From Promethearchaeota archaeon (GTDB lineage Archaea > Asgardarchaeota > Lokiarchaeia > Sigyniarchaeales > SOKP01), in the NCBI GenBank assembly GCA_019057865.1, contig JAHLWP010000010.1:54086-118085 (forward strand): a stretch of 64,000 bases of DNA, read 5' to 3'. Positions within the stretch are counted from its first letter, which is position 1. Every line of letters begins with the position of its first letter. The notes below the pieces were generated by a model. It made no database searches and was not told where the DNA came from. It worked only from the letters and a program-made list of their open reading frames with translations. Shown in pieces: positions 1-64,000 of the stretch. The translations under genes were made by a program, and so were the position numbers.

Positions 1-449
1 GTTCCTCCATGAAAATTATGAGTATCCTCAGCACATAAAAGAGTTGTTGGAGGTTCATGAATATCTTCTTTATCTCGAATCAATTCTTGAAGTTCATCTA
101 AGTTTGGCATAGCTTTATTTGATGAATAAGTACAAATCATTAATCCTCCGATTCGAGCAGCACTTCCTACCTCATGACCATAAATATGACTAAGTTCCTC
201 AACCATTATTTCATCTCCAGGTGTGGTTTGAGATAATAAAGAAACAAGGTTTCCTTGTGTTCCTGAAGTGACAAATAATGCTGCTTCTTTTCCAACTATC
301 TTTGCTGCTTTATCTTCCAACTCATTAACAGTTGGATCTTCTCTTTCAACATCATCACCTATCTTTGTATTATCCAACGATTTAACTACTTCCCACATTT
401 CGGGAGATGGTTTTGTTACAGTATCAGAACGGAGATCAACAATTTTCAT
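1..449 (-). CDS. ltaE: Low-specificity L-threonine aldolase (runs off window start)
   Basis: Hand translation from ATG 449: MKIVDLRSDTVTKPSPEMWEVV...GDDVEREDPTVNELEDKAAKIVGKEAALFVTSGTQGNLVS...EDTHNFHGG. DLRSDTVT and SGTQGN are family signatures. Missing from the ORF track. Confidence 0.9.
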   Translation of the reverse strand, partial: MKIVDLRSDTVTKPSPEMWEVVKSLDNTKIGDDVEREDPTVNELEDKAAKIVGKEAALFVTSGTQGNLVSLLSQTTPGDEIMVEELSHIYGHEVGSAARIGGLMICTYSSNKAMPNLDELQELIRDKEDIHEPPTTLLCAEDTHNFHGG

Positions 450-543
450 TTTAATCAAAATCTTAAGTATATTATTTTATGTTTTTATAATGTATCATAG
501 AAATAAAAAATTATTAACAGTATTTTTCATTGAAGTTTTTAAT

Positions 544-930
544 ATGAACAATTTTAGAAAAATTGACGAAAACATACAGTTTCCAGAAGTTACCGGTAAT
601 TTTATTGTGGTCTATGAAGATCAGGACATCTATTTATATGGATGGATTGCACTTGATAAGACTTTTGATAATTTTTGCTCTTTTTTACAAGAAGAAATAG
701 AATATTCCTGGGGTTTTGAATACGCAGATATGAACGATTACTTAATTTTCTATATTAATATGAATGATAAAAATCAATTAAAAGAAATATCTGATAATCA
801 ATATTATCAAAATATTCGAAAGCAAGATGAAATTTTCATAGTAGTATTACATAAAAAAATCAAATATCGAATTATAGAAAATATTCCACCAGTATACGAT
901 TGGTTTATGGAAGATTTTTCAAGTTTTTAA
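544..930 (+). CDS. Hypothetical protein
   Basis: 3' part of ORF 268..930. ATG 544 (MNNFRKIDEN) avoids overlap with ltaE. Confidence 0.55.
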   Translation: MNNFRKIDENIQFPEVTGNFIVVYEDQDIYLYGWIALDKTFDNFCSFLQEEIEYSWGFEYADMNDYLIFYINMNDKNQLKEISDNQYYQNIRKQDEIFIVVLHKKIKYRIIENIPPVYDWFMEDFSSF

Positions 931-1030
931 TCTTCTACTTAAAATTTCAAAAAATTCAGAAAAAAAAAAAAAATTAAAGATTATTTTTTTAATAATTTCC
1001 CGTTATTTTTATTTGAGGTTCTTTGACAAA

Positions 1031-1783
1031 TTACAAACCTGGAATTCCTGTCCGTTTGTGGATGATCTCCAGTATCTTGGTGATAAATGTGATTGTAATT
1101 AAAAAGATCATAGTTGTAAGGACGTATGTAGTGAGTGGATAAAACGTCTTATGAGCGATAACGTCTGCCTGAAAAAATAATTCCTCCACTCCTCCAATAA
1201 AATAGATAAGGACAGTATATTTTGGAAGATAAGCAGCTTCATTGGACCAAGCAGGGATAACACGGCGCAAAGCTTGTGGTAATACGATATGGTGAATACT
1301 AGCAATACGTGACATTCCCAGCGAGCGTGCAGCTTCTAATTACCCAGTTCCAACAGAAATAATGGCTCCACGGAGATATTCAGCTTGATAAACCGCACTA
1401 TTAAGACTCAGCGTGAGTATACCCACAAATATTGGGTAATCCATAAGCTTCAGAGTGATGTCTCTATCTAGCATTCTAAAGCTAGTCTTTAAACTCCAAC
1501 TTCCAACAGGGATATTTAAGCTAACGGGAAGAAAATAAATGAATAATAATTGCGCGAGCAAAGGTGTACCACGTATAATCTCAATGTACCCAGTAGCAAT
1601 CCGTGAAAGAATCCTCCCTCCGTACTGGCGAAGTATGCTAAGGATAAGACCAAGCAAAAAGCCCATCAAAAGTGCGCATCCATACAACCACATCGTCAAT
1701 AAAAAACCTGAGAAGATATGATCCCAGGATTTCAGTACAGCAAAAATTTCCTTAATGGGGTTGGGACTAGCTTGAAATATCAT
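1031..1783 (-). pseudogene. Polar amino-acid ABC permease with one in-frame nonsense codon
   Basis: ORFs 1340..1783 and 1031..1315 are in the same frame: ...VGTG-TAA-LEAARSLGMSR. The paralog at 4790..5539 has Q (CAA) here. Confidence 0.85.
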
Positions 1784-2510
1784 TTACTTTCCTCCTCATA
1801 TGATTGCTTTAAAAGCCCTTCATGGCTTCCATATAATATCTGAAGCTGTTTGAGAAATTTTTTTACTCGATCAGACTTAGGCGAGGTGAAGAAATGTTTA
1901 GGAGTTCCCCGTTCTAAGATAACTCCATCACCGAGAAAAATCATTTCTGATGCAACAGCTCTCGCGAAACCCATTTCGTGAGTGACAACTATCATTGTAG
2001 TACCTGCTTTAGCAATATCCAACATCACTTGGAGTACTTCGCCAATCAGTTCAGGATCTAAAGCAGAAGTAGGCTCGTCAAACAAGATTACATCTGGCTC
2101 CATGGCCAAAGCACATGCAATACCTACACGTTGTTGTTGTCCACCGGATAGTTCTGCAGGATAGTGATCAGCCCATTGCTCCATTTTAACTTGTTGCAAT
2201 GCCTCTAGTGCCTTTGCGCGAGCTTCTTCCTTTAAAAGACCTTTCACCCGGCGAAGCCCTATACTAACATTATCTATCGCTTTGAGATGAGCAAATAGAT
2301 TAAAATGTTGGAATACCATGCCGATCCTTGCTCGTATCGTATTAAGATTTATTCCAGATGCCATAAGATTCTGTCCACGAAGATATACTTCACCCTTATC
2401 TGGTGGGCTTAGCATATTGATGCAACGAAGTAGTGTACTTTTACCAGAACCACTTGGCCCAAATATTATCTTGACTTCTCGCTCTGCTACTTCGAGTGAA
2501 ACACCCTTAA
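1780..2510 (-). pseudogene. Polar amino-acid ABC ATPase (GlnQ-like), N-terminus missing
   Basis: [29 protein letters not shown]. Similarity to 5536..6327 ends at about 2510 and the first ~20 codons are absent. Confidence 0.8.
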
Positions 2511-3085
2511 TAAATCCGGAGCAATTCCAAGGTAAAGATTTAATGGTATTTCCCTGTTTAGTGTCACATTCAAAATTTTCTCAGAGGGGAATTGGGAAAC
2601 AATTAATTGAAGCGGCAGAGAAAGAAACTTTCAATCAAAAGCGAAAGGGAATTGCAACGATTGGTTATTTTTGGGATTTTTGGTTTATGCCTGCAAAGTA
2701 TTTTTTAAACCTTGGTTTTAAAGTCGTGGTAAGGAGGGGTGAAGAAGCAATATTATGGAAACAGTTTGATCAAACTGCAGAACCACCTACATTTAGGGAA
2801 GAAAACTATAAATTTAAACCCATTAAAGGAAAAGTGGTAATAGATCTATTTTGGAGTACTTTCTGTTTAACCAGTGATGTTGAAGCCCAAAGAGTTCGAG
2901 AAATAGTCTCAGAATATGGAGGTACTGTGATTTTAAATGAATATTCTGCTGATAATCAATCAATTTTACAACAATATGGTATTTCTCGAAGAATCTATGT
3001 GAATGGTAAAATAGTTGAAGTGGGTCCAGAAATAGAAAAAGAAGAGCTTAGACAAGAAATTGAAAATGCTAAAATAAAGATTTAG
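2511..3085 (+). pseudogene. GNAT acetyltransferase, N-terminally truncated
   Basis: [15 protein letters not shown] acetyl-CoA motif and YFLNLGF. The upstream part of ORF 2318..3085 is only antisense of the ATPase. Confidence 0.7.
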
Positions 3086-4218
3086 CTTTGCGAATTTTTT
3101 AACTCCATAAGTAATTCATGTATGCGACTAAGTGCTTGGGTAAGGTAATCTTGCGGCAGTCCAAAACCAATCCGAAGGAACTTGTCCATACCGAAAAAAT
3201 CCCCTGGTATAATGAGTACATTCTTTTCCTTTCGCAAACGCTCTGCAAATTCAGTAGAATTGATATCTAAGTGATAACGTAAGAAAAGGATTGCAGCTGC
3301 TTGTGGAGGTATAAAACTGAATGTATTTTTGTGGTTATCCATCCATGATTGTAAAACCAGATATCCATTACGAATGAACTTACGAGTACGCTTGATAATG
3401 CGCGGTCTTACTTTAGGGGACAAGGCGATCGCAGCGAGTTTGTTTGATAACATCGTGGCACTGATTGTAGTATACTCGTGTCTAGCCCAAATATTATCTA
3501 TAGTATCAATAGGACCGAGTACCCAGCCAATACGAAGTCCAGGTAAACCATATGCTTTACTCATACTACCCACCGCTAGTACTTTGTCGTATCGTCCATA
3601 AAATGAAGGAGTTTGATCGTTTATCAAACGTTCAGCACCAATATAGACTTCATCGGCCAAAATCCATGCACCAACTCGTTCTGCTGCATTAACAATAGCA
3701 TCCATTTCATTCTCAGTAAGGATATAACCAGTAGGGTTATTAGGATTACATACGGCGATGAGTTTGGTATTTTTTGTCACTTTTTCTTGTAATTCATCTA
3801 AGTCAGGTGCCCAACCATTTTCCTCGAGTAGATGGAGTTTTCTTAACCTAAAATTATTGTTCTTGGCAATACCCCAAATTTGCATGTAATTTGGTAGCAT
3901 CATGACGATTTCATCACCAGCAGCAAGTAACGTACGGATAGCATTATAATTGGCTTCAATTGCCCCTACCGTAACCAAAACATTGTCCGCCGTAGCACCA
4001 TCATATAACGCAGCAATATTTTCCCTTAGTTCGGGGATGCCATTAACATGTGGATAATTCAGATCAGTAGCAAGAAGATGATTGATATAATCTGGATCAT
4101 CTGAAAGTAATTCGCTGAGCGACATTGGATGAACACTACTTTCGGTCAGGTTGAACTCAACATCCTGCTCAAACTTGGACATCCAGCGTTCTTTAGCAAA
4201 GGGTTGAAATTTTTGCAT
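3082..4218 (-). CDS. PLP-dependent aminotransferase class I/II
   Basis: CNPNNPTG, ILADEVY, SMSKAYGLPGLRIGW motifs. Confidence 0.92.
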   Translation of the reverse strand: MQKFQPFAKERWMSKFEQDVEFNLTESSVHPMSLSELLSDDPDYINHLLATDLNYPHVNGIPELRENIAALYDGATADNVLVTVGAIEANYNAIRTLLAAGDEIVMMLPNYMQIWGIAKNNNFRLRKLHLLEENGWAPDLDELQEKVTKNTKLIAVCNPNNPTGYILTENEMDAIVNAAERVGAWILADEVYIGAERLINDQTPSFYGRYDKVLAVGSMSKAYGLPGLRIGWVLGPIDTIDNIWARHEYTTISATMLSNKLAAIALSPKVRPRIIKRTRKFIRNGYLVLQSWMDNHKNTFSFIPPQAAAILFLRYHLDINSTEFAERLRKEKNVLIIPGDFFGMDKFLRIGFGLPQDYLTQALSRIHELLMELKNSQS

Positions 4219-4397
4219 TTTATTGTTTTACTATTTGGAATTAATTTAAAAGAGTATTAAATCTATTTTAAATCTTCTTTGATCTATTATTTTTCTTAAT
4301 CAATTGTACAATTATTCTAGTTGATAAATCGAAGTATGTCTCTAGGTTACCTTAAATCAACATTTCAATTAAGAATTTCAATATTATTCTAATATAT

Positions 4398-4616
4398 CTA
4401 TATACGTATATACGTGACAATTCCTTCTAATGTGTCTGTTGAAATCACGCTTCCAGTACTAAAATGGTCTGATGTTACCCAGTTTGGATTTATCAAGATT
4501 TTTTCTTCTGAATTGGTGATAAAATCTTTTAAAGGGATCAATTTAAGGGTTCTTAAAACTACCGCTTGAGTCGTTTCATGAGATCCTCTTTTAACAACGT
4601 AGACTTTCGTTTTCAT
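4398..4616 (-). pseudogene. N-terminal fragment of DUF362-like protein
   Basis: KILINPNWV...STDTLEGIV resembles the DUF362 N-terminus; the ORF stops after 72 aa. Confidence 0.5.
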
Positions 4617-4789
4617 TTTTGTAACATTTAATTCAAATGAAAGGATTAAAATATCAAATTATATAAATTACTGAACTAAAAACGATAGGTGTTAAAAAAA
4701 AAAAAATTTTATAATTTAATTATTATCTTTTACATAACTAAAAGTTGAGGGCTCTCATTTTTTTCAATAGGTAGTAATTATTGGGCATC

Positions 4790-5539
4790 CTACAATCCCG
4801 GAATCGCCGTTCGTTTGTGGATGACATCTAGTACTTTGGAAACAGTTGAGATCAAGACTATAAAGATGATAGCGATAATAATGAATGTAGCCTCTGGGAT
4901 AAACTCCCTAAATACGAGATAGTGAGCCTTGCCAAAAAGTTCTGGTACTCCAATATACCAGACAACTATAGTATATTTCGGAAGATAGGCGGCTTCGTTG
5001 GACCATGCAGGAATAACACGGCGTAAAGCCTGTGGCAACACGATATGGACTATACCCGCCCGACGAGACATACCCAGCGATTGGGCAGCTACTAGTTGCT
5101 CAGTACCAACAGATGTAATAGCACCACGGAGGTATTCAGCTTGATAAGCCGCACTATTAAGACCTAAAGCGAGGATACCTACTAAAATTTCTGGATTTAA
5201 AAAGATGAAAGTCATCTCCCTATTACTGATTCTAAAGTTAGTGTAGAAGGCCCACCTTTTAATGGGGATATTCAAGCTATAAGGGAGAAAGTATAGGAGT
5301 AATATCTGTGCTAGTAAAGGTGTACCCCGCACAATTTCGATGTACCCAGTAGCAATCCGTGAAATAATTGCCCCCCCATATTGGCGAAGAATGGCGAGGA
5401 AAAGGCCAAGAAAAAAGCCTATCACTAGTGCCCATACATATAACCAAATCATCATTGTAAAACCTTCTAGGATTTCATCCCAGTATTCTAGTACGGTAAG
5501 TAAGTCCTGAATTTCCTGAGGGAGAGCTTGGAACATCAT
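4790..5539 (-). CDS. Polar amino-acid ABC transporter permease
   Basis: YIEIVRGTPLLAQ, NSAAYQAEYLRG, IVLPQALR. Confidence 0.92.
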   Translation of the reverse strand: MMFQALPQEIQDLLTVLEYWDEILEGFTMMIWLYVWALVIGFFLGLFLAILRQYGGAIISRIATGYIEIVRGTPLLAQILLLYFLPYSLNIPIKRWAFYTNFRISNREMTFIFLNPEILVGILALGLNSAAYQAEYLRGAITSVGTEQLVAAQSLGMSRRAGIVHIVLPQALRRVIPAWSNEAAYLPKYTIVVWYIGVPELFGKAHYLVFREFIPEATFIIIAIIFIVLISTVSKVLDVIHKRTAIPGL

Positions 5540-6327
5540 TTGTTTTCGTCCTCATTTGACAATTTCAGAAGTCCTTCATGGCCTCCGTATAAAATATCAA
5601 GTTGCTTAAGAAAAGCTTTCACACGATCAGACTTTGGTGAGACGAAGAAATGTTGCGGGGTTCCTCGTTCTATTATGACGCCATCACCGAGGAAAAGCAT
5701 TTCTGATGAAACAGCTCTTGCGAATCCCATTTCGTGAGTTACTACTATCATTGTAGTACCAGTTTTAGCAAGATCCAACATTGCTTGAAGTACTTCACCA
5801 ATCAGTTCAGGATCCAAAGCAGAGGTTGGTTCATCAAACAAAATAACTTCAGGCTCCATTACCAATGCACGTGCAATACCTACACGCTGTTGTTGACCAC
5901 CGGATAATTGTGCAGGATAATGATCAGCCCATTCCGCCATCCTTACTTGATGTAAAGCTTTCGATGCCTTCGAGCGAGCCTCTTCCTTTGATACACCTTT
6001 TACTCGGTGAAGACCGATACTAACGTTATCTATTGCTCTGAGATGCGCAAAAAGATTAAAATGTTGGAATACCATACCGATATTTGCTCGCATTTTGTTA
6101 AGATTGATTCCAGGCTCCATTAGATTCTGTTCCGAGAGATATACCTCTCCTTGGTCTGGTGGATCCAGCATATTGATGCAACGAAGCAATGTGCTCTTAC
6201 CAGAGCCGCTTGGTCCAAAGATAACCTTCACCTCTCGTTCCATTAACTCAAATGAGATCCCCTTAAGAACCTCCAATTCTCCATATGATTTCCACACATC
6301 AACGATGCGTAGCACGGATTTACCCAT
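5536..6327 (-). CDS. Polar amino-acid ABC transporter ATP-binding protein
   Basis: Walker [19 protein letters not shown] signature, [11 protein letters not shown]. Confidence 0.95.
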   Translation of the reverse strand: MGKSVLRIVDVWKSYGELEVLKGISFELMEREVKVIFGPSGSGKSTLLRCINMLDPPDQGEVYLSEQNLMEPGINLNKMRANIGMVFQHFNLFAHLRAIDNVSIGLHRVKGVSKEEARSKASKALHQVRMAEWADHYPAQLSGGQQQRVGIARALVMEPEVILFDEPTSALDPELIGEVLQAMLDLAKTGTTMIVVTHEMGFARAVSSEMLFLGDGVIIERGTPQHFFVSPKSDRVKAFLKQLDILYGGHEGLLKLSNEDENK

Positions 6328-6329
6328 CT

Positions 6330-7058
6330 TTATCCACCTCCCATTCCCAACTCTTCAAGTTTCTTGGTTTGCCGTTCGCCAAATAATCTTGTTATAGGAT
6401 AGGTGAATAGAAAATATATAATCGCCACAATACCTATGGATAGAGCCCATAAATCAACGAAATTTGATGATATCTGTAAGGACGCGTTCGTCATCTCGAC
6501 AATTCCAACCGTGAGGGCAAAGGATGAATCCTTGATGACCACCGCATATTCATTCGACCAGCTAGGAACCGCTAGCCGTAAGGCTTGTGGTAATATAATA
6601 GTTCGTAAAGCTTGGAAACGGCTCATCCCCAATGCACGAGCAGCCTCCTCCTGCCCTGGATTCACAGATAGAAGAGCGCCCCGAAAAATCTGAGATTGGT
6701 AAGCACCACTGCGAAGGGCAAGTGCCAAAATTACACCGACAAGCGGCCTATAACGTAGCTCTATGCCATAACATCTATTACCAAAGCAAATCTCATACAA
6801 ATAAGTTAGATAAATAGCAAAAATGAATATCAGAACCAGAATTGGGATTCCACGAAATATTTTTTCATAGCCACTCGCTAACCAATTAAGTTCTTTACCA
6901 CCATAAACGCGCATAATTGCCAGTGATAAACCTATCACAAACCCACCTAATAGACCTAGAGCTGTGAGCAATAATGTTGCAGGCAATCCTTTCGAAAGAA
7001 TATAAAAAAAAATTTCAGCGGAATTGGGAGGATTCGGAATGCTGTTCACCCAAACCAT
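6330..7058 (-). CDS. Polar amino-acid ABC transporter permease
   Basis: FRGIPILV, GQEEAARALGM (EAA loop), IKDSS. Confidence 0.92.
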   Translation of the reverse strand: MVWVNSIPNPPNSAEIFFYILSKGLPATLLLTALGLLGGFVIGLSLAIMRVYGGKELNWLASGYEKIFRGIPILVLIFIFAIYLTYLYEICFGNRCYGIELRYRPLVGVILALALRSGAYQSQIFRGALLSVNPGQEEAARALGMSRFQALRTIILPQALRLAVPSWSNEYAVVIKDSSFALTVGIVEMTNASLQISSNFVDLWALSIGIVAIIYFLFTYPITRLFGERQTKKLEELGMGGG

Positions 7059-7843
7059 TTTTCGATGAGTAAATCCATAGTTCCATCTCCAAAGGCATTA
7101 AGGATGACTGTATTGATTTCTTTCATCAGCTCGGGTTCTTCCCAACGACACCAAAGTGCTGTAGGCTCAGCTGGTACTGTGAATATAGACTTAAATGCGT
7201 ATGTTTTGGCATAGACGGTAAAAACTGGTTCATCTACAAATGCAGCATCAATCGTTCCAGCATCTAATGCGGCCATAAGTATGTTAGCTTTAGGGTATAC
7301 TAAAAGATCTACGCCTTCAGTCATGCCGAGGTCTAATAAGGTATCATGCTGTGTGGTACCCGATTGAACACCAACAGTGTAAGCTGTAATTTCATCTAAA
7401 CTAGTGATATTAATCGTTGAGGCAGTCTTGACGATGACAACCTCAGTTACACGAATGTAGGGCACGGAATGCGCGAGTTGTTCTGCACGAGTTGGTGTAA
7501 CCATCATTGCAGCCGCAATCATATCGATAGTGCCTGCTTTACAAGCACCAATCAAGATATCAAAATCCATATCTGTCATCCTTAGGCTAACATTGAGATG
7601 CGCAGCTATCATGGCTGACAGATCGACGTCGAAACCTTGCCACTCATCCGCAGTAACATTAAATATCTCAAAAGGGGGCCATGGTTCATCAGTTCCCACA
7701 TAAATATAGCCTCGATCCTGAATCTCCTCGAGTAATGTCTTCCCTTCTGGTTCTGCGGTAAGAAGTGGAGGTATAAACCATCCAAGACCGAATCCAACTG
7801 CGAGACCAACTATAATACCTAATATAGCAAATTCTCTTTTCAT
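7046..7843 (-). CDS. Amino-acid ABC transporter substrate-binding protein (family 3)
   Basis: N-terminal TM anchor, VGTDEPWPPFE, GFDVDL, VGVQSGTT, LIEKWF. Confidence 0.92.
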   Translation of the reverse strand: MKREFAILGIIVGLAVGFGLGWFIPPLLTAEPEGKTLLEEIQDRGYIYVGTDEPWPPFEIFNVTADEWQGFDVDLSAMIAAHLNVSLRMTDMDFDILIGACKAGTIDMIAAAMMVTPTRAEQLAHSVPYIRVTEVVIVKTASTINITSLDEITAYTVGVQSGTTQHDTLLDLGMTEGVDLLVYPKANILMAALDAGTIDAAFVDEPVFTVYAKTYAFKSIFTVPAEPTALWCRWEEPELMKEINTVILNAFGDGTMDLLIEKWFG

Positions 7844-8160
7844 ATAATTATCATCTCCTTATTTTTAATTATAGATAATTTCTGTATTGTTATTTTTGGA
7901 AAAATTTCTATGTTGAAATATTCAATGAGTAAACTTATAAAGATTTCCATCTTTGTTTTAACAATATTAATTATTTCTATCCTTAAAATTTTTATTGAGT
8001 AATCGAAATAGTATATATTATATTTCATTATTTATCGTAAATTTGTAAGATATAACTAAATGTAGGGGAAATGTTACATTTCTTTACTATTTTTAGTTCA
8101 AATAACAATCATAAAAAAACAATTATATTATAAAAAAGAAAAAAAATTTGTAAAATCTAA

Positions 8161-8532
8161 TTAATTTGCTTTTAAAACTAATGTTATAGCTCTCGTTAAA
8201 CGAATAATATCCATTACTTTACCTTTCTCTACATTAATTTCTTCACGACTAATGGCATGCGTGAAATCACCTTTTCCATTACAAATTTTAACGATTGAAT
8301 TAGGATCTCCAGACATAACAATAACTGAATCTGATTTGGTCCCTTCTAACAAAATTGCTTTGCGGTTTTTAATATCTACATAAAAAGGGTCTTCAATATC
8401 AAGGTTGAATTGAAATGACATTTCCCAATCAACGTCCTTCCCAGCAATATTAGTTACAAAAACAACTTGAGCTTTTTCATTTTGGTTTATTTTTTCAATA
8501 ATTTTTGTTAAATTATCTCTTGCTATACCCAT
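8161..8532 (-). CDS. SCP2 sterol/lipid-binding domain protein
   Basis: FQFNLD..PFYVDI..., GDFTHAISREEINVEKG pattern; lies in a thiolase-DUF35 operon. Confidence 0.7.
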   Translation of the reverse strand: MGIARDNLTKIIEKINQNEKAQVVFVTNIAGKDVDWEMSFQFNLDIEDPFYVDIKNRKAILLEGTKSDSVIVMSGDPNSIVKICNGKGDFTHAISREEINVEKGKVMDIIRLTRAITLVLKAN

Positions 8533-8534
8533 TT

Positions 8535-9029
8535 TTACTTCCCTCCTTCATATTCAGGTTTATTAATCCAGTTTTCATATTCATCTTCTGGAACAAAGAA
8601 GAAATCTGTCATTTTCCCTTCTCTTACTTTGTTAAAAACAGCTCTAACTCTTCTTCCTTTTTTAATCTTAGAAGGAACTAAATTTTCTGAAAAAATTCCT
8701 TGAAGTAATGCGGTTTCTGCTCCATCTAATTTTATAAAGCCTATACTATAAGGTACGGCTTTTATAAATGCAGAAGTTGTATACCATACAATTGTGCTAA
8801 CTTCTATAGTTCCTGTTTGGTTCAATTCTACCCATTTAGCAGGAGCAAAACAATCAGAGCAATTGATCCTTGGAGGCATCCATGTCTTTCCACATTTAGT
8901 ACATTTTGTGCCCAATAGTTTTTTATTTTTCATTAATTCTAAAAAGAATTTGGATTGTCCTCCCATTGTGTATTTGTAGTTGATCCTTATTACATCTCTT
9001 ATTTGATGCTCCTGAAATTCTTCGCTCAT
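8535..9029 (-). CDS. DUF35 Zn-ribbon/OB-fold protein (thiolase partner)
   Basis: GTKCTKCGKTWMPPRINCSDC, IKLDGA, RVRAVF. Confidence 0.9.
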   Translation of the reverse strand: MSEEFQEHQIRDVIRINYKYTMGGQSKFFLELMKNKKLLGTKCTKCGKTWMPPRINCSDCFAPAKWVELNQTGTIEVSTIVWYTTSAFIKAVPYSIGFIKLDGAETALLQGIFSENLVPSKIKKGRRVRAVFNKVREGKMTDFFFVPEDEYENWINKPEYEGGK

Positions 9030-10375
9030 GGTTTTTTCAACCCCTCCTCATTTGTCATTACTATAACCGCAGCATATGCCGCTCCAGGGCCTCCTATTGA
9101 GTGAGCAATAGCTCTGCCATTTTCAATTGTTTTTATTTGATGCTTTCCAGCATCCTCTCTAAGCTGAAGTGCTGCTTCACCTGTAGACATTATCCCGGTA
9201 GCACCAACAGCATGACCACATCCAATTAATCCACCGCAAGGGCAACATGGTAATTCACCATCTAACCATGGCCCCTCCCCTGGTTTTTCAAAGGATTTTT
9301 CAATCCATGGACCACCTTCCCCAAAAGGAACAAACCCAAGCTCCTCATAAGAGATGACTTCTTATCCAGAGAATATCGAACTGATATTCATTGTCCTGAG
9401 AAGGCATCATGGAGCTCTGCTAAATCAATTTGTTCCTTTATTTTATTATAGTCTAAGCCTGCCATCTTATACGCGGCTTTTGCAGCAAAAATATTTGAAT
9501 ATAACCTTCCCATATCTTCTCTATTTCCTATAAAACAATCGGTATTTGCTGCTGCGACACCAGTAATCCAAATCGGCTTTTCAATTTTTAATTCTCTTAC
9601 TTTTTCTTCACTTGCGAGAATTAATGCTGCTGATGCTTCTGAATATAAACAACAATCAAGCATCTTGAAGGGATGACAAATTATCCTTGAGTATAGGACA
9701 TCATCTAAGGAAATTTTCATAGGGGATTGTGCTTTTGGATTGAGCATAGCATTCCCATGGTTTTTTACGCTAACTTTAGCCAATTTTAACTAATTGTTAA
9801 GATTTAAAGCCATTTGTTCTTCGGTAGGATTACCGAATTCTTCATAATGGGCGTTTACCATAGAAACGTACGAGGTTGCTGCCATCATTCCCATAGGATA
9901 TTTACGAAATATGTAGAACTTACACCATTTTTTCGTAAGTCATATCAGTAGAATAGGCGATGGCATTCAAAACTTCAGGTGTCGTAGTTCCTGTTTGTTC
10001 GTCATAGCAATCATTGCATTTTTCGACTCCTATACATAAACATAAGTCAGATAAGCCAGAAGCTACTTCTGCAAAAGCCATTCGGACAGTATATCCTCCT
10101 GTTGCTCCTCCTGTTGCTATACGAGTACCAGGTTTATTATTCATCCCTATATAGGAATTACAAAAAATATCTGGCATAAATTGTCTTTCAAATAGCTCAT
10201 TATAGATTCCATATACCGTAGATTGTAAATCCTTATGAGTTATTTCAGCACCGTTATTATTTGCGTCCTCAAGTGCTAATTTTGTTGCATCATATGCTAA
10301 TTCAAAATATGTCTTATCTAAATACTGGGCTTTAAAAGGAGTAATTCCTATACCTATAATCGCAACTTTCTTCAC
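9026..10375 (-). CDS. Thiolase-superfamily (SCP-x/Ltp-like) protein, 4 exons (10375-9932, 9900-9806, 9775-9393, 9363-9026), 419 aa after removing three predicted BHB introns
   Basis: 1350 nt minus 31+30+29 nt = 1260 nt = 419 codons plus stop. Spliced junctions read DMTYE/YPMG, EEQMAL/VSVKNH and ELHDAFSGQ/EVISYEELG. C-terminal GGLIGCGHAVGATG. The stop overlaps the DUF35 ATG (ATGA). Confidence 0.88.
9364..9392 (-). other. Predicted BHB mRNA intron 3 of thiolase 1 (29 nt)
   Basis: mRNA: GAUGCCUUCU-CAGG-AC^A-AUGAAUAUC(AGUUC)GAUAUUCU-CUGG-AU^A-AGAAGUCAUC. Exon stem 9/10 bp; central helix has one A.G mismatch. Removal restores the frame. Confidence 0.75.
9776..9805 (-). other. Predicted BHB mRNA intron 2 of thiolase 1 (30 nt)
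   Basis: mRNA: AAU-GGCU-UU^A-AAUCUUAAC(AAUUA)GUUAAAAUU-GGCU-AA^A-GUU. Contains an in-frame UAG. Spliced product is MALVSVKNH. Confidence 0.85.
9901..9931 (-). other. Predicted BHB mRNA intron 1 of thiolase 1 (31 nt)
   Basis: mRNA: U-UACG-AA^A-AAAUGGUGUA(AGUUC)UACAUAUUU-CGUA-AA^U-A. Perfect 4-bp central helix. Spliced product is TYEYPMG. Confidence 0.85.
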
Positions 10376-10542
10376 ATTTTTTCACATTTTATATTATTTT
10401 ATGTTTTTTGATATTAGATATATTTATTATATATTCTTTTCCAATTTTTTTTAGAGAGTAAATCGTTAAAAGTTTAAATCTTACATTATTTAATTCTATA
10501 ATTGTATTATAATTAACAGTTTGTTAACAAAAGTGAAAAAAA

Positions 10543-11577
10543 TTGGTTTTAGAGACAAATATAACTGAAATGTTAGGAATTAAGCATCCAATTGTTGGAG
10601 CACCTATGGGACCTTTTTATACAACTGAATTAACGGTAGCAGTATCTGAAGCGGGAGGATTAGGAGTTTTAAGTCATACTAATTTATTCGGTAAAAGCAG
10701 TACTGAAGAAATGAAGAAAAATATGGAATATGTTATTGAACATACAGATAAACCTTTTGGTTTTAATATTAGAACAGCAAGGATGCAAATGGATGCTATA
10801 AAACTTTGTAGAGAAATACCCAAGTTCATTATGAGCAAACCAAAATTAAGGGAACAGGTAAGATATGCAATAACTTCTGCTGGTTCCGCTCGTATGTTGC
10901 TAAGAAGTAAAAATTACCAGAAATTAAAAGAAGTGTCTGATATCAGAAATTTCCATGTAGCTCCAGCATTTTGGTTAGCTAGAAAATGCGTAGAGGCAGG
11001 AGTTGATGGGCTTGTAGTAACTGGATTTGAAGGGGGTGGTCATCAATCATATGAGAAAACATCTACCTTAGTTTTGATTCAACAGGTAAAACAAGCATTT
11101 CCTGATATTCCCATAATTGCATGTGGAGGATTTGCAACGGGTGTAGGGCTTGCTGGAGCATTAGCAATGGGAGCAGGAGCGATAGCTATGGGAACTAGAT
11201 TCATTGCATCAAAAGATAGTGAATTTCATGAAAATTATAAACAAATTGTAGCTCCTGCGAAAGCTCCTGATACAACAGTAGTCACAGGATTTATAGCTCC
11301 AATAAGATTATGGAAAAATACATACACATCCCATCATGATACTGTGAAAAATAAAAATGAGAAACTCGTAAAGGAGAGTGAAATGTTAATACAAGATTTG
11401 CTTATTGATCAAAAGAATTATGAAATGGTATATGAAGGGTATATAGAAAATAGTGCTGTTCCTTTAGGTCAAAGTTGTGGTATAATCAATAGTATCGATA
11501 ATGTAAAAGATATTATTGAAAATATAGTAAAAGATGCAGAAATTTACCTTAAAAATTCAAATAACTTTATAAAATAA
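10543..11577 (+). CDS. Nitronate monooxygenase / FabK-like flavoprotein
   Basis: PIVGAPM, AVSEAGGLG, GFEGGGH, IACGG, MGTRF. Confidence 0.9.
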   Translation: MVLETNITEMLGIKHPIVGAPMGPFYTTELTVAVSEAGGLGVLSHTNLFGKSSTEEMKKNMEYVIEHTDKPFGFNIRTARMQMDAIKLCREIPKFIMSKPKLREQVRYAITSAGSARMLLRSKNYQKLKEVSDIRNFHVAPAFWLARKCVEAGVDGLVVTGFEGGGHQSYEKTSTLVLIQQVKQAFPDIPIIACGGFATGVGLAGALAMGAGAIAMGTRFIASKDSEFHENYKQIVAPAKAPDTTVVTGFIAPIRLWKNTYTSHHDTVKNKNEKLVKESEMLIQDLLIDQKNYEMVYEGYIENSAVPLGQSCGIINSIDNVKDIIENIVKDAEIYLKNSNNFIK

Positions 11578-11606
11578 ATTGATATTATAAAAAAAAATAA
11601 TTTTGA

Positions 11607-13385
11607 TTATTCTTTAGTTCTTAATTCACGCCGTAATATTTTACCTACTACAGACTTGGGCAATTCTGGGATAATTTCTATTATCCTTGGATATTTAAAT
11701 GCTGAAATATTAGTTTTACACCATTCCATTAGGTCTTCTTTTGAAACTTTATCTTGATATTCAGGTTTAAGCGAGACATAAGCTTTTATATTCTCTTCCA
11801 CTTCTGGATCTGGAACTCCAACAACGCCAACTTCATTAATAGCTTCATGAAGATACATTAGATCTTCAACTTCTCTTGGAAATACAGAGTGTCCCTTATA
11901 TTTAATCATATCTCTTTTACGGTCCTTGATATGTAGGTATCCATCGTGGTCTATACAACCAATATCCGTCGTATAATACCAAGTTCTTCCTTTTGAATCT
12001 TTTCTCAATGCATATTCAGTAGCTTCTGGTCTATTTAAATAACCTAGAAATACTTGGGGTCCACAACCACAAATTTCTCCAATATATTTTGCCTCATCTG
12101 GTCCGCAGTCATCACAATTATCATTAGGGCATTGAGGCAAAATTTTTGTGCCATCTTCAGGATCAACAATTTTTATCAATGTATCTGAAACGGGGAAGCC
12201 TACTGTATTTTCCTTATATTTATGGAATGGTGTGACCGTTAATATTGGACTTGTCTCGCTCATTCCAAAACCTTCTACGATTAACGCACCAGTGATATCT
12301 TCAAATTCCTGTTTCACCTCTAAAGGGAGAGCAGAAGCCCCACTTAAGCATGCAATAAGAGAATCAAGTTTTCCTTTATACTTGATGGAACCTGGGTCTT
12401 GACTAATCTTATTCCATAAAGTTGGCACACCAGGACCAAAAGCTATGCTTTCTTGTTTAATCATTTTTAATATCTTTGAAAGCTTAGCAGGTGGTTTTAT
12501 AAATAAAACTAGTTTATATCCATGATACACTCCAATATTCATTGCTATTGATAATGCAAATTCATGTGCTAAAGGTAATACAACAAACATTCCCCCTTTA
12601 CCTAAAGTTTCTTCTACTTTTGGTAGTTGAGTTCGCACAAAAGTGCTACCCTGTTGCGCGTTTACCACAAAATTAAAATGTGACATCATACACCCTTTTG
12701 GAAGCCCTGTAGTACCTCCAGTATATATCAAAGTAGAAACGTCTTCTATAGGATTTATATTCACGGCTGGTAACTCTATCGGAAGTCCTCTTGTTAAAAA
12801 GTCTTGAAATTTATGGAAATTCACATCTCCAACTTTTGTTGGCCATTTTTTCATTCTTGGAACCTTTCCTAAAGCGGTCCCTAATTTAGCCTTCATTGGG
12901 GGCAGATATTCAGCAATTCCAGTCAATATAATATCCTTTAATGTAGGCATTTTACTCAATTCATTGCCATGTAAATATTCTTCATAGAGTATATCTAAAA
13001 TAATCAAAACTTTTCCTTTAGAATCATTTGTTTGATGAACAATTTCTGTAAATCTATTTAATGGAATGATGGGATTAGCAATAGCACCAATTCGAACTAT
13101 ACCAAAATATGTAATTACAAATTGAGGGACATTAGGTAAATCTATAAGTATAACATCCCCCTTTTTAATTCCCATTCTTGCGAGGGCTGTAGCAAATTGA
13201 TCTGCTGCTTCATCTAATTCTTTATATGTCATCTGAAATCCTTCAAAATAAATAGCTTGACTTTCTGGGTACGTCTCAGCTGTATTTCTTAACATCTGTC
13301 CTAAGGATATTTCATCATAGTCAATATGGCGAGGTGTTTCTTTAGGCCATAACTTCATCCAATACTCAGTAATTTCATCACTCAT
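11607..13385 (-). CDS. Long-chain fatty acid-CoA ligase (AMP-binding)
   Basis: YTGGTTGLPKG, EGFGMSETSP, DRKRDMI, PKSVVGKILRR. Confidence 0.93.
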   Translation of the reverse strand: MSDEITEYWMKLWPKETPRHIDYDEISLGQMLRNTAETYPESQAIYFEGFQMTYKELDEAADQFATALARMGIKKGDVILIDLPNVPQFVITYFGIVRIGAIANPIIPLNRFTEIVHQTNDSKGKVLIILDILYEEYLHGNELSKMPTLKDIILTGIAEYLPPMKAKLGTALGKVPRMKKWPTKVGDVNFHKFQDFLTRGLPIELPAVNINPIEDVSTLIYTGGTTGLPKGCMMSHFNFVVNAQQGSTFVRTQLPKVEETLGKGGMFVVLPLAHEFALSIAMNIGVYHGYKLVLFIKPPAKLSKILKMIKQESIAFGPGVPTLWNKISQDPGSIKYKGKLDSLIACLSGASALPLEVKQEFEDITGALIVEGFGMSETSPILTVTPFHKYKENTVGFPVSDTLIKIVDPEDGTKILPQCPNDNCDDCGPDEAKYIGEICGCGPQVFLGYLNRPEATEYALRKDSKGRTWYYTTDIGCIDHDGYLHIKDRKRDMIKYKGHSVFPREVEDLMYLHEAINEVGVVGVPDPEVEENIKAYVSLKPEYQDKVSKEDLMEWCKTNISAFKYPRIIEIIPELPKSVVGKILRRELRTKE

Positions 13386-13504
13386 ATTAAATCAATTTTG
13401 AATTTTCTGTAAATATGAATAATATTAATTCAATGAATATTTAAAATTTTAATAAAAATCAGAGTCAATTTCAGAATAAATATTAATATAGAACAATACC
13501 TAAG

Positions 13505-13942
13505 TTATATTCTCATCTTATATAAATTTTTATCAGGGACATAACTCATCATAATCAAATCATCTCTTATATCCCAGCCCAAATTAAAATAAAAATCTAC
13601 AACCTGCTTATTATATTTTTCAATGAATAAATGAACTTTATGTACTCTCATTTTATGAAACCTTGCAATTAATTCATCTATCAACATTTTACCATATCTT
13701 CTTTTTTGGTAATCAGGTTCTACAGCTAGATGATGGATATATCCTCTTCTTCCATCGAATCCTCCCATTACAACACCAATGATTTTCTCATTTACCCTAC
13801 CTATTAGGAAAAGATTTGGATTTCTTTTAAGCATTCTTTGGATTTCCTCTCTCGTATCAGTGGAACCTGCACTAATTCCTGCCTTTCTCCAAAGATTAAT
13901 TACATCTTCATATAATTCCATAGAAAATTTTTCGATTTTCAT
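13505..13942 (-). CDS. GNAT acetyltransferase (YpeA-like)
   Basis: GGFDGRRGYIHHLAVEPDYQKRRYGK. Confidence 0.9.
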   Translation of the reverse strand: MKIEKFSMELYEDVINLWRKAGISAGSTDTREEIQRMLKRNPNLFLIGRVNEKIIGVVMGGFDGRRGYIHHLAVEPDYQKRRYGKMLIDELIARFHKMRVHKVHLFIEKYNKQVVDFYFNLGWDIRDDLIMMSYVPDKNLYKMRI

Positions 13943-13990
13943 CTTATTGAGATATTTAACAAACTTTTTAAGTTTTTTATTAGGAATATT

Positions 13991-16075
13991 TTAGTTATTA
14001 AAAGATTCTAGAGATAATCTGGATATATTTTTCCTTACTTCTGTTTTATCATCAACAATCTTTTTTACATATTCTGAGATTTCTTTTCTTTTATTAATGT
14101 CCGAGGAGATTGGTAAGATTACGTCCATAATTCTGTTTCCAATCGTTGCAATTGTTCCTTGAACAAAAGTAATTGCTTGAATTTGTTTTTGCACAATATC
14201 TAAATTCAATAAATATAAAAGGAGATAAGAATCAATAAATTCATTATTTTCTAATACTTTTATCTGGAATATATGACTTTGAATTATTATTTTAGTATCT
14301 AAGCTAGTTATATAAGCAGTTTTTCCAATCAAATTAGGCCCACCATCCTTAACTAATAGGATGTCTCCTTCTTCTATATTCTGTTTTAGTTTATAATGCT
14401 TATAAACTTCTTCACTTGTCTTTTTATATGAATCTAAATTTATTTCCCAATTATTTATTTCACTGGTCCGAATAAATGGAATATCACCTAAACCATAAAC
14501 ATGAGATCCTATTTCATCTCCTCGAGGGAGATAACCACCCTTATTAGTATAAATTATTTTTTGGTTTGTTAAATTTTTAATACTTAAAAGTGTGAAATTT
14601 TTATCATCTGCCAGTCTCTTTAAAGTTTTTTCTACACCGATATAATAAATCGGGATGAAAATTTTATCTTTAATCTGGCTAAATTTAATCTTAAAGATTT
14701 TTTGTTCCTTTAAATAGTCAAATTCTTCAGCCTTTCTTATTTTTAAGTGTAAACCTATGAGGTCATCGTTTACTATTGGATAGCCTGCAGAATCTAATTT
14801 TTTACTTCCATCTTTATTCAATTTATATGAAACCTTACCATCTTTATCATGTCCCACATTTTCCACAATTGCAAAATCAATTGTATAATCTGCCGGAATA
14901 TTATTTAATTTTTGAAAGAATAAAATACTTGTTTTATTACATGTATAAGGTTGAAAGGTATTCTGATCTAATGAGATAATAGCTAAGATTTTACCATTAG
15001 AAGTTAAATATTCCCAGATATAGCGATCTGTAGGATTTCCGAATATCCCTTCTGGTAAGACAATACCTAGCTTTCCTCCATCTTTAAGGAACTGAATGCA
15101 CCTTTCAATAAATAAAACTTGGGGTGGTTGTTGTTTTACTAACTTTTCTTGCATTTTCCACTCATCACCAATATTTTTCCAAATATGACCAAGCTTGTAA
15201 TCTTTTAAAATTTCTTTATCGTTTATAGGAATTTTAACACCAAACGGAGGATTAGTAAAAATATAATCAAAGAAATTGTCTTTTATTACTTCTTTTGCTT
15301 GAGTTCCATAACTTTTGGGATCCAAAGAATCCTCACAAAAAATATTAGATTTTCCATTACTCAATATTTCTAAGTATAATTTACTAATTTTTGCTAAGAA
15401 GAGGTCTTTATCAATACCAAATAAATTTGAAATAGAATTAATTCTTTTTTCTTCAGAGCTGATTTTTGACCATAACAATTCCTTTACTTCAAGAAGGAAC
15501 CCGCCATGACCACACCCGGGATCTAGTAGTTTTGCATCAACAGTAGGATCTAAATAATGTACCATGAATTCAATGATATTTGGAGGGGTAAAAAATTGCC
15601 CTCCTTCATCTTTTAAAATCTTACTTACAAAAATCTCAAAAGCATCACTTAATATGTCTTTAGAGGATTTTAATAATGAAATCTGCTGTAATTCTTTCAC
15701 AATTAGGTATAAAAGTTCTTTATTTAGGCTAATTTGCTCGTTTTCACTAATTATATCCTTATATTTTTCTTTAACATTTTTTTCGAATAGTTTTTGTATT
15801 CTTTCAAATAAATCTTCTATTGATTCACCTTTTTTAATACAAAAATCCACAATTTCATTATCATCCTTGCTAATTTCATCAGTTAATTTACAAAGTAAGA
15901 GATTTATTATTTCTTTAGATCTTGTCCTTGTATCTGTATCAGTTTGTTTTAATTTAGCATATAAATGTTGATTAATTGAGATAAAGGTCTTCTTTAAATT
16001 TGGAGACTTTATTAGATCTTCTTTTTTAATTCCATTGGACCCTATTTCTAAGAAATCGGTAATGTGAACAGGCAT
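13991..16075 (-). CDS. N6-adenine DNA methyltransferase (HsdM-like) fused to a specificity (TRD) domain
   Basis: GQFFTP, LDPGCGHGGFL (motif I), NPPF (motif IV), VLPEG; C-terminal IPFIRTSEI..GDILL..IGKTA HsdS-like region. Confidence 0.88.
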   Translation of the reverse strand: MPVHITDFLEIGSNGIKKEDLIKSPNLKKTFISINQHLYAKLKQTDTDTRTRSKEIINLLLCKLTDEISKDDNEIVDFCIKKGESIEDLFERIQKLFEKNVKEKYKDIISENEQISLNKELLYLIVKELQQISLLKSSKDILSDAFEIFVSKILKDEGGQFFTPPNIIEFMVHYLDPTVDAKLLDPGCGHGGFLLEVKELLWSKISSEEKRINSISNLFGIDKDLFLAKISKLYLEILSNGKSNIFCEDSLDPKSYGTQAKEVIKDNFFDYIFTNPPFGVKIPINDKEILKDYKLGHIWKNIGDEWKMQEKLVKQQPPQVLFIERCIQFLKDGGKLGIVLPEGIFGNPTDRYIWEYLTSNGKILAIISLDQNTFQPYTCNKTSILFFQKLNNIPADYTIDFAIVENVGHDKDGKVSYKLNKDGSKKLDSAGYPIVNDDLIGLHLKIRKAEEFDYLKEQKIFKIKFSQIKDKIFIPIYYIGVEKTLKRLADDKNFTLLSIKNLTNQKIIYTNKGGYLPRGDEIGSHVYGLGDIPFIRTSEINNWEINLDSYKKTSEEVYKHYKLKQNIEEGDILLVKDGGPNLIGKTAYITSLDTKIIIQSHIFQIKVLENNEFIDSYLLLYLLNLDIVQKQIQAITFVQGTIATIGNRIMDVILPISSDINKRKEISEYVKKIVDDKTEVRKNISRLSLESFNN

Positions 16076-16162
16076 ATTTTTTATATATTAAAAATTACCT
16101 ATTACTCACTATATTCAATAAGACTATTATTATTTTTTATTAAATGAAAATTAATTTTATAT

Positions 16163-16945
16163 ATGTCTCTAAAAGATCTCGATATCGGAGAATACATTGA
16201 ATTTAATGTAAAGAAGAGATTTGCAATAATAACACTTAATAGGGTTCATAGATCAAATGCATTTACAATTGAGCAATTAAGATTCTTAAAAAAAGCAATA
16301 GAATATTGTCAAAATTCAGAAAAAATTCGAGGTTTAATCCTAACTGCAAATGGAACAACTTTTAGTACAGGTATGGACTTGGATTTTATTGATGGTAGTG
16401 ATCATAATGCTGTAAAAGACCTTGAGAGAACTGCTGCTGAGATTTGTATGTTATTATTTAATGGAAAGCCTGCGATTGCGGCTATAAATGGCCGTTGTTT
16501 AGGTGAGGGTGTTGTATTTCTTTTATGTTGTGATTATAGGATAAATGTTAAAGACACTTATTTCCAATATCCTGAAATCTTTTCTGGTATTTTTCCGGGT
16601 ACAGGTTGTATAGTATTAATGACTAGAATTATCGGGATTCCTTGGACAAAAAGGATGTTAATGCTAGCTGAAAAGATTAGCTCTGAAAAGGCGTTAGAAA
16701 TTGGGTTAATTGATCAAATAGTTGATTCCAAAGAAGAATTGATGCAAGCTGCTATTGATAAGGCAAAATTTCTCTTTCCTAAAAATCAAACTGTTCTTAA
16801 TGCTATTAAATTGTGTTCAAATCATTTACTTGATAAAATTTATCATAAAGCTTACGAATTAGAAAAAGAGGCTTCAGGGTGGTTTGAATATGATAATAAA
16901 AATAAATTCATAAGTGATTTTAGAGAAAAGTTATCATCATTATAA
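16163..16945 (+). CDS. Enoyl-CoA hydratase/isomerase family protein
   Basis: ITLNR..NA, FSTGMDL, KPAIAAING, PE..GIFPG. Confidence 0.9.
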   Translation: MSLKDLDIGEYIEFNVKKRFAIITLNRVHRSNAFTIEQLRFLKKAIEYCQNSEKIRGLILTANGTTFSTGMDLDFIDGSDHNAVKDLERTAAEICMLLFNGKPAIAAINGRCLGEGVVFLLCCDYRINVKDTYFQYPEIFSGIFPGTGCIVLMTRIIGIPWTKRMLMLAEKISSEKALEIGLIDQIVDSKEELMQAAIDKAKFLFPKNQTVLNAIKLCSNHLLDKIYHKAYELEKEASGWFEYDNKNKFISDFREKLSSL

Positions 16946-16988
16946 TTTTAATGATATTGAAAAGAAAAAAAAGTGAAAAAGAATAAAA

Positions 16989-17765
16989 ATGTCATTTGAA
17001 GGTTTAGAATTTGGAGAATTTATAGAATTTTCTATAAAAAAAAGATTTGGAATAATTACCCTAAATAGAGCAGAACGAGCAAATGCTTTAACTACTGAAA
17101 TGTTAAAAGATTTGAAAAGAGCAATTGAGTATTGTATGGATAATGTAAAAATAAGAGGAATTATATTGACTGGAAATGGTTCAAGTTTTACAACGGGAAT
17201 GGATATTGATTCTATAGATGGAAGTAATCATGCTGCTGTTAAAGAATATGAACAAACCGCTGCCTTTATCGCGAAATCAATATATTATGGAAAACCAACC
17301 ATTTGTGCTATTAATGGTAAGGCAATGGGTGATGGTGTTGCCTATTCTCTATGCTCTGATTATCGAATAGCTGTTAAAGAAAGTTTTTTTATGATGCCTG
17401 AAATAAATTTAGGTATTTTTCCTGGAACTGGAACAATTGTGTTAATGACAAGAGTTATTGGGATACCTTGGACAAAAAAAATACTTATGTTTGCTGAAAA
17501 ATTAAGCTCTGAAAAAGCGTTAGAAATTGGATTAATTGATCAAATAGTTGATTCCCAAGAAGAATTGATGCAAGCTGCTATTGATAAAGCAAAATTTCTC
17601 TTTCCTAAAAATCAAACTGTTCTTAATGCTATTAAATTATGTAGTAACCATTTACTTGATAAATCATATAAAGAAGCATATGAATTAGAAAAATATGGGT
17701 CTGCTTGGTATGAGTATGAAGATAGAGATCAATATATTAAGGATTTTAGAAAGAGACTCTATTAA
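16989..17765 (+). CDS. Enoyl-CoA hydratase/isomerase family protein (tandem paralog)
   Basis: ITLNRAERANAL, FTTGMDI, KPTICAING, MPEINLGIFPG. Confidence 0.9.
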   Translation: MSFEGLEFGEFIEFSIKKRFGIITLNRAERANALTTEMLKDLKRAIEYCMDNVKIRGIILTGNGSSFTTGMDIDSIDGSNHAAVKEYEQTAAFIAKSIYYGKPTICAINGKAMGDGVAYSLCSDYRIAVKESFFMMPEINLGIFPGTGTIVLMTRVIGIPWTKKILMFAEKLSSEKALEIGLIDQIVDSQEELMQAAIDKAKFLFPKNQTVLNAIKLCSNHLLDKSYKEAYELEKYGSAWYEYEDRDQYIKDFRKRLY

Positions 17766-17888
17766 AAGAAAGACTTTTTTGAAGATAATAATTAATCAAA
17801 AAAGTCGATAATCTCAAATAAATTAAAACTTTTTAACTAATTCTATCAATATTAATTATTAACAACTTCATTTTATTAAAAATTAAAG

Positions 17889-19619
17889 GTGGATATTGTA
17901 AACATGTCAAGTCCTTATAAAGACCGATTCTGGCGAAAATATTGGGACGAGGGATTAACTGATTTGGATCCTAGTTTATGGAAAATTTCATATACGGAAG
18001 CCGTGAAGGATACTATTGAAAAGTTTCCTAAGAAAATGGCGTTAGCATATCAAGGCTTAGAAATAAATTATGGTGAATTAGATAAATATTCAAATCAATT
18101 TGCTAATATGTTGATTAAACAAGGGTTTAAGAAAGGAGATGTTGTAGGAATAAACTTACCAAATATACCTGAATACGTGATTGCTCTTCTTGGTACTCTT
18201 AAAGCAGGATGCATTGTTTCTGGAGTAAGTCCACTCATGTCAGATGTCCAAATGCATTACCAATTAAATGATTTAGGAGCGGGTGAAAAAAATGTTGCTC
18301 TGGTAACTTTAGACGCAATTTTCCAGCATAGATTAAAAAATATAGAATCAAAATTGCCTCAATTGAAGTTAATAGTATGGACTAGTGTTATTGGGATTTT
18401 TCCAAAAGAACAACAAGATAAAATTCGAGCTGTTAGAGATATTCCTTCAGGAGAGGTCACTCCATTAGAGGGAAAAACTGTTCTTGACTTTCATGATGAC
18501 GTCCTAGCTCAATACTCTACTGACGTACCTAAGGTCAATGTAACTCCTGATGATATAGCATTTATTCAATATACTGGAGGAACAACAGGACCTCCTAAAG
18601 GTGCTATGTTATCACATAGAAACAGTGTTTCGGATTTGTTAATTGTCCAAAAATGGCTTAGTTGGGAAAGTGGAGCAAAAATTGCACTTTCAGGATTTCC
18701 TTTTTTCCATATCGCGGGTACATTTTTCTGTGAAAACTGTATTTATCTAGGATGGGGACAAGTGCTTATACCTGATCCTAGAGATGCCTTACATATTTGT
18801 AATGAGATTAAGAAATATAAACCAACTGCTCTTGTAAATGTGCCTTCACTATTTCAAATTTTGATTAATACACGAAAATTTAAGCGATTAGATCATTCAA
18901 GTTTAGAATTCTGCATTTCTGCTGCTTCACCATTTCCAGAAGAATCGCAGAAACAATTAGAAGGTATTATAGGTGAAGGTAAATTATTAGAAGTTTATGG
19001 AATGACCGAAACTTCTCCCCTTACTACAATGAATCCTATGAAAGGCAAGAGGAAATTAGGTTCAATAGGATTACCGTTATTAAACACGGAATTAAAAATA
19101 GTTGATCCTGATACTGGAGAAGAAGTTCCCTTAGGGGAACCAGGAGAAATATGGGTAAAAGGCCCTATGGTAATGAAAGGATATTATAATAAACCTGAAG
19201 AAACTAAAAAAGCTATTGACCAAGACGGATATATACGTACTGGAGATGTCGCGATTATGGATGATAGAGGTTACCTTAGAATTGTAGATCGTACAAAAGA
19301 TATGATAATAGTAGGGGGTTATAAGTTGTTTTCTACTAAAGTTGAAGATATATTATCTAAACATCCTGCTATTGGAATGATTGCTCTAATCGGGTTGCCA
19401 AATCCAGATAGGCCGGGTTCCGAAATTGTGAAAGCTTATATACAAATAGATCCTGAGTACGAATTTGATGGAAATGAAGATGCATTAAAAGAAAATATAA
19501 TAAAATTCGCTAAAGAGAATTGTTCCCCTTATGAAGTTCCTAAAGTAGTTGAATTTTCAAAAGAGCTCCCTCTTACTGTGGTAGGAAAGATTGATAAAAA
19601 GTTATTACGCAAAGAGTAA
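17889..19619 (+). CDS. Long-chain fatty acid-CoA ligase (AMP-binding)
   Basis: YTGGTTGPPKG, YGMTETSP, RTGD, DRTKDMI, VGKIDKK. Confidence 0.93.
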   Translation: MDIVNMSSPYKDRFWRKYWDEGLTDLDPSLWKISYTEAVKDTIEKFPKKMALAYQGLEINYGELDKYSNQFANMLIKQGFKKGDVVGINLPNIPEYVIALLGTLKAGCIVSGVSPLMSDVQMHYQLNDLGAGEKNVALVTLDAIFQHRLKNIESKLPQLKLIVWTSVIGIFPKEQQDKIRAVRDIPSGEVTPLEGKTVLDFHDDVLAQYSTDVPKVNVTPDDIAFIQYTGGTTGPPKGAMLSHRNSVSDLLIVQKWLSWESGAKIALSGFPFFHIAGTFFCENCIYLGWGQVLIPDPRDALHICNEIKKYKPTALVNVPSLFQILINTRKFKRLDHSSLEFCISAASPFPEESQKQLEGIIGEGKLLEVYGMTETSPLTTMNPMKGKRKLGSIGLPLLNTELKIVDPDTGEEVPLGEPGEIWVKGPMVMKGYYNKPEETKKAIDQDGYIRTGDVAIMDDRGYLRIVDRTKDMIIVGGYKLFSTKVEDILSKHPAIGMIALIGLPNPDRPGSEIVKAYIQIDPEYEFDGNEDALKENIIKFAKENCSPYEVPKVVEFSKELPLTVVGKIDKKLLRKE

Positions 19620-19893
19620 AAATAAATTTAAAATTCATTTTTTTTATCTTTTTAATGATTCAAGATTTAATTTGAAATAATAAGAGTATTTCACACTATA
19701 ATTCATTGAATCATTATATTATCCTAATATTTTCAAAGATATTATAAAATTACAAAATCTTAAAAACTGAATATGGTTTATAACACATAATTATCTATAG
19801 ATAATTGGCATTTAAAACACATATAAGGAATACAAAAGATTAGAAAGCATAAAAAAGAAAGGTATAAACCAAGCATAGAAAAGGTGAGAATTA

Positions 19894-20178
19894 ATGGCTA
19901 ATGATGATGACTCAAAAGTTTTTATTGGTAAGAAGAGGTCAATGAATTATGTAATGGCTGCTATGGTTGTTCTAAATGAAAAACCAGTGAGATTACTAGC
20001 TCGAGGACGATCTATATCCCGAGCAGTTGATGTAGCAGAAATTGTTATTAATAATTTTATTAAAGGAAGTACTTATGGAGAAATCATAATTGACACTGAG
20101 ACATTTACTAATGATGATGGGACTTCTAGCAACGTCTCATCAATCGACATTGAAATCTTACCACCAGAAAAGAAGTAA
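19894..20178 (+). CDS. albA: Alba DNA/RNA-binding protein
   Basis: VFIGKK..MNYV, ARGRSISRAVDVAE, SNVSSIDI; GGTGA SD upstream. Confidence 0.93.
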   Translation: MANDDDSKVFIGKKRSMNYVMAAMVVLNEKPVRLLARGRSISRAVDVAEIVINNFIKGSTYGEIIIDTETFTNDDGTSSNVSSIDIEILPPEKK

Positions 20179-20257
20179 TAATTAGTTAAAAATCTTCAGG
20201 AGAAAATCAGGAGACTTTCTCGCATCTTTTTTTTATTTTATTTTGTAGAAGGATTAA

Positions 20258-21118
20258 TTACTTAAGGACAAATTGAAATTCATCTACGTCAATTACAGAG
20301 CGATAACCAACTTTTTGATAAATACTGTTCGACGTGGGATTCATTAAGTCTTAAATAAGAAACAAAATCGATTTCCCTCTTCTAATATGTTTTTACTTAA
20401 TTTAGCTACACACTCAGTTGCATATCCCCTTCTTCTTAATTCTGGTGGAGTATAAACAAAGTTCACTAAATTTCTATTAGGTGTTTTTCCTGCTTTTTGT
20501 ACCATTGAAACTGGTTTATTATTATCTAATAATAAAAAAATTTTTCCCTTTCCTAATTGCCTTCGCTATTTTTTTTATTGATTGTTCTATCATTTCGTTG
20601 GTTCTTTCTTGAAATGCTTCTATCAAAAACTCTTTTGCCCATTGCAGAATTTTATTCTCATATAACCTTGTGGCTTTAATAAATTCATTTTTACCTAAAG
20701 TTTCTTCTGCTACACGTTCTAATTTATAAATTCTTTCATTTGTAACTAATTCAGCGCTAATCCCTTTCTTTTTACACCATTGCTTAATAAACTTTTTTGC
20801 TCCTTCTTTAAAACCCAAAACACCAGGTAATTTAATATTCTTTTTAATAAGTACATCAATTAAAACATCAATAGTTTGTAAATTATCCGTATACGATATA
20901 ATTTGGTTATGGGGAGGAGTTCTTATAGAAACTAATTTTATCTTGTCATTCTCAGTAATAGAAGTAAAAATTGGTTTATTATCTCCATATCTATATAAGT
21001 CTTCCTTTAGAGAGTTAAGAATCGAGAAAAGCAGATTATTTTCTGCTTCATACTTTAATAAAAATGGAAATACCATCTCATTAAATCGGTTGAGATCTTC
21101 ATAAAATTCTACTTTCAT
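20258..21118 (-). pseudogene. GNAT acetyltransferase with two frameshifts
   Basis: ORF continues in another frame after a homopolymer near 20540 (VYTPPELRRRGYATECV), then shifts again near 20352 (F-[T]-DLMNPTSNSIYQKVGY). Confidence 0.8.
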
Positions 21119-21262
21119 AAATACACTAGATAATTATTTTGATTTAAATTCTCTTAATCTTCTTTTAATTAACCATTCTATTTAATCAGTATAAAAAAGG
21201 AGAGTATTTTGAACTGTCATTATATTAATAAAATAAGTTTAGACATTAATAAATTATAAATA

Positions 21263-21496
21263 TTAAGATCTGCAAAATAATGTTAAACTGGACGGATTCG
21301 AAAGTGAATAAAATATGATTAGAGAAAGAAAATTGACTATTTTCCTTATAATTATACTTTTACGTGCATAAGTTAAATTTTTCTCTTGATAGCCAAGGTC
21401 TAAGGCAACTAGAGTTGAAACTAAATCTACCAGATTTAAGATTAAAAATATTCCAAATAAGATGTAATTAATAATTTTTAGTCTCATGCATATCAA
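21263..21496 (-). CDS. Small membrane protein (DUF5658-like)
   Basis: LNLVDLVSTLVALDLGYQEKN pattern, hydrophobic. Confidence 0.5.
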   Translation of the reverse strand: MICMRLKIINYILFGIFLILNLVDLVSTLVALDLGYQEKNLTYARKSIIIRKIVNFLSLIIFYSLSNPSSLTLFCRS

Positions 21497-21815
21497 TTAA
21501 ATAAATCTTTTTAAAAATATTAAAATATATAAGATTTCTGATTCTTTTTTAGTCATGATAAGGATTTAGAGTCTGTCAATTTGTAGCAAGCAAATAATTC
21601 TTCAACATTATTATTCAATTATATTCAATAGAAAACCTGAAGAAGTATAAAAGTAGTAAACGAGCAGATAAAACTTATTAATAGAAAAAGTGCAAGTATA
21701 CCTTTTATACCCTCATTTGTACTATATCTCAGAAAAACTAAACAGAGAAGTAATGTGGTACCATAAAAAAAAGAAGTTATTACACAAAAAGGATTTAACC
21801 AAGAATAACATTCAC

Positions 21816-23336
21816 TTAAAGCACTAAATGATACATCAGATATCGTTCAAATAAAAAAGTAAGTAAATAATATGGACCTAAGCAAAACAGATACCATGCT
21901 CCTAGCACAATACAAAGAGTTAAAATGTACAAAATTATTGTCTTGATTAATTTCACTATTGAAGGAAGGACTTGTCTTAATTTAAAGGTAAATGAGAAAG
22001 CAAATTTTCGAACTTTTCGCTTGAAAGAAATTTTCTTTTGTGGCATAAGAGACTGAAGAGATACAGATTCTGGAGAAAATCCATCAGGATTTGTTAAATA
22101 TATTATACCACTCTTAGTTATTATAATGTATTTAAAGGCTCTGCCATTATTATCTCTAAAAGAAGTGGATAAAAAACATCTGTTAATGAGTTCCGAAATT
22201 TTTTGTTTTATTTGCTTGTTATATTGTTTCTTATGATACTGTTTAGCTCTTTTAGATAGCTGATTAATCTCTCCTAAAAATTTTTTTGCTTGTGGAATAG
22301 AATCATATATAAAATCAGATCTTATTGCTTTTTCTGGCTGATTGTAAATAGCTCTTAATATATCAGTATTTTCTATTGTCGGTAATGGGATTATCTTTTG
22401 AGGTTTATAAGGTCTCTTTTTGTGAGAAGGGCGTGACTTTTTATAATATATACGTTTTGAAGGTCTTTTATACGATACAAAATTCGGATAATAAGTTCCC
22501 TTATAGGCAGCATTTGTATCTTCTAAATTAACTACTTTACCTTGCTTTTTATTCTCAGATCTAAGCTGAGTGAAAGTCGAGTTAATAAAAAACATTTTTG
22601 AGACCTGATCTTCATGATGACATAATGTATGATGTTCATTGTTATTATTGAATCCTGAAATGAGATTTTCCTTTGTAAAATATAATCTCAAAATATTATT
22701 ATATGAAGCACAAAAAATCAATACTTGTAAAAATTTAATCTCACCTTCAAGATAACGTCCATGATTTTTATTCTCATCAATATAATTGAATATCATAAAA
22801 TTTAAACCATCATATATAAAATCTCCTTCTTTTGGCAATTCAAAGGGCATTTTCTCTTCAAATTTTTTAATCATTTCATGATACAATGAAAAGGTAGGTT
22901 CTCGGTCAAAAAAATAATGTGTATGAAAATATTCAATAAATTTTCGAATATTTAAGAGATATTCTTTAGGTATTTCAATTAATTTGTCCCAGAATCCATC
23001 TTCTAATGCCTCATACCACACTTTTCTACCTTTAGTAGTAAATGTAAAAATAGGATACTCAATTTCATGTTGTCTGTGCCTTCTTCCTTTATCAGGTGGC
23101 TTTAATAAATCAATAGTTCTATTTCCTAATTGGATACGAGATAGATTAAAACAAGTCTGGAAGATAACGTGTTTTCTTTTATACTCTTTAAAAAGTAATC
23201 CTATGTTTTTTTTTTTAAAATCTAAAAACCCTTTCCAGCAAAAAAAGTAGAGATCAGGAGCGAAATTAAATGTAATGAGTTTTAATATTTCCTTGTTTCG
23301 TAAATTATCTAATTTATAAATTCTATCATCTATCAT
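21816..23336 (-). CDS. Hypothetical protein with C-terminal TM segment
   Basis: 506-aa ORF with hydrophobic C-terminus; no recognised motif. Confidence 0.7.
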   Translation of the reverse strand: MIDDRIYKLDNLRNKEILKLITFNFAPDLYFFCWKGFLDFKKKNIGLLFKEYKRKHVIFQTCFNLSRIQLGNRTIDLLKPPDKGRRHRQHEIEYPIFTFTTKGRKVWYEALEDGFWDKLIEIPKEYLLNIRKFIEYFHTHYFFDREPTFSLYHEMIKKFEEKMPFELPKEGDFIYDGLNFMIFNYIDENKNHGRYLEGEIKFLQVLIFCASYNNILRLYFTKENLISGFNNNNEHHTLCHHEDQVSKMFFINSTFTQLRSENKKQGKVVNLEDTNAAYKGTYYPNFVSYKRPSKRIYYKKSRPSHKKRPYKPQKIIPLPTIENTDILRAIYNQPEKAIRSDFIYDSIPQAKKFLGEINQLSKRAKQYHKKQYNKQIKQKISELINRCFLSTSFRDNNGRAFKYIIITKSGIIYLTNPDGFSPESVSLQSLMPQKKISFKRKVRKFAFSFTFKLRQVLPSIVKLIKTIILYILTLCIVLGAWYLFCLGPYYLLTFLFERYLMYHLVL

Positions 23337-23365
23337 TCTTATTTTTACTATTCAATATTAATTAT

Positions 23366-24406
23366 TTAGTCTAAATTTATTTTAATTTGAGAACTATCTT
23401 TGTAATAATAATAAATCTCAGAGAGATCTTCACACACAGTAATGAGTGAAATGTTTCTATACCGAAACTCATCACAGATCAAATCCTCAAACATCCTTTC
23501 AAGCTGGATATTAAAAAGATATTCTTTATCTCCATAGACTCCTTCTAACTGTTCCTTGGTAAGAAAATAATTCTCCTCTTCAATCCTTCTAAAATAGTCT
23601 CTGTTCATGATAAAATTTTTCCTATAGTCTTCATGAGGAGGTTTTTTTAATATCTTATCAGCGTCCTCTAAAACAATAATGCCACGAAGGACATCTGAAT
23701 TCCTAATGGGTATAAGATTTTTAATGGTTTGAAGTAGAAAAGTCACTAAAACTTTCTGGTAAAAAAGATCACATCCAGATAAATCAATACATATTGCCTT
23801 ACCCTCACTCCATAATTTTAACCATTCGGGTACTTCCAGCAGAATCTCTAATGTTCTTTCTAAAACAGGATCATTTTCGAATAAATGAATTGCTTTTTCA
23901 ATGCTTCTTATATTACTCTCTGTAAAATTATCTGAATATGGATGCTCGATTAGATTGGTCTTTAAATCCTCCAGTAAATCTACTAAGGAGCTAGGAAATT
24001 CTCCCGTCTTATAATGGTGTAGTAAACATCCCATAACAATTGTCATCTCAGGATGAAATCCAAAAATAGCGTTAATATATTCTTCAAATTGCTCTCTATT
24101 ACGTGCATCAAATTGCTCTTTGATGAAATAGGGAATTACTAAATCAGAATCTCCATACTTATACACTTTGTCAAGATGATACAGATACAAATCCTCATTC
24201 GATTTTAGCTTGATAAATAAAACTCCAATATCAGGTAATCTTACGTATAACTGGTTTAAAATGTAAGATAGTGTCGCATTCCTCTCTGCTCGGTTCTTTC
24301 CTGTAATTAAGAGGTTGTACATAAAATATCTAAGAGGAATGTTTGAAATCTCGCCTCCATTTTCATAATCCCATACCATCATACCAAGATCTATTTTTAT
24401 TGACAT
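23366..24406 (-). CDS. HerA/VirB4-like P-loop protein with degenerate Walker A
   Basis: NLLITGKNRAERN at the Walker A position, ICIDLS, IIVLEDAD (Walker B-like), EFRYRNISLITVCE. Confidence 0.6.
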   Translation of the reverse strand: MSIKIDLGMMVWDYENGGEISNIPLRYFMYNLLITGKNRAERNATLSYILNQLYVRLPDIGVLFIKLKSNEDLYLYHLDKVYKYGDSDLVIPYFIKEQFDARNREQFEEYINAIFGFHPEMTIVMGCLLHHYKTGEFPSSLVDLLEDLKTNLIEHPYSDNFTESNIRSIEKAIHLFENDPVLERTLEILLEVPEWLKLWSEGKAICIDLSGCDLFYQKVLVTFLLQTIKNLIPIRNSDVLRGIIVLEDADKILKKPPHEDYRKNFIMNRDYFRRIEEENYFLTKEQLEGVYGDKEYLFNIQLERMFEDLICDEFRYRNISLITVCEDLSEIYYYYKDSSQIKINLD

Positions 24407-24529
24407 GATTTTCGACCTTATATACTAAACTTTCGTGTCTTTAATTACTGTATTATTATTTATATTTAAAGAAAAATTAAATTCGGAATATTAAATTGAA
24501 AAATTAAAACTTCTATCATTCTTGATGGT

Positions 24530-24856
24530 TCACTTCCTTAAAAAATCATTAATCTCATCATATATCTTGACTAATTCGTTAAAGAACTCTTCATAAAAAT
24601 AATCATCCTCTCTTACATTCTCTTGTAAAAATTTGAAGGTCTTTTCTATGGTTGTTTTCAACACTTCTACTTTAATACTGTTTACTTTATTCATTTCTAA
24701 CAAAATATCGCACATTCGATTAATGACATCTCGATAACTAGGAAATTCAATACCAAATTTCAGCTTGACTTGGTCTATTTTATCCAATAGTTCCTCATTA
24801 ACTGGGATTGCCGTTCTCAATTTCTTAACTCCTCTTTTAATTGGGCAAGAATTCAT
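24530..24856 (-). CDS. Hypothetical protein, possible ribbon-helix-helix DNA binder
   Basis: TAIPVNEELLDKIDQVK...SYRDVINRM. Confidence 0.5.
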   Translation of the reverse strand: MNSCPIKRGVKKLRTAIPVNEELLDKIDQVKLKFGIEFPSYRDVINRMCDILLEMNKVNSIKVEVLKTTIEKTFKFLQENVREDDYFYEEFFNELVKIYDEINDFLRK

Positions 24857-25133
24857 TCTTTAAATTCCTGAGAGCAATTTGCTTATCTTTCTCAGATAAT
24901 TGGTCAAATTCTTCTCCAATTTTACTGTATTCATAAGGTGGGAGAGCTGTAAAGTACGAAATAACAAGTAATATACCATTTTTAACAATTTCTCTGTCTT
25001 CTTTTGTGTCCAGAATCTTCATTAGCTTTAGTAATATCTGACTCACTGAAATTATAATCGACTTGCGATTCAAACTCCTACTCTCAATATATTCAATGAT
25101 TTTCATATAGCAATTTACATCAAAATGATCCAT
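24837..25133 (-). CDS. Hypothetical protein
   Basis: 98-aa ORF with GGTGA SD upstream; overlaps the next gene. Confidence 0.55.
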   Translation of the reverse strand: MDHFDVNCYMKIIEYIESRSLNRKSIIISVSQILLKLMKILDTKEDREIVKNGILLVISYFTALPPYEYSKIGEEFDQLSEKDKQIALRNLKNEFLPN

Positions 25134-25299
25134 TATTATCTTTCTTCACCTACTATTGAAAACACCAAGATTTTTGCATATTTTTAAATGTTAAAAATCT
25201 GGGATCGTTTCATTCTCATTATGATTCTGTTCATTATTATAGATTTATTATAAATATTTAAATGTTATGATTTCATTATAAATATAGAACGATTTTGAT

Positions 25300-25497
25300 G
25301 TGATACTAAAAGTGAACGGACACCCAACTAAATACTTGTTTTATGAATCCAATAAAAAAAGCATCGTTACTGTACCACGAGCGATAATTGATGCTGCTAA
25401 TCTAAATTGGAATCATCAAGACCAAATAAATATAATCGTAAAAACTATAGATGAACAACCAGGCTTATTTCTATTTAAAAAGAAAAATAATAAATAA
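25300..25497 (+). CDS. Small AbrB/MazE-like DNA-binding protein
   Basis: SIVTVPRAIIDAANLNWNHQDQINI looped-hinge-helix pattern. Confidence 0.6.
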   Translation: MILKVNGHPTKYLFYESNKKSIVTVPRAIIDAANLNWNHQDQINIIVKTIDEQPGLFLFKKKNNK

Positions 25498-25527
25498 TAA
25501 TATTGCCTAAATTTATGATGATGTTAT

Positions 25528-26946
25528 TTGAAGGAAATGGATGAGCTTGTTCAATTTATAAAGGCTGATATAGACTTAATAAATAAAGGAATACAAAAAG
25601 ATAATCCATTGCTTTTGGATAATATTGAAAAAAATAAACATTTGTTATTTATAGAAAAAGATTTTATGATAGATTTACTCAATAAATATTGCTTTCAATC
25701 TTTACCACTGAACTATAATTATTATAAAGGCTACGTTCCTAAGGATCGGTTGGAATTATTTGAGAGTCTTTTTACTTCAGGAATAAAGAAATCCGAAATC
25801 TATAATGTTAGTTATGTAAATGGAGGTACATTTATATATTCAATGGAACAGCTTTATATTAGATTGTTCTTAACAATCTACATTGAATCTCTAATCACAT
25901 CTTTAGAAATAAAGGTTATAATTAAAAAATTATTGGATAACTGGAAATTTTTTTTGGAAGAACAAAAACTACCAGTTGAAATTTTAACATTTTTGCCTGA
26001 AGTTTTTATTGAAAAAGAAGCTGTAAAATTACCCAATAACTTTGAGATCAAAACTATTTCAAGTTTTCTACATTTTGAAAAAACAGGATCTGAATTAAGT
26101 AAAGGATTTGAAGTTTTTGGACCAATGGGCTCTTTTCTTATTTTTAAAACAGAAATTTCATGTAATCATAATTTTATAAAAGATCATCAGAAACTTAGCA
26201 ATATTGATCAAAAAATACTTATTGAAGAATGGAAAAAAAAAATGAAATCTCTTAAAGAATTAACATTTAGTCTACTTCTAGGAGGTATTAATTTTACTAA
26301 TGAATCTACAGTACTATCATTGCCTTGGTGGTTTGGAGATCAAGAACTAAAATTTAAGAGAAAAAATATAAGTATAGGGGCTATAACAATTACAGATAAA
26401 TATTTAAAACTCGTAAATGAAATCTATGAAATGGTATTAAAATTGGATATTATAAATGATAAGGAACTTGAGTTAGCACTTTTCAAATATGGTTACCTTC
26501 TTAAAAAAAAATTTTTATATGATATGATTCTAGATGAATTTATAATCCTCGAATCTATTTTTTCAAAAGGAGGGACTTCAGAAGTCTCATACCGTCTCTC
26601 ATCTAATTTAGCCTTTTTTCTTGCCGAAGACATTGAATATTTTAAGGAAATTTATAATTGTATAAAGGATCTCTATAGCATTAGAAATAAAATTGCACAC
26701 GGAGAGGATTGGACAAAAGGATTATCAAAAGAAAAATATAGAAAGCATTTAGGAATTGATGATCCTAATGCTAAAGCTGAAACAATAGCTAAAGGGATAT
26801 ATTCTAAATTGAGATATTTTATTGATGAAGTGCTGAAAAAAATAATAGAAATGAAGTATGAAAGGATTGAGGCTAGTAAAGACCCAAACATAATGAAGGA
26901 TTTTAAAGGTACCTATTTTATAGAAAATAGTAATATGTATAAATAA
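25528..26946 (+). CDS. HEPN domain protein (ApeA-like/MAE_28990 type)
   Basis: IILESIF..EVSYRLS..LAFFL..IKDLYSIRNKIAHG with Rx4H motif. Confidence 0.8.
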   Translation: MKEMDELVQFIKADIDLINKGIQKDNPLLLDNIEKNKHLLFIEKDFMIDLLNKYCFQSLPLNYNYYKGYVPKDRLELFESLFTSGIKKSEIYNVSYVNGGTFIYSMEQLYIRLFLTIYIESLITSLEIKVIIKKLLDNWKFFLEEQKLPVEILTFLPEVFIEKEAVKLPNNFEIKTISSFLHFEKTGSELSKGFEVFGPMGSFLIFKTEISCNHNFIKDHQKLSNIDQKILIEEWKKKMKSLKELTFSLLLGGINFTNESTVLSLPWWFGDQELKFKRKNISIGAITITDKYLKLVNEIYEMVLKLDIINDKELELALFKYGYLLKKKFLYDMILDEFIILESIFSKGGTSEVSYRLSSNLAFFLAEDIEYFKEIYNCIKDLYSIRNKIAHGEDWTKGLSKEKYRKHLGIDDPNAKAETIAKGIYSKLRYFIDEVLKKIIEMKYERIEASKDPNIMKDFKGTYFIENSNMYK

Positions 26947-27192
26947 CAGAAATAAAGATAATGTAAATGAATCCAGAAGCATTTAATTGCTAGGAAAGGT
27001 AAGAAATGGTCTTAATTAATGATGAAGTAATGAAAAATCCCAAAAAACAGTTTGAAAAATATATGAAAACCTATGAGACCGTTAAAAATTAATTTAAGGC
27101 TGTTGTTTCACCAAATTTAATTCATCACCAAAATTTATAAAAACTTTAATCAATTTTTAAAATATTCAAAACCAAGAGACTTAAGGATATAA

Positions 27193-28440
27193 ATGTCTGA
27201 ACAAAAAATAATTCAAGGAAAATTTTGCAAAACTAAAACAATTGGAGAAGGTAAATCGGGTAAAATTTTTGAAGTATTAGTCCTAAGAGACATTATATAC
27301 GCAAATAAAGGGGATAAATTAGCTATAAAAGAATATAAAGCTTGGGTCTTAGAAGAGCCATTCCAAACAATTAGAATTGCAAGAGAATGGACCACTGGTT
27401 CGAAAATAATATCTAATCATTTAGTAAAGACATATGAAATAATCGAAGAACAAGGAAATACCTATTTAGTGATGGAATTATTGGACGGTATTTCCTTATC
27501 CAAATATTTAGAAAATAATCCAATACTGAGTTTCCCAGAACTTATTGATATTTGTTCAGGAATTTTAGAAGGTTTACACCAACTTCATAAAAATAATTTA
27601 ATTCACAGGGATATTAAACCAGCCAATATAATGATAACAAGTAGAGGACCAGTTATTACGGATTTTGGTGTAATTAAAGATCTGAATGAATCAAATACAA
27701 TTACAGGGAGCAATCAATTTTTAGGTACAATAAAATACGCAGCTCCAGAATTATTATTTGGTAAGAGTAAAGATGATAAATCAATAAATATCTATAGTTT
27801 TGGAATGATATTATATGAATTAATTTTTAAGAAACCGTATTTTGATAAAAGCATGTATTGGAGCGAAATTATAATCCTAAAAAAAAACCCTATTACATTT
27901 CCCTTATTTTTAAATTCAGAAATATGGCGGCGTTTTGGATTTCGAGAATCACTTTTTCTATCATCAATTTTACAAGGCAGTTTAACAAAACCAGACTTAC
28001 GTTTAACTAGCGAACAATTATATACAGCATTCAGTAATAATATTTGGAAAAATTATTTTTTACATTATGTGAATTCGGATGTTATATCAATTTGGCCAGA
28101 TAATCCTGAAATATTAAAAACAAAACTTCATACATTACTTATTAAATTAGAAAAGGAAGCACCATCTGAAATTGAAGATATTATAAAAAACTTGTATTAT
28201 AACGCAGCTATAATAGAAGATTATGGATTTTACAAAATAATTGGTGTTGATGATACAGAAGGTTGGCTATATCGCTTAAGTGAATTAGGATTAATATCAG
28301 AATTAATTAATTATGAAAAAGAGTATTGGGATGAAAGAGTAGGATTTATGACTAATTTAGGATGGCAGTTTTTATTAAAATATTCCCAAGATGTTGAAAA
28401 ATTAATCCAAGACGTTAGAATCAATAGCAGTATCAAATAA
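27193..28440 (+). CDS. Hanks-type Ser/Thr protein kinase
   Basis: IGEGKSG, AIKE, HRDIKPANI, DFG, GTIKYAAPE. Confidence 0.93.
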   Translation: MSEQKIIQGKFCKTKTIGEGKSGKIFEVLVLRDIIYANKGDKLAIKEYKAWVLEEPFQTIRIAREWTTGSKIISNHLVKTYEIIEEQGNTYLVMELLDGISLSKYLENNPILSFPELIDICSGILEGLHQLHKNNLIHRDIKPANIMITSRGPVITDFGVIKDLNESNTITGSNQFLGTIKYAAPELLFGKSKDDKSINIYSFGMILYELIFKKPYFDKSMYWSEIIILKKNPITFPLFLNSEIWRRFGFRESLFLSSILQGSLTKPDLRLTSEQLYTAFSNNIWKNYFLHYVNSDVISIWPDNPEILKTKLHTLLIKLEKEAPSEIEDIIKNLYYNAAIIEDYGFYKIIGVDDTEGWLYRLSELGLISELINYEKEYWDERVGFMTNLGWQFLLKYSQDVEKLIQDVRINSSIK

Positions 28441-28658
28441 AATTGTAATAAATATTTCCAATAATCCTTAATTTCCTTAATACTTTAATTTAGAAATATC
28501 TTCGCGGACTTGTTGTGATCTATTTTTTAATCCTAATTGTTCATAAATTTCTAGGGCACTTTCGAAATTTTGAAGTTCTATGTCGATAATCTAAAGTTAT
28601 CCACGCTATTACTTGACATCTTACCTATAAATAAGCAAAAATAAGAAAATCTAAACAA

Positions 28659-28826
28659 TTAGTAAAGTGTTCTCCTTTCTAACTTATTTAACTTGATGAC
28701 ATATTCAGAACAAATTTTACATTCAGGTATCTTACATATCGCTTGATTTTTCGGCAAGATGCATGAATGAACAAATGGACATTCGAACACTATAATTTTT
28801 GGCTTATCTTTGGTTCTGCTCATCAT
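28659..28826 (-). CDS. Small Cys-rich protein (55 aa)
   Basis: Hand translation: MMSRTKDKPKIIVFECPFVHSCILPKNQAICKIPECKICSEYVIKLNKLERRTLY. Confidence 0.55.
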   Translation of the reverse strand: MMSRTKDKPKIIVFECPFVHSCILPKNQAICKIPECKICSEYVIKLNKLERRTLY

Positions 28827-29079
28827 TACTAATGATATTTGTTAAATTATATAAATAAAAAACGAGTGTTTGAATTTTAAAAAAAGAGGAGGGGAACAAT
28901 TTAATAATTAATCGTCCTGGTATTGACTTTTTTTATTTAAATGATAATAATAATTGGCTAGGTAAAGAAAAATGTGAGAGTCACTCTCAATAACTAGTTA
29001 ATAAATGCCTCATCATTTAAATAGTCGAAATCTCATGTCTAGGCTAGAGAGAAAAATTATTTTAGAGAGGAAATAAAGG

Positions 29080-29205
29080 ATGTGTAAAGAGTGTAATGAC
29101 ACTGGAAAAATTAGAATCTATAGGAATGATTTAGAGGAATTTGAAGAAATACCCTGTGATGCGTGTCATCAAGTTTATCCAGAAAGTATCTCAACTTACC
29201 ATTAA
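29080..29205 (+). CDS. Small zinc-finger protein (41 aa)
   Basis: MCKECNDTGKIRIYRNDLEEFEEIPCDACHQVYPESISTYH; CxxC...CxxC; GAGG upstream. Confidence 0.6.
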   Translation: MCKECNDTGKIRIYRNDLEEFEEIPCDACHQVYPESISTYH

Positions 29206-29379
29206 AATTCCTAAGTATAAAGCTGTTTTTGAAGTTCTCTTATCCTCACTCGTAAGGTAGCATCTGTAAAACCTATTCGGAAGCAGTAAATATTCTCTTA
29301 TTATTTTATGAAGAAAAGAAGAAATCAAATTCTAAATAAATTGACTAAATAAATAAATAGACTAATTAAATTAATGAGC

Positions 29380-30615
29380 CTATATTTCTTCTACTCTTTT
29401 GAATTTTTTTATAATATCATCTTTTATACTCTTAGCGGTATTCAATGAATTTAGAACGCTTTCTATTTCAGATATAGATAACCCGTAATACTTAAATACG
29501 TAAACATCTACTAAATTTTCATAATTTTGAATTATAGTATCCAAATGAATTGGATCTTTAATTCTTAATTGGTATCTAGCATTAAATTTAGCTTTTGCAT
29601 ATTTAACTAAATTAAAAGATTTTTCCCAAATATTTGGTTTAATTACAGATATAATAGTCTTTGAAAAAATATCATTTAAGCTTTTAACTCTTTTTCTTGA
29701 ATTTAGTAATTGTAACATTTCAAGATATATAATATCTCTAAATTCTGGTAATTTAGTCTCAAAAATCAGTAAAGGTATCTCATCAGCACCTTTAATTCCG
29801 TAGAGTTCTAAAGTAGAATTACCATCTATAATTAATCTATATTGGTTGAATTCAGTAAATAATACTTCTTCTTCACCATCCGGAAAAATATTAATATCTG
29901 ATATCCATACTTCATCAAATTCACCATTCTGAATTTTTATTTTGTCATCAAGAACAAGTTTCTTAAATGTCTTGGTACCATTTCTATATTTCTCAGAAAG
30001 TTCAATCCAAATCTGATAAAATTCAGTAAACAATTTTTTACTTCTCGATATACTTGAAATAATTCTACCTAATTTAACTTGTTCTTTGTCTGAAGCTATA
30101 TATATCGGCATTCTACCTAAAGGCGTCGCAAAAAATTCCCATATAAGACCTTTTGCTTTTCCTGCTATTTTATACCAAAATGTTAATAATTTAGAATTCA
30201 AAATTCCCAAAAGATAATTTAAATCAATTTGAAAATTATTCTTAGGAGTAATTGCATACATATCTGAAGTTCCAAAATAACCAATTTCATCTAGCGCAAA
30301 ACTATTCTCGGGAGCTCGATATGGACACAAAATTTTTATATTGGAGTTTTCAAACAATTCTATATTCTGAATTCTTTGATATCCATACCAAGGATATTTT
30401 TCTTCTTTATCATCATAATCATATCTCTCCTTTAATTCATCTTCATATACTTTTAAATAACTCAATACTCCAGAATAGTCGTCAATTTTGAATCGTCCAT
30501 CCTGTAATGGACCAGTATATACAAGATATTCATCACTTTTAATTAAATAATATTTCTTAATACCACTATTAGTGATTAATGGTTTTATAAATGGAAATTC
30601 TATCTTATGAGATTT
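29380..30615 (-). pseudogene. C-terminal remnant (TaqI-C-like TRD) of a Type II/IIG R-M methyltransferase
   Basis: Frame is open upstream of 30465 without a start (KPLITNSGIKKY...). FALDE, YLLGILNSKLLTFWY, PLGRMPI, DVYVFKYYGLS. No methyltransferase motifs remain. Confidence 0.7.
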
Positions 30616-30962
30616 TTTTTTTTAAAGTTCTAAGTAGCGTCATTTAAGAAAGTCTAATTTATTTTATTTCAGTTCATTCTATTTTGATCATATTACATTT
30701 AAATTAAAAAATGTTTATTAACTATGGAATAACTATCATTAATCTTAGTTTAATATTCAAATCACTCTTATTTAAAGAAAAAGGATTTTGGAAAAAATAA
30801 AAGAATCAGAGGAAAGAGGGGGAGTTGATATAAAAATTAAGCAATCCATAAATGATTTTGGCTTTAATGGATTAAGAACCCATCAAAAAGTATGTTGTTA
30901 GGTTTTATTTGGTTTTAAATTTGACTTTCGTATATAAAAACAAAGATACAAAGAGTTATAAT

Positions 30963-31020
30963 GTATTACGTTAATTTTTAAGGGAATATTTCGTATTACG
31001 GTATTTTTGAGGGAATTTAA
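30963..31020. repeat. Imperfect 30-bp tandem direct repeat (2 copies)
   Basis: GTATTACGTTAATTTTTAAGGGAATATTTC / GTATTACGGTATTTTTGAGGGAATTTAA. Confidence 0.6.
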
Positions 31021-31187
31021 GAAGTTTCCCTACTTATTTTGGATTTTTAACCACGGAAAATATTTTTTTAAAATAATAGGTCTATTTTAATAAATTTGTG
31101 TGGAAAATAGAAAAGATTTAAATAATTTTTTAAGATATTTTTATATAGAGTAAAATTTGGATTAAATACATTTCAAAAGGTTAATAA

Positions 31188-32123
31188 ATGTCTCAAAGTT
31201 TAAGTCCTTTAATTAGTATTCAAGGATTAACAAAAAAATATAATAAATTAGTTGCTGTTGATAATCTATATCTTGATATCCATGAATCTTGCTTTGCACT
31301 ACTAGGTTCTAATGGTGCAGGAAAGACAACAATAATGTTAATGTTGCTAGGATTAGTTAAACCTACCAATGGAACTGCTTTTATTTTAGGAAAAAAGATA
31401 TCCAAAAATCTAACTAATACTTATAAAATTGGTTTTTTACCCGAGAATGTAGGATTTTATCCAAATTCAACAGGTCGAGAACATATCGAGTTATTATTTG
31501 GTCTTCGGAATAATATGAAAGATAGAAGAAAAAATGCAGAATTACTTTTAAAATGGTGTGGGTTAAAAAAGGAATTTTGGGCCAAGAAAGTTTCTACATA
31601 TTCCAAAGGAATGCGCCAACGTTTAGGAATAGCACAAGCATTTGCTGGAGATCCTAAAATCGTAATTTTAGACGAACCATTATCCAATATTGACCCCTTG
31701 GGCAGAGATGAATTAATTAAGAAAATTCAAGAAAAAATTAAAGAAGGAATAATTATTCTTATTTCAAGCCATATAGTCTCTGAGATAGAACAAATTTCAG
31801 ATTCAGTTGCCATTATTGATAATGGGAAAATAAAAGCATCAGGTAACATTTTTGCTTTAGCACAATCTTATGGATTCAATGAATATGAAATAAATATTAT
31901 AAATAAAAATTCAAGAATATCCTTGAATGAGCTTAATGAAATTCTTTTTTCTGAAAAAGACCTTTTTATGGAAAAACCGAAAGTTTTAAGCGAAAAAATC
32001 ATTTTTAGAAGTGATAATCCTAATGAAATTAAAAATAATTTGAAGAAATATGAGGATTTTGAGATTAAACCTTTATATGGAACTTTAGGGAAGATTTATA
32101 AAAAAGTAATAAAAAAAAAATGA
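31188..32123 (+). CDS. ABC-2 type exporter ATP-binding protein
   Basis: GSNGAGKTT, YSKGMRQRL, ILDEP, ISSH. Confidence 0.92.
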   Translation: MSQSLSPLISIQGLTKKYNKLVAVDNLYLDIHESCFALLGSNGAGKTTIMLMLLGLVKPTNGTAFILGKKISKNLTNTYKIGFLPENVGFYPNSTGREHIELLFGLRNNMKDRRKNAELLLKWCGLKKEFWAKKVSTYSKGMRQRLGIAQAFAGDPKIVILDEPLSNIDPLGRDELIKKIQEKIKEGIIILISSHIVSEIEQISDSVAIIDNGKIKASGNIFALAQSYGFNEYEINIINKNSRISLNELNEILFSEKDLFMEKPKVLSEKIIFRSDNPNEIKNNLKKYEDFEIKPLYGTLGKIYKKVIKKK

Positions 32124-32918
32124 AAAAGGTGTAAATCAATTAAACCTTATTTTTATTCAGAAAGAATCTTAATTTCATTTTATCTTAAAAAATATTTTAA
32201 AAGTTTTCGCACTATTTTATGCTTTCTTTTAATTTTAATTCCCGTTGTATATAGTTTTTATCATATACAAACTCTTAAAAAATCTTCAGTTGAGTTCAAT
32301 CAGACATATATAGATACTTCAATTTTTTTACCTGGATTGATATTAAATTTTATTTTATTTATAGGAATATTTACTATTATTACTTCATGTGATATTATTT
32401 CATATGATTTCTCCCATAACATGGCAATGATTCTGTATTCGACAATTTCTCGGAAAAACATTTTAATATCGAAATTGGTATCTGTAATATTGTATTTAGT
32501 TTTTCTTGAATTGATTACTTTTCTCTCTTTTGATATTTTATTATCAATTACATTACTTTCTTCAGTATCCACAAGTGTATTCTTTATAGGGTTTTTCTTA
32601 ATTTTCTTTTATATTCTTTTTGTATTCTCATTAACCTTCTTTTTTTCAACCATAACGCGAAATACGGTTTATGCATTTGTGATACCTTTATTTTATCTTT
32701 ATTCCGAACCATTACTAGTTATTTTTGACTTGAAAATTCTCTCATACACTGAACAAGTAACCATAATTGCTCGTTTTATTCAAAACATTATTATTAATGG
32801 AAATGTAGTAATTAATTATAACGAATTAACTATTAGTCTTATTATTTTTTTCGGTCTCCCTTTAATCTTTTTTCTTATTAGTTTTTATATATTTAAACAA
32901 TTAGATATTCGTACATAA
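32120..32918 (+). CDS. ABC-2 type permease (probable 5' frameshift or unusual start)
   Basis: Frame of ORF 32337..32918 is open back to 32124. The overlapping ATG at 32120 is 1 nt out of frame across an A run. Multi-TM, YSTISRKNILISK. Confidence 0.7.
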
Positions 32919-33076
32919 TTATTGGTGATAAGAATTTTCATTAAATTAAAATAACAATATTTGGTTGGGAGAGAAAAATTCAAACTAAGGAGAAGATTAT
33001 TTTACCTTTTATTGTTCTTTTTTCAAAAATAAGTGCTGTTGTAATATTTATTCCGTTTCCAAAGACCGAGGTAATA

Positions 33077-33487
33077 ATGAGATTGGGGGATTATGATTTT
33101 CTTAAAGGAGTTACTCACTTTGGACATCTAAAATATCCTTGGCGATCATACAAACAAGTAATATTTATTAATCTAACAGCAAGAGAGGGCGTTTTTTCTC
33201 TATTAATTCTTGATCAAAATGCTTTTATAAATTGGAGTAATAATCTCTCTTTCCAACCATATTTTGAAACTGGAAATATTACAGAAATAGACGAAAAAAT
33301 AACGATAAAACCCCCTAATCATGATAGAATAACTATAATAATTATCGCTGAAGAATATTTAGCAATTTCTGGAATGATAATAACAAAATATTTAGATTAC
33401 TACACAAATTATGGCTTTTTCTCTCTTGTAATTGTAGCTGTCCTTATATTTTATTATTTATATGAAAAATATAGAAAAGGATTATGA
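33077..33487 (+). CDS. Hypothetical membrane-anchored protein
   Basis: C-terminal TM plus basic tail; the N-terminal TM may be frameshifted upstream. Confidence 0.5.
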   Translation: MRLGDYDFLKGVTHFGHLKYPWRSYKQVIFINLTAREGVFSLLILDQNAFINWSNNLSFQPYFETGNITEIDEKITIKPPNHDRITIIIIAEEYLAISGMIITKYLDYYTNYGFFSLVIVAVLIFYYLYEKYRKGL

Positions 33488-33876
33488 TTTTGTATAGTAC
33501 GAAAGTAACAACTAATATTTAATTTTTTATAACTTAAAAGAACTTAATTTTTAGAAATTTTTTTTTAGTTTAGGACAAATTATTAAAATGGTTGAAAATA
33601 TATCGAAGAAAAATTCTGTATCTTGATAAATACAGAAGAGTTTATAGGAGCAGAATGTGTAAAAGAAATTAATAATTTCAAAGAAGAACAATGACTTAAC
33701 ATCTTTTTTTATTTTTAGAGAAGAATGTAAAGATGCAACAGTAAAGAGAAAAATTTTATAAATTATAATTTCTTAATTACTTTTACAGAAATGTATTCTT
33801 AATTCAATTTTCTTTAATCAAAAAAATTTTTAAGTAGAAATCTACAAATACAAAAATTAAGAGAATTTTTGTTAAG

Positions 33877-34962
33877 GTGATAAAAATGAAAAAGATTAAA
33901 AACTTTAAATTGCTTTCGATTGGATTTTTATCTTTATTTATCTTAATTTTCCTAATACCCATTGTTCATGCTGATGACGTTACGTTATTGGTTGAGGAAT
34001 CTGAATCCAATTACTATCTTCATAGTACTCTGACTGTATGGAAAAGAGAAGATGCTGATCCTAATAAAGATTATTACGCGGTTAAACTTACTGTTGCTGA
34101 ACATTACGCACAAAATAATATTTTTATCGAAATAATGAGAATGGGTGCAGGTCTTAATGTGTATCACCCCGCTGTTGGTGGTGGTATAATTAATCGAGCC
34201 GAACGTAAACCTAGTGCTGGAATTCATCTTGGAGGAACGATTTATATAGGATTTGGGGGGATTACTATTGCCTGTGGGCTACCCACAGGAGTGGTAACTT
34301 TGGCAACAGACACAAATACTGAACAACATTGGGCTGTATCTAGCTGCCTTGCAATTAATTGTTTGGATTTTGTAATCAAGGTCTCTACACCTGAAGGACA
34401 AGGACTCTACATATCTAGTTGGTGTGGGGCTCACTGGTTCACTTTCACGGGCCTTGGTTATTGGCTTCCAGATAGAGAAGGTTATGGTCCTAGTCACTAT
34501 ATATATGTTGGACCCGAGAGGGACGGAGGTGGTTGTCCAATTCTTTCTGTATATAATGGAACAGATTATATAGAAGAAGGATTGCTAAATATTCATAGTC
34601 CATCTTTTGATATTAAAAATGAACATACCTTAATCATGAAACCTGAAGCGGTAGACAATCGATATCTCCTTAGACTTACTGAACACTACAAAACCATCTC
34701 ACATATAGATAATGTAAAGCTATTTGGGAGGTTATCGAATGGTGTATTGATTCCATTACAATTAACATCAGCATTCCATTCTGCAATTGGTAATGTCATT
34801 GATACTTTATGGCTTAGTGATGACAACCGAGTGGACGTTTTAGGTGCGGATCATAATGATGGCATATCTGAGTTTATTGATTTAGAATTTAATGCCCACA
34901 ATGGTCAGAGTTTCATAGAATTCTTATTTGTGATTGAAGGCTATAATGCGTTCGTAAAATAA
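33877..34962 (+). CDS. Secreted protein with C-terminal GGGCP domain
   Basis: Signal peptide ending VHA; C-terminal GGGCPILSVYNG..EGLLNIH..SHIDNVKL..FVIEGYN. Confidence 0.75.
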   Translation: MIKMKKIKNFKLLSIGFLSLFILIFLIPIVHADDVTLLVEESESNYYLHSTLTVWKREDADPNKDYYAVKLTVAEHYAQNNIFIEIMRMGAGLNVYHPAVGGGIINRAERKPSAGIHLGGTIYIGFGGITIACGLPTGVVTLATDTNTEQHWAVSSCLAINCLDFVIKVSTPEGQGLYISSWCGAHWFTFTGLGYWLPDREGYGPSHYIYVGPERDGGGCPILSVYNGTDYIEEGLLNIHSPSFDIKNEHTLIMKPEAVDNRYLLRLTEHYKTISHIDNVKLFGRLSNGVLIPLQLTSAFHSAIGNVIDTLWLSDDNRVDVLGADHNDGISEFIDLEFNAHNGQSFIEFLFVIEGYNAFVK

Positions 34963-35137
34963 TAGTCAAAATATTTATTCATAAATTAATTTTTTTTTTT
35001 TTCTTAAAATATACTATTTCATATGTTATATTTTTAAATTTTTTTGAAAGAAATTCTTAGTTTTCTTTACATTTTTTCCAAAGAACTGTGAACCAAATGA
35101 GTCTATAAATCTTCAAATAACGGCAAATCAATCACCA

Positions 35138-35434
35138 GTGGAAAATGCTACTATAACTGTTATGAAAGATGGAGATCTTTTATGGAAAGGAAATACATCA
35201 GAAACTGGAGAGATTGAAGTACCTTATAAGCAAGAGCAAATAGATGGAATGATCTTAACTGCAAGTAAAAACGGTTATATACCTTTTCAAACTCTACAAG
35301 ATATCCCTTATGAGGATTCTAAGCTGATCACTGGATATGACATGGTTATAACTTATATCATTCTTCTTGGTTTTATAAGCATATCTGTTGTTTACATTAA
35401 AAAATTTAAAGGACAAAATAAGAAAGTTAATTAA
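35138..35434 (+). pseudogene. C-terminal remnant of a surface protein with Loki-CTERM-like sorting tail
   Basis: Ig-like VENATITV...LTASKNGYIP, then ITGYD + TM + KKFK. Confidence 0.5.
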
Positions 35435-35470
35435 GCCTCTTTAATCTAAATACATTCTTTTTTTACTTTT

Positions 35471-35776
35471 TTATGATTTAAGGGTTTCTTTCAATTTTTC
35501 TAAACTTTTTTGGAATTTTTCAATTTCAGCCTTATTTAAAGTATTATCATTGATTTTTTTAACTAGATTAATAAAATCTTTCACCAAGGGATGTTCAAGG
35601 ACTACACAAGTTTGGTTTAAGGTATTAACATCTAATATTAGACCTGAATCTATAATCTCACCAATACCTAATATATCTTTGAATAGTAATTCATTATTCT
35701 CTGTATATGATAATACCACAATATCCTCTAATATTTGGGAACCATCGTTTTGTTTTATAATCTTAAATTCGCACAA
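35471..35776 (-). CDS. cooT: CooT family nickel-binding protein
   Basis: MCEFKI...ILEDIV...KDILG; divergent from the ACDS genes. Confidence 0.75.
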   Translation of the reverse strand: MCEFKIIKQNDGSQILEDIVVLSYTENNELLFKDILGIGEIIDSGLILDVNTLNQTCVVLEHPLVKDFINLVKKINDNTLNKAEIEKFQKSLEKLKETLKS

Positions 35777-35930
35777 CTTAAATTTTTCACTTCTTTTATA
35801 TTTAATTCATCTTACTTTTTAGTTTAATTTAATAAAAACAATTTTTTTAAATTGTCTTTAATAAATCTAAGTATAGCAATTATTTTAAAAGTTATAACTT
35901 AAACTAAAACCAGAGAAAATTGATGGAAAA

Positions 35931-36461
35931 ATGGCAAGACCTTATCAAAAAGCGAATATTCCCGGTCCAGAGATGGGCACGTCTGTCTATGATCCGAAAG
36001 TAATGGCGAATATTCTAAAAGCACAGAAAAAGAAGGTTTTTGTTATCGGCTCAGAATCTCTAAACTGGGAGCTAGATGGTAAAAAAGTCGCTGATTATTT
36101 CATAGATATTGCAAAAAAGCTAGATTGTCATGTTATATCAACAGGTCATACTTATGGATATCTAAAGGAATTTTATCCTTTAGATAAATTATGGGATATG
36201 TCTCTAATTAATGTTACTGGAAGACTAGTGGATAAAGAGTGGAAAGGATTAGATGGAAAAGGACAATATGAAATGGCTATTTTTGGTGGACATCTCGTAT
36301 ATTATGTTTCACAAACAATGAGTCGAATAAAAAACTTTTCAAATTGGGTAAGAACAGTTGATTTAGACCGATATTCACATCCTAACGCTAGATTTAGCTT
36401 ACCAAATTTAAGTGACAATGATTGGAAAGCCTTTTTAGAAAAATTAATTGAAAATTTATAA
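35931..36461 (+). CDS. cdhB: CO dehydrogenase/acetyl-CoA synthase epsilon subunit
   Basis: PYQKANIPGP, WKGLDGKGQY, YYVSQ, HPNARFSLPNL. Confidence 0.9.
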   Translation: MARPYQKANIPGPEMGTSVYDPKVMANILKAQKKKVFVIGSESLNWELDGKKVADYFIDIAKKLDCHVISTGHTYGYLKEFYPLDKLWDMSLINVTGRLVDKEWKGLDGKGQYEMAIFGGHLVYYVSQTMSRIKNFSNWVRTVDLDRYSHPNARFSLPNLSDNDWKAFLEKLIENL

Positions 36462-36500
36462 TTATTAAAAATACAAAAAAAATTAGAGGAGAATTATTAA

Positions 36501-37931
36501 ATGAGTTTTTCAGATATGCCCGTTGATGTAGGTCCTGTATATGAAGGTGAGCGCATCAGGGGTAATCAAATGTATGTAGAGCTCGGCGGACCTAAGATTA
36601 AAAAGCATTTTGAACTCGTGAGGGTTAAATCAGCCAAGGAAATTAAGGATGGTGATGTTAGACTAATTGGTCCAGATTTGACCGACATGGAAGAGGGAGA
36701 AAGGTACCCTATTGGAATTTTAGTGGAAGTTGCTGGACCTGAATTAGAAGAAGATTTAGAAGCAGTATTTGAAAGGAGAGTCCATGAATTTTGTAATTTT
36801 GTAAATGGAATAATGCATTTAAATCAACGGTATACAAACTGGATGCGAATTTCTAAGTCTGCTTTCGCAAAAGGGTTAAATAATTTTGAGATGTTAGGGA
36901 CAATCCTGATTAGGCTCTATAAAGCAGAATTATCAATTATTAAACAAGCACAAGTGACATTTTATACAGATGCTAAAGAAATTGAAAAGCCTTATGAAAT
37001 GGCAATGCAAATATATGAAAAGAGAGATGAAAGAGCCAGAACAATTCATGATGAGGATGTAGATATGTTTTATGGGTGTGTTTTATGCCAGTCTTTTGCA
37101 CCAACCCACGCTTGTTGTATAACACCAGACAGAACTTCTCTTTGTGGTTCAATCAATTGGTTTGATGCCCGAGCAGCAGCTAAAGTCGACCCGAAGGGTC
37201 CTCTGTTCGAGGTACCTCCAGGCGAGTGTCTAAATGAGGAAGCTGGAGAATTTACAGGTGTTAACCAAATGATTAAGAAACGGTCACTCGGAGAAATTGA
37301 GAGAATTTACTTATATTCGGGCATGGAATTTCCACATACATCATGTGGCTGTTTTGAAGCGATTGATTTTTATATCCCTGAAGTAAATGGTCATGGAATA
37401 GTTGATAGAAATTTCGATGGAGTCGCTATCAATGGTTTGCCCTTCTCAGCTATGGCAAATCAGACTGGTGGGGGTAAGCAGATGCCCGGTTTTAATGGTG
37501 TGAGTATCCAATACATTGTATCACCAAAATACCAATCTTATGACGGACTACAAATGGGCCTTGATGGAGGCATTTATACAATCGTATGGATGCCGAAAGC
37601 AGTAAAAGATCGAGTTGGTGAGTTCCTCCCTGAAGACCTTGTTAACAAAATTGCTACAGAAGAAGAGGTTCAAGATCTTAACAAACTAAAAGATTGGTTG
37701 AAAGAAAACAATCATCCTGTTGTTGAGACTTGGGCTGAATTAGAAGCTATGGAAGAAGAGGAAGAAGAGGAATGGGAGGAAGCAGGTGCTATGGTCCCAA
37801 TGGGTACAGTTGGAATGACAATTCCTGGAATTGGTGGAGCAGGAGGTTTTAAAGTCATCTTAAAGAATTGTAAAATTCATGCTGAATCAATTATCATCAA
37901 GAAGATTGAACCTAAAAGAAGAAAAAAATAG
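36501..37931 (+). CDS. cdhC: CO dehydrogenase/acetyl-CoA synthase beta subunit
   Basis: PVDVGPVYEGERIR, ERRVHEF, GCVLCQSFAPTH, HTSCGCFE, IVWMPK. Confidence 0.96.
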   Translation: MSFSDMPVDVGPVYEGERIRGNQMYVELGGPKIKKHFELVRVKSAKEIKDGDVRLIGPDLTDMEEGERYPIGILVEVAGPELEEDLEAVFERRVHEFCNFVNGIMHLNQRYTNWMRISKSAFAKGLNNFEMLGTILIRLYKAELSIIKQAQVTFYTDAKEIEKPYEMAMQIYEKRDERARTIHDEDVDMFYGCVLCQSFAPTHACCITPDRTSLCGSINWFDARAAAKVDPKGPLFEVPPGECLNEEAGEFTGVNQMIKKRSLGEIERIYLYSGMEFPHTSCGCFEAIDFYIPEVNGHGIVDRNFDGVAINGLPFSAMANQTGGGKQMPGFNGVSIQYIVSPKYQSYDGLQMGLDGGIYTIVWMPKAVKDRVGEFLPEDLVNKIATEEEVQDLNKLKDWLKENNHPVVETWAELEAMEEEEEEEWEEAGAMVPMGTVGMTIPGIGGAGGFKVILKNCKIHAESIIIKKIEPKRRKK

Positions 37932-38447
37932 ATTATTATTTTTTTTGCTTTTTATTTTTATTTTTATTGTTTAAACTATTTCTATATGAAGACAATTAAA
38001 AACTTTTGAGCTCATTTCTAAAAACAAAGGAAGAAATAAATATTAAAATATTTTTTATTAAATTTTTTTACTAAAAAGTTAGTTCCTATATATTAATCCA
38101 ATAATCCTAAAACTTTAAGATTCTTTAACTTCGATTTTTTCTGGAAACCTGTAAGTAGATATGTCATCAATGAGTTCTTTATTCTCATTTTTGGGAAGCT
38201 GAGTTAAATGTCCTTCGGCTATAAGTAGTGGCATTTGGTCTTTATTCAAGCGATTTAATAGACCGGTATTCTCAGTTATCATCATAATATGATCCAGAGA
38301 CAACAAAAAATTTCTAAGTAATTCCATATATCAAAAATCAATAGAGTAAATAGAGTTAGTGATCATAAAAGTATAAAAATTTATAAATTAAATTTACTAA
38401 TAAAATTAAGAGGATAATTTTTCTTTAGAATCAAATAGGGTGGAAAA

Positions 38448-38954
38448 ATGCTTAAAAGGTCAATGAATTCAGCTATTATAGGTATTTTGTTTCTATTATT
38501 TTCACTAGTCTTGCAAATTATAGAGAAAAAAAAAACATTAGCTCTATTCTTAGGAATAATAGCTCTTTTTTCAATCATTTTTGGCCTTTCTCTTGACTAT
38601 AGAGATTTATTTTTTACTGTGAAAGAATTCAGATTAGGGAGAGCTGAGGAATATGAGGTTAATGCGGTTGGTCCGTATCTTTCAGGCATAATCTTACTTT
38701 CTATCAGTCTCTTTGATTTTCGCTTTATTTTGAACTTACATAATCTTTTTGATATGATTATCTTTATAACCTGGATTTTAAGTATTATCGCCTTAATTGG
38801 TGCTATAATATTTTGGAAGTTGCAGACGAGTCTAGGAAAGAGTCCAAGAAAAAGGAAAAAAGACACCTGTCCCAAATGTGGAGTAAAAGTACAGCCTGGA
38901 TATAATATCTGTTCTCATTGTGGAGAAAGAATTTCATATGAAGAAGAAAATTAA
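38448..38954 (+). CDS. Membrane protein with C-terminal zinc ribbon
   Basis: About 4 TM segments, CPKCG...CSHCG. Confidence 0.75.
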   Translation: MLKRSMNSAIIGILFLLFSLVLQIIEKKKTLALFLGIIALFSIIFGLSLDYRDLFFTVKEFRLGRAEEYEVNAVGPYLSGIILLSISLFDFRFILNLHNLFDMIIFITWILSIIALIGAIIFWKLQTSLGKSPRKRKKDTCPKCGVKVQPGYNICSHCGERISYEEEN

Positions 38955-39438
38955 ACAGAATTATTATTTTTAATGGGATCTTTATTTAGCTATTTTTACT
39001 TTTTGATGGTTCCATGAAGGCTGACATTAGGGTCCTTTTTAAGCTCTTCAATTCGTTTTACATTTGTTTCTTGGCACTCATTTATAATTTTATCCATCCT
39101 TTTTTGATTTAAGTATCTTTTAGCTCATCATCGTTAAAGTCCATGACTTCAGGATCTTTCTATTGAAATATGGATTCCCTATTTTCTTCTACTTCTTCAA
39201 GAATACCAATTTCTAAAAAGTAATCAAACATTTTCTTTATTTCTATCCTGATTTTAATTTTATATTTTCCTTTTCATTCTCTTCTTGAAAGAATAATAGG
39301 AAGGAATTCCTTCCTTATTTTTTTTTAGAAAATATTTAAACATATCTGAATTTTCTTACAATTGGCTATATATCTAGGTGATATTTATATTTGACTAGAT
39401 GAACTCGCTTTTTATCTTTTTGTCTTTTCTTCCATTTA

Positions 39439-39735
39439 TTAAAGCTTATTACCACAATCAGGGCAATATTCTAAATTTTTATCTACTATAGGGTTTGAAC
39501 ATTCTGAACACCTTTTATAGATCTTTATCTTTCCATATGATACTCCTCTCCGGTCAGCTGTGGATTTAGAATAATATTTTAAAATCGTGCCAATTATCCC
39601 TAAAGATAACATGATAATCCCTGCTATGGTATAGGTTGATGCACCCGCACCCCATGGACCAATGATAACAACAACTATTAAACAAGAGATCCCCATTCCT
39701 ATTAGACACCCAGTAAAAGAACGATAGTAAACCAT
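39439..39735 (-). CDS. Membrane protein with C-terminal zinc ribbon
   Basis: Likely start ATG 39735 after GGGTG; 2 TM segments, CSECS...YCPDCG. Confidence 0.7.
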   Translation of the reverse strand: MVYYRSFTGCLIGMGISCLIVVVIIGPWGAGASTYTIAGIIMLSLGIIGTILKYYSKSTADRRGVSYGKIKIYKRCSECSNPIVDKNLEYCPDCGNKL

Positions 39736-40172
39736 AATCCGCACCCTAATTAATTTTATAAATATTTTTATTTTTTCAGTTGTACTATTATCTAAAATTA
39801 TCAATCACATTTAATATTTTTTACAGGGATAACTAGATTCTTCTAATGAATTATTTAAAATCCCTTCAATAACTCTAATTCTTCCAAACATAATTTATAT
39901 TCTCTTTAAATTTCTTATATCTGGTTATGATACTTCAGTGAGAATATTTACTAATAAATTTTGCCGTAGGCTCCATGCCAAATCGGTATTAGTGATCATC
40001 AAGTAAATTGCGCATAACCAGGTGTCGTATGGTCTATTTGAATATAATTAAAAAATTTTAAGCTCATTTCTGAAAAGTGAATTTTATAACAATTACTGTA
40101 AGAATGATGTGCCTATTAAATCTTTAAATACGTATTTTGAGTATTTTCTAATCAATAAATGTCAAAAAAGAA

Positions 40173-40598
40173 TTATTCTTCGATATCTCTTCGCAAGGCG
40201 GACATTTGACTTAAATATTTTAAATATTCAAGGCCTTTACCTTTAATTTTACGCGTTAAAATTTTTTTTCTTATATCTTTACTTGAAAGTGTTCCATCAC
40301 CAATTTCTCTAAAGTTTTGTCTTGTAGTTTGCATATAACCGTCCCATCCTACTATTTCTTTTGAAATATCTTCTTTAGGAGTGTTTTTCATTCCATGTAC
40401 AGAAACAATACCTTTATCAACACTAATTATCGCTGCAAATTCTCCATCTTTTGGATTTAAGAGTATTTTAAAGGTCTCATCTTTGAATTGCTCTTTGAAT
40501 TTTTCATTATTATTTAATGATTCATAATTCTTTTTTATAGATTTAACAAACTCATCTTCAATTTCACTACCCATTTCTTGTACTGCCATAAGCATCAA
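40173..40598 (-). CDS. SCP2-like lipid-binding protein
   Basis: FKILLNPKDG..AIISVDKG...WDGYMQTT...RKIKGKG. Confidence 0.5.
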   Translation of the reverse strand: MMLMAVQEMGSEIEDEFVKSIKKNYESLNNNEKFKEQFKDETFKILLNPKDGEFAAIISVDKGIVSVHGMKNTPKEDISKEIVGWDGYMQTTRQNFREIGDGTLSSKDIRKKILTRKIKGKGLEYLKYLSQMSALRRDIEE

Positions 40599-40764
40599 TT
40601 TTTCTTTTATTGGATTTAATTATGTTTACCAACAAAAATTATTATACGAACATATTTAAATTTTTGACAAATTTATATAAAACTGCAAGAACTTTTTTTA
40701 TTTTAAAATATTTAATAAATAGGGGAAAGTATTCAATTTCGTTTAACTAAAGAAGAATTTAGAT

Positions 40765-41349
40765 TTATTCTTGTTTTTTACTTATGATTTTTATTCTATT
40801 TATAATATCCCATTTTTTCATGAGTTTTACTACACTGGTAGGGAGTAAATGTTCCCATGGCTTACCATTAATCATTGCATCCCGAATATCACTTGAGCTT
40901 AATTCTTTTTCTTCCAAAGAAACTTCCCATAATACGTGGACATTGAGTCCTAGCGATTCTAAATATTTTTTTTTCTGTCTACCCCAATCGTCATAGATCG
41001 ATAAAAAAAATACGGCATCCATAGGAACATAATATTTAATAAGTTCAGGTATATTAATCGGAAAAGGTACAATAGAAAACTCGGACAATTTAAATCCTTT
41101 TTCCTTAAATATTTCTCTTATCATCACATAACGTTCATAATAGGACAATGGATTTGCAAGGGGAGTACTACGTTGGGGATTTGTTTTTGAATCTCTTGTT
41201 AGAGAAGGATCTGGATTTGTGATACCTATTATTAAATGATTACATAAATTTTTTCCAGCTAATAGATATTTCATATGATCATTATGTAATATTTGGAATC
41301 GACCATGAATTACACCAATATTATATTTAATTTCTTTATCTTGAATCAT
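40765..41349 (-). CDS. Nicotinamide/nicotinate-nucleotide adenylyltransferase
   Basis: HGRFQILHNDH, NPLSYYER, SSSDIR. Confidence 0.85.
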   Translation of the reverse strand: MIQDKEIKYNIGVIHGRFQILHNDHMKYLLAGKNLCNHLIIGITNPDPSLTRDSKTNPQRSTPLANPLSYYERYVMIREIFKEKGFKLSEFSIVPFPINIPELIKYYVPMDAVFFLSIYDDWGRQKKKYLESLGLNVHVLWEVSLEEKELSSSDIRDAMINGKPWEHLLPTSVVKLMKKWDIINRIKIISKKQE

Positions 41350-41531
41350 AATTATAAGAATATTTTCACGTAATCGTAAGTCAAATAATTCAAAAAATAT
41401 TAATAATTTTGCTAATCAGAAATATCGAGATATTTTAGGGTTATTCACTACATCTTCAGGCTTTTATTATTTATAAATCTGAATATGATATTCAAAATAT
41501 CGTATAAAACTTTCAGAATTTTATAATTTAC

Positions 41532-42710
41532 ATGTTGGACTTTAACCTTTTCAAACACAAACTAGGAAGCTATCAAAACTGCGTTCAATATAATCAAGAC
41601 AGAGTACAGTTTATACACGCTAGCGATATTCATCTGGGATCTCATCAATACAGAAATGATTATCGAGCAGACGACTTTGTTCGTGTATTTCAAGAGATAC
41701 TAGAACTAGCAATTGCTTATCATGTTGATTTTATATTACTAGGTGGCGATGTATTTACTTCATTGGAAATGCTTCCAGGAAAGCTAGATAAGATTGTTAA
41801 TATATTAAAAGAATTTTACCAATATACAAATGAGACAATTTCAATCATTGCAATTGAAGGAAATCATGATATTCGTAAATTTTCTAGAGGGGTACAATTT
41901 AAACAGCGGGGGCAATCTTGGCTTAAATTACTTGCTAGTTTAGGATTGATAATACTTTTAGATGCTAATCTTGAAGCTCCACCAATGGAAATGTTTAAAC
42001 CTTATAATTTCAAAACAAGAAAAGGAGGTAAAATTCAAATAAAGAATTTAATGATATATGGTACTCGCTTTCTCGGTGAAAAGCCAATTTCCTATCTATC
42101 AAAAATAAGAAAAGGGATCCAAAATGATGATGGATTATTTCATATCCTATTACAACATTTTGGGATTGAAGGACAGATGGAAAATGTTCCTGGTATCAAT
42201 ATAGACTATATTCAACCCCTCAAGCATAGAATTGATTATTTAGCATTAGGTCATTTTCATAAACAATTTATACTTGATGGTTGGATTTATAATCCTGGGT
42301 CTCCGGAAGCTGTTTGCTCAATTGATACATCATTTAAACGGGGAGTATTTCTTGTTGAAATTATTGGTAAAGAGAAATATATTAAAAAAGTCCATATGAT
42401 TCGGTTAAATAATCGAAATCATCTCTGGGAAACTATTGTCTGTAAAAGGTATAGAAATAAATTTGATTTTTATAAATACATCATCCAAAAACTTAAGCAT
42501 TCTTTAAAGGCTCTAAATCCCAATATCGAACCTTCTAATTCTATGATGCCTGTTCTATATCTTATATTAAAGGGATTAAAACCATCAAAATCTTGTAATA
42601 TTAAGGAGAGAGAATTAAGTAAATTAATAATTGATGAAATCCCTGTGGTTGATGTTAAAATTTATCGAAAATTTACAAATTCTTCAAAATCTTTAGATAA
42701 ATATTTATAG
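41532..42710 (+). CDS. Mre11/SbcD-family DNA repair nuclease
   Basis: SDIHLG, GGDVF, IEGNHD, YLALGHFH, YNPGSPE. Confidence 0.88.
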   Translation: MLDFNLFKHKLGSYQNCVQYNQDRVQFIHASDIHLGSHQYRNDYRADDFVRVFQEILELAIAYHVDFILLGGDVFTSLEMLPGKLDKIVNILKEFYQYTNETISIIAIEGNHDIRKFSRGVQFKQRGQSWLKLLASLGLIILLDANLEAPPMEMFKPYNFKTRKGGKIQIKNLMIYGTRFLGEKPISYLSKIRKGIQNDDGLFHILLQHFGIEGQMENVPGINIDYIQPLKHRIDYLALGHFHKQFILDGWIYNPGSPEAVCSIDTSFKRGVFLVEIIGKEKYIKKVHMIRLNNRNHLWETIVCKRYRNKFDFYKYIIQKLKHSLKALNPNIEPSNSMMPVLYLILKGLKPSKSCNIKERELSKLIIDEIPVVDVKIYRKFTNSSKSLDKYL

Positions 42711-42785
42711 ACTTGAAATTATCATATCTCTAATTTTTTTTTTTAATATTGAATCTTAATATATAATCGAATCAAATCTTATATC

Positions 42786-44390
42786 ATGTCATTAGGGAGT
42801 GCAATAAAAAAAAATAAGCCACTTTCTATTATTACAGCATTCTTTTCAATTTGGATTATATTTTTGATAATATTAAGTGTAATAAATAAAAGAGAAATAA
42901 TATTTTATGATGCTCTTTCCCAAAATGATGTATCTTCAGATTATGCTTCTTCTATTCCATTAGAAAGATATTTTGTTGAACCATTTGTAGGATTAGCTTA
43001 CATTTTTGGGATGGAATTCCTTTGGCTTATAGCTTTTTTCATAATATATCTTGTTTTTAGGATTATTTATTTATGTTTTAAAAGAATTGGTATTATTAAA
43101 TCAGAGAAATATAAAACCCTAATGTATCCAATTGATGATTGGATTAGATTTGTTTTTAAGCTCTTCTCTATAGTAGTATTAGTAATCGGTACTATTATTC
43201 TTTTAGGATATCTAATTTTAGGATTTTATTTTGTATCTCGTTATTTTATGGTTTTTGTTCAATTAGGAATAAGGATTGCTTTCATAATCTTACTTATTAA
43301 GACTTCTTATATCATAATAAAACTATTACATCCTAATTTCAAATTAAATTATGAATCTAATAAAAGGAAAAAATTATCTAAAAAAGAGGGAAAAGTTTCA
43401 AATTCTTTAAGAGTGGGAAAAAGGGAATTAATATATATGTTAGGAACAGCCTACTTATTTCTTGTCGCTAATATCCTTTTAATTTCTACTCCATTTCCAA
43501 CTCATCGTATAGAAACAGATTTAGCTGCTGATGAATTTTTATTTGACTTTCATTGTCATACAACTATGTCTGATGGCTGGTTAACTGTTGAACAAAGAGT
43601 TATGTATTACATTGAGCATGGGATATCAGGAGCAGCCTTTTCAGATCATGATAATATTCGTGGAGCAAAAGCAGCTCAAAAATTTGTAGAGGAGAGAGGT
43701 TTTGATTTCGTAGTCTTTATGGCTGCAGAGTGGACTGATAATGAGCATGACATCCATTTGAATTATTTTGGTCTTGAAGAAACAATAGTACCGCCTATGT
43801 CAGATAATCCATTCACAATAGTTATGAATGCCTCTGATATGATAAAATATGTAAAAAGTAAAGGAGGTTATGTAATTGTTAATCACTACAATGCTAGACC
43901 AAATAAAAACGAAGGATTAGGAGTTCCCTATAATTTTACTGATTTAATGAATTGGGGTGTCGATGGTTTCGAAATTGTTAATGGAGATAGCATACAGGAT
44001 AGAGAAATACGAGAATTTTGCTTAAACAATAGCTTAATTTGCTTTGGAGGTTCGGATGTCCACACCAACGAAGATTTAAACTGCATAGTGAAATTAAGGT
44101 TAGACGATCCAACTAATATGTCTATTGCAAATATTTTTCAAAATTTAGCGCGCAATGATCATGAAGTTATCGTGATAAAACTTCATAGTAATGTAGTTAA
44201 TTTCCCAGATGATATCAATGATCTTGGATTTGAAATTTTTGAAGATTATATGAATTATCTTTTAAATCTTAATTCAATCCAAGTTTTATCATGGATTTTT
44301 TGGTCCTGCCTAGTGTATATATTATTTTTTTTAAGTTATAGAAAAGTGAAAAAGTCAAATTTGAATCGTTTAAGATATAAAATAACTTAA
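42786..44390 (+). CDS. Membrane-anchored PHP-family phosphoesterase
   Basis: TM helices, then DFHCHTTMSDG, SDHD, VNHY, GFEIVNG, GGSDVH. Confidence 0.85.
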   Translation: MSLGSAIKKNKPLSIITAFFSIWIIFLIILSVINKREIIFYDALSQNDVSSDYASSIPLERYFVEPFVGLAYIFGMEFLWLIAFFIIYLVFRIIYLCFKRIGIIKSEKYKTLMYPIDDWIRFVFKLFSIVVLVIGTIILLGYLILGFYFVSRYFMVFVQLGIRIAFIILLIKTSYIIIKLLHPNFKLNYESNKRKKLSKKEGKVSNSLRVGKRELIYMLGTAYLFLVANILLISTPFPTHRIETDLAADEFLFDFHCHTTMSDGWLTVEQRVMYYIEHGISGAAFSDHDNIRGAKAAQKFVEERGFDFVVFMAAEWTDNEHDIHLNYFGLEETIVPPMSDNPFTIVMNASDMIKYVKSKGGYVIVNHYNARPNKNEGLGVPYNFTDLMNWGVDGFEIVNGDSIQDREIREFCLNNSLICFGGSDVHTNEDLNCIVKLRLDDPTNMSIANIFQNLARNDHEVIVIKLHSNVVNFPDDINDLGFEIFEDYMNYLLNLNSIQVLSWIFWSCLVYILFFLSYRKVKKSNLNRLRYKIT

Positions 44391-44452
44391 AAAACTTTTT
44401 TTATTAATATTCTAAAAAGAGTTGGTATTAGTTATAAAATTCAAATAGTGTG

Positions 44453-44911
44453 TTAAATATAATATCCTGTGTTATCTTCTTTTTGTTTATCTCTCTCATC
44501 ATCATTGTCTTCGTCATCATCTCCAAGGAATTTCTTGTAGAAGTATTTTAACATCTTTTCTGGATCTCCATTAAAATCCTTTAAATCTCGTGGATCTATT
44601 CTTATTATACCTCCTTTTTTAAAAGGTATAACTCTACTTCGAATTTCTTTCTCAAGCCTTTCTTGTTCCTTAGCATTAAGGGCCAATTCTTTTTTCATTA
44701 ACTCTTTAAGTTCATTTGCAACAAGGGTATCTAAACGCTCAGGTTCAAAGTCCAATAGTGCTTTTATTCCATAAATCTTAGTAACCCTTTTGATTGCCCT
44801 CTCTTTTTTAAACTCAGAAATTTGTTTAATCCTTTCAAGTTTTAACAAATTTAAAATGTTTAACCAGTCTAGCTTAATTGTCCATGAGAAATCGTTATCA
44901 TTTTCTGCCAT
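44453..44911 (-). CDS. Hypothetical protein
   Basis: 152-aa ORF with acidic tail ending GYYI. Confidence 0.7.
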   Translation of the reverse strand: MAENDNDFSWTIKLDWLNILNLLKLERIKQISEFKKERAIKRVTKIYGIKALLDFEPERLDTLVANELKELMKKELALNAKEQERLEKEIRSRVIPFKKGGIIRIDPRDLKDFNGDPEKMLKYFYKKFLGDDDEDNDDERDKQKEDNTGYYI

Positions 44912-45128
44912 TTTTAGCTTCAGAATTTTTTACAATTAATGTAATGTTTAGTAAAAATTAAATATTATTTTTTTGAACACTATTATAATACAATGGATAA
45001 ATGAAACTTTTAAATTTATTTCTTTTATCCTATAAAAATTAATCATCTTGTTTTTATTTCAAAATTATGAAAATACGGAAATAATTTATTTTTAATTAAT
45101 AGAAAGAAATTTTCCCTTAAGATAATAG

Positions 45129-45983
45129 CTATTTTAGAATAAATTCTTTAATACTAGATATTATTAAATCAGGGTCGTCATGTGTAATCCAATGAGAAGA
45201 ATTCTCACTTCGCACTATCTTTAAATTTTTAACATAATCAGATAATCCTTCCAGTTGTTGTGGTAATAAAGCTACATCTTTCATACCCCAAATTACTAAT
45301 GTTGGTACTTCTATGATTCCTGTCAATTCATCGAAACTCGTATTAGCTCTATAGTAATTAACACCTCCTAATATTGCTCCTGGTTGAGACCATGCTTCTA
45401 TATATTTATCTTTATCGAATTCGGTAAAATTAGTTTTACTGTACATGTCTTCAAAAACAACCTTTTTTAATCTTCTGTAATCATCCTCATATAATTTTTT
45501 TTCTGCCTGTGGTTTTAAAAATTCAAATATATAAGAACTAGCTTCTTGCTGTTTTTTGTCTGTTCTGAGGCTTTTCTGAAAAATTTTTGGATGTGGAGCA
45601 TTTAAAATTATTAATTTTTTCAGTAATTCAGGATATGATTTTTCCGCAAATGCCCAAGCTACTACTCCACCCCAATCATGACCCGCAAGATAAACTCGTT
45701 TTAAATTTAACTCTTCGATTAATCCTTTTATATCTCCAATTAAATACTCCATTTTGTATTTTTTAACATCGTTTGGTTTATCAGATAAATTATATCCTCG
45801 CATATCAGGAATTATTAATTTAAACTTCTCTTTTAACCCAGGAATAACACTTTTCCAACAATACCAGAATTCAGGGAAGCCATGTAGTAAAATTAGTGGT
45901 TCTCCAGAGCCAATAACAATAGTATGAAGCTTAATTCCATTGGTATCAATATATACATCTTTAATTTCTTTAAAAAAGTCCAT
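45129..45983 (-). CDS. Alpha/beta hydrolase (epoxide hydrolase-like)
   Basis: LHGFPEFWYCW, PDMRGYNLSDKP, GHDWGG, NYYRA, SSHW. Confidence 0.92.
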   Translation of the reverse strand: MDFFKEIKDVYIDTNGIKLHTIVIGSGEPLILLHGFPEFWYCWKSVIPGLKEKFKLIIPDMRGYNLSDKPNDVKKYKMEYLIGDIKGLIEELNLKRVYLAGHDWGGVVAWAFAEKSYPELLKKLIILNAPHPKIFQKSLRTDKKQQEASSYIFEFLKPQAEKKLYEDDYRRLKKVVFEDMYSKTNFTEFDKDKYIEAWSQPGAILGGVNYYRANTSFDELTGIIEVPTLVIWGMKDVALLPQQLEGLSDYVKNLKIVRSENSSHWITHDDPDLIISSIKEFILK

Positions 45984-46186
45984 ATTTATTTTCTCTTGAT
46001 TTTACATTTTAAAATTAAGTTATATCTTAATTAGTATACTTAATTTTTAAATTAAGGGATTAAATTTTAAAAAAGATCCTTAAAAATTGATTTTGGTTTT
46101 TTTAATCCAATTGTAACCAAAAGAAAGTAAATAAAAATCTTTAAAATATATAATTAGAATAAAATTTTTGTAGTTTTATAGATAAC

Positions 46187-46396
46187 TTATTCAAAAAATG
46201 CTTTAAATGATTTTTCAAAGTCCTTTATATAAGAATTATCTACTTCACCGAATTTATACCGGCCACGTGGTAGACGTTCCTTACCTGAAAAATGTTTCTT
46301 TAAAGAAATCTCAAAGTCATTCATACACATGCTATTTTCTTCTGCGAATTTGATCTCTCCAAATTTTAACAGAAAATCGGGATCAATAATGCTCAC
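46187..46396 (-). CDS. Small hypothetical protein
   Basis: GTG start after GAGGTG SD. Confidence 0.5.
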   Translation of the reverse strand: MSIIDPDFLLKFGEIKFAEENSMCMNDFEISLKKHFSGKERLPRGRYKFGEVDNSYIKDFEKSFKAFFE

Positions 46397-46735
46397 CTTT
46401 AATATTCACCTCTAATGACTGATTTTATTTTGTTCAAATATGTTTTTATATAAATTAATTATTAAGTTAAGAAGTTAATCAACTATTTAAATATTTTCAT
46501 ACAATTAAAACTGTTATTTATTTTTGAAATTTGACAAAATTTTCTATAAAATGTCGAAAATGCGACATAAAATAAAATAATTTTATCAATTCCCATCATT
46601 TTCCCCGTTATCCTGTACATAATTGTCAATTTAATTCAAATATATGAAAATGGATGATCAGTTATAATTATAAGCAATAATTTCAAACTATAATTGAACC
46701 CTATACAATTATTAAAAACTTGAGCTTGAAATAAG

Positions 46736-47686
46736 ATGAAAAGACAAATTGATGATAGAACTTACCTAAATTATTTATTACAATCCTTAAATGTTAATGA
46801 TCTAAAACATTTATGCCGAGATTTTGAGATTAAAGGGTTCTCAAAGCTAAAAAAATTAGAATTGATTGATTCTATTTTGGACTCTTTAGCAGAGGAGGAA
46901 TATGAGGAGCTTCTTAAACAGAAAGAATTAGAGATAATTTCATCAGAAATTAATTTAGCAATCAAGAAGATAAAAGTTGAAGATCGAGAGAGTCTAGTTG
47001 AAGTAAAAGTGGTAAATCCAGATGAACATGAGATTGAATTATTATTTAAGGGATGGAATTGGGAAAATACTTCGTTCTTGTCGATAACTCCAAATAATAT
47101 TAACAATCCTGAAAGAGATTGTGATTGTCGGATAGGATCAAATATGGGTTTTTGTAGTCATTTCTGGGTAGGTTTCATATTTTCTTTAAAGCAAAACTAT
47201 TTTAAACTTAAAGATTGGACTTTAACAATACTACCAGAAGATTTTGAGAAAAAGATAGGAACTATTGTGTTAACATCTAAACTCGCAACAGAGAAGGGAG
47301 CTGAAGGCGCAGAGACTATCAGTCTAGTCGAAGAAGGCTCAGAAGCTTATCAATATAGTGAATATATTGATAAAAGCATTACAATTTATGAAGGAGAAAT
47401 AACTAAGTTAGAGAAGAAACAACAAGAATTTCAAGGGAACATAACAACTTATTATCTACTTACGTTAAAAGATGTTAAAATTGGACCAAGAGTAGAAAAA
47501 AAGAGTGACTTTAAAGAAGAAGAAATAACAATTGTAGATAGTATAAATCTTAGAATCAGTGAAAGACTTCATAATGAGAATGATTTAAAGATCGGGGATA
47601 AACTGGGTGCTAATGGAAAACTCACAAAAGATAATTTTCTAAAATTGTATATCGTAAAAAACATACGAAAGATTCAAAAAGTATAA
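46736..47686 (+). CDS. SAP/Rho-N-like + SWIM zinc finger + OB-fold protein
   Basis: LNVNDLKHLCRDFEIKGFSKLKKLELID; CDC..CSH SWIM; C-terminal LKIGDKLGANGKL. Confidence 0.7.
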   Translation: MKRQIDDRTYLNYLLQSLNVNDLKHLCRDFEIKGFSKLKKLELIDSILDSLAEEEYEELLKQKELEIISSEINLAIKKIKVEDRESLVEVKVVNPDEHEIELLFKGWNWENTSFLSITPNNINNPERDCDCRIGSNMGFCSHFWVGFIFSLKQNYFKLKDWTLTILPEDFEKKIGTIVLTSKLATEKGAEGAETISLVEEGSEAYQYSEYIDKSITIYEGEITKLEKKQQEFQGNITTYYLLTLKDVKIGPRVEKKSDFKEEEITIVDSINLRISERLHNENDLKIGDKLGANGKLTKDNFLKLYIVKNIRKIQKV

Positions 47687-47806
47687 AATTTTAGGCTTTA
47701 TTTTGTTTACAATTTTACTAATTTTTTTAAATATATGAAAAAGGTTTATAATAAAGAAAACCTAAGTAATAAACTAAATTATTTTAAAATATATCGTTGA
47801 GAAGAA

Positions 47807-49189
47807 ATGGATGATATGAAATCTGGTTTTATTGACGATATTAATATGATTCTTGCTACTGATTTTTATCAGTTAACTATGTGTGCTGCTTACTATCAAT
47901 ATAATCTAGAAAACGGCATTGAAGAAAAAGACGATGATTTAGCTACCTTTGAACTTTTTATAAGGCAATTTCCAAAAAATCGAAATTATTTAATTTTTGC
48001 AGGTTTAGAGCAAGCTATTTATTATTTGCTTAATGCCAGATTTACTGAAAAAACAATTGAATTCTTAAGAAAAAAGCAAGTTTTTAGAAATATCGATTCA
48101 AGTTTTTTTGAAGAGTATTTACCTAATTTTAAATTTAATTTGGATGTATGGGCAATGAAGGAGGGAAATTTCTTTTTTCCTAATGAACCAATTATAAGAA
48201 TTCATGGTCCAATGATCCACGCACAATTAGCAGAAACATTTTTACTTAATGTTATAAATTTTCAAACATTAATTGCTTCAAAGGCTTCGAGAATTAAAAA
48301 TATCGCACCAGATAAAGCTCTTCTCGAATTTGGTACAAGAAGATCTCATAGTCCGCTTGCGGGGGTATATGCTGCTAGAGCTAGCTATATCGCAGGATTT
48401 AATGGGACTAGTAATGTAATTGCTGATATGGAATTAGGGATTAATTCTACAGGAACTATGGCACATAGTTTTGTCCAAAAATTTGATAATGAAATCGATA
48501 GCTTCAATACATTTTATAACATTTATGATGAAAACTCAATTCTATTAATTGATACATATGATACGGAAAAGGGAGCTCAAAAGTGTAGTAAATTTGGTAA
48601 TAAAATAAAAGGTGTAAGAATTGATTCAGGAGATCTTATAGAACATGCTAAAAAAGTTCGAAAAATTTTAGATGAAGTAGGATGTAAAAAAGTCATAATC
48701 GTAGCTAGTTCTGATTTAAATGAATATAAAATAAAAGAGATTATTGACAAGAATGCTCCAATAGATGCATTTGGTATTGGAACAGAACTAGCAACTTCAA
48801 GTGATGATCCAACAATTTCTGGAGTATATAAATTAATAGAACATAATTATAAACCTAAAATAAAAATTAGTGAAGAAAAAATGACTTATCCGGGAATAAA
48901 ACAAACTTTTCGAATTTATGATGAAAACAGAGTTTTTAAAGAAGACTTACTAGCTCTTGCTGATGAAGCCCCACCTTCTAATTCTGAACCTTTATTAGTC
49001 CCAATAATGAAGAATGGTAAGTTAATATATAAATTGCCCAAAATTGATGATATACAAGATTATTATCTAAAAAATATCAAGAAATTACCTAATAATTATA
49101 AACAATTAGAACAGATTAATATCTCCAGCTTAAAAATATCAAAGAAGTTAAAAGAACTTACAGATTCTTTAAAAAAAAAATTTATTTGA
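47807..49189 (+). CDS. pncB: Nicotinate phosphoribosyltransferase
   Basis: TDFYQLTM, EFGTRR, GTSNV, GTMAHS, LIDTYD, VRIDSGD, VYKL. Confidence 0.95.
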   Translation: MDDMKSGFIDDINMILATDFYQLTMCAAYYQYNLENGIEEKDDDLATFELFIRQFPKNRNYLIFAGLEQAIYYLLNARFTEKTIEFLRKKQVFRNIDSSFFEEYLPNFKFNLDVWAMKEGNFFFPNEPIIRIHGPMIHAQLAETFLLNVINFQTLIASKASRIKNIAPDKALLEFGTRRSHSPLAGVYAARASYIAGFNGTSNVIADMELGINSTGTMAHSFVQKFDNEIDSFNTFYNIYDENSILLIDTYDTEKGAQKCSKFGNKIKGVRIDSGDLIEHAKKVRKILDEVGCKKVIIVASSDLNEYKIKEIIDKNAPIDAFGIGTELATSSDDPTISGVYKLIEHNYKPKIKISEEKMTYPGIKQTFRIYDENRVFKEDLLALADEAPPSNSEPLLVPIMKNGKLIYKLPKIDDIQDYYLKNIKKLPNNYKQLEQINISSLKISKKLKELTDSLKKKFI

Positions 49190-49581
49190 AATTTAGAAAG
49201 AAAATTAAAATGGAATATTAGCAATTAGTTCTGGAATAGCAGTTGCTAAAGAAATGATAACGCTAAAAAATACTTTGAAATCAAAGAACCAATGCCTTAT
49301 TTCATAGATTTTCCTTAAAAAGTTTATTTTAATTTAATCTTCTATAAGCAAGATTTTAAATAAGTTTGCAAAATTTTTGCTTAAATTATTATATTCAACT
49401 AAATAATTAAACAATTAAAATGCCATATTTTGATAGTAGATAATGAGAGAAGCAATTTTTTAAACTTTACGAACTTTCAGAATATTATTATTAATAATCG
49501 TAATCATCGTAAAAAATTTAAAAATCATCAAATGAATCTTTGTATAAATTAATATTTTAATAAATTTGGAGATACTTTAAA

Positions 49582-51321
49582 ATGTACCATTTAGACGGTT
49601 CAGATTATTTGAATAAAAAATATTACAAAAAGACCTTTAGCATATGCCCAGAATGTATGGAACGTATTCCTGCAGTTATAAAAGAAGATGATGATGAAAA
49701 AATCTATATGTATAAAACATGCCCAGAACATGGAGATTTCAAGGATGTAATCAGTTCTAGCGCCAAGTATTATAAATGGACTCATTATGCGATAAAAGAT
49801 GAAAATGGAAATGTAGTTTGGCAATTTGAAAAGAATGGTGAAGTAAATCCTCCTGATTGTAGTGCAGAAGATCCAAGGGGTTGTCCATATAATTGCGGGT
49901 TGTGCCCAGAACATCTTTCTGCATGCTCATTAGCGCTTATTGATCTAACAAATCGTTGTAATTTTAATTGTAACTTTTGTTATGCTAATGTTTTACAAAG
50001 TGGTTATCTGGTAGAACCATCATTAGAAGAAATTGATAGAATTATGCGTCATTTCAGAGAAAAACCAATGCCTGCGGTAGCTATAATGTTTACAGGTGGA
50101 GAACCTACAGTAAGAAAAGATTTTCCCGAAATTTGTAAAATGGCGAAAGATCACGGTTTTCAAGAAGTTATCGTCGCTACAAATGGATATGGATTTCAGC
50201 AAAAAAAAGGAGGCCTTGAATGGACGAAAAAAGTCTATGAAATGGGTTTAGATACACTTTATTTTCAATTCGATGGGATCAACAACGTTACTTATGAAAA
50301 AACCCGTGGCATAAAAAATCTAATGAAGTATAAAATGCGAGTCGTTGAAAATTGTAGAAAAGTAGGATTATCATCAATTAATTTAGTTGCTACAATTGCA
50401 CGTGGAATTACAGACATCGAGGTTGGCAACATTATCCAATTTGCAATTGATAATATTGATGTAGTTAGAGGAATTACCTTCCAACCAGTTTCTCTATGTG
50501 GCAGAATTGCTTATGAAGAAAGGACAGAATTAAGAATTACTAATGCCGATATTCTTAAAGAAATAGAGATACAAACGGGAGGTAAAATAAGTATGGAAAA
50601 CGCGTGGTATCCGCTTAGTACCATTGTTGAACTCGGTAGAGTAATCGCCTACTTATCTGATGTTGAACCTATCGAGTTTACCTGTCATCCAGATTGTGGA
50701 TTTGCAACATACATGGCTGTAGATCCTGATACTGGTGAATTGGTGCCACTAATGGAATATTTTGATCCATTGAAAGTTATTGATTTTGCCAATCGGTTTT
50801 GGGAGAAGATTAAGCATAAGGAAAAACAACCGATTAAGATTTTTGAAAATCTTTTGGGAGATTTCGGTAAAACATTGGATAAGGGTCTCAATTTTCTTGA
50901 TAAGACACAACTCCGCGCAAGGTTCTTGTTGGGAGTACTACAATACGTAAGGAAGCCTGGTAAGATGATGGAAATGTTTTCTCGACTGCTATTGAATGGA
51001 GATTGGGAGAGTATAAGCTCATTTACACATGGAACATTATTACTTTCAAGCATGCATTTCCAAGATGCTTATAATATGGATATTGAAAGAGTTAGAAGGT
51101 GTATTGTCCATTTTGGAGTAGCCATGCCCGACGGATCAGTAAAAACGATTTCCTTCTGTACAATGAACTCTCTTCATCGTAGTCATATAGAAAAGCAAAT
51201 TGCTAAAAAAGTAACACAAAAAGTTAGAGAAGAATTTGATACTTCAACAGGACGAGAAATGGTGGAAATTGAGCAGGAAATAGCTCGTAATGGCGGAATT
51301 AAAAAGGAGAGTGATGAGTAG
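49582..51321 (+). CDS. tes: Radical SAM enzyme, tetraether lipid synthase (Tes/GDGT-MAS, MJ0619-like)
   Basis: SICPEC..KTCPEHG, GCPYNCGLCPEH, CNFNCNFC, FTCHPDCG, MHFQDAYNMDIERVRRC, FCTMN. Confidence 0.85.
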   Translation: MYHLDGSDYLNKKYYKKTFSICPECMERIPAVIKEDDDEKIYMYKTCPEHGDFKDVISSSAKYYKWTHYAIKDENGNVVWQFEKNGEVNPPDCSAEDPRGCPYNCGLCPEHLSACSLALIDLTNRCNFNCNFCYANVLQSGYLVEPSLEEIDRIMRHFREKPMPAVAIMFTGGEPTVRKDFPEICKMAKDHGFQEVIVATNGYGFQQKKGGLEWTKKVYEMGLDTLYFQFDGINNVTYEKTRGIKNLMKYKMRVVENCRKVGLSSINLVATIARGITDIEVGNIIQFAIDNIDVVRGITFQPVSLCGRIAYEERTELRITNADILKEIEIQTGGKISMENAWYPLSTIVELGRVIAYLSDVEPIEFTCHPDCGFATYMAVDPDTGELVPLMEYFDPLKVIDFANRFWEKIKHKEKQPIKIFENLLGDFGKTLDKGLNFLDKTQLRARFLLGVLQYVRKPGKMMEMFSRLLLNGDWESISSFTHGTLLLSSMHFQDAYNMDIERVRRCIVHFGVAMPDGSVKTISFCTMNSLHRSHIEKQIAKKVTQKVREEFDTSTGREMVEIEQEIARNGGIKKESDE

Positions 51322-51609
51322 ATGGCTTCTGAGTTTGTTGAAGATAAAAACGGTATGAAAATCCGTAAATTAGTGGAGTTAAAAACTGATACAGCTAAAA
51401 AATACCAAGATGCAATGCTTGGAAGGGTAGAATATTTCAAAAAAAAAAATCAAGAAAAGAGTCAATTTAATAGTGTTATTCAAAATACTATAATTAATTC
51501 TCTAAGTACCATTTTAGACTTGAAACCGAATATTGATAAATCACTTGGGGAAGAAAATTTGGAGAAAGTCCACAAAATTATAGATAGTATTCTTTTGTTT
51601 GGATTATAA
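51322..51609 (+). CDS. Hypothetical protein abutting tes
   Basis: ATG immediately after the tes stop; GGAG upstream. Confidence 0.65.
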   Translation: MASEFVEDKNGMKIRKLVELKTDTAKKYQDAMLGRVEYFKKKNQEKSQFNSVIQNTIINSLSTILDLKPNIDKSLGEENLEKVHKIIDSILLFGL

Positions 51610-51705
51610 TTTTTTCTTTTCTTTTATTATTTTTTAAAACTCTTTTATTAATTATCTGCTTTTTTCAAAAGATATTTTTGATATAGTATTTTAATTTAGA
51701 TTACG

Positions 51706-52785
51706 ATGTTTTTTAATATAATTTCTTTACCCGTAACAATACTCTTTATCGTTGTTGGGTGTGGTTTATTTTATTACGCTATTAAATTAAGAAAAAGATT
51801 TCCAGAGCAGCATAATTTTATAAATAGTATTTTGACTTTTATTCTATGGATATTAGCTGGGTTGGTATATCCGATCCTTTTTTGGACCGATAATATGAAT
51901 TTTGAATTGTTTCAAGTCTTATCTACATTTTTCATATGTATCTTTACACCTGGATTGATATTTTTCATATTATATTATCAATTTCAATTTGTAGTAAAAA
52001 AAAATCCAGGTATTAAGGCAAGGAGAAATATAGAGAATTTTCTAAATAGTTTTGATAAACAAGAGGGAGAAAGAAATAGATTAGGGTCTCATACACTTAA
52101 AACAGATATCCATAGAAAAGCATTGCATTTATTCCCAGCAGGATTGATTATTTTTCTATGGATTTTTGCAGTATATATTTGGGATGGTTTATGGAATGCA
52201 GATGATCTATGGGGTATATCAGGAGAGGAATTTGGAAGATTTTTAATATTAACTGCTGGGTACTCAGGAATTATAGTTTTTGCTGGATTAGATTATATAA
52301 GATTATCTTTTATCTTTGAGAATCGAAATCTATATCATCTTCTCCCTGATAAAGTGTCAAATATATTAGGAAGGACAATGAAGCGTAATGAAATTTATGA
52401 ATATACCAGACCCGCTGTCATTGCATTATCTTTTACACCTATACTTTTTCTTCCTTTTGGAGTATTTTGTGCAGCAACATTAATAGCTACCATTGGAGAT
52501 GGAGCAGCCTCTATTTTTGGGTTTAAATTTGGAAAAAAAAAATTTCCAAAATCATCTAAAAAGACAATTATTGGCTACATTGCTGGTTTTATAGCCTCTT
52601 TTGGAGTAAGTATATTTGCTTTATGGTTATTTGAGCCTAAAATACTATTGATAAAGAAAATAATTATTTCCATTAGTGGAGCATTGATGTTTTTTCTTAT
52701 AGATATAATCAACCTGAAAGTTGATGATAATATTTTAAATCCAATATTTTGCGGGTTGTTAATGTGGATAGTATATATTATCTAA
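51706..52785 (+). CDS. CTP-dependent polyprenol/diacylglycerol kinase family (dolichol/phytol kinase-like)
   Basis: HRKALH, IGDGAASIFG..FG, KKTIIG, VDDNILNP. Confidence 0.8.
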   Translation: MFFNIISLPVTILFIVVGCGLFYYAIKLRKRFPEQHNFINSILTFILWILAGLVYPILFWTDNMNFELFQVLSTFFICIFTPGLIFFILYYQFQFVVKKNPGIKARRNIENFLNSFDKQEGERNRLGSHTLKTDIHRKALHLFPAGLIIFLWIFAVYIWDGLWNADDLWGISGEEFGRFLILTAGYSGIIVFAGLDYIRLSFIFENRNLYHLLPDKVSNILGRTMKRNEIYEYTRPAVIALSFTPILFLPFGVFCAATLIATIGDGAASIFGFKFGKKKFPKSSKKTIIGYIAGFIASFGVSIFALWLFEPKILLIKKIIISISGALMFFLIDIINLKVDDNILNPIFCGLLMWIVYII

Positions 52786-53007
52786 TTTTTTTCATTAATC
52801 GATTTAGGAATTACCTTAGTATACGATTTCACCTAATCTATTAAAATTTAAGTTTTTTATAATTATTTTACTTCACTTATTATATTAGTCAATTTTAAAT
52901 TCAAAAATTCAATTAGCTCACTAAGTTTATATTTCAACAATATCTTTATTTTTCTAAACGATATTTTTAGAAATTCCACAGCAAAATCACTAATTAAATT
53001 AAGATAA

Positions 53008-54471
53008 ATGACTTTTAAAAATAATTTTAATCAATTATATTGTTCTAATAATCCAAATCGAAAGAAAAAACAACCTTGCAATCTTCTTTTTCAAGAACAA
53101 AACTCTGAAAAATTAAAATTTAATTCAAGAAATTTAAAGAAAAGAGAAAGTGGTTTTCCATTTGATGAGGAAATAATAGTAAAAGATTTAAATGGTATTG
53201 TTCGCAAGGTTCAAATAGGATCTATGGAGAATTCATGGCAAGGTCTAAAAGTATTATCAATTAATAAGGATGAAAAGCAATTTGGTTCTCCAAAATTTAT
53301 TCCTATTAAGGATTTTAATAAAGGAGAATCTTCATTTCTCTTAAAAATTCGCTTAGCTGATGGAAGACAAATCATATGCAGCCCAAATCAAATCATTCCT
53401 ATATTAGTGATTTTTATTCGTATTCATGCATATAATAATCCAAAGAATACTTGGTCTATTGATTATAAAAAAGCTCAAGACATAAGAAATGGAGATAATA
53501 TGTTAGTGCTTCATAAGATTCCATTCTCCTCAAATGTCTCATACTATCTTTTTATTCCTAGAATTCTAAATTGGGAGAATCGATGGGTTGGAATCCATAG
53601 GAAAGATTATTTAAAATTTTCATTTAGAAAAAATCAAAAGACTGAGGATCCACTAATAAAATTAATTAATTCTAAATTTCAATATTCCAAACCAGCTAAA
53701 ATATATAGAACACTTTGGTCAAATCTATCGGTTTCAGAAAAATATTTGCTTGAAATGGAAGCAAGAAGAAACCAAGTTAAGATTCTAGTAAAAATCCATG
53801 AAAAAGTAGGCTATTGGTATTCTTCAATTATTCCATTAACAAATGATTTTTTTAGATATCTGGGATGGTATGTCGCAGAAGGGTCCAAGGATAAAAATAG
53901 AATTACTATTACCCAATCGAAAGAAAAAAATTACACTAATTGGCAAGAAATCATTAATCTCCTTGATAATTTAAATTTTCCTTCAAGTGTATCAGGAGAA
54001 AAATCTATTAGAATAAATTCTAATATCTTGGCTAAATTAACAGTCAAATTGTGCTCAAAATTAGCTCAAAATAAGAAAATCCCTTTTGAATTGTTTAATA
54101 TTGAAAGAGCGAATGCTTTTTTAGACGCATATTACAAAGGAGATGGATGTCAAAAAACAGCTGGATTAAAAAAATTCACAACAGCAAGTCAACAATTAAA
54201 GAATGATTTAGTGAGTATTCTTGGAGCAACAGGATATTATTGTTCTATATGGTATCCTTCTCCTTCTGATAATTGTTATCGTATAACTGAGATAAATGAC
54301 AAACATTACAGGAGAAAATTTATGGGACTTATTAAATTCAATAGCACAACTCCTTTAAGGGTGAAGTATGTTAAAATAATTGAAAAAAATCTTGAAATAT
54401 TTAATTTAAAGACTGAACATGGTTGGTTTGTCTCTACAAATGGAATATTAATTTATAATAATTTACCATAA
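53008..54471 (+). CDS. Free-standing intein-like protein (Hint + LAGLIDADG homing endonuclease)
   Basis: Block A-like GFPFDEEIIV, block B-like IRLADGRQIICSPNQ, LGWYVAEGS, FLDAYYKGDG, FTTASQQLKNDL, C-terminal IFNLKT..WFVSTNGILIYN. Confidence 0.8.
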   Translation: MTFKNNFNQLYCSNNPNRKKKQPCNLLFQEQNSEKLKFNSRNLKKRESGFPFDEEIIVKDLNGIVRKVQIGSMENSWQGLKVLSINKDEKQFGSPKFIPIKDFNKGESSFLLKIRLADGRQIICSPNQIIPILVIFIRIHAYNNPKNTWSIDYKKAQDIRNGDNMLVLHKIPFSSNVSYYLFIPRILNWENRWVGIHRKDYLKFSFRKNQKTEDPLIKLINSKFQYSKPAKIYRTLWSNLSVSEKYLLEMEARRNQVKILVKIHEKVGYWYSSIIPLTNDFFRYLGWYVAEGSKDKNRITITQSKEKNYTNWQEIINLLDNLNFPSSVSGEKSIRINSNILAKLTVKLCSKLAQNKKIPFELFNIERANAFLDAYYKGDGCQKTAGLKKFTTASQQLKNDLVSILGATGYYCSIWYPSPSDNCYRITEINDKHYRRKFMGLIKFNSTTPLRVKYVKIIEKNLEIFNLKTEHGWFVSTNGILIYNNLP

Positions 54472-54501
54472 AATGCAAATTTTTTTTGCATTCAATTGTA
54501 G

Positions 54502-57474
54502 TTAGAAAAGTTTTTTTTGACTTGTCTGCAATTCTTTTTTCTTTTGATAACCTCTTAAAATTATTTCTTCATAATCGATACCTAAAGCATCTAATAGCTG
54601 TTCTAATGCTGATCTCAATAATTCTCTATATTTTTTAACATCTAAATCTCTAAAGATGGCCAATTCAAAAGCTTTAGCTCCAATTTTATCATTACTTTTA
54701 ATAAACTTAATATTTTCTCCTTTTTGTAATTCTTTTCCTGTTGCATCTCTTAATGCTAGAGCAGCCCTAACATGCTGAGGAATTGTTTTGTCATATGAAT
54801 CAAGTGATTTTTGCATACTTATATTAATTGAATAATCTTCTAAGGTGAACTCTCCCTCTTTACCAATTTTTTTTCTGTTTTTTTTTATAACCTCAATAAT
54901 GGATTTTCTTGCTTTTAAAAAATCTTCATTATCATTAATGTCCTTTAAAATTTCAATCAGGTCGTTAAACACTGTTTTAATAAATTCTGGTGTGTTTTTT
55001 TTTTTCGCAACTAAACCTTTCTTATCAACAAACTTAGTATCTTTATAAATACCTAAATAGTTCTTTTTTCTATCTGAAAGAGCTAAAAATTGATATGTTT
55101 TTTCTTCTTCTAAATCAAGATCAAGTTCTTCTTTACTCCATTTACTTATTTCATTCATTTGTGCTTGTGAAGGATTTTTAAGAAAAATGGAATCTGTATC
55201 TCCATAAAGAACTTCTATCCCAATTTGCTCTGCTTTTTTAATAGTTTGCTTTATGGAATATTGTCCTATTCCCGTAATACTTTCTGCTACAGGTAAGCAA
55301 TATAAAGGGAAATTTTGCGAACCAAAAACTCCGTATGAGGCATTAATGAATACTTTAAGTGCTTGTTGAATTGTTTGATAATAATTTCGTTGTTTTTCAG
55401 ATAGAGTTTTATCACTTGATTTTGGTTTGAAGTACTTTACTCTAATATCTCGGAAGAAACCAACTACATAAGCAAAGATTCCCATTTTATGAGTACATGC
55501 ATGATAAGGACTGGCTTTTAATAGATTATCTTTACAATCGTTGTGAGGACATAGTACAGTCTCATATGAAAGGTTATATTCTTTTATTATCGAAGGATAA
55601 AGTGATGCGTAATCCATAACTACAACATCAAAATGAATCCCCGGTACAGGTGGAAAAACGTAAGCACCTGCGAATGCTTTTCCTTCTATAACTGCTTTTG
55701 AATAGCCCCCTGTTTTTAATTCAGCTATTTCAGATCGCCGAGGTATTAGATAATTTTTTCGACGATGTTCAAAATAAAAAATACTTTGTATCCAAGTGGA
55801 TATCTGGCGTCTTACAGTTTCATGGATTGGCATTTTAGTAATCCGACATAATAAGATAATTAAGTTCCATACAAGGGAGTTGTTAAATTTGGTCAATTCT
55901 AAAGTTAATATGGAATCTTTTAGATTATACCAGGTAAGAATATCATATTCCATTTCATGTATCTCTTCTTCGTGCTCATACTTTTTTTCACCCAATAATG
56001 CTCCACTAATAGCGTTTAAAGAACTGCTTTCATAAACACCACCAAATGCATATCCAGAAATACTTCTATTAAAGAATAGATTAAATAAATCGATATGAAT
56101 TCCTTTTCTAAGATCACAATCTGACCTCGATAAAAAACCAAAACCCCTCTTAATATGAATAGGATTTAAATCTCTTTCAATTTTTAATTTATTTGCTCTA
56201 TGAAACATATAATTTAAATCAAAATTATCTCCGTTAAATGTAATAATTACAGGGTACTCCCATAAAAGACGAAAGGTTTCAGTTAATAAGTTCTTCTCAC
56301 TTTTAAAAAAAATTAATTTTGCTTCAGAAGGAAATTTTTGATGAAGCCCTCGATAAGAGAATCCTTCTCTTTCTAATGCATATACTAATTTTAAACCATC
56401 TGTAGATACAAAGGATATACTTATTATTTCTTGATTCGCTTGACGGGGATCTGGGATACCAAGATCTTCTGGACCTAAATTCACTTCAATGTCCATAGCC
56501 AATCTTTTAAAATCTGGAATTGGAGTTAAAAATATATCTAAAAACTTTTCTGAAAATTCTTGAATTTCTGAAGCTTCATCTTTAAATAGATTCCGTAATT
56601 CAATGGCCATTTTTTTGGATTCTTCTGAATCCTCTTCAAAACTTAATTTTTGAATTTGCCCATTCTTAATACTATAAATTAATCCAGGAATTAATTGTGT
56701 ATCATAGATATAATTTAAATGATATCTAATATCTGCCTCCCAAGCTTTTATGTCATGTTCCCCTAAAATATTCCGAATATTTTTTCCAGATCCTCCAATA
56801 TCGGATGGTGTTTTACCATAAATTTTTGTTATTGTAAGTTCTTTATCTTCTAATAGGTCTACTTTCTTTATTTCTTCAAATCTTGTGAATCCATCATAAC
56901 TTGTTAAATCTCTATTATTTTCCAAATCTGATTTTGATTCTTTACTTAAACAATAAGGTTCGTGGTTTGTTGTATCAATCCATAACTTAATTTCATCTTT
57001 GTCCAAATCATAGAATTTACAGAATGCTTTATTTTGTCCACCATCATAATCAACGTCAAGTAATAACCCTCTTTTCAGATTTTCTACAATCTCCCCTTTT
57101 TTGATTAAATATCGAATATATTTTGAAGTAACTGTTTCTCGTGTCACTTTATCTAATTCAATGATTCCTTCCTTTAATCCAAAAGGTACATCATTCCCTT
57201 TAAAAAATAAATCTTGAGGGATTTCTTTTGTCTCAACTTTTTGTTTTATTTTTTCCTCTTCTATTTTCTCTGTTTTTTTGGTAGTAATTTCCTTTTTTGG
57301 TTCTTCTTCAACTAATTCTTTAATTTCCTCTTTTTTGGGTTTTTTTTCTCCTATCTTCTTTTTTGGAGTTTCTTCTTTCACAAAACTAAAAAGTGAGGTC
57401 TGTGCTTTCTCCTCATCTGATTTCTTTTTAGATTTTTTTGGAGCTGGCAATTTTATAACCAATAGAAATTTCAA
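54502..57474 (-). CDS. polB: Family B DNA polymerase (PolB1-like); true start possibly TTG 57450
   Basis: MDIEV (ExoI), FNGDNFD (ExoII), DYASLYPSII, KVFINASYG, YGDTDS, KKNY. Confidence 0.95.
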   Translation of the reverse strand: MKFLLVIKLPAPKKSKKKSDEEKAQTSLFSFVKEETPKKKIGEKKPKKEEIKELVEEEPKKEITTKKTEKIEEEKIKQKVETKEIPQDLFFKGNDVPFGLKEGIIELDKVTRETVTSKYIRYLIKKGEIVENLKRGLLLDVDYDGGQNKAFCKFYDLDKDEIKLWIDTTNHEPYCLSKESKSDLENNRDLTSYDGFTRFEEIKKVDLLEDKELTITKIYGKTPSDIGGSGKNIRNILGEHDIKAWEADIRYHLNYIYDTQLIPGLIYSIKNGQIQKLSFEEDSEESKKMAIELRNLFKDEASEIQEFSEKFLDIFLTPIPDFKRLAMDIEVNLGPEDLGIPDPRQANQEIISISFVSTDGLKLVYALEREGFSYRGLHQKFPSEAKLIFFKSEKNLLTETFRLLWEYPVIITFNGDNFDLNYMFHRANKLKIERDLNPIHIKRGFGFLSRSDCDLRKGIHIDLFNLFFNRSISGYAFGGVYESSSLNAISGALLGEKKYEHEEEIHEMEYDILTWYNLKDSILTLELTKFNNSLVWNLIILLCRITKMPIHETVRRQISTWIQSIFYFEHRRKNYLIPRRSEIAELKTGGYSKAVIEGKAFAGAYVFPPVPGIHFDVVVMDYASLYPSIIKEYNLSYETVLCPHNDCKDNLLKASPYHACTHKMGIFAYVVGFFRDIRVKYFKPKSSDKTLSEKQRNYYQTIQQALKVFINASYGVFGSQNFPLYCLPVAESITGIGQYSIKQTIKKAEQIGIEVLYGDTDSIFLKNPSQAQMNEISKWSKEELDLDLEEEKTYQFLALSDRKKNYLGIYKDTKFVDKKGLVAKKKNTPEFIKTVFNDLIEILKDINDNEDFLKARKSIIEVIKKNRKKIGKEGEFTLEDYSINISMQKSLDSYDKTIPQHVRAALALRDATGKELQKGENIKFIKSNDKIGAKAFELAIFRDLDVKKYRELLRSALEQLLDALGIDYEEIILRGYQKKKELQTSQKKLF

Positions 57475-57591
57475 ATTTGTTTGAGCTATTAATTAATATG
57501 ATAATATTTATTTTAATCTCAACTATTTTGAGTTTAATATTTATTTTATTAAATAAAAAATAGAATTGATAAAACTACCTTTTTTCCTAAT

Positions 57592-57735
57592 TTATTTAGT
57601 GCCTGTTGTCATTTTAATATCTTCAATAAGCATAAAAGGAGCAAAAACAACGTTATTAGCAGGACTCAACCATGTAGATACTTGTTTTAAAGTTTTTCCT
57701 AAAGCTATTGTATGTTCAAGTATATGAAGATGATT
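57592..57735 (-). pseudogene. Short C-terminal remnant, TldD/PmbA-like
   Basis: Hand translation ...ILEHTIALGKTLKQVSTW...VFAPFMLIEDIKMTTGTK*; no start codon. Confidence 0.4.
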
Positions 57736-57774
57736 TGAATAATATTAGAAGTTGTTTATTAAGGAAAAGATTTT

Positions 57775-58119
57775 TTATTTCTTATTTTGGGAAATTGTAT
57801 TCTTAATCTCATCTAATAAAAGCTTTTTTTCTGCTATGTACCAATCAAGCTGGCTTTTTGAAGGATTCTCATGATAAATAATTTCTGCAACGTCCCGAAT
57901 TTCATCCTCAGAGGCTTTAATTAAAGCACCATCAACATCCTCTCGGATTAGTAAAACTAAATTATCAGTCTCTAATGGTTTAATATCATATCCGTTTTTT
58001 ACATTTTTATTAATTATAACACAAAGTTGAGCAAGACGCCAAATAGACTTATCTAAGCTCTTGTTCTCCTTGTAGATTTTAAAAGCCAATCTAGTTACAT
58101 CCTCTTTTGAGAAAGGCAT
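57775..58119 (-). CDS. Hypothetical protein with two DUF2934-like helical repeats
   Basis: SKEDVTRLAFKIY..W.LA.. and SEDEIRDVAEIIY..WYIAE. Confidence 0.65.
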   Translation of the reverse strand: MPFSKEDVTRLAFKIYKENKSLDKSIWRLAQLCVIINKNVKNGYDIKPLETDNLVLLIREDVDGALIKASEDEIRDVAEIIYHENPSKSQLDWYIAEKKLLLDEIKNTISQNKK

Positions 58120-58300
58120 AATAATTCAAAATATTCTATTATAATTCTTTATATAATGACAGTTATACTGATGGGTATCAAAAAGATAATTAAACTTTTA
58201 ATTATTTGTGTTTACTTTTATAGCTAATTAAAAACACAAAATTAATAATTTATTCATTTTTACTATCTTTAAATAAATGCCTCCGTAGCTTAGCGGTATA

Positions 58301-58330
58301 ACTACTATTATTTTATAATCGCAGGACTAT
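58301..58330 (+). other. tRNA intron at position 23/24 (D-arm), 30 nt, relaxed BHB
   Basis: GGUA-UA^A-CUACUAUUA(UUUUA)UAAUCGCAG-GACU-AU^G. Removal restores the D stem. Confidence 0.75.
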
Positions 58331-58366
58331 GCATCCGACTTGTAATCGGAAGGTCGGGGGTTCAAA

Positions 58367-58395
58367 ATGACAATGCATTCGCATTGTAATGAAAA
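58367..58395 (+). other. tRNA intron at position 59/60 (T-loop), 29 nt, canonical BHB
   Basis: GGGGG-UUCA-AA^A-UGACAAUGC(AUUC)GCAUUGUAA-UGAA-AA^U-CCCCC. Confidence 0.92.
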
Positions 58396-58601
58396 TCCCC
58401 CCGGGGGCTTCTATATTTTATGATGAATACTATTTAACATTTTTCTGGATTATGTTGATTATGGCTGGAATTCAATTTCTAAGTTTTCTAATATTTAAAA
58501 CGATCAACAGAAAAGAATATGAACATAAACATATTTTAAAGAAATACAATATAATACAATAAAATCTCAATTATTTCCATAGCTCCCATTTTTAATTTAT
58601 T

Positions 58602-60176
58602 ATGAATAAAATAAATCGTATAATTCTTTGTATAATTGATGATGTTAGATCCAAGCATTTTTTTAATTTTATTGATAAAGGATTACTCCCCAATTTTAAA
58701 AAATTAATGGAAAATGGACTATATTCTAAGAATTGCATAACAGATTTCCCTTCCATTACTTATCCTACCCAAATATCTATTAATACTGGTACATACACAG
58801 GAGATTATCGTAAAGAATTATGTCATGGGATACCTTTAGCAAAATGGATGGGGCGAGATACTAAACCTCCTTTTTTGAGAGATTATGCCTCTAAAGATAT
58901 GCAAATATATAAGTTGAACGAAGATGTTGGCAATAATTGTCAAACTATCCTTGAAATGGTTGGTGATGAGAATAATGCTAGTATAAGCCAATTTTTAATT
59001 AAAGGTGCAAAGTACTTCTTCCCTGAGAGAAAGACAAAACTCGCAATGCTTTATCTCCTTCTAATGCTTCTACGAAATAGAAAAAGAATAATGATTAGAG
59101 CAAATTCGGTGATTGTTCAGAAGTTATTAGAGACTTTTAAAAGTCCAAAAAAGTTTTTTGACGTCAATGAACCTCCTATAGCCTCTTTACTTTGCTTTAT
59201 ATCTTCTGATTTATTAATGCATGTGTATGGATTCGATTCAAAAATATATAAATTAAATTTATTACATATCGATAAAGTTATAGGCTATTTAATTGAGAAG
59301 TTAGATGAGATGGGCTATTTAAATGATACTGCTATTGCTATTACCTCAGATCATGGGAATTATAAAGCGAAGAAAGTGGGAGACCTAACAGATTTTTTTA
59401 TAGCAAATAAATTAACTCACTATCATCCTCATAAGAATAGAAAAGGAAATATGGACCTCGCTGAATATGGTGGTGTTGGTTTTTTTAATTTTAAAGGAAA
59501 GGTTAAATCGGATAGCTATAAATTTTGGCTACAACCAACTATAAAAGAGCTTGAAAATTATGGGAAAAAACGAGTAAATTTACTAAAGGAATTATTCAAC
59601 ATTAAGGGAACCCAATTAATGTACTATAGAGATGATGAAAATACAAATAAAAATGGAAAAATCTATTTAAAGAGGAAATATATAGATACAAATAAAATTA
59701 TAACAGGAATAATTGAATATAGAGGAACTGGACATAATTTTAAGACAAAATATATTATAGAAAATGATGAAAATGATGTTTTCAATTATTTAACTGATCC
59801 TAAAGCTAGTAAATTGATAGATGGCAAATTTCATTCAATAAATGAATGGTTAATTGCAACATCTCATCTTGATTTTCCATTATATCCAGATTTAATTCCT
59901 CGCCATTTTAAAAATCCAAGAAGTTGTGATATTATTCTTAGTAATGAGGGGACTATTATTTATAATATTGAACATGGAAAGAAAAAAAGGAGGACCAGAT
60001 ATTTTCACGATATCGGGTTAAGAAAGAGTTCAGTTGTTCCCTTGATTATAGGAGGATCATTAGAAATACCTCATAAAGAGGTACAATTTTGCAAAATTGT
60101 TGATATTGTTCCAACTCTATTAAAATTTTTAGGTAAAACACCTCATAAAAGTGTGATTGGGGAAAGTCTGGTTTAG
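58602..60176 (+). CDS. Alkaline phosphatase superfamily (nucleotide pyrophosphatase/phosphodiesterase)
   Basis: CIIDDVR, FPSITYP, DLLMH, ITSDHG, IVDIVPT. Confidence 0.85.
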   Translation: MNKINRIILCIIDDVRSKHFFNFIDKGLLPNFKKLMENGLYSKNCITDFPSITYPTQISINTGTYTGDYRKELCHGIPLAKWMGRDTKPPFLRDYASKDMQIYKLNEDVGNNCQTILEMVGDENNASISQFLIKGAKYFFPERKTKLAMLYLLLMLLRNRKRIMIRANSVIVQKLLETFKSPKKFFDVNEPPIASLLCFISSDLLMHVYGFDSKIYKLNLLHIDKVIGYLIEKLDEMGYLNDTAIAITSDHGNYKAKKVGDLTDFFIANKLTHYHPHKNRKGNMDLAEYGGVGFFNFKGKVKSDSYKFWLQPTIKELENYGKKRVNLLKELFNIKGTQLMYYRDDENTNKNGKIYLKRKYIDTNKIITGIIEYRGTGHNFKTKYIIENDENDVFNYLTDPKASKLIDGKFHSINEWLIATSHLDFPLYPDLIPRHFKNPRSCDIILSNEGTIIYNIEHGKKKRRTRYFHDIGLRKSSVVPLIIGGSLEIPHKEVQFCKIVDIVPTLLKFLGKTPHKSVIGESLV

Positions 60177-60204
60177 AATAACTAAAACAAATTTGGTCAA
60201 TAAA

Positions 60205-61611
60205 TTGGAATTAAAAATATTATATATAAATGACCTACATAGTAGATATGAAGAACTTGCTAAAATTGCAACCATTATTAAAAAACTCAAAGATGATAAT
60301 ACACTTATCTTTGATGCAGGTGATACTACAGATCCATGGCGCATAGAAGTTATAGGAACTAAAGGGAATATTATTTCGGATATTCTTAATTACATTGGTT
60401 TCAACACAAGAATCATTGGAAATACTGAAGGTTTTTCAGATAAAGATATATTTGAAGAAATTATAGAGAGTTCAAATTTTCCAGTAATCACATGCAATAT
60501 TTACAATATAAAAGGTAAAAAGATTAAAAATGTAAAGGATTATGTTATTTTTGATATTAATGGTTTAAAAGTTTTGGTGACTGGCGTAACACCTGCTTAT
60601 AATGAGTTTTACCACCTTTTTAATATTCATATAGAGGATCCAACTAAAGATTTAAAGCGAGTTCTTTCCAAAATTGACAAAAATCAATTAGATCTTGTAA
60701 TTGTTATATCTCACTTGGGCTTAGACGGTGATAAAGAATTAGCAAAAAAATTATCTAATATTGACATTATCATTGGAGGACATTCTCATACAGTTCTTAA
60801 TGAATGTCTTGTTAAAAACAATGCAATTATATGCCAAGCTGGAAATTTCGGTGAATATGTAGGAGAACTTATTATAGACTATGATTTTAAAGAGGGATTA
60901 ATAAAGAGTTTTAAAAATAGATTAATTTCAACTAAAGATTATCCTGAGGATCCTAAAGTTATTGAGCTTATAAAACAAAACTCAAAAATAGCTATAGCCA
61001 ACATGTCTCGCCCTTTATATAAAATTGATCTTAATTTGAAACACTCTTTTACTGAAGAAAGTCAAATAGGCAATCTTTTGGCTGACGGTTTAAGGGATTT
61101 CTTTAAATATGATATTGGTATAATAAATAGTGGGGTTTTGAATCATGGAATCGAAAAAGGTTATGTTACAAGATTAATTCTACATAAAATTTGTCCTTCA
61201 CCATTAAATCCAACTTTAGTTGAAATTAAAGGAAGTGACTTGTTACTAACCTTAGAAAAATCTTTACTTCAAGAGTTTCAATTAAGTGATGGTGCAGGAG
61301 CAGGATTTAGAGGAAGCTTCCTAGGAAATATTCAAGTATCTGATAATGTTCAAATATATTATAATCCAGCAGACAAGCCACTAAACAAAATACAAGCTGT
61401 AAAGATCAATAATGAATTATTAGATCCCCTAAAATGGTATATCGCAGGAACATCCGATTATCTACAACGTGGAACTGGCTATGAGGAATTTGGTAATTGT
61501 AAAAATGAAATTTATAGACGGGAGTGGTTAAGGGACATCCTTGAGAATTATTTAAAAAAAAGAAAATATGTCAAAAAAGCTTTAATTAAACGGTTTATCC
61601 AAACTGTATAA
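60205..61611 (+). CDS. Bifunctional metallophosphatase / 5'-nucleotidase
   Basis: INDLHS, FDAGD, ISHLG, IIGGHSH, QAG, INSG; likely start TTG 60205. Confidence 0.9.
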   Translation: MELKILYINDLHSRYEELAKIATIIKKLKDDNTLIFDAGDTTDPWRIEVIGTKGNIISDILNYIGFNTRIIGNTEGFSDKDIFEEIIESSNFPVITCNIYNIKGKKIKNVKDYVIFDINGLKVLVTGVTPAYNEFYHLFNIHIEDPTKDLKRVLSKIDKNQLDLVIVISHLGLDGDKELAKKLSNIDIIIGGHSHTVLNECLVKNNAIICQAGNFGEYVGELIIDYDFKEGLIKSFKNRLISTKDYPEDPKVIELIKQNSKIAIANMSRPLYKIDLNLKHSFTEESQIGNLLADGLRDFFKYDIGIINSGVLNHGIEKGYVTRLILHKICPSPLNPTLVEIKGSDLLLTLEKSLLQEFQLSDGAGAGFRGSFLGNIQVSDNVQIYYNPADKPLNKIQAVKINNELLDPLKWYIAGTSDYLQRGTGYEEFGNCKNEIYRREWLRDILENYLKKRKYVKKALIKRFIQTV

Positions 61612-61648
61612 TATTCCTTTAAATTCGGAAAAAAAGGTTAAAAAAAAA

Positions 61649-62101
61649 TTATATTGGGCGAAAATATTCAATATCTAATATTCGCTTTCTTGGTTTTTCT
61701 TTAAAAACAGCTTTTACTTGCATACCCACTTTTAATTGTTTAGGATCTCCGATATTTATAATATGTACAATATCAGTGTCCGCACCATCTAATCTAATTA
61801 TTGCATAGGAGTAAGGTGGTTCAAGAGGCATTACTGGTGTTGAATGCGCAATTGTAGTAAAGCCTACAACTGTACCTTGATTTCCAACCTCTATCCATTC
61901 TTCCATTTTTTCAAAACATTCTACACAAATCATTCTGGGAGGAACAAATACTTTACTACACTTAGGACATTTTACACCCATAATTCTTTTATTTTTTCCA
62001 ATTTCGGTTATAAACCGTTCAACATATGCTCCTGCTGTGTGTTTGTAGGGTACTTTTATTTTTCCTCTAAATATTTTCTTTTCATCAATCAGGTTATCCA
62101 C
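61649..62101 (-). CDS. DUF35 Zn-ribbon/OB-fold protein
   Basis: GVKCPKCSKVFVPPRMICVEC, IRLDGAD. Confidence 0.92.
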   Translation of the reverse strand: MDNLIDEKKIFRGKIKVPYKHTAGAYVERFITEIGKNKRIMGVKCPKCSKVFVPPRMICVECFEKMEEWIEVGNQGTVVGFTTIAHSTPVMPLEPPYSYAIIRLDGADTDIVHIINIGDPKQLKVGMQVKAVFKEKPRKRILDIEYFRPI

Positions 62102-62114
62102 TTTTTCTCACCCT

Positions 62115-62603
62115 TTATGGTTTTTGTACCTCTCTAATAACTTTAAAGTATATTATATCCCCTATATTTCCTTTCCTTTCATCTTTAAATACAGCCTCAA
62201 CACGCATCCCTACTTTTAATTTAGTATAGTCCGTTTCATCTATAAAATGCATTGTAAAAGTATCAGCGCCATCTAATTTGAATAATGCATAGCCATAAGG
62301 AAAAGGACGTAGACCTCCTGTCTGAGGATCTACAAAAGGATAATTAACTACCGTGAAGCCATGCAAAGTTCCTTTTTTATCCAATTCAACTAGATCCTTT
62401 AACTCCATTTTAATAAAACATTCTGCACATACAGTTCTGGGTGGAAAATGCACTTTACCGCATTTTGGACACTTGCTTCCTAATAATTTTTTGTTTTCCT
62501 TTAGCTCTTCAAAAAATTTAACCGATAACTTACCTATGGAATACCTATAAGGTAGATCGGTTTTCCATTTAATCTCAAAAGGCTTTTCTTTCTGTTTGCT
62601 CAT
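62115..62603 (-). CDS. DUF35 Zn-ribbon/OB-fold protein
   Basis: GSKCPKCGKVHFPPRTVCAEC, KLDGAD. Confidence 0.92.
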   Translation of the reverse strand: MSKQKEKPFEIKWKTDLPYRYSIGKLSVKFFEELKENKKLLGSKCPKCGKVHFPPRTVCAECFIKMELKDLVELDKKGTLHGFTVVNYPFVDPQTGGLRPFPYGYALFKLDGADTFTMHFIDETDYTKLKVGMRVEAVFKDERKGNIGDIIYFKVIREVQKP

Positions 62604-62612
62604 ATTTTTTAT

Positions 62613-63809
62613 TCACCTCATAGGTTCTTTTCCTAATATTAGTATTTCTGTCCAAAGTGAACCGCCAAATCCCATTGCTAAAGCATTTTCTGCATCAGGT
62701 ACTTGACGTTTTTCACCTCTGCCCATTACTTGAGTTGCTGCCTCAGCTACTCGAATTAATGCTGTAGCACCTATAGGATTAGTACTCAATACACCTCCCG
62801 ATGGATTAACTGGTAATTCTCCACTCATTTCAGTAATTCCCTCATCTAACAACTTCCCTCCTTCACCAAATTTAGCAAATCCTAGGGCTTCTGTCCATGC
62901 TAATTCGCTCCAACTTGTGGGTTCATATATTTCAGCGACATCTAAATCTTTTATTGGATTAGTGATTCCTGCTTTTTTATAAGCTTTCTTTGAAGCAATC
63001 GTAGCTGTAGGGAGATTATACATTGCATCATCAGTCCCAAAGGTATAATAATGAGCAGTTTCTAAGGCTTTAAACCATGCCGGATTATCTGTTATCTTCT
63101 TAGCTTCTTCTTTATTTGCATAAATTAGAGCACATGCTCCTTCACTCTGTGGACAGCAATCATGTAATCTTAATGGATATGATATCATCTGTGAACTCAT
63201 AACATAATCTACAGTAATATCAGGCATTTGTAGATGTGCAAATGGATTATTAGCGGCATTACGACGATTTTTTACAGTAACTTTTGCTGCTTGTTCTGGT
63301 GTTGCGCCATATTTATCTTGATACATAGATGCCATAAGGGCTAGTGGACCGAGAGCACCAGCTAAAGATGGTCTTTCCCATACCGGATCAAATGCTGTTA
63401 TTATACCGGTAGTAGCTCCACCTTCTTTTAATTTTTCCCAACCAACAACTAAAACCTTGTTATAAATTCCTGAGGCAACATTGTGATAACCACATATAGC
63501 TAAGGAACTACCCGTTGTGCCACCTGTTGCAACCTTAACTACAGGTTTTAAATATCCAGGAGCTCCTTCAATTCCACAGAATAATTCAGAGAAATTAATT
63601 CCTTCAAAATGGTCCATTTAGTATTTAATCTCGAGATGAAATTAAATATTACCAATGACGATCGCATCAATCTCTTTAGGTTCAAGTTGAGCATCATCAA
63701 GAGCCATCTTTACGGCTTCGTATACCATCTCAGGGATATTAACATCTCTTCTCTTACTCCTAAATTTAGTCTGACCTATGCCGACTACGGCTACATCATG
63801 TCTCGGCGT
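62613..63809 (-). CDS. Thiolase-superfamily (SCP-x/Ltp-like) protein, 2 exons (63809-63648, 63617-62613), 388 aa after removing one predicted BHB intron
   Basis: Exon 1 reads (ACG)PRHDVAVVGIGQTKF...DAQLEPKEIDAIVIGN and joins MDHFEGIN... of ORF 62613..63617. VKNRRNA, AEIYEP, PVNPSGG, NPIGATA. Confidence 0.88.
63618..63647 (-). other. Predicted BHB mRNA intron of thiolase 2 (30 nt)
   Basis: mRNA: GGUA-AU^A-UUUAAUUUC(AUCUC)GAGAUUAAA-UACU-AA^A-UGGAC. 9-bp intron stem; in-frame UAA. Spliced product is IGNMDHF. Confidence 0.87.
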
Positions 63810-63816
63810 TTTAAAT

Positions 63817-63825
63817 TCCCTCCTT
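63817..63825 (-). promoter_or_regulatory. Shine-Dalgarno site for thiolase 2
   Basis: AAGGAGGGA, 7 nt upstream of ACG 63809. Confidence 0.65.
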
Positions 63826-64000
63826 ACTGTTATTATTAAAGTCTATTTTTATTTTCATATTTTCTTATTAAATCGTTCGTGTATTTAATACTTATTATAT
63901 TGTCAAAATAGACTATTCGATTTTTTTGTCTAATTCTTTTTTTTCTATATTAGTATTCAAGTATTTATTTTTTTTTCTATTAATTTCCGTGGTCGGAAAG

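Follow-up and report, generated by a model that had tools for sequence, protein, structure and literature searches.

Thiolase-fold genes and their inserts

The window (the whole stretch of DNA analysed, 64,000 nt) holds 57 open reading frames, of which 35550-35822 is probably spurious. Two genes, thiolase 1 and thiolase 2, are interrupted by four short inserts, listed here as putative introns 1 to 4, each of which appears as a clean gap in alignments with orthologues.

10375-9026, minus strand: thiolase 1, thiolase fold, three inserts (31, 30 and 29 nt)
9932-10375, minus: thiolase 1 exon 1, GTG start, nucleophile Cys replaced by Gly
9901-9931, minus: intron 1, 31 nt, follows codon E148; perfect central helix UACG/CGUA, loop AGUUC
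9806-9900, minus: thiolase 1 exon 2
9776-9805, minus: intron 2, 30 nt, within codon L180; TAG in frame
9393-9775, minus: thiolase 1 exon 3
9364-9392, minus: intron 3, 29 nt, within codon Q308; relaxed BHB, one A.G mismatch
9026-9363, minus: thiolase 1 exon 4; its stop overlaps the DUF35 start (ATGA)
8535-9029, minus: DUF35 (ChsH2-type), intronless
8161-8532, minus: third gene after thiolase 1 and DUF35, 123 aa
63809-62613, minus: thiolase 2, thiolase fold, one 30-nt insert
63648-63809, minus: thiolase 2 exon 1, ACG start
63618-63647, minus: intron 4, 30 nt, canonical BHB GGUA/UACU; 9-bp stem, 5-nt loop; two TAA in frame
62613-63617, minus: thiolase 2 exon 2
62115-62603, minus: DUF35, intronless
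61649-62101, minus: second DUF35, intronless
16163-19619, plus: two enoyl-CoA hydratases and an acyl-CoA ligase, lipid genes, intronless
11607-13385: second acyl-CoA ligase, intronless
36501-37931, plus: cdhC, control gene, intact here
58279-58409, plus: tRNA-Thr(UGU), two non-canonical introns (about 58302-58331 and 58367-58395)

The name thiolase denotes the fold only, since glycine stands at the aligned position of the nucleophile cysteine in both proteins. They share the SCP2-type thiolase fold and the adjacent DUF35 gene with the archaeal acetoacetyl-CoA thiolase (PDB 6ESQ) and the Ltp2 and Sal aldolases (PMC12329534), and differ from 6ESQ at the nucleophile. The nucleophilic Cys of the N-terminal CxS loop of degradative thiolases is lacking in both, and the motif is HDAF, not the YDHF or YDCY of the Ltp2/Sal type. 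Their role in lipid catabolism is presumed. The 123-aa third gene has no Pfam or NCBIfam match.

The first-pass annotation had placed the intron-bearing genes first in thiolase-DUF35 operons. The adjacency to DUF35 stands, whereas thiolase 2 is the second gene, preceded by another thiolase, in 13 of 13 orthologous loci. In this genome the upstream partner is on another contig, a repeat lies upstream of thiolase 2, and the gene is near the contig end. Its start codon, ACG here, is ATG in most orthologues and ATT, at the same codon, in one (G015).

The inserts as probable BHB introns

In order to assess the inserts structurally, we used a criterion of a 4-bp central helix with constrained energy of at most -3, a combination found at 0.03% of random coding positions. 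Introns 1, 2 and 4 satisfy it: the 3' end of each intron forms 4/4 pairs with exon positions -6 to -3. Intron 3, with 3/4 pairs, is relaxed. Cutting each 3-nt bulge behind its second nucleotide yields joined frames equal to the intronless orthologues at all four sites, and at intron 2 the cut gives Leu, as in the three closest relatives. The intron stems have 7-9 bp; the exon stem is weak in introns 1 and 4 and strong in intron 3, and the unconstrained minimum-energy fold of intron 1 takes an alternative register. The joined frames are open, with dN/dS of about 0.03-0.05. Among introns at the codon-127 site from four lineages, pairing is preserved via two compensatory changes. The genome encodes EndA alpha and beta (two endA paralogues that pass the TIGR00324 threshold, of which one has the catalytic His) and an RtcB candidate recognised by motif, and the two introns of the single-copy tRNA-Thr(UGU) are an internal control for splicing of 29-30 nt introns in this cell. 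We take the four inserts to be real, tRNA-type (BHB) introns that are probably spliced.

The genome is a draft of 87 contigs with 5% contamination, and the position of thiolase 2 close to a contig end could point to an assembly or sequencing artefact. However, intron 2 is 28/30 identical to the same-site intron of two loci from independent metagenomes (L265 and L269), and the BHB structure is far beyond chance, so that an artefact is barely credible. A different possibility is that the inserts are unspliced hairpins in two recent pseudogenes. The ACG start and lost upstream partner of thiolase 2 would fit, as would the twelve intact thiolase-fold paralogues, and a very recent loss is compatible with the low dN/dS. 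Against this, there are three independent inserts that are BHB-shaped, have frame-exact borders and come with no other lesion, similar inserts are found in single-copy essential genes, other lineages have retained same-site introns with the compensatory changes, and the ATT of G015 stands at the very start codon in question. We consider pseudogenes improbable.

Census of inserts in the window and genome

We compared genes with their homologues, because homology-free BHB scans of the genome did not exceed frame-shifted controls (257 hits versus 259 and 286). Sampled sequence from G006 (1.2 of 3.3 Mb) and from G056 (1.0 of 3.5 Mb) made up the comparison set, together with loci found by searches; the intron letters of G062 and G067 were taken from one pattern-search match. 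In the window, 36 genes were testable (at least 80% covered by orthologues); the other 21 reading frames are mainly at 21.8-35 kb and have no counterparts in the relatives searched. Apart from the two thiolases, no testable window gene has an intron-like insert, in frame or not. The earlier statement that mRNA introns occur only in the two thiolases holds within these 36 genes and fails for the genome, where 16 of 1,470 tested genes carry inserts and 13 of the 16 are non-lipid. This census covers about 1.2-1.4 Mb of coding sequence, with introns common to the comparison genome escaping detection. Intron-bearing single-copy genes include rps12, rpoA' and cdhD. Four introns were verified in leuS, which falls outside the 1,470-gene table as the best match of the query is a paralogue, and an in-frame 33-nt difference in SepSecS was excluded as uncertain. 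Three of the five acs introns are stop-free; the warning that in-frame introns could have been missed was justified for the genome and not for the testable window genes. In 5 of 46 genus genomes cdhC has stop-containing matches about 30 nt longer, a frequency like that of breaks in thiolase 1 (4/39); on account of their span and stops, these are presumed to be BHB introns.

Of the 14 thiolase-fold genes, 12 are intact, and a mild enrichment is visible: both the thiolase-fold and the acyl-CoA dehydrogenase (ACAD) families have 2/14 genes with introns compared to a background of 13/1,378 (p=0.009 each, nominal and post hoc), the former falling to p=0.07 after GC matching. Introns occur in 2.6% of genes at GC of at least 33% and in 0.2% below; GC12 and GC3 are both elevated in intron genes, and the intron flanks have 45% GC versus 32%. 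The insertion bias tracks GC-rich, conserved coding sequence and not transcript abundance, since the co-transcribed DUF35 and third gene never hold introns (DUF35: 0/42 other genus copies and 0/69 metagenome copies; third gene: none in 60 metagenome copies). The idea of preferential insertion is borne out insofar as thiolase 1 is repeatedly targeted, with abundance apparently not the driver. Two intron-bearing thiolases in one window reflect this GC and conservation bias together with the clustering of thiolase-fold genes on the contig.

The census also bears on the proposed HAC1/XBP1-like switch, in which condition-dependent thiolase splicing would gate lipid or steroid side-chain catabolism and the translationally coupled DUF35. 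As had been noted, retention of any of the four introns ends translation (stop within 1-5 codons); the overlap of the thiolase 1 stop with the DUF35 start, the nominal thiolase-fold and ACAD enrichment, and the suboptimal BHB of intron 3, which could limit the rate, would also suit a switch. However, about 85% of random inserts of matching size and composition would disrupt the frame by chance, and stop-free introns exist in acs. Introns of the identical kind sit in housekeeping genes, and none was found in 18 enoyl-CoA hydratases, 7 DUF35 genes or 4 3-hydroxyacyl-CoA dehydrogenase-like genes. The system resembles HAC1/XBP1 (PMC5333776) in that a protein endonuclease and a tRNA ligase or RtcB would act on mRNA and retention blocks the product; it differs in that the target is an enzyme rather than a transcription factor, the intron is unconserved, and a BHB motif and, presumably, the housekeeping EndA are involved. 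The IRE1-type RNase profile PF06479 has no match here, nor in any control genome. As such introns occur in many unrelated genes and seemingly spread between species with short stretches of flanking exon, they resemble mobile passengers more than a switch, which is not supported and which we rate as quite unlikely.

Distribution across relatives and probable lateral spread

Thiolase 1 has no such break in 35 of 39 related genomes (breaks in 4/39), and the intron of thiolase 2 is absent from 13/13 orthologues. Intron positions vary between lineages and are not conserved across the genus; in thiolase 1 the lineages together show seven of them, which makes this gene a hot spot. In the gene tree, same-site introns fall on separate branches.

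Intron 2 matches L265 at 28/30 positions and an exon run of 26 nt matches it fully, although the L265 gene is only 79% identical, and the kin of this genome are without intron 2. The flank signal is small here, with 3 sites of a single codon (p=0.04), and the intronless alleles L275 and L295 share it. The site of intron 3 is occupied by a different 30-nt intron in L277, L287 and their kin. Of the informative sites no more than 20 nt from intron 3, 8/8 agree with a distant intron-bearing clade, versus 37/196 elsewhere; site and flanks are common to this putative donor clade, the intron sequence being different. Pooling 11 introns, synonymous differences from the intronless G056 are 1.64 times the expectation within 24 nt, 1.3 times at 25-45 nt and about 1.05 times beyond. 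Exon flanks that look foreign over about 25-45 nt suggest lateral spread with co-conversion, and exon selection for the outer helix could partly account for them.

Transfer of a whole thiolase 1 allele from an intron-rich donor was rejected, as the gene clusters with those of its kin and is foreign in short tracts only. Targeting of thiolases family-wide was rejected as well: among the roughly 150 thiolase-fold copies listed, stops are confined to orthologues of thiolase 1 and to the thiolase 2 of the window. Target-site duplication is weak as a general origin (mean 3.7/10 matches versus 2.9 background), with a signal visible only at introns 2 and 3 of thiolase 1.

Excised intron circles could instead have reverse-spliced into abundant mRNAs that were then reverse-transcribed and integrated. 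The introns are of one size class, with an A-N-N-U-C pentaloop in 12 of the 15 loops that are five nt long; a 13-mer is common to acs and leuS introns, a length not reached in 198 of 200 shuffles; the genome has one RT-domain protein, and likely abundant transcripts are among the targets. However, DUF35 and the third gene have 0 introns versus 7 positions in thiolase 1, where about 4.8 would be expected by length (P of about 0.008, calculated by hand), and foreign synonymous flanks would not arise from cDNA copied from mRNA of the cell itself. As an account of the pattern this route is unlikely, and it may apply to the first birth of an intron at a new site.

Discussion

We favour, with a probability of roughly two-thirds, the explanation that these are EndA/RtcB-spliced BHB introns, tolerated passengers moved laterally between alleles of one gene. 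An (alpha-beta)2 EndA would excise them from mRNA and RtcB would rejoin the exons, as for the many tRNA introns of the cell, with no designed switch. Their persistence is biased towards sites where the exon can lend a GC-rich 4-mer to the central helix, chiefly within the conserved motifs that conserved enzymes carry. Different species would swap introns between their alleles of one gene via homology-dependent DNA exchange, which, judging from the foreign flanks, would also replace about 25-45 nt of exon per side. A conserved gene such as thiolase 1 could gather several introns because its allele pool already holds them at several sites. Barring RNA data in its favour, the lipid-switch idea no longer merits pursuit as a lead.

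Homing introns (group I introns, and archaeal rRNA BHB introns with LAGLIDADG ORFs) are patchy at fixed sites in conserved sequence, with flanking exon co-converted. The same-site patchiness and apparent flanking co-conversion described above are alike, strongest for intron 3 and the pooled set; in contrast, introns of 29-31 nt carry no intron-encoded endonuclease, and no trans-acting nuclease is assigned.

Published archaeal mRNA splicing is essentially cbf5 alone, and our literature search brought up no account of Asgard mRNAs that have introns in large numbers or several introns each. The cbf5 pre-mRNA BHB intron of Desulfurococcales/Sulfolobales (PMC2738675) is single, ancient and vertically inherited in one gene, whereas here many genes are involved, with up to 3-5 introns each that recur patchily at the same sites and show signs of having been exchanged laterally. 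Non-canonical tRNA introns of Thermoproteales and Asgard archaea (10.64898/2026.10.13.758758; PMC5829648) are similar in their repeated recent gains at BHB-compatible sites, their size and their enzyme. The introns here differ in being in mRNA, where synonymous sites of coding exons record the donor, which tRNA genes cannot do. According to a recent preprint, the main unsolved question about Asgard BHB introns is the route by which they arrived. If true, homing of ~30-nt introns would be a counterpart of intron invasion in prokaryotes, with splicing by proteins and a traceable arrival route. The seven positions across known thiolase 1 alleles make lateral homing directly testable. The odds seem even to us that Loki-type Asgard archaea carry, genome-wide, ORF-less mRNA introns of about 30 nt with an ANNUC pentaloop that home between species into the same codons of conserved genes with 25-45-nt co-conversion, so that multi-exon mRNAs result, their exons going down to 16 nt in G002. 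Intron-bearing genes end up annotated as fragments or pseudogenes, and both metabolic reconstructions and marker-gene sets are distorted as a result.

Four inserts in two thiolase genes

The frame of thiolase 1 is broken at three points and that of thiolase 2 at one. We aligned orthologues from about 20 genomes for thiolase 1 and 13 genomes for thiolase 2, in which the breaks correspond to clean gaps of 31, 30 and 29 nt in the former and 30 nt in the latter. Features of the window used below are as follows.

10375-9026, minus strand: thiolase 1, with introns 1-3
36501-37931, plus strand: cdhC, control gene
58279-58409: tRNA-Thr(UGU)
63809-62613, minus strand: thiolase 2, with intron 4
63807-63809: start codon of thiolase 2, ACG (ATT in G015, ATG in other relatives)
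63930-64000: repeat, last 70 nt of the contig, upstream of thiolase 2

The closest relatives (G056, G055 and G063) are without all four inserts, and nucleotide identity of G056 to the window is 88% over 13 kb. The inserts have the geometry of bulge-helix-bulge (BHB) introns, which are cut by EndA and rejoined by RtcB. The 4-bp central helix is complete in introns 1, 2 and 4 and has one mismatch in intron 3; the frequency of a complete central helix with constrained energy of at most -3 is 0.03% at random coding positions. Junctions placed by the EndA rule reproduce the protein sequence of the orthologues: at intron 2 the rule gives Leu, as in kin, and plain removal of the duplicated end gives Lys. 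Joining the exons gives open frames whose dN/dS is about 0.03-0.05. Each retained intron stops translation, as the first-pass annotation had noted, and does so in 1-5 codons; random inserts of the same type would be expected to cause a stop in 85% of cases. We infer from these sequence features that the four introns are spliced, probably constitutively. By all testable features they belong to the cbf5-type BHB class (PMC2738675), their splicing here being predicted; compared to that class, the introns of this genome appear to be a multi-gene, laterally spreading variant.

Two endA genes are present in the source genome, of which one encodes the catalytic His and the other lacks it, together with a gene for an RtcB-motif protein; Asgard EndA is reported to be of the broad-specificity (alpha-beta)2 type (PMC5829648). 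The tRNA-Thr(UGU) of the window, the sole full one in a motif scan, has two non-canonical introns and gives a normal 72-nt tRNA only once 30 and 29 nt are taken out. ARAGORN makes one further, doubtful Thr(tgt) call, with only 18 tRNAs in total for the source genome. Both tRNA introns are present in G056 and neither in G005; the intron in G015 is a different one, closer to the 5' end.

Genome setting and identity of the thiolases

The source genome is a 4.26-Mb draft of 29% GC, and the window is the end of its contig C7. Gene content (Wood-Ljungdahl genes, roadblock, small GTPases, in-frame TGA in Hdr/Mvh-like genes, alpha-beta EndA) points to a Loki-type Asgard archaeon as host. The in-frame TGA codons are numerous, at Cys positions of Hdr/Mvh-like proteins on contigs C14, C23 and C37, where selenocysteine is probable; in SepSecS there is an in-frame difference of 33 nt that is uncertain (C41, 175251). 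Amino-acid ABC transporter and aminotransferase genes at 1031-7843 have 38-43% GC versus 29% for the genome and are patchy among relatives, making acquisition possible. The stretch 21816-35000 (Ser/Thr kinase, TaqI-like specificity domain, ABC ATPase, unknown ORFs) is missing from the five relatives searched.

Placement of the introns in the first gene of a thiolase-DUF35 operon does not hold for thiolase 2, which in 13/13 relatives follows another thiolase gene as the second member of a pair. Its usual upstream partner is on contig C22 in the source genome, and the repeat upstream of it is common to the ends of contigs C17, C18 and C25. Both proteins are without the nucleophile Cys and therefore resemble thiolase-fold/DUF35 enzymes of uncertain chemistry, and a role in lipid catabolism is itself putative.

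Genome-wide census

Among the 57 ORFs of the window, 36 were comparable with orthologues, and such inserts were found only in the two thiolases; within the window the original observation is real. In order to cover the genome, proteins encoded in regions sampled from G006 and G056 were aligned onto it. Disruptive BHB-like inserts were found in 16 of 1,470 genes tested, 13 of them outside lipid families, and restriction to the thiolases fails at this scale.

Non-lipid genes with inserts
cdhD, fwdA, cooS, rps12, rpoA' (65 nt), ferredoxin-domain protein, CCG Fe-S oxidoreductase
Zn dehydrogenase, roadblock, dodecin, sugar epimerase, hydrolase, vWA protein

Here rps12, rpoA' and cdhD are single-copy. 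The rpoA' insert (C27, about 30478, minus strand) is within the conserved CxGHFGH zinc motif and possibly represents two introns, in tandem or nested. Further comparisons added acs and a small GTPase, as well as leuS, which has four introns. Three of the five acs introns are in frame and stop-free, a kind that the first-pass annotation suspected of escaping notice and that thus exists at genome level. Some introns are private to G006, such as those of rpl11 (28 nt; L093, 9379) and another non-lipid gene (30 nt; L231, 17488); no intron that the source genome is without was seen in the G056 sample.

Lipid families have inserts in 2/14 thiolase-fold, 2/14 acyl-CoA dehydrogenase, 0/18 ECH, 0/7 DUF35 and 1/20 AMP-binding (acs) genes. 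The first two each give p=0.009 versus background, a post hoc value with shared introns invisible in the background; versus genes of at least 36% GC, p=0.07. Insert frequency is 2.6% in genes of at least 33% GC versus 0.2% below, and intron flanks have 45% GC versus 32%. Gene GC is a stronger predictor of introns than lipid family, and the introns are spread widely over functions. We consider a splicing switch of lipid catabolism improbable (a little under one chance in ten).

Thiolase 1 across lineages

Of 39 genus genomes, 4 have an interrupted thiolase 1. G002 has two BHB introns of 34 and 31 nt around a 16-nt micro-exon (L018, about 1345-1425), one intron is common to G062 and G067, and 11/80 metagenome loci have 30-nt canonical BHB introns. 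The gene is an intron hot spot, since seven positions are used across genus genomes and metagenomes (after E126, Q127, Y147 and E148; in M153, L180 and Q308, window numbering). However, cdhC has longer matches containing stops in 5/46 genomes, so thiolase 1 is not a special one; other thiolase clades had no such matches. In G058 (C141/C75) and G059 (C44/C94), contig ends fall within thiolase 1 and cdhC and their sequences overlap, and an intron may be polymorphic at these sites. Preferential insertion into abundant transcripts had also been proposed; the DUF35 and third genes, co-transcribed with thiolase 1, were never interrupted in the copies examined, which argues against abundance alone. 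Conservation is 84%, 70% and 89% for DUF35, the third gene and thiolase 1, respectively.

Route of arrival

Introns occur patchily at the same sites and have foreign flanks. Intron 2 has 28/30 identity to the same-site intron of metagenome alleles L265/L269, with 26 identical exon bases spanning the junction; overall identity to these alleles, on another branch, is only 79%, and the source genome's kin are intronless. Within 20 nt of intron 3, 8/8 informative sites match a distant clade with a same-site intron, versus 37/196 elsewhere, and L240 has the same pattern of flank matches around its own intron. For 11 pooled introns, with normalisation per amino acid, the ratio of observed to expected synonymous differences from G056 was calculated. 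On both sides it is 1.64 within 24 nt of the intron and 1.3 at 25-45 nt, and it falls to near 1 farther out. Selection acting on the flanking exon sequence to form the outer helix would be a partial alternative for the foreign-looking flanks. The patterns above are most simply read as homology-dependent DNA exchange, in which short co-conversion tracts would carry introns between alleles. Such exchange would explain why conserved motifs are preferred and why several introns pile up in one gene, where the Poisson probability of three in 1.26 kb is 1e-6.

A 5-residue insert of thiolase 1 and its flanking tract (about 9250-9330) form an intron-free mosaic patch, G005/G015-clade-like and unlike kin. 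The sole reverse-transcriptase domain match found is in a 1,033-aa ORF (C11, 10261-10734). In the genome-wide catalogue, 12/15 five-nucleotide intron loops have the pattern ANNUC, which may reflect shared descent or a binding factor, and acs and leuS introns have a 13-mer in common.

What the first reader, a model, noticed from the sequence alone, without database searches (positions are those of the whole stretch)
9026..10375. A protein-coding gene with three tRNA-type (bulge-helix-bulge) micro-introns: candidate mRNA splicing system in an Asgard archaeon
Seen: the ORF track splits this thiolase into pieces. The breaks are three discrete insertions of 31, 30 and 29 nt, each a hairpin flanked by a 4-bp helix and two 3-nt bulges. 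Established: the archaeal splicing endonuclease EndA cuts after the 2nd nucleotide of each BHB bulge and RtcB ligates. Applying that rule gives an uninterrupted 419-aa thiolase with conserved motifs restored at all three junctions (TYEYPMG, MALVSVKNH, HDAFSGQEVISYEELG). The exons carry no other lesion, and the stop overlaps the DUF35 start. The archaeal mRNA intron I know well is the single one in crenarchaeal cbf5; several in one metabolic gene would be unusual. Inference: a spliced multi-exon mRNA that pipelines would call a pseudogene.
Basis: partly seen in the sequence, partly recalled or inferred. Interest (0 to 1): 0.97.

Follow-up and report, generated by a model that had tools for sequence, protein, structure and literature searches.

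The report
Three tRNA-type mini-introns in thiolase gene
A thiolase gene of an uncultured Asgard (Promethearchaeota) archaeon is broken by three roughly 30-base inserts shaped like tRNA introns, and comparison with 77 relatives indicates they are cut out of the messenger RNA by the tRNA-splicing enzymes, a kind of splicing published for only one archaeal coding gene.

Summary
On the minus strand of 9026-10375, removing inserts of 31, 30 and 29 nt restores a 419-aa thiolase ORF. About 90%-identical orthologs show each insert as an exact gap.

Each insert fits the EndA bulge-helix-bulge (BHB) rule at exactly the frame-restoring register. The central helix pairs 4/4, 4/4 and 3/4.

Across 78 Promethearchaeota orthologs, 14 carry 22 such introns at 8 sites, and every spliced ORF is intact. 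Intron 1 and intron 2 have homologs in other genomes with compensatory hairpin changes. These hairpins are far more conserved than the saturated 4-fold sites of the same genes. The G000 branch has dN/dS of 0.05-0.09.

The genome encodes a two-subunit EndA and one RtcB. Its single aIF2-gamma and aEF2 orthologs carry the same kind of insert. Its acetyl-CoA synthetase has five, and a second thiolase in this window has one.

The best reading is EndA/RtcB-spliced mRNA micro-introns (confidence 0.87). No RNA data could be obtained.

Earlier follow-ups of this scan reported the same phenomenon on other DNA of this genome and in other Asgard genomes. I found no paper describing it. It is a new variant of a known kind.

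The parts
9026..10375 (-). Interrupted thiolase gene (SCP2/Ltp-type thiolase). GTG start at 10375, TGA stop at 9026-9028. 419 aa after removal of three introns.
   Evidence: Thiolase_N; Thiolase_C_1 profile continuous across intron 3. (about 90%-identical uninterrupted orthologs).
9932..10375 (-). Exon 1 (444 nt, codons 1-148)
9901..9931 (-). Intron 1, 31 nt, phase 0. Central helix UACG/CGUA 4/4, bulges AA|A and AA|U, hairpin with AGUUC loop. A homolog (32 nt, 84% identical) sits at the same site in Loki_b31 (L081).
9806..9900 (-). Exon 2 (95 nt)
9776..9805 (-). Intron 2, 30 nt, phase 2. Central helix GGCU/GGCU (G-U, G-C, C-G, U-G), bulges UU|A and AA|A, 9-pair hairpin with one mismatch. Homologs in L117, L140, L104 and L081 show 4 pairs with compensatory double changes.
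9393..9775 (-). Exon 3 (383 nt)
9364..9392 (-). Intron 3, 29 nt, phase 1, just after the HDAF motif. Central helix CAGG/CUGG 3/4, bulges AC|A and AU|A, 5-bp exon helix CUUCU/AGAAG, 7-bp hairpin GAAUAUC/GAUAUUC. An unrelated 30-nt intron with a perfect CUGG/CCAG helix occupies the same site in six other genomes of the census (L078, L081, L085, L094, L096, L122).
9026..9363 (-). Exon 4 (338 nt including the stop)
8535..9029 (-). DUF35/ChsH2-type zinc-ribbon plus OB-fold partner gene. Its ATG overlaps the thiolase stop (ATGA), so the two are translationally coupled.
63618..63647 (-). Same kind of element in a second gene of the window. A 30-nt intron in a paralogous thiolase (exons about 63648-63842 and 62613-63617, followed by its own DUF35 gene at 62115-62612). 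Central helix GGUA/UACU 4/4, 9-bp hairpin. It is an exact gap in three same-genus orthologs.

Best explanation
The three inserts are archaeal bulge-helix-bulge (BHB) micro-introns in a protein-coding transcript. The thiolase-DUF35 operon is transcribed with the inserts. In the pre-mRNA each insert folds into its own hairpin. Its last six nucleotides and the last six exon nucleotides form a 4-bp helix flanked by two 3-nt bulges. The heterotetrameric (alpha-beta)2 splicing endonuclease EndA cuts after the second nucleotide of each bulge. RtcB joins the exon ends, and probably circularises the intron. The result is an mRNA for an intact 419-aa thiolase. Shown here: exact junctions, BHB register, covariation, selection on exons and introns, the enzymes' genes, and the same inserts in essential genes. 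Inferred: the cleavage and ligation themselves, and which enzymes perform them.
For: (1) Excision by the EndA rule restores a 419-aa ORF whose junction residues match orthologs that lack the inserts. (2) The register is specific. Over 16 independent introns, 59 of 64 central-helix positions pair at the true register, against a mean of 35 for decoys. With the second thiolase added, non-Watson-Crick pairs are 14 G-U and 0 A-C, so the pairing exists only in the sense RNA. (3) In 78 orthologs, 14 carry 22 introns of 29-35 nt at 8 sites. All have a helix of 3/4 or better, and every spliced ORF is open. Ordinary 18-nt coding indels in the same gene show no BHB. (4) For intron 2 across 5 genomes, 93.7% of cells pair against 20-48% when the partner is slid. 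Four pairs carry compensatory double changes, and 0 of 500 shuffles reach the score. (5) Homologous intron hairpins are 54-100% identical (61-100% excluding the 54% L101-L134 pair) between genomes whose 4-fold sites are 29-91% identical. In the diverged pairs, with 4-fold identity of 29-50%, hairpin identity is still 54-96%. The introns have therefore been kept while the genes stayed intact. (6) The G000 branch has dN/dS of 0.05-0.09, like intron-less branches. Only 2 of 283 otherwise invariant residues have changed. This is the only copy of this ortholog in the genome. (7) The genome has a catalytic EndA subunit, a second non-catalytic-looking EndA subunit, and one RtcB. Asgard EndA is reported as (alpha-beta)2 with the L1 loop that allows relaxed BHB substrates (PMC5829648). 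(8) Essential single-copy genes of the same genome carry the same inserts. aIF2-gamma has 29 nt in its P-loop with ATGG/CCAU 4/4. aEF2 has 30 nt with UCAG/CUGA 4/4. Acetyl-CoA synthetase has five.
Against: MFE folding does not by itself prefer the BHB. Intron 3 has an A-G mismatch in its central helix. Introns 1 and 2 lack a convincing outer exon helix, so cleavage relies on a broad-specificity EndA whose activity on these substrates is untested. Splicing efficiency is unknown, so part or all of the transcripts could remain unspliced.
Confidence: 0.87

Rival explanations
1. The gene is a recently inactivated pseudogene, hit three times by small insertions that merely resemble BHB introns.
For: Gene callers would see four fragments. 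Each insert carries a stop or a frameshift. The closest exon relatives (L062, L063, L068) lack all three inserts.
Against: There is no other lesion in 1260 nt, and dN/dS is 0.05-0.09 on a branch with dS of about 0.45. Homologous introns persist in other genomes with intact exons at saturated synonymous divergence. Covariation is present. The same inserts sit in the only aIF2-gamma and aEF2 orthologs. The register specificity would be unexplained.
Confidence: 0.04
2. The inserts are excised from the RNA, but by a nuclease and ligase pair other than EndA and RtcB, or the BHB-like fold serves another RNA-processing or regulatory step.
For: Enzyme identity is inferred only. Introns 1 and 2 are relaxed motifs.
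Against: The cut positions that restore the frame are exactly the EndA positions (after the second nucleotide of each 3-nt bulge) in 16 of 16 independent introns. EndA and RtcB are present. No other known system removes 30-nt inserts with this geometry.
Confidence: 0.05
3. The inserts stay in the mRNA and are skipped during translation (ribosomal bypassing or frameshifting), or they are removed at the DNA level in part of the population.
For: Short hairpin-containing gaps recall T4 gene 60. Near-direct repeats flank introns 2 and 3 (TGGCT..TGGCT and TCTCAGGA..TCTCTGGA).
Against: No matched take-off and landing codons give the conserved product. Intron 1 has no direct repeat. The G-U versus A-C asymmetry of 14 to 0 points to a sense-RNA helix, not a DNA structure. 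The geometry is that of tRNA introns. The inserts are stably assembled in many independent MAGs.
Confidence: 0.02
4. The inserts are assembly or binning artefacts.
For: The genome is a MAG with 87 contigs and 5% contamination.
Against: Inserts of the same kind, some homologous and at the same sites, occur in 13 other MAGs from independent studies. They always sit at BHB-competent registers.
Confidence: 0.01

Closest known systems
BHB intron in the cbf5 (pseudouridine synthase) pre-mRNA of Crenarchaeota (Watanabe 2002; Yoshinari 2006; Yokobori 2009, PMC2738675)
   Same: A short intron inside an archaeal coding sequence, with BHB geometry. It is removed by a hetero-oligomeric splicing endonuclease and shows gain and loss among relatives.
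   Different: That case is one intron in one RNA-modification gene of Crenarchaeota. Here there are three introns in one metabolic gene and a fourth in a paralog 53 kb away. The same genome has five in acetyl-CoA synthetase and single introns in aIF2-gamma and aEF2. The lineage is Asgard (Promethearchaeota). The inserts are a uniform minimal size of 29-35 nt. Splicing is not yet shown at the RNA level.
Archaeal tRNA and rRNA BHB introns, including the heavily interrupted tRNA genes of Asgard archaea (bioRxiv 10.64898/2026.10.13.758758; Marck and Grosjean 2003)
   Same: The same motif (4-bp helix, two 3-nt bulges, a cut in each bulge) and the same predicted enzymes. Introns sit where the exon can supply half of the motif, and gains and losses recur.
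   Different: The host RNA is an mRNA with no cloverleaf context. The exon half of the motif is constrained by codons. Removal must be exact to the nucleotide to keep the reading frame.
BHB intron in the 5' UTR of Haloferax volcanii HVO_1309 mRNA (PMC7714728)
   Same: EndA acts on an mRNA.
   Different: That intron lies in the untranslated leader, not in the coding sequence, and there is a single case.
IRE1/RtcB unconventional splicing of XBP1/HAC1 mRNA in eukaryotes
   Same: A protein-only cut-and-ligate removal of a roughly 26-nt intron from a coding mRNA, with ligation by RtcB in metazoa. It changes the reading frame.
   Different: A different endonuclease (IRE1) and a different recognition motif (twin stem-loops). 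It is a regulated stress switch at one gene. No homology of the introns is implied.

Membership tests
Archaeal BHB (EndA-dependent) intron | [quoted passage not shown] | tested here: met
   I1 4/4, I2 4/4 (two G-U pairs), I3 3/4 at the only registers that restore the ORF. The register is unique against 120 decoys.
Archaeal BHB (EndA-dependent) intron | Cleavage after the second nucleotide of each bulge gives the functional mature RNA | tested here: met
   Applying the rule gives junctions that match intron-less orthologs (TYE|YPMG and HDAFSGQ|EVIS; at junction 2 the residue is Leu, where orthologs have Leu or Tyr).
Archaeal BHB (EndA-dependent) intron | Flanking helices: exon helix h and intron helix h' (strict hBHBh') | tested here: inconclusive
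   The intron hairpin abuts the central helix in all three. The exon helix is good for I3 (5 bp) and weak or absent for I1 and I2, which makes them the relaxed HBh' form.
Archaeal BHB (EndA-dependent) intron | The structure is conserved by compensatory change | tested here: met
   For intron 2 in 5 genomes, 4 pairs carry double changes and 93.7% of cells pair, against 48% or less when slid. G-U versus A-C is 14 to 0 in central helices.
Archaeal BHB (EndA-dependent) intron | The host encodes a splicing endonuclease of a type that accepts relaxed motifs, and an RtcB ligase | tested here: met
   Two EndA-domain ORFs, one with Tyr/His/Lys and the other lacking the His, plus one RtcB. The (alpha-beta)2 type with L1 loop in Asgard comes from PMC5829648; the L1 loop itself was not checked here.
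Archaeal BHB (EndA-dependent) intron | The intron is absent from mature RNA; a circular or linear free intron is detectable | not testable with these tools
Thiolase superfamily (SCP2/Ltp-type thiolase paired with DUF35) | Thiolase N- and C-terminal domains, an HDAF-type catalytic loop, and an adjacent DUF35/ChsH2 partner | tested here: met
   Thiolase_N (E 2.4e-5 on exon 1 alone, below the curated cut-off) and Thiolase_C_1 (E 5e-15). The DUF35 gene matches zf-ChsH2 and OB_ChsH2_C. There are 77 full-length orthologs at about 85-91% identity. Enzyme activity was not tested.
Group I / group II self-splicing introns | A catalytic RNA core of hundreds of nucleotides | tested here: not met
   The inserts are 29-31 nt. 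There is no Rfam match in 8500-10500 apart from a chance miRNA hit at E 0.31.
Miniature transposable element (MITE/IS remnant) | Multiple similar copies in the genome, terminal inverted repeats, target-site duplication | tested here: not met
   No other copy of any of the three inserts in the 4.26-Mb genome. Intron 1 has no flanking direct repeat.

The most novel reading that the evidence does not exclude
These micro-introns are not just tolerated relics. They form a dynamic, possibly mobile intron population in the mRNAs of the closest prokaryotic relatives of eukaryotes. Homologous introns sit at identical sites in thiolase alleles that are not each other's relatives: the AU test rejects one clade for the four intron-2 carriers at p 1.3e-5, though the grouping was post hoc. 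Their hairpins are 65-96% identical where neutral sites are saturated. The flanking exons show no conversion tract. One hairpin appears to have slid by 5 nt. This fits either site-specific intron spread (for example RNA-level insertion followed by reverse transcription, or very short-tract gene conversion) or frequent precise intron loss through cDNA. Both are eukaryote-like gain and loss processes acting without a spliceosome.
Probability: 0.35. Interest if true: 0.95.

Novelty: new variant of a known kind. Interest (0 to 1): 0.87.

Why it matters
Published archaeal mRNA splicing inside a coding sequence rests on a single gene, cbf5 in Crenarchaeota (PMC7714728 says so explicitly).

Here an Asgard archaeon carries three such introns in one metabolic gene. 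It carries more in a paralog, in acetyl-CoA synthetase and in essential translation GTPases.

If they are spliced, three things follow:
- Protein-only mRNA splicing is a routine part of gene expression in the lineage closest to eukaryotes.
- Intron gain, loss and sliding can be studied in a prokaryote.
- Standard annotation pipelines wrongly call these genes pseudogenes or fragments, which distorts the metabolic reconstructions of Asgard MAGs that feed eukaryogenesis models.

It also raises the question of how transcription-coupled translation copes with unspliced messages.

Tried and rejected
No statement about expression or splicing at the RNA level is possible.

2. An ab initio genome-wide scan (BHB pattern plus ORF-joining) was swamped by ordinary gene boundaries. 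There were about 9,600 hits under every cut rule and only a weak excess at L = 29 and 31. I abandoned it as a census. A window-only version gave 74 hits. Of the few I followed up, one (63618-63647) proved real, and the hit at 34550 lies inside a continuous 374-aa ORF. The scan also missed intron 3, because its hairpin has a 1-nt bulge.

3. Plain MFE folding of the three sites gives unremarkable z-scores, so thermodynamics alone neither supports nor refutes the BHB.

4. A search for other genomic copies of the inserts found none. They are not a repeat family.

5. I tested whether G000 acquired introns 1 and 2 through a visible gene-conversion tract from an intron-bearing allele. Exon identity around the introns is no higher to intron sharers than to others, so no tract is detectable.

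6. The ten-residue insertions in two other genes (o240, o308) have poorly conserved flanks and no 30-nt BHB solution. I treated them as ordinary indels.

7. For the two introns of G002/L092, the alignment-derived 34-nt excision gave a stop. The BHB-guided placement one base over restores TY|EYP. For its second intron, a 34-nt alternative with a 4/4 helix would delete one Met and cannot be excluded.

Full report
**What is there**

The finding lies on the minus strand. ORF listing breaks the region 9026-10375 into four pieces.

Removing window 9901-9931 (31 nt), 9776-9805 (30 nt) and 9364-9392 (29 nt) gives a 1260-nt frame of 419 aa. Left in, each insert brings a stop.

Pfam sees Thiolase_N in exon 1. 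It sees Thiolase_C_1 running from profile position 48 at the end of exon 3 to position 52 at the start of exon 4, so the domain is continuous across intron 3.

The next gene (8535-9029) is a DUF35/ChsH2-type zinc-ribbon plus OB-fold protein whose ATG overlaps the thiolase stop. The neighbours are an NMO-family oxidoreductase and an AMP-binding acyl-CoA synthetase, which suggests an acyl-CoA metabolism cluster.

**Are the inserts real and exact?**

A search of 61 related genomes found about 30 orthologs at roughly 90% identity, nearly all with uninterrupted frames of 412-435 aa. In the DNA alignment the three inserts are exact gaps in all of them. G000 has only one copy of this ortholog.

**BHB geometry**

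The layout is a 4-nt exon strand, a bulge (2 exon nt then 1 intron nt), the intron hairpin, a 4-nt intron strand, and a bulge (2 intron nt then 1 exon nt). At the only placements that give the ortholog-like product, the central helices are as follows:

| Intron | Central helix | Pairs | Bulges |
|---|---|---|---|
| I1 | UACG/CGUA | 4/4 | AA\|A, AA\|U |
| I2 | GGCU/GGCU | 4/4 (two G-U) | UU\|A, AA\|A |
| I3 | CAGG/CUGG | 3/4 | AC\|A, AU\|A |

I3 also has a 5-bp exon helix. I1 and I2 have almost none, so they are relaxed HBh' motifs. MFE folding alone is not diagnostic.

To ask whether this exceeds chance, I collected 16 independent introns. Nine are thiolase intron families, one is in aIF2-gamma, one in aEF2 and five in acetyl-CoA synthetase.

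- The true register pairs 59 of 64 positions, with 11 helices at 4/4 and all 16 at 3/4 or better.
- 120 shifted registers average 35 paired positions and 1.07 helices at 4/4. The only elevated decoys are those that slide along the same helix.
- With the second thiolase added (17 introns), the non-Watson-Crick pairs are 14 G-U and 0 A-C. The helix therefore exists only in the sense RNA, not in DNA or antisense.

**Comparative census**

The search for related loci returned 80 loci, almost all titled Promethearchaeota (formerly Lokiarchaeota) MAGs.

- Among 78 full-length orthologs including G000, 14 carry 22 inserts of 29-35 nt.
- The inserts sit at eight sites (codon positions 126.0, 127.0, 147.0, 148.0, 152.3, 179.7, 305.7 and 307.3).
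- All have a central helix of 3/4 or better at the product-restoring register, and all spliced frames are open.
- Ordinary 18-nt coding indels in the same gene show no BHB and serve as a negative control.

G000's introns have relatives elsewhere:

- Intron 1 has an 84%-identical homolog at the same site in Loki_b31 (L081).
- Intron 2 has homologs in L117, L140, L104 and L081. On that alignment 93.7% of cells pair, against 20-48% when the 3' partner is slid. Four pairs carry compensatory double changes, and no shuffle of 500 reaches the covariation score.
- The intron 3 site is occupied in six other genomes of the census by an unrelated 30-nt intron with a perfect CUGG/CCAG helix.

**Selection**

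Pairwise dN/dS of the spliced G000 gene against its relatives is 0.03-0.07. By three-taxon decomposition, the G000 branch has dS of about 0.45 and dN/dS of 0.05-0.09, like intron-less branches. G000 departs from 283 otherwise invariant residues at only two, within the 0-5 range of the other sequences.

Homologous intron hairpins are 54-100% identical. In the diverged genome pairs, 4-fold degenerate sites are only 29-50% identical, which is saturated. The introns have therefore coexisted with an intact, selected gene for a long time and are themselves conserved. This is hard to reconcile with a pseudogene.

**The machinery and the rest of the genome**

G000 encodes two EndA-domain proteins of about 200 aa. 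One has the Tyr/His/Lys catalytic residues and the other lacks the His. It also encodes one RtcB. This matches the (alpha-beta)2 EndA with broad specificity reported for Asgard archaea (PMC5829648).

The only eIF2_C hit in the genome has its P-loop GHVDHG|KTTLV split by 29 nt, with an AUGG/CCAU 4/4 helix.

As an unbiased sample I compared 400 kb of a same-genus genome (G006, CP070831) with G000. Among 268 orthologous ORFs, two G000 genes carry inserts:

- The single aEF2 ortholog has one insert of 30 nt (UCAG/CUGA).
- Acetyl-CoA synthetase has five, of 32, 33, 30, 30 and 30 nt. Each restores the ortholog's residues at a BHB register.

That is roughly 1% of genes. Because essential single-copy translation factors are interrupted in the same way, the organism must remove such inserts.

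A fourth intron lies in this window: 30 nt at 63618-63647 in a paralogous thiolase-DUF35 pair. It is an exact gap in three orthologs.

**Mechanism and rivals**

The best reading is EndA cleavage and RtcB ligation of the pre-mRNA. The alternatives each fail on at least one test above:

- Pseudogene.
- Another nuclease.
- Translational bypass or DNA excision.
- Assembly artefact.
- Repeat element, with no other copies in the genome.
- Self-splicing intron, with no Rfam match.

What is missing is RNA.

**Unexplained distribution**

Intron carriers are scattered on the exon tree.

- The AU test rejects a single clade for the four intron-2 carriers (p 1.3e-5; the grouping was chosen after seeing a tree).
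- It gives p 0.019 for L092 plus L134.
- It does not reject a clade for G000 plus L081 (p 0.25).

G000's closest exon relatives lack all three introns, and no conversion tract is visible around the introns. Either precise loss is frequent or the introns spread between alleles.

**Literature**

Searches found four relevant items:

- The cbf5 coding-sequence intron (PMC2738675).
- A 5'-UTR BHB intron in Haloferax. The same paper states that cbf5 is the only other mRNA case (PMC7714728).
- The Asgard EndA typing (PMC5829648).
- A 2026 preprint on Asgard tRNA introns that does not treat mRNAs.

No paper in the searched library describes BHB introns in Asgard protein genes. Earlier follow-ups in this scan reported the same phenomenon in this genome and in other Asgard genomes. 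This locus is the multi-intron example, and it carries the comparative record.

Noticed in passing
window 62115-63842 (minus strand); intron 63618-63647: A second thiolase-DUF35 gene pair in the same window is split by a 30-nt BHB insert (GGUA/UACU 4/4, 9-bp hairpin). Five same-genus orthologs have uninterrupted 391-aa frames, and the insert is an exact gap in the three I aligned.
   Followed up: yes
G000:C82:1-1600 (minus strand), continuing on C39:23963-24628: The acetyl-CoA synthetase gene carries at least five micro-inserts (32, 33, 30, 30 and 30 nt) inside conserved AMP-binding motifs. Three of them have no in-frame stop. All are BHB-compatible and restore the residues of the uninterrupted G006 ortholog. 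A contig break cuts the gene.
   Followed up: yes
G000:C82:38813-41092 (minus strand): The single aEF2 (EF-G family) ortholog has a 30-nt insert with a stop between LQMTDSD and DEEQERGI (switch I region), with a perfect UCAG/CUGA BHB and a 9-bp hairpin. The only other hit is a 33%-identical paralog on C87.
   Followed up: yes
L041 (G000:C63) about 545-573: The aIF2-gamma P-loop GHVDHG|KTTLV is split by a 29-nt insert with an AUGG/CCAU 4/4 central helix. It is the only eIF2_C hit in the genome.
   Followed up: yes
L104:3433-3481 versus window 9357-9404: The intron of L104 at codon 305.7 has a hairpin core about 82% identical by my hand alignment (18 of 22 nt) to G000 intron 3 (GAAUAUCA.UU.GAUAUU). 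It is spliced 5 nt further upstream with a different central helix (UUUU/GAAA). This is possible intron sliding.
   Followed up: partly
L062-L141 (thiolase orthologs): Homologous introns occur in alleles that are not sisters on the exon tree, and intron hairpins are far more conserved than 4-fold sites. This fits repeated precise loss or lateral spread of introns. No conversion tract was seen.
   Followed up: partly
G000 whole genome: ARAGORN finds only 30 tRNA genes, 18 of them called with introns, in a genome that is 99.7% complete. This is consistent with heavily interrupted tRNA genes that standard tools miss.
   Followed up: no
L037 (G023:C1:1492574-1495100): In one same-genus genome the thiolase match stops after residue 62 in the middle of a contig, so it is a truncated remnant or a rearrangement. 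It is a contrast to the intact spliced genes.
   Followed up: no
L096, L131: Two contigs with this Promethearchaeota-type thiolase are filed under bacterial MAG names (Deferrimicrobium, Mcinerneyibacteriota). This is probably binning contamination.
   Followed up: no
17 introns: The bulges are A-rich. The 3' splice-site bulge is AA|N in 12 of 17 introns, and 10 of 17 introns are exactly 30 nt (1 + 23-nt hairpin + 4 + 2). This suggests a preferred minimal design.
   Followed up: partly

What the first reader, a model, noticed from the sequence alone, without database searches (positions are those of the whole stretch)
9901..9931. Thiolase 1 intron 1: perfect central helix UACG/CGUA, frameshifting 31 nt
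Bulges AAA and AAU, intron stem AAAUG(G)UGUA/UACAUAUUU, loop AGUUC. The unspliced mRNA stops at ...TYEKMV*. The exon-side stem is weak (about 1 bp), so this is a relaxed BHB. A competing longer hairpin UUACGAAA/UUUCGUAA could hide the motif and act as a conformational switch (inference).
Basis: partly seen in the sequence, partly recalled or inferred. Interest (0 to 1): 0.8.

Follow-up and report, generated by a model that had tools for sequence, protein, structure and literature searches.

The report
tRNA-type mini-intron in Asgard thiolase gene
A 31-base insert that breaks a thiolase-like gene of an Asgard (Loki-type) archaeon has the shape, cut sites and evolutionary pattern of an intron removed by the tRNA-splicing enzymes, so the messenger RNA is very probably spliced, which the papers I could search confirm inside only one archaeal coding sequence (cbf5); the proposed folding 'switch' is not conserved.

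Summary
The 31-nt insert (9931-9901, minus strand) is real. All 49 intron-free orthologs read TYEYP, and cutting after the second base of each bulge restores it exactly. It is the first of three inserts (31, 30, 29 nt); removing all three gives an open 419-aa frame. Seven other loci carry diverged copies (32-34 nt) at the same site. Across all eight, the central helix is intact and the intron stem shows compensatory changes. Exons downstream of it stay under purifying selection (dN/dS 0.08-0.09). The genome encodes RtcB and a two-subunit EndA whose catalytic subunit has the Aeropyrum-type loop needed for relaxed motifs. Splicing is inferred; no RNA data were available. The competing hairpin dominates this copy's predicted fold, but substitutions that keep the BHB register break it in 5 of 8 copies, so a conserved switch is not supported. 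Carriers are scattered over the gene tree, which points to horizontal spread. This scan has already found the same phenomenon in other genes of this genome and in thiolases of other genomes, so this is one more well-supported instance.

The parts
9901..9931 (-). Intron 1, 31 nt, frameshifting, in-frame UAA at its 4th codon; relaxed BHB (central helix, 5' bulge and intron stem; 1-bp adjacent exon helix)
9931..9937 (-). 5' strand of the central helix (UACG, exon, 9937-9934) and 5' bulge AAA (9933-9931); predicted cut between 9932 and 9931
   Evidence: BHB cut rule from PMC2738675
9900..9906 (-). 3' strand of the central helix (CGUA, intron, 9906-9903) and 3' bulge AAU (9902-9900); predicted cut between 9901 and 9900
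9932..10375 (-). Exon 1 of the SCP2-type thiolase-like gene (GTG start, 148 codons)
9806..9900 (-). Exon 2
9776..9805 (-). Intron 2, 30 nt, in frame with a UAG; helix GGCU/GGCU; same site occupied in 8 other loci
9393..9775 (-). Exon 3
9364..9392 (-). Intron 3, 29 nt, frameshifting; helix CAGG/CUGG (3 of 4) with a 5-bp exon helix; same site occupied in 7 other loci and L172
9026..9363 (-). Exon 4, ending in an ATGA overlap with the DUF35 gene
8535..9029 (-). Downstream DUF35/ChsH2 (zinc ribbon + OB fold) partner gene, intact
8161..8532 (-). Downstream SCP2-like gene, intact (weak Pfam hit)

Best explanation
The insert is a live BHB-type pre-mRNA intron. After transcription, the last bases of exon 1 (UACG) pair with the end of the intron (CGUA) into a 4-bp helix flanked by a 3-nt 5' bulge and a loosely closed 3' bulge or loop. 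The two-subunit splicing endonuclease EndA cuts after the second base of each bulge and RtcB joins GAA to UAU. With the two other introns also removed, this gives the 419-aa thiolase-like protein. Shown: the insert, its boundaries, motif conservation, purifying selection, and the presence of the enzymes. Inferred: cleavage and ligation in the cell. The slid hairpin that buries the 5' bulge is a by-product of the A-run facing a U-run in some copies; the enzyme must capture or induce a minor conformer, so splicing of this copy may be slow (inference). The intron most likely arrived horizontally, by recombination or homing-like conversion from another lineage (inference from the tree).
For: Exact restoration of a motif invariant in 49 of 49 intron-free loci. 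Motif chance 0.17%. Same site in G073, G107, G127 and four metagenome contigs, lengths 31, 32 and 34. In the BHB register 96.6% of cells pair and 3 pairs show two-sided changes; 0/500 shuffles reach the paired fraction or covariation score (36/500 reach 3 such pairs), and slid controls pair at 20-58%. The second base of the 3' bulge varies A/C/U. dN/dS after intron 1 is 0.078 between two sister genes that both carry all three introns, and 0.088 for window vs nearest intron-free ortholog (intron-free pairs 0.03-0.06); the window keeps 254 of 256 family-invariant residues. No second, intact copy in the genome. Nine intron sites in this gene family, each with a frame-restoring BHB placement. EndA alpha has Y/H/K, R, W and the K44/R46 loop of the A. 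pernix enzyme; RtcB is intact. The same class of insert interrupts EF-2 and acetyl-CoA synthetase here.
Against: In the folding model the open BHB conformer of this copy costs 4.5-6.1 kcal/mol, tied with intron 3 for the worst of 13 introns scored in this genome (range 0.1-6.1). The adjacent exon helix is 1 bp. The eight copies fall into about two sequence groups, so the covariation counts are not independent events. Selection is measured over branches that may partly predate the insertion.
Confidence: 0.88

Rival explanations
1. The intron is spliced, and the extended hairpin is a selected conformational switch that gates splicing and so thiolase/DUF35/SCP2 expression.
For: The hairpin is the dominant predicted fold in the window copy (P 0.8-0.9) and persists in G127 and L113. 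Unspliced mRNA stops after 151 codons in an operon with overlapping genes.
Against: No two-sided change in its 8 pairs; the two pairs that distinguish it are broken in 3 and 2 of 8 copies by changes that keep or strengthen the BHB stem. Its extra pairs have P 0.00-0.06 in G073, L107 and L112. No ligand- or protein-binding element is evident. The intron is absent from most orthologs.
Confidence: 0.06
2. The gene is a pseudogene disrupted by small hairpin insertions (MITE-like) that are not removed.
For: Three disruptions in a non-universal metabolic gene; the genome has other thiolase-like paralogs; no transcript seen.
Against: No other stop or frameshift in 419 codons; dN/dS 0.08-0.09 downstream in carriers; compensatory changes in the insert; no second copy of the insert in the genome; the same class sits in EF-2.
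Confidence: 0.04
3. The insert is crossed during translation, by ribosomal hopping (byp or T4 gene 60 type) or by frameshifting on the A-run.
For: The window copy has matching AAA take-off and landing triplets, a stop and a hairpin; all 8 copies are open in the resume frame.
Against: The take-off/landing match holds in only 2 of 8 copies. The needed shift is +1 in four copies and +2 in four. The would-be inserted peptide is not conserved. Intron 2 is in frame with a stop, so no shift can rescue it. Exon-intron pairing would not be needed.
Confidence: 0.02

Closest known systems
BHB intron in the cbf5 pre-mRNA of Desulfurococcales and Sulfolobales (Yokobori 2009, PMC2738675; Watanabe 2002 and Yoshinari 2006 as cited there)
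   Same: Short (cbf5: 16-44 nt) ORF-less intron inside a coding sequence; often relaxed BHB; cut between the 2nd and 3rd bulge base; host has a hetero-oligomeric EndA.
   Different: cbf5 has one intron at one site, inherited vertically with losses, and splicing was shown. Here: an Asgard metabolic gene, three introns in one mRNA, nine sites in the family, a patchy non-monophyletic distribution, and splicing not yet shown.
BHB intron in the 5' UTR of Haloferax volcanii HVO_1309 (Schwarz 2020, PMC7714728)
   Same: mRNA substrate of the splicing endonuclease.
   Different: It lies in the untranslated leader; this one breaks the reading frame.
Non-canonical tRNA introns of Asgard archaea and Crenarchaeota (bioRxiv 10.64898/2026.10.13.758758)
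   Same: BHB boundaries, repeated gains, two-subunit EndA, arrival route unknown; ARAGORN calls introns in 18 of 30 tRNAs in this genome.
   Different: That paper treats tRNA genes only ('mRNA' does not occur in its text); here the host is an mRNA.
Translational bypassing elements (T4 gene 60; mitochondrial byps) - from my own knowledge
   Same: About 30-50 nt insertion with a stop and a hairpin.
   Different: Matching take-off and landing triplets are not conserved (2 of 8), whereas exon-intron pairing is.

Membership tests
Archaeal BHB (EndA/RtcB) intron | 4-bp central helix between exon 5' strand and intron 3' strand | tested here: met
   4/4 in 8 of 8 copies, including one C-G to U-G change
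Archaeal BHB (EndA/RtcB) intron | Two 3-nt bulges on opposite strands; cut after the 2nd base gives the correct exon junction | tested here: met
   Restores TYEYP as in 49/49 intron-free loci, for lengths 31, 32 and 34
Archaeal BHB (EndA/RtcB) intron | Intron-side helix closing the 5' bulge | tested here: met
   93.8% of cells paired; 3 of 6 pairs with two-sided changes
Canonical (strict) BHB motif | Exon-side helix directly closing the 3' bulge | tested here: not met
   1 bp only; an offset imperfect exon helix is predicted. It is a relaxed, bulge-helix-loop-like motif
Archaeal BHB (EndA/RtcB) intron | BHB conformer is populated in the RNA | tested here: inconclusive
   Central helix P 0.90-0.98, but the open-bulge conformer costs 4.5-6.1 kcal/mol in this copy; model only
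Archaeal BHB (EndA/RtcB) intron | Host encodes an EndA able to cut relaxed motifs, and a ligase | tested here: met
   Two EndA paralogs; alpha aligns to A. pernix 3P1Z with catalytic Y/H/K and the K44/R46 loop; RtcB intact. Sequence only
Archaeal BHB (EndA/RtcB) intron | Spliced RNA or cleavage demonstrated | not testable with these tools
Translational bypass element | Conserved matching take-off and landing codons | tested here: not met
   2 of 8 copies
MITE / short mobile repeat | Multiple similar copies in the host genome | tested here: not met
   No match longer than 14 nt elsewhere in the genome
Conserved conformational RNA switch | Both alternative folds kept across homologs | tested here: not met
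   Alternative fold broken in 5 of 8 copies, no compensation

The most novel reading that the evidence does not exclude
Lokiarchaeia splice many ordinary mRNAs with the tRNA machinery (roughly 1% of genes here), and these ORF-less introns of about 30 nt move horizontally between lineages site by site, so one gene family holds at least nine mobile intron sites. The closest prokaryotic relatives of eukaryotes would then have a spreading, multi-intron mRNA splicing system independent of the spliceosome and of group II introns.
Probability: 0.7. Interest if true: 0.85.

Novelty: new variant of a known kind. Interest (0 to 1): 0.7.

Why it matters
In the papers I could search, EndA-spliced introns inside an archaeal coding sequence are confirmed only for cbf5 (PMC2738675, PMC7714728). 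A multi-intron metabolic mRNA in Asgard archaea shows that protein-catalysed mRNA splicing, exon structure and intron mobility exist in the lineage closest to eukaryotes. This bears on the origin of introns and of unconventional mRNA splicing that uses the tRNA ligase. It also means that 'fragmented' genes in Asgard genome annotations may be intact. This intron is useful in itself as a boundary case: it is among the weakest-folding BHB motifs in the genome yet is kept under selection, and natural variants with and without the competing hairpin give a ready series for testing what EndA needs in an mRNA.

Tried and rejected
Assembly artefact: rejected (identical Logan contig; diverged copies in seven other loci). 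MITE: rejected (single copy). Bypassing and frameshifting: rejected. Conserved switch: rejected. In one search the 'alt hairpin' values for copies with non-canonical pairs are invalid (the constraint was not applied; values above 1), so I used pair probabilities instead. A local co-conversion tract at intron 1: inconclusive; all carriers share the codons from D to P, but 3 of 49 intron-free loci have a matching flank too, and carriers are not clearly closer within 24 nt. A homing endonuclease beside this gene: none among the neighbours scanned; neighbours of other carriers were not examined. Viral contigs: one match, in an unrelated phage sequence with no thiolase. Outside the family: the genome-collection scan returned only the three genomes already found. 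Seven of 15 metagenome hits and G063 were chance pattern matches with no thiolase. The sigma-70 promoter scan was uninformative for an archaeon. Five paper searches found no report of mRNA BHB introns in Asgard archaea; the library lacks most subscription journals.

Full report
Setting. The window is G000:C7:54086-118085 of a 4.26-Mb, 29% GC genome. Two same-family genomes that carry this intron are labelled Promethearchaeota (one is Loki_b31); a third is deposited as Hodarchaeota but is placed in the same family here. The host is therefore a Loki-type Asgard archaeon. The finding lies in a minus-strand gene, 10375-9026, followed by DUF35/ChsH2 and SCP2-like genes. An intron-free ortholog matches archaeal and SCP2-type thiolases (7YVY, 6ESQ, 6HSJ; Ltp2 6OK1) but has Gly where the acylated Cys lies. 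It is thiolase-like, and its reaction is not established.

Observation. Alignment with 14 genus orthologs shows three clean gaps of 31, 30 and 29 nt. For the first, the 6 placements compatible with the ortholog protein include one with a 4/4 helix and a 5/5 stem, exactly at 9931-9901. Random coding positions give this in 0.17% of draws. All 49 intron-free full-length loci encode DMTYEYPMG. Removing the three inserts at their BHB cut points gives an open frame of 419 aa. A Logan contig is identical over 1,747 nt.

Homologous introns. A pattern search of 154 genomes of the order found the same site occupied in G073, G107 and G127, which belong to two other genera. A different insert one codon upstream occurs in six more genomes. 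Metagenomes added four same-site copies. The eight copies are 31, 32 or 34 nt long. In the BHB register 96.6% of cells pair, three stem pairs show two-sided changes (A-U to G-C at pairs 1 and 2; G-C to A-U at pair 5), and the central helix changes only C-G to U-G. Slid controls pair at 20-58%. The second base of the 3' bulge varies among A, C and U, as expected for an unpaired base. The copies form about two sequence groups, so these are few independent events. Over about 70 loci the gene family has nine intron sites, each with a frame-restoring BHB placement.

Is the gene alive? The genome has no second, intact copy. Between L113 and G107, sister genes that both carry all three introns, dN/dS downstream of intron 1 is 0.078 at dS 0.31. 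Window versus nearest intron-free ortholog gives 0.088, and intron-free pairs give 0.03-0.06. The window keeps 254 of 256 invariant residues. Sequence that could not be translated without intron removal is thus under purifying selection. The slightly higher ratio in carriers may reflect recombination or some relaxation; I did not resolve this.

Machinery. Two EndA paralogs and an intact RtcB are present. The 200-aa subunit aligns best to A. pernix EndA alpha (E 3e-35). It keeps Y125, H133, K164, R157 and W183, and the loop with K44/R46. That loop confers cleavage of relaxed bulge-helix-loop introns in A. pernix (PMC3241643). The second paralog appears to lack the catalytic His and Lys and looks structural. 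This fits a motif whose adjacent exon helix is only 1 bp.

The competing hairpin. In the window copy the central helix forms with P 0.90-0.98, but the bulge As slide onto the U-run (P 0.94 and 0.79), and the open BHB conformer costs 4.5-6.1 kcal/mol. That ties with intron 3 as the worst of 13 introns scored in this genome (0.1-6.1). It is not conserved: no two-sided change, and its distinguishing pairs are broken in 5 of 8 copies. In G073, L107 and L112 those pairs have P 0.00-0.06, while the first BHB stem pair has P 0.62-0.99. Both folds share the central helix, so the change is a local register slip that enzyme binding could plausibly overcome (inference). I read it as tolerated weakness, possibly lowering splicing efficiency, not as a selected switch.

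Spread. On the tree of spliced coding sequences the window gene nests among intron-free genus relatives (L155-L157), and monophyly of the intron-1 carriers is rejected (AU p 5.5e-9; midpoint root, partial sequence L112 left out; the group was defined by intron presence, but tested after I had seen the tree). Yet the window intron differs from the G127 copy by four substitutions and one indel. At intron 2 the 48 flanking bases differ by 1 from a distant carrier against 8-11 from the sister clade. After intron 3 the window keeps an 18-nt segment that its sister clade lacks. These point to conversion tracts arriving with introns 2 and 3. For intron 1 the tract is too short to call. Repeated precise loss is not formally excluded, since unrooted counts cannot tell gain from loss.

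Genome context. Comparing 1.52 Mb of relative G006 (about 800 orthologous ORFs) with this genome gave about 13 inserts of 29-33 nt with BHB boundaries in 8 genes, among them EF-2 and acetyl-CoA synthetase (five). G006 has about five of its own. Ordinary in-frame indels mostly lacked the motif. Earlier notes of this scan report the same class in acs, leuS, rps12, RNase HII and others in this genome, and in thiolases of other genomes. I treat them as leads; I verified the acs inserts, two leuS-region inserts (by eye) and the thiolase sites myself.

Literature. Confirmed archaeal pre-mRNA introns are cbf5 (16-44 nt, often relaxed motifs; PMC2738675) and a 5' UTR intron in Haloferax (PMC7714728). 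A 2026 preprint on Asgard introns covers tRNA genes only. Five searches found no report of coding BHB introns in Asgard archaea, within a library that lacks most subscription papers.

Verdict. A real, relaxed-BHB mRNA intron (0.88), inferred from comparative evidence without RNA data; the switch hypothesis is not supported (0.06). New variant of a known kind; interest 0.70, as one strong instance of a system the scan has met before.

Noticed in passing
window 63647-63618 (-): A 30-nt BHB insert (helix GGUA/UACU, two in-frame stops) in a second thiolase-like gene; removal gives GN|MDHF.
   Followed up: partly
L016:1487-1569 (G002); also L096, L103-L106, L108-L110, L119, L121: A different intron one codon upstream of the window's site (TY|EYP), mostly with a second one 16 nt later; it seems never to co-occur with the window's intron among the loci seen, and comes with its own fixed flank codons.
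   Followed up: partly
window 9931-9901 and the seven same-site copies: Every copy stops the unspliced frame within 3-4 codons (once TGA instead of TAA) and is open in the resume frame; may be chance given kinship.
   Followed up: partly
window 9931-9901 and 9392-9364: Introns 1 and 3 share the loop AGUUC, but the other copies of intron 1 have different loops, so it is not a conserved signal.
   Followed up: yes
G000:C82 (-) strand index 563; C82 40887-41342; C75 (+) 2683; C3 (-) 5137; C56 (+) 2606; C56 (-) about 17980; C63 (+) 36099; C49 (+) about 5720 and 6060; C28 (+) about 11140; C48 (+) about 46560: Further inserts of about 30 nt with BHB-like boundaries in EF-2, acetyl-CoA synthetase (five), leucyl-tRNA synthetase, small GTPases and other genes.
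   Followed up: partly
G006:C1, e.g. + strand 337487, 1129378, 1505071: The relative used as reference has its own BHB inserts of 28-30 nt in genes that are intron-free in this genome.
   Followed up: partly
L015:3516-3674 (G001): A 52-codon duplicate of the thiolase 5' end lies about 760 nt upstream of the intact gene, with a membrane-protein ORF in between.
   Followed up: no
window about 9300-9283 (-): An 18-nt coding segment (FEKPGE region) is present here and in most orthologs but absent from the window gene's sister clade, a sign of recombination near intron 3.
   Followed up: partly
window 10375-8161 (-): Operon of a Cys-less SCP2-type thiolase-like gene, DUF35 and SCP2, resembling Ltp2-DUF35 aldolase modules.
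   Followed up: partly
G000, several contigs (e.g. C14 + about 45920, C23 - about 164260): In-frame TGA in the motif LCWK*GYG of MvhD-like genes, probably selenocysteine (my own knowledge of Lokiarchaeia).
   Followed up: no
L122:1171-1773 (G000:C71): The Loki EndA alpha subunit carries the 'Crenarchaea-specific' loop with K44/R46 equivalents.
   Followed up: partly

What the first reader, a model, noticed from the sequence alone, without database searches (positions are those of the whole stretch)
9776..9805. Thiolase 1 intron 2: BHB predicts Leu where a simple duplication model predicts Lys
The insert is flanked by TGGCT direct repeats, so it could look like a target-site duplication, whose deletion gives MAKVSVKNH. 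GGCU/GGCU also self-pairs as the BHB central helix (G.U, G-C, C-G, U.G), and BHB cleavage gives MALVSVKNH. The two models differ at one codon, which makes a clean test. The intron holds an in-frame UAG.
Basis: partly seen in the sequence, partly recalled or inferred. Interest (0 to 1): 0.8.

Follow-up and report, generated by a model that had tools for sequence, protein, structure and literature searches.

The report
tRNA-type mini-intron in Asgard thiolase gene
A 30-base insert with a stop codon in an enzyme gene of an uncultured Asgard archaeon is very probably cut out of the messenger RNA by the tRNA-splicing enzymes rather than being a duplication scar, which matters because the papers I could search report such splicing inside a coding sequence for only one archaeal gene (cbf5).

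Summary
Confirmed. Window 9805-9776 (minus strand) is a 30-nt insert with an in-frame UAG, the second of three inserts (31, 30, 29 nt) in a thiolase-fold gene of a Promethearchaeota (Loki-type) genome. Removing all three at bulge-helix-bulge (BHB) positions gives a 419-aa protein about 90% identical to insert-free orthologs. The Leu-versus-Lys test favours splicing. The nearest, syntenic insert-free ortholog has GCT TTA GTT, and 0 of 69 close orthologs have Lys (Tyr 32, Leu 32). Eleven relatives carry an insert at the same site: the BHB cut gives Tyr or Leu in 12 of 12 alleles, repeat deletion gives Asn, Ile or Lys. The inner stem covaries, dN/dS is 0.02-0.07, and the genome encodes a two-subunit EndA and RtcB. 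A census of 1,218 genes found twelve 29-32-nt disruptive inserts, eight with a perfect central helix at the restoring register. Splicing is inferred: no RNA run was available. Duplication as the origin of the intron is not excluded. Shared exon flanks hint at lateral movement, but no endonuclease lies next to the gene. This scan noted such introns before on other DNA, in this and other genomes.

The parts
9776..9805 (-). Intron 2 (the finding): 30-nt BHB-type insert with in-frame TAG at 9792-9790; splits codon 180 after its second base
9808..9811 (-). Exon strand of the BHB central helix (GGCU); part of the first TGGCT repeat (9812-9808)
9778..9781 (-). Intron strand of the central helix (GGCU); part of the second TGGCT repeat (9782-9778)
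9782..9804 (-). Inner stem-loop of intron 2; two pairs show changes on both sides between allele groups
9901..9931 (-). Intron 1: 31-nt frameshifting insert, central helix UACG/CGUA with 4 Watson-Crick pairs; restores Thr-Tyr-Glu-Tyr-Pro
   Evidence: same site in L052 and L056
9364..9392 (-). Intron 3: 29-nt frameshifting insert, relaxed BHB (CAGG/CUGG, one A.G mismatch, 5-bp outer helix); restores Gly-Gln-Glu-Val
   Evidence: six relatives have a 30-nt insert at the same junction with a fully paired central helix
9932..10375 (-). Exon 1 (444 nt, GTG start)
9806..9900 (-). Exon 2 (95 nt)
9393..9775 (-). Exon 3 (383 nt)
9026..9363 (-). Exon 4 (338 nt); its stop overlaps the ATG of the next gene
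8535..9029 (-). Downstream ChsH2/DUF35 (zinc ribbon plus OB-fold) gene, overlapping the thiolase-fold stop codon

Best explanation
The 30-nt insert is an archaeal tRNA-type intron in a working protein-coding gene. In the pre-mRNA it folds into a bulge-helix-bulge; the splicing endonuclease EndA cuts after the second base of each bulge (between 9806/9805 and 9776/9775) and the ligase RtcB joins the exons, rebuilding codon TTA (Leu180). Introns 1 and 3 are removed the same way, giving a 419-aa thiolase-fold protein. Shown here: the anatomy, the restoring register, its match to orthologs, selection on the exons, presence of the enzymes. Inferred: transcription, cleavage and ligation.
For: Triple excision gives an open frame 87-91% identical to 29 insert-free orthologs. 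Residue 180 in 69 insert-free orthologs: Tyr 32, Leu 32, Cys 2, Phe 2, His 1, no Lys, Ile or Asn; the nearest has TTA. Twelve alleles carry an insert at this junction. 29-nt group (7 loci): BHB gives TAT, repeat deletion AAT. 30-nt group B (2 loci): BHB gives TAT in the only restoring register, repeat deletion ATT. Group C (window, L049, L056): BHB gives TTA, repeat deletion AAA or ATA. The first two bases of the 3' bulge vary (AA/AT) as intron bases should. Central helix paired in 11 of 11 aligned alleles; inner pairs change A-U to C-G and U-A to C-G; 90.9% of cells paired against 20-47% when slid. dN/dS 0.066 against the nearest ortholog and 0.02-0.07 among carriers, like insert-free pairs. 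Across this gene family inserts of 28-34 nt sit at 8 junctions; six have a fully paired central helix at the restoring register in at least one allele, two have 3 of 4. Census of 1,218 genes against congener G033: 15 disruptive inserts, 12 of 29-32 nt, 8 with 4/4 and all 12 with at least 3/4 central pairs at a restoring register; off-register background 7/323; harmless in-frame inserts 1/24; P about 4e-8 treating the 12 as independent. Hosts include EF-2, CdhD, a CO dehydrogenase and a Ras-family GTPase. Two EndA genes and RtcB are present; one EndA aligns with Aeropyrum alpha subunit including the K-P-R loop motif tied to broad specificity (PMC12397907).
Against: No spliced RNA was seen. The BHB of this intron is weak: two G.U pairs in the central helix, a 3-bp outer helix, fold z about -1; for this insert alone the chance of a 4/4 helix at a restoring register is about 0.04. 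The 12 alleles are related and amount to about three independent comparisons, and the covarying pairs are one change between two groups. Intron 3 has a mismatch in its central helix, so full maturation of this mRNA may be inefficient. Low dN/dS against an insert-free ortholog cannot exclude very recent inactivation of this one allele.
Confidence: 0.88

Rival explanations
1. Insertion with target-site duplication (mini-element or footprint), removed at DNA level between the TGGCT repeats to give Lys, or never removed.
For: A perfect 5-nt direct repeat lies 30 nt apart. Lys is tolerated at this position in distant homologs (24/143). The intron strand is GGCU or GGUU in all alleles rather than the Watson-Crick complement, which fits a duplicated target as the origin.
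Against: Repeat deletion gives Asn, Ile or Lys in 12 of 12 alleles; none occurs in 69 insert-free orthologs. The repeat shrinks to 4 nt in the 29-nt group and is broken in L056, while pairing is kept. In the same gene intron 1 has no repeat over 2 nt, and deleting between the 5-nt repeats at intron 3 makes a stop. Repeats at the 12 census inserts are 1-5 nt.
Confidence: 0.03
2. The gene is a pseudogene that has collected hairpin insertions; the BHB shape is incidental.
For: Three disruptive inserts in one gene; most relatives lack them; no expression data; weak fold energy.
Against: No other stop or frameshift after excision in the carriers kept for the tree; dN/dS 0.02-0.07 between carriers that share introns at dS 0.4-1.9; it is the only close copy in the genome (next match 38% identity); similar inserts break EF-2 and CdhD genes; register enrichment.
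Confidence: 0.06
3. Translational recoding: UAG read-through (pyrrolysine or suppression) leaves a 10-residue insertion, or the ribosome bypasses the hairpin.
For: This allele is in frame (30 nt) and its only stop is UAG.
Against: No PylS over the cut-off. Same-site alleles of 29 nt shift the frame and groups with TAA exist. Introns 1 and 3 shift the frame. The restored codon is built from bases on both sides of the insert, which whole-codon hopping does not explain.
Confidence: 0.02
4. Assembly or sequencing artefact.
For: The genome is a metagenome assembly with 5% contamination.
Against: Same-site inserts in 11 other loci from unrelated assemblies; the insert is in contigs of runs X3 and X6.
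Confidence: 0.01

Closest known systems
BHB intron of the cbf5 pre-mRNA in Crenarchaeota (PMC2738675; cited as the only other mRNA example in PMC7714728)
   Same: Short insert in a coding sequence, BHB-like boundaries, cut between second and third bulge residue, splits a codon, host has a hetero-oligomeric EndA.
   Different: cbf5 has one intron at one site, inherited from a common ancestor with losses. Here a metabolic gene has three introns, the family has at least 8 sites, distribution is patchy, and about 1% of compared genes are affected. Splicing of cbf5 is shown by cDNA; here it is inferred.
[quoted passage not shown]
   Same: BHB boundaries, repeated gains, unknown route of arrival, same presumed enzymes.
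   Different: That study covers tRNA genes, with focal families in Jordiarchaeia and Atabeyarchaeia; the word mRNA does not occur in it. This is a protein-coding gene of a Promethearchaeota genome.
EndA-processed BHB in the 5' UTR of Haloferax HVO_1309 (PMC7714728)
   Same: EndA acting on an mRNA.
   Different: Untranslated region; does not have to restore a reading frame.
MITE or IS footprints with target-site duplication (own knowledge)
   Same: Short direct repeat, internal hairpin, AT-rich.
   Different: Deleting between the repeats does not give the empty-site allele; repeats are not a general feature of these inserts.

Membership tests
Archaeal BHB (EndA-spliced) intron | 4-bp central helix between two 3-nt bulges with flanking helices | tested here: met
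   GGCU/GGCU 4 of 4 pairs (two G.U), both bulges 3 nt, inner and outer helices of 3 bp next to them; central helix paired in 11/11 alleles
Archaeal BHB (EndA-spliced) intron | Cut after the second bulge base restores the functional product | tested here: met
   Gives TTA as in the nearest ortholog; Tyr or Leu in 12/12 alleles
Archaeal BHB (EndA-spliced) intron | Host encodes splicing endonuclease and ligase | tested here: met
   Two PF01974 genes, one with catalytic Tyr/His/Lys positions and K-P-R loop like Aeropyrum alpha; RtcB E 1.7e-168
Archaeal BHB (EndA-spliced) intron | Spliced RNA or excised circular intron observed | not testable with these tools
   No RNA holder listed
Archaeal BHB (EndA-spliced) intron | Cleavage by EndA in vitro | not testable with these tools
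   Bench experiment
cbf5 intron proper | Lies in cbf5 at the catalytic Asp codon | tested here: not met
   Host is a thiolase-fold gene
Insertion element or MITE with target-site duplication | Deleting one repeat plus the insert gives the empty-site allele | tested here: not met
   Gives Lys, Ile or Asn; 0 of 69 insert-free orthologs have these
Homing-endonuclease-mobilised intron | Endonuclease gene inside or next to the intron | tested here: not met
   Insert is 30 nt; window neighbours are NMO and ChsH2 genes; no nuclease family among nine neighbours of carrier loci scanned, four of which had no Pfam match
Homing-endonuclease-mobilised intron | Co-conversion of exon flanks | tested here: inconclusive
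   44-nt identical exon run across the junction between window and L056 at 79% overall identity; maximum 35 in 1,622 non-carrier pairs; one pair, noticed after the fact
Pyrrolysine read-through of UAG | PylS in the genome | tested here: not met
   No match over the TIGR02367 cut-off

The most novel reading that the evidence does not exclude
Loki-type Asgard archaea routinely splice multi-intron mRNAs with the tRNA machinery, in about 1% of genes or more, and these endonuclease-less 30-nt introns move between lineages into the same exon site together with short exon flanks; some may arise when a self-pairing target such as GGCU is duplicated and forms the central helix at once.
Probability: 0.45. 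Interest if true: 0.88.

Novelty: new variant of a known kind. Interest (0 to 1): 0.74.

Why it matters
The papers I could search give cbf5 as the only BHB intron in an archaeal coding sequence. A gene that needs three excisions, in a genome where about 1% of compared genes carry such inserts, would make mRNA splicing a routine step in the archaeal group closest to eukaryotes, by a chemistry unrelated to the spliceosome. In practice, genes now counted as broken or missing in Asgard genomes (here EF-2, CdhD, a Ras-family GTPase, two thiolase-fold genes) may be intact. This intron is a good test case because splicing and repeat deletion predict different junction sequences, and sister alleles give the same test with Tyr against Asn or Ile.

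Tried and rejected
RNA evidence: no RNA holder listed; this says nothing about expression. DNA contigs of four runs showed no joint that skips exactly 9776-9805; contigs show presence, not absence, so I do not use this. Folding energy: not significant, not used as support. De novo BHB scan of the window: 8 hits without homology support, and it missed the known inserts, whose neighbours break its 240-nt open-frame requirement; the best-looking hit (51289, + strand) spans a stop and the start of the next gene and had no support for a fusion. Adjacent homing endonuclease: none found; the 950-aa gene upstream in L052/L186/L047 has only weak HTH and TFIIB-like matches. The pattern search covered only inserts of 30-42 nt, so it does not count the 29-nt group. 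Literature searches for mRNA introns in Asgard, Lokiarchaeia or Promethearchaeota returned nothing on the point; subscription journals are not covered. Three loci with poor or frameshifted alignments (L080, L101, L174) were left out of the tree and residue counts; L101 has Glu at this codon at 74% identity. Structure prediction was not run because the position is variable across the family and would not separate the models.

Full report
Observation. The window is part of a 4.26-Mb, 29% GC assembly whose close relatives are named Promethearchaeota in their records. On the minus strand a thiolase-fold gene runs from 10375 to 9026 in four pieces. The finding is the second break. TGGCT occurs at 9812-9808 and 9782-9778, and an in-frame TAG lies at 9792-9790. 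The two GGCU copies pair as a 4-bp helix (G.U, G-C, C-G, U.G) between two 3-nt bulges, with a 3-bp outer helix and an inner stem-loop. Cutting after the second base of each bulge removes 9805-9776 and gives TTA (Leu). Deleting between the repeats gives AAA (Lys), and the register between them gives a stop. The fold is not unusual by energy (z about -1), so shape alone proves little.

The host gene. Removing three inserts, 9931-9901 (31 nt), 9805-9776 (30 nt) and 9392-9364 (29 nt), at BHB positions gives a 419-aa frame 87-91% identical to 29 insert-free orthologs. The protein is related to archaeal and SCP2-type thiolases but has Gly where they have the nucleophile Cys (ortholog L122), and it overlaps a ChsH2/DUF35 gene. 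No second close copy was found in the genome.

Among 69 distinct insert-free orthologs residue 180 is Tyr 32, Leu 32, Cys 2, Phe 2, His 1; Lys, Ile and Asn do not occur. The sister of the window's gene in the tree (support 95, 86% nt identity) is L024, which reads GCT TTA GTT; the same contig (L122) has the window's gene neighbourhood. The next two relatives have TTG and TTA. Distant homologs often have Lys or Arg here (24 and 38 of 143), so Lys would probably not kill the protein; the argument rests on close relatives.

A stronger version of the test. Eleven other loci carry an insert at the same junction. In seven 29-nt alleles the BHB cut gives TAT (Tyr), repeat deletion gives AAT (Asn) and the next register a stop. 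In two 30-nt alleles (L109, L111) BHB gives TAT and repeat deletion ATT (Ile). In L049 and L056 BHB gives TTA and repeat deletion ATA (Ile). BHB thus yields one of the two common residues in 12 of 12 alleles and repeat deletion in none. The bases predicted to be exonic change together (TA+T, TT+A), while the two intronic bulge bases vary. The central helix is paired in all 11 aligned alleles, one by G-C to G.U, and two inner pairs change on both sides. These alleles are related, so this is about three independent comparisons. dN/dS is 0.066 against L024 and 0.02-0.07 among carriers, the same as among insert-free pairs.

Is the repeat a target-site duplication? Not as a rule of removal. It is 4 nt in the 29-nt group and broken in L056. 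Intron 1 has no repeat, and deleting between the 5-nt repeats at intron 3 makes a stop. As an origin it stays open: the intron strand is GGCU or GGUU in every allele, never the Watson-Crick complement, whereas most other census introns pair by Watson-Crick bases. A duplicated self-pairing target would form the central helix at once. This is inference; I put it at roughly one in four.

Genome context. Aligning 1,218 genes of congener G033 to this genome gave 15 frame-disrupting inserts, 12 of them 29-32 nt. Eight of the 12 have a fully paired central helix at a register that restores the ortholog's peptide and all 12 have at least 3 of 4 pairs, against 7 of 323 off-register positions and 1 of 24 harmless in-frame inserts (expected 0.77, P about 4e-8 if independent). 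Hosts include EF-2, CdhD, a CO dehydrogenase, a Ras-family GTPase and acyl-CoA dehydrogenases. Within the thiolase-fold family, inserts of 28-34 nt occur at 8 junctions. The genome encodes two EndA subunits and RtcB. One subunit matches the Aeropyrum alpha subunit best (E 3e-35) and keeps the K-P-R motif of the loop linked to relaxed specificity (PMC12397907), which fits imperfect motifs such as intron 3. No PylS was found.

Movement. Carriers are scattered over the gene tree. The window's intron differs by 2-3 bases from those of L049 and L056 although synonymous sites of the genes are near saturation. Window and L056 share 44 identical exon bases across the junction at 79% overall identity, more than any of 1,622 non-carrier pairs at this site (maximum 35), and identity to L024 falls to 0.74 over codons 181-220. 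The 30-nt form was found in three genera but in none of 53 congeners searched. This suggests transfer of intron plus flank, but no endonuclease gene was found beside the locus, and ordinary recombination or selection on flanks could contribute. I treat it as a hint.

Mechanism and what is shown. Most likely the pre-mRNA is cut by EndA at the two bulges and joined by RtcB (confidence 0.88). Anatomy, register, selection and enzymes are shown; transcription and splicing are inferred, since no RNA run was listed.

Comparison with the literature. cbf5 is the model: BHB-like boundaries, cut between second and third bulge residue, cDNA-confirmed (PMC2738675), and named as the only other mRNA case in 2020 (PMC7714728). 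A 2026 preprint on Asgard tRNA introns does not treat mRNA and finds no general route of arrival. My searches found no paper on coding-sequence BHB introns in Asgard archaea. Earlier agents of this scan reported the same kind of intron in this genome and in thiolase-fold genes of other genomes; those notes are not used as evidence.

Verdict. Observation confirmed, interpretation supported with qualifications. New variant of a known kind. Interest 0.74.

Noticed in passing
window 63647-63618, minus strand: A second thiolase-fold gene carries a 30-nt insert with two stops and a BHB (GGUA/UACU, bulges AU|A and AA|A); excision restores the conserved Gly-Asn-Met-Asp-His-Phe motif seen in some 30 homologs.
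   Followed up: partly
window 9295-9278, minus strand: An 18-nt in-frame extra stretch relative to L024 and many orthologs, without BHB; other orthologs have it, so it is an ordinary indel that marks two sub-groups.
   Followed up: partly
window 9392-9364 and 9931-9901: Introns 1 and 3 share the loop AGUUC, reminiscent of a tRNA T-loop; intron 3 differs in sequence from the 30-nt inserts of six relatives at the same junction, which may mean separate gains or replacement.
   Followed up: no
G000:C27 near 30478, minus strand: A 65-nt frameshifting insert in the RNA polymerase largest-subunit gene (GHFGHIEL motif) with only a 3/4 central helix; longer than the other inserts.
   Followed up: no
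G000:C82 near 40903, C2 near 3833, C41 near 42254, C28 near 11100: 30-32-nt BHB-like inserts in EF-2, CdhD, CO dehydrogenase and a Ras-family GTPase gene; in the GTPase, repeat deletion changes Val-Asp to Ala-Asn whereas the BHB cut restores the ortholog.
   Followed up: partly
L034, L075, L186: Orthologs with four inserts in this one gene (junctions 378, 457, 539, 922 of the spliced sequence), still at dN/dS about 0.05.
   Followed up: partly
window 10375-8161, minus strand: Thiolase-fold gene without the nucleophile Cys, followed by ChsH2/DUF35 and a 123-aa gene with no Pfam match; an Ltp2-like aldolase role is a lead only.
   Followed up: no
L052:2047-4902, L186:3173-6010, L047:657-3023: A large protein (about 950 aa) with an N-terminal Cys motif and weak TFIIB-repeat and HTH matches lies just upstream of the gene in three carriers of the 29-nt intron.
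   Followed up: partly
whole window: ARAGORN found no tRNA gene in the 64 kb.
   Followed up: no

What the first reader, a model, noticed from the sequence alone, without database searches (positions are those of the whole stretch)
9364..9392. Thiolase 1 intron 3: relaxed BHB next to the conserved HDAF motif
Strong exon stem GAUGCCUUCU/AGAAGUCAUC and a 7-bp intron stem with the same AGUUC loop as intron 1. The central helix CAGG/CUGG has an A.G mismatch at the wobble position of Ser codon UCA; UCC would pair fully. It may splice more slowly, or indicate a broad-specificity endonuclease. The tRNA D-arm intron also has an A.G mismatch in its helix.
Basis: partly seen in the sequence, partly recalled or inferred. 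Interest (0 to 1): 0.75.

Follow-up and report, generated by a model that had tools for sequence, protein, structure and literature searches.

The report
Mismatched tRNA-type mini-intron in Asgard gene
A 29-base insert that breaks a thiolase-like gene of an Asgard (Loki-type) archaeon is very probably a real intron cut out of the messenger RNA by the tRNA-splicing enzymes, and its imperfect cut-site helix is a tolerated natural variant, which fits the broad-specificity type of splicing enzyme that this genome encodes.

Summary
Confirmed. 9364-9392 (minus strand) is a 29-nt insert absent from about 30 orthologous genes. Cutting after the second base of each bulge restores HDAFSGQEVI, the commonest homolog motif. 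The central helix is C-G, A·G, G·U, G-C. This geometry alone is near chance (P 0.16-0.47); the proof is comparative. Relatives carry a homologous intron at the same site: 30-nt forms with a fully paired helix, and 29-nt forms with A·G (six other assemblies), G·G or U·U (Lokiarchaeum GC14_75) at the same pair. The hairpin shows compensatory changes. Intron-bearing alleles have a far stronger exon stem (8.5 vs 4.7 Watson-Crick pairs), dN/dS about 0.02-0.17 and no other lesions. The genome has RtcB and a two-subunit EndA whose catalytic subunit keeps the Aeropyrum broad-specificity loop (K-P-R). tRNA-Thr also has an A·G helix. Corrections: the exon stem has one C·U mismatch; UCC occurs in no allele (the natural paired state is UCU with CCAG); the shared loop is not conserved. 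Slower splicing is untested, and no RNA run was listed. This scan noted the same intron class before, in this gene, genome and others. Papers I could search document only cbf5 inside an archaeal coding sequence.

The parts
9364..9392 (-). Intron 3, 29 nt, relaxed BHB; frameshifts the gene and carries a stop two codons in
   Evidence: absent from orthologs; removal restores SGQEVI; homologous introns at the same site in more than 20 other contigs
9395..9398 (-). Central helix, exon strand (CAGG); 9397 is the Ser wobble A facing 9367 G
9366..9369 (-). Central helix, intron strand (CUGG); CCAG, CUAG or CUUG in relatives
9392..9394 (-). 5' bulge, cut between 9393 and 9392
   Evidence: BHB rule; agrees with the homology-defined junction
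9363..9365 (-). 3' bulge, cut between 9364 and 9363
   Evidence: BHB rule; agrees with the homology-defined junction
9371..9389 (-). Intron hairpin, 7 bp with 5-nt loop; compensatory changes across the family
9399..9408 (-). Exon stem, 5' arm (codons D-A-F-S); synonymous choices favour pairing
9353..9362 (-). Exon stem, 3' arm (codons Q-E-V-I)
9026..10375 (-). Host gene: thiolase-fold protein, four exons, 419 codons when spliced, Gly in place of the usual nucleophile Cys; stop overlaps the DUF35/ChsH2 start
9901..9931 (-). Intron 1, 31 nt, helix 4/4
9776..9805 (-). Intron 2, 30 nt, in-frame stop, helix 4/4 with two G·U
58301..58330 (+). D-arm intron (30 nt) of tRNA-Thr(UGU), helix 3/4 with A·G: internal control for mismatch tolerance

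Best explanation
Intron 3 is a functional tRNA-type (bulge-helix-bulge) intron in a protein-coding mRNA. The transcript folds a 9-bp exon stem, a 4-position helix with one non-standard pair, and a 7-bp intron hairpin. The two-subunit EndA cuts after the second base of each 3-nt bulge, and RtcB joins the exons to rebuild the Gln codon after HDAFSG. The mismatch at helix pair 2 is a tolerated decay from an ancestral U-A pair, not a regulatory device and not a fatal lesion. The flanking stems, and probably the K-P-R loop of EndA, hold the substrate in register. The intron belongs to one family resident at this site in many Lokiarchaeia and moves between gene backgrounds with a tract of flanking exon. 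SHOWN: insert, boundaries, frame restoration, allelic series, exon-stem bias, purifying selection, enzyme genes and loop motif. INFERRED: cutting and ligation in vivo, the role of the loop, the direction of decay, the transfer mechanism.
For: Removal gives the commonest homolog motif (46 full-length homologs). All 27 distinct thiolase introns scored at six sites have 3/4 or 4/4 helices at the homology-defined junction with the 2|1 cut: 22 at 4/4, 5 at 3/4; rough joint shuffle P 4e-6 over six sites. Site-3 family: 12 distinct alleles; stem pairs covary (A-U/G-C; A-U/U-A; G-C/U-A/A-U). Pair 2 is U-A in 30-nt forms, A·G in G000 and six other assemblies, G·G in L083, U·U in GC14_75 and kin. Exon stem 8.5 vs 4.7 Watson-Crick pairs (11 vs 31 alleles); the nine genome hits came from a degenerate pattern that did not ask for the stem. 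dN/dS about 0.02-0.17 between intron-bearing alleles on both sides of the intron, including mismatch-bearing pairs (L046/L057 0.04 and 0.10; G000/L082 0.075 and 0.105; G000/L083 0.06 and 0.08), with no other stop or frameshift. EndA alpha with Tyr/His/Lys and K-P-R loop, beta subunit, intact RtcB. The only tRNA-Thr(UGU) found with an intact anticodon loop has an A·G helix, conserved in G030. cbf5 introns are also relaxed and linked to two-subunit EndA (PMC2738675, PMC10485636).
Against: No spliced RNA was seen. A 3/4 helix is near chance on its own (the Asgard tRNA preprint 10.64898/2026.10.13.758758 says the same of its relaxed class). In the folding model the 3|3 register is poorly populated (5e-5, vs 0.04-0.56 for 30-nt alleles); a slipped register with 5- and 4-nt bulges is about 4-5 kcal/mol lower and, cut by the usual rule, gives a frameshift. 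Identical tracts around the intron (174 nt between G000 and L082) show recent exchange, so pairwise dN/dS does not date how long each background has lived with the mismatch. The gene is not known to be essential, and distant paralogues exist. The pair-count shuffles of the MAFFT alignment were not significant (83/500); alleles are related, not independent.
Confidence: 0.8

Rival explanations
1. BHB splicing works in this lineage, but the mismatched 29-nt form is spliced poorly or wrongly, so these alleles are weak or recently dead copies spread by gene conversion or homing.
For: Lowest modelled BHB occupancy of all site-3 alleles; a competing slipped register that is fully paired with both natural Ser codons of this intron type (UCA, UCG); recent conversion tracts; HNH-type endonuclease genes upstream of some intron-bearing alleles.
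Against: The two 29-nt subtypes differ at 8 of 29 bases yet keep the hairpin through a compensatory change and keep helix pairs 1, 3 and 4. No carrier has a second lesion. Exon 4 stays under purifying selection. Intron 1, with a perfect helix, is also poorly populated in the same model (4e-4), so the model is a weak guide.
Confidence: 0.12
2. The mismatch is kept by selection as a rate-limiting, regulatory splice site that tunes output of the thiolase-DUF35-SCP2 operon (the strong form of the first reader's idea).
For: Pair 2 is non-standard in all three 29-nt subtypes, and the Ser wobble changed A to G without regaining the pair.
Against: The identity of the mismatch is not conserved; 30-nt alleles pair fully; most relatives lack the intron; mismatches fall at other helix positions in other introns. 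All of this fits drift within tolerance.
Confidence: 0.05
3. The insert is not removed from RNA: it is a hairpin insertion or short duplication that splits or kills the gene, or it is bypassed by the ribosome.
For: The insert ends resemble a 12-nt imperfect direct repeat (10 of 12 bases, seen); databases annotate GC14_75's copy as two proteins.
Against: Three inserts in one gene and six sites across relatives all obey the 2|1 cut rule; the repeat follows from the near-palindromic helix; no copy of the intron elsewhere in the genome; purifying selection on both sides; the break falls right beside the conserved HDAF motif and changes frame.
Confidence: 0.03

Closest known systems
BHB intron of cbf5 pre-mRNA in Desulfurococcales and Sulfolobales (Watanabe 2002; Yoshinari 2006; Yokobori 2009, PMC2738675)
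   Same: Short intron inside a coding sequence; relaxed BHB; cut after bulge base 2; host has a two-subunit EndA with the specificity loop.
   Different: Asgard host; metabolic, not RNA-modifying, gene; three introns in one gene and six sites across relatives; patchy, with signs of lateral exchange; splicing not yet shown on RNA.
5' UTR intron of Haloferax HVO_1309 (PMC7714728; PMC10485636)
   Same: EndA substrate in an mRNA.
   Different: Outside the coding sequence; homodimeric EndA; shown by circRNA-seq and in vitro.
Non-canonical tRNA introns of Asgard archaea (bioRxiv 10.64898/2026.10.13.758758) and Crenarchaeota
   Same: Size, BHB geometry, repeated gain, a minority with relaxed helices, two EndA paralogues.
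   Different: Those lie in tRNA genes; the preprint does not mention mRNA (0 occurrences).

Membership tests
EndA-spliced BHB intron in a coding sequence (cbf5 type) | Short intervening sequence absent from orthologs; removal restores the conserved frame | tested here: met
EndA-spliced BHB intron in a coding sequence (cbf5 type) | Boundaries fall after the second base of two 3-nt bulges | tested here: met
   the 2|1 cut is one of three shifts allowed by homology and the one that leaves the exon stem flush
Canonical BHB (hBHBh') | All four central pairs form | tested here: not met
   3 of 4 (A·G at pair 2); met in 30-nt alleles at the same site. It is a relaxed BHB, not a canonical one.
EndA-spliced BHB intron in a coding sequence (cbf5 type) | Flanking helices | tested here: met
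   exon stem 9/10; intron stem 7 bp, offset by one base
EndA-spliced BHB intron in a coding sequence (cbf5 type) | Host encodes EndA and an RNA ligase | tested here: met
EndA-spliced BHB intron in a coding sequence (cbf5 type) | Spliced RNA or cleavage by EndA demonstrated | not testable with these tools
   no RNA run was listed
Broad-specificity (alpha-beta)2 EndA, Crenarchaea-specific-loop type | Separate catalytic and structural subunits | tested here: met
   C71 copy has Tyr/His/Lys; C69 copy lacks the His
Broad-specificity (alpha-beta)2 EndA, Crenarchaea-specific-loop type | Loop with Lys-Pro-Arg/Lys beside the active site | tested here: met
   K58-P59-R60 aligns to A. pernix K44-P45-R46 (PMC3241643, PMC12397907)
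Broad-specificity (alpha-beta)2 EndA, Crenarchaea-specific-loop type | Measured cleavage of relaxed substrates | not testable with these tools
   needs recombinant enzyme
Group I / group II self-splicing intron or IS element | Ribozyme core, or transposase with terminal repeats and dispersed copies | tested here: not met
   29 nt; no Rfam match; no second copy in the genome

The most novel reading that the evidence does not exclude
Lokiarchaeia routinely splice ordinary mRNAs with a broad-specificity tRNA endonuclease. Mini-intron families occupy fixed sites in coding genes, spread between species with flanking exon (possibly driven by neighbouring free-standing endonucleases), shape synonymous codon choice, and survive decay of the central helix. 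The site-3 alleles are then a natural test series for the enzyme's tolerance, and many 'split genes' in Asgard annotations, including the first Lokiarchaeum genome, are intron-containing genes.
Probability: 0.7. Interest if true: 0.85.

Novelty: new variant of a known kind. Interest (0 to 1): 0.66.

Why it matters
Papers I could search document endonuclease splicing inside an archaeal coding sequence only for cbf5. If confirmed, the closest prokaryotic relatives of eukaryotes have multi-intron protein genes that are processed by the tRNA-splicing machinery. Their annotations would then miscount split genes: GC14_75's copy is deposited as two proteins, KKK41227.1 and KKK41228.1. The narrower point of this finding, the A·G pair, is not remarkable alone. 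Its value is a four-state natural series at one helix position (U-A, A·G, G·G, U·U) plus an identified candidate enzyme loop, which makes the long-proposed link between EndA architecture and the birth of mRNA introns directly testable.

Tried and rejected
Searches for a full-length protein matching the spliced product found at most 93% overall identity; the closest in exon 4 (P0008, L091) is an ordinary intron-less allele with an AGT Ser codon. A de novo genome scan for frame-joining BHB motifs gave only weak excess over altered bulge sizes (18-20 vs 6-16 in the strictest class), so I give no genome-wide count. No site-3 intron was found in 53 other genomes of the genus with an exact-match pattern (not proof of absence), and none in viral contigs. 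Rfam and ARAGORN miss the tRNA and the introns. The first metagenome pattern required a G000-like exon stem, so its hits are circular for the stem test; one search is the non-circular set. An 18-nt indel at about 9295-9277 is shared with many orthologs and is not an intron. A 15-nt match of intron 2 to a repeated genomic element was judged probable chance. Upstream endonuclease-like genes also occur beside intron-less alleles and are absent here, so homing is a lead only. The atlas hit for the HNH protein was below 0.9, a lead only.

Full report
Setting. The window lies on contig C7 of a 4.26-Mb genome. Close homologs are labelled Promethearchaeota/Lokiarchaeia, so the host is a Loki-type Asgard archaeon (inference). 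The gene at 10375-9026 (minus strand) is a thiolase-fold gene (PF00108) coupled to a DUF35/ChsH2 gene and a small downstream gene. It has Gly where classic thiolases have the nucleophile Cys. Its frame is broken at three points only.

The observation. Alignment with 29 orthologous gene copies shows three inserts of 31, 30 and 29 nt that those copies lack. Boundaries by the bulge-helix-bulge rule are 9931-9901, 9805-9776 and 9392-9364; each rebuilds the ortholog residues. For intron 3, removal gives HDAFSGQEVI, the commonest motif among full-length homologs (46 cases); unspliced, a stop follows Gln. The helix is C-G, A·G, G·U, G-C, and the A is the wobble of Ser UCA. The exon stem has 9 of 10 pairs. 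The intron hairpin has 7 pairs but is offset by one base from the bulge. The 3-of-4 helix alone is near chance (P 0.155, or 0.47 with boundary ambiguity), so the case rests on comparison. The same intron and UCA codon occur in six other assemblies, which excludes an assembly error.

The site-3 family. Pattern scans found a 30-nt intron at exactly this junction in 10 metagenome contigs and 9 genome contigs. Protein clusters truncated at the same point led to 29-nt forms, including Ca. Lokiarchaeum GC14_75 (GCA_000986845.1), where the gene is deposited as two proteins. The 12 distinct alleles align as one family. The hairpin core is kept, with compensatory changes at three stem pairs in my hand alignment; the pair-count tool on the MAFFT alignment showed 97.7% pairing against 26-62% for slid partners, but no significant shuffle result. 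Helix pairs 1, 3 and 4 always form. Pair 2 is U-A in all 30-nt alleles, A·G here, G·G in L083 (Ser UCG) and U·U in the GC14_75 type. The 29-nt forms lack one base just before the helix, which explains the offset. The simplest history (inferred) is decay from UCU with CCAG. UCC was never seen: intron-less alleles use AGT 20, TCT 8, TCA 5; intron-bearing alleles TCT 24, TCA 1, plus TCG in L083. The loop shared with intron 1 varies within the family and is weak evidence of anything.

Signs of function. Intron-bearing alleles have 8.5 Watson-Crick pairs in the 10-position exon stem against 4.7 in intron-less alleles, achieved through synonymous codons. The nine genome hits came from a pattern that did not require this. 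Pairwise dN/dS among intron-bearing alleles is about 0.02-0.17 both upstream and downstream. For mismatch-bearing pairs it is 0.04/0.10 (L046/L057), 0.075/0.105 (G000/L082) and 0.06/0.08 (G000/L083). None has another stop or frameshift. Across six intron sites in this gene family, all 27 distinct introns have a 3/4 or 4/4 helix at the homology-defined junction; 5 are 3/4, with the mismatch at pair 1 or 2. Relaxed helices are thus a regular minority. Caveat: tracts of identity surround the intron (174 nt with no difference between G000 and L082, about 16 expected), so alleles recombine and dN/dS does not date the coexistence of exon and mismatch.

Mobility. On the gene tree G000 groups with three intron-less alleles (96/97), apart from the 30-nt clade and the GC14_75 clade. 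Its segment around site 3 (coding positions 900-1100) is instead closest to intron-bearing alleles. This points to acquisition with flanking exon (inference; no one-clade test was run). HNH-type endonuclease genes lie just upstream of some intron-bearing alleles (L035, E 2e-16; L052, E 1e-21), and L046 keeps a short remnant similar to the L035 gene. Similar Cys-rich genes also flank intron-less alleles and none is present here, so homing stays a lead.

The enzyme. The genome has two EndA paralogues and one intact RtcB. The C71 protein has the Tyr/His/Lys triad, is closest to Aeropyrum pernix EndA among solved structures (E 3e-35), and has K58-P59-R60 aligned to K44-P45-R46. That loop confers cleavage of non-canonical substrates (PMC3241643), while a two-subunit enzyme without it is restricted (PMC12397907). 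The C69 protein lacks the His. An internal control exists: tRNA-Thr(UGU) at 58279-58409, the only one found with an intact anticodon loop, has a 30-nt D-arm intron with an A·G in its helix, conserved in G030, while G009 has the intron-less gene. If this tRNA is needed, the enzyme must accept such a helix.

The weak point. In nearest-neighbour folding the 3|3 register is rare (5e-5, against 0.04-0.56 for 30-nt alleles). A slipped register with 5- and 4-nt bulges is lower in energy (-14.7 vs about -10 kcal/mol), is fully paired with either UCA or UCG, and would give a frameshift if cut by the usual rule. This is compatible with slower or less accurate splicing. But intron 1, with a perfect helix, also scores low (4e-4), and the slipped register is not available to the GC14_75 type. 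The proposed UCC change raises modelled occupancy only to 5e-3 and makes an over-extended helix the best fold. The natural 30-nt allele is the better positive control.

What is known. cbf5 is the documented coding-region case; its motif is also relaxed and tied to two-subunit EndA (PMC2738675, PMC10485636). HVO_1309 is a 5' UTR intron (PMC7714728). A 2026 preprint covers Asgard tRNA introns and does not mention mRNA. Six literature searches found no report of coding-region BHB introns in Asgard archaea; the library is incomplete. This scan has noted the class many times, in this gene, this genome and others; I treated these notes as leads, not evidence.

Verdict. A real relaxed-BHB intron, probably spliced (0.8). 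The mismatch is a tolerated variant, and the broad-specificity enzyme reading is supported by sequence. Slower splicing is untested. New variant of a known kind; interest 0.66.

Noticed in passing
window 63618-63647 (-): A second thiolase-fold gene has a 30-nt insert with two in-frame stops, a 4/4 helix and a 9-bp hairpin. Five relatives lack it, and removal restores GNMDHFEG.
   Followed up: yes
window 58279-58409 (+): tRNA-Thr(UGU) with a D-arm intron and a second, T-loop intron; missed by ARAGORN and Rfam. The T-loop intron boundaries were not fixed.
   Followed up: partly
L025, L036, L040, L041, L045, L047, L048, L055, L083: The same thiolase gene carries 29-34-nt BHB introns at six sites in relatives, up to four per gene; two sites lie only 13-16 nt apart, giving micro-exons.
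   Followed up: partly
P0007, P0146, P0152, P0156: Homologs truncated right after HDAF suggest a further insert a few bases upstream of site 3; DNA not fetched.
   Followed up: no
L035:5306-6394 (-), L052:530-2734 (+), L040:2047-4902 (-), L048:3173-6010 (+): Large genes directly upstream of the thiolase, same strand: tandem HNH (L035), zinc-finger endonuclease (L052), and a roughly 950-aa multi-HTH protein (L040, L048). The upstream slot varies greatly among relatives.
   Followed up: partly
L043, L049, L054: Tandem duplication of the thiolase-DUF35-small gene unit; in L054 one copy has the site-3 intron and the other does not.
   Followed up: no
window 9026-10375 with 8535-9029 and 8161-8532 (-): Cys-less thiolase fold coupled to DUF35/ChsH2, recalling the Ltp2-DUF35 aldolase type (from memory, not tested).
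   Followed up: no
G000 C7, C40, C54, C64, C78: A repeated AT-rich element, often near contig ends, shares 15 nt with intron 2; probably chance.
   Followed up: partly
L091:672-1838: Intron-less allele with a 90-nt in-frame deletion in the region of window 9641-9552.
   Followed up: no
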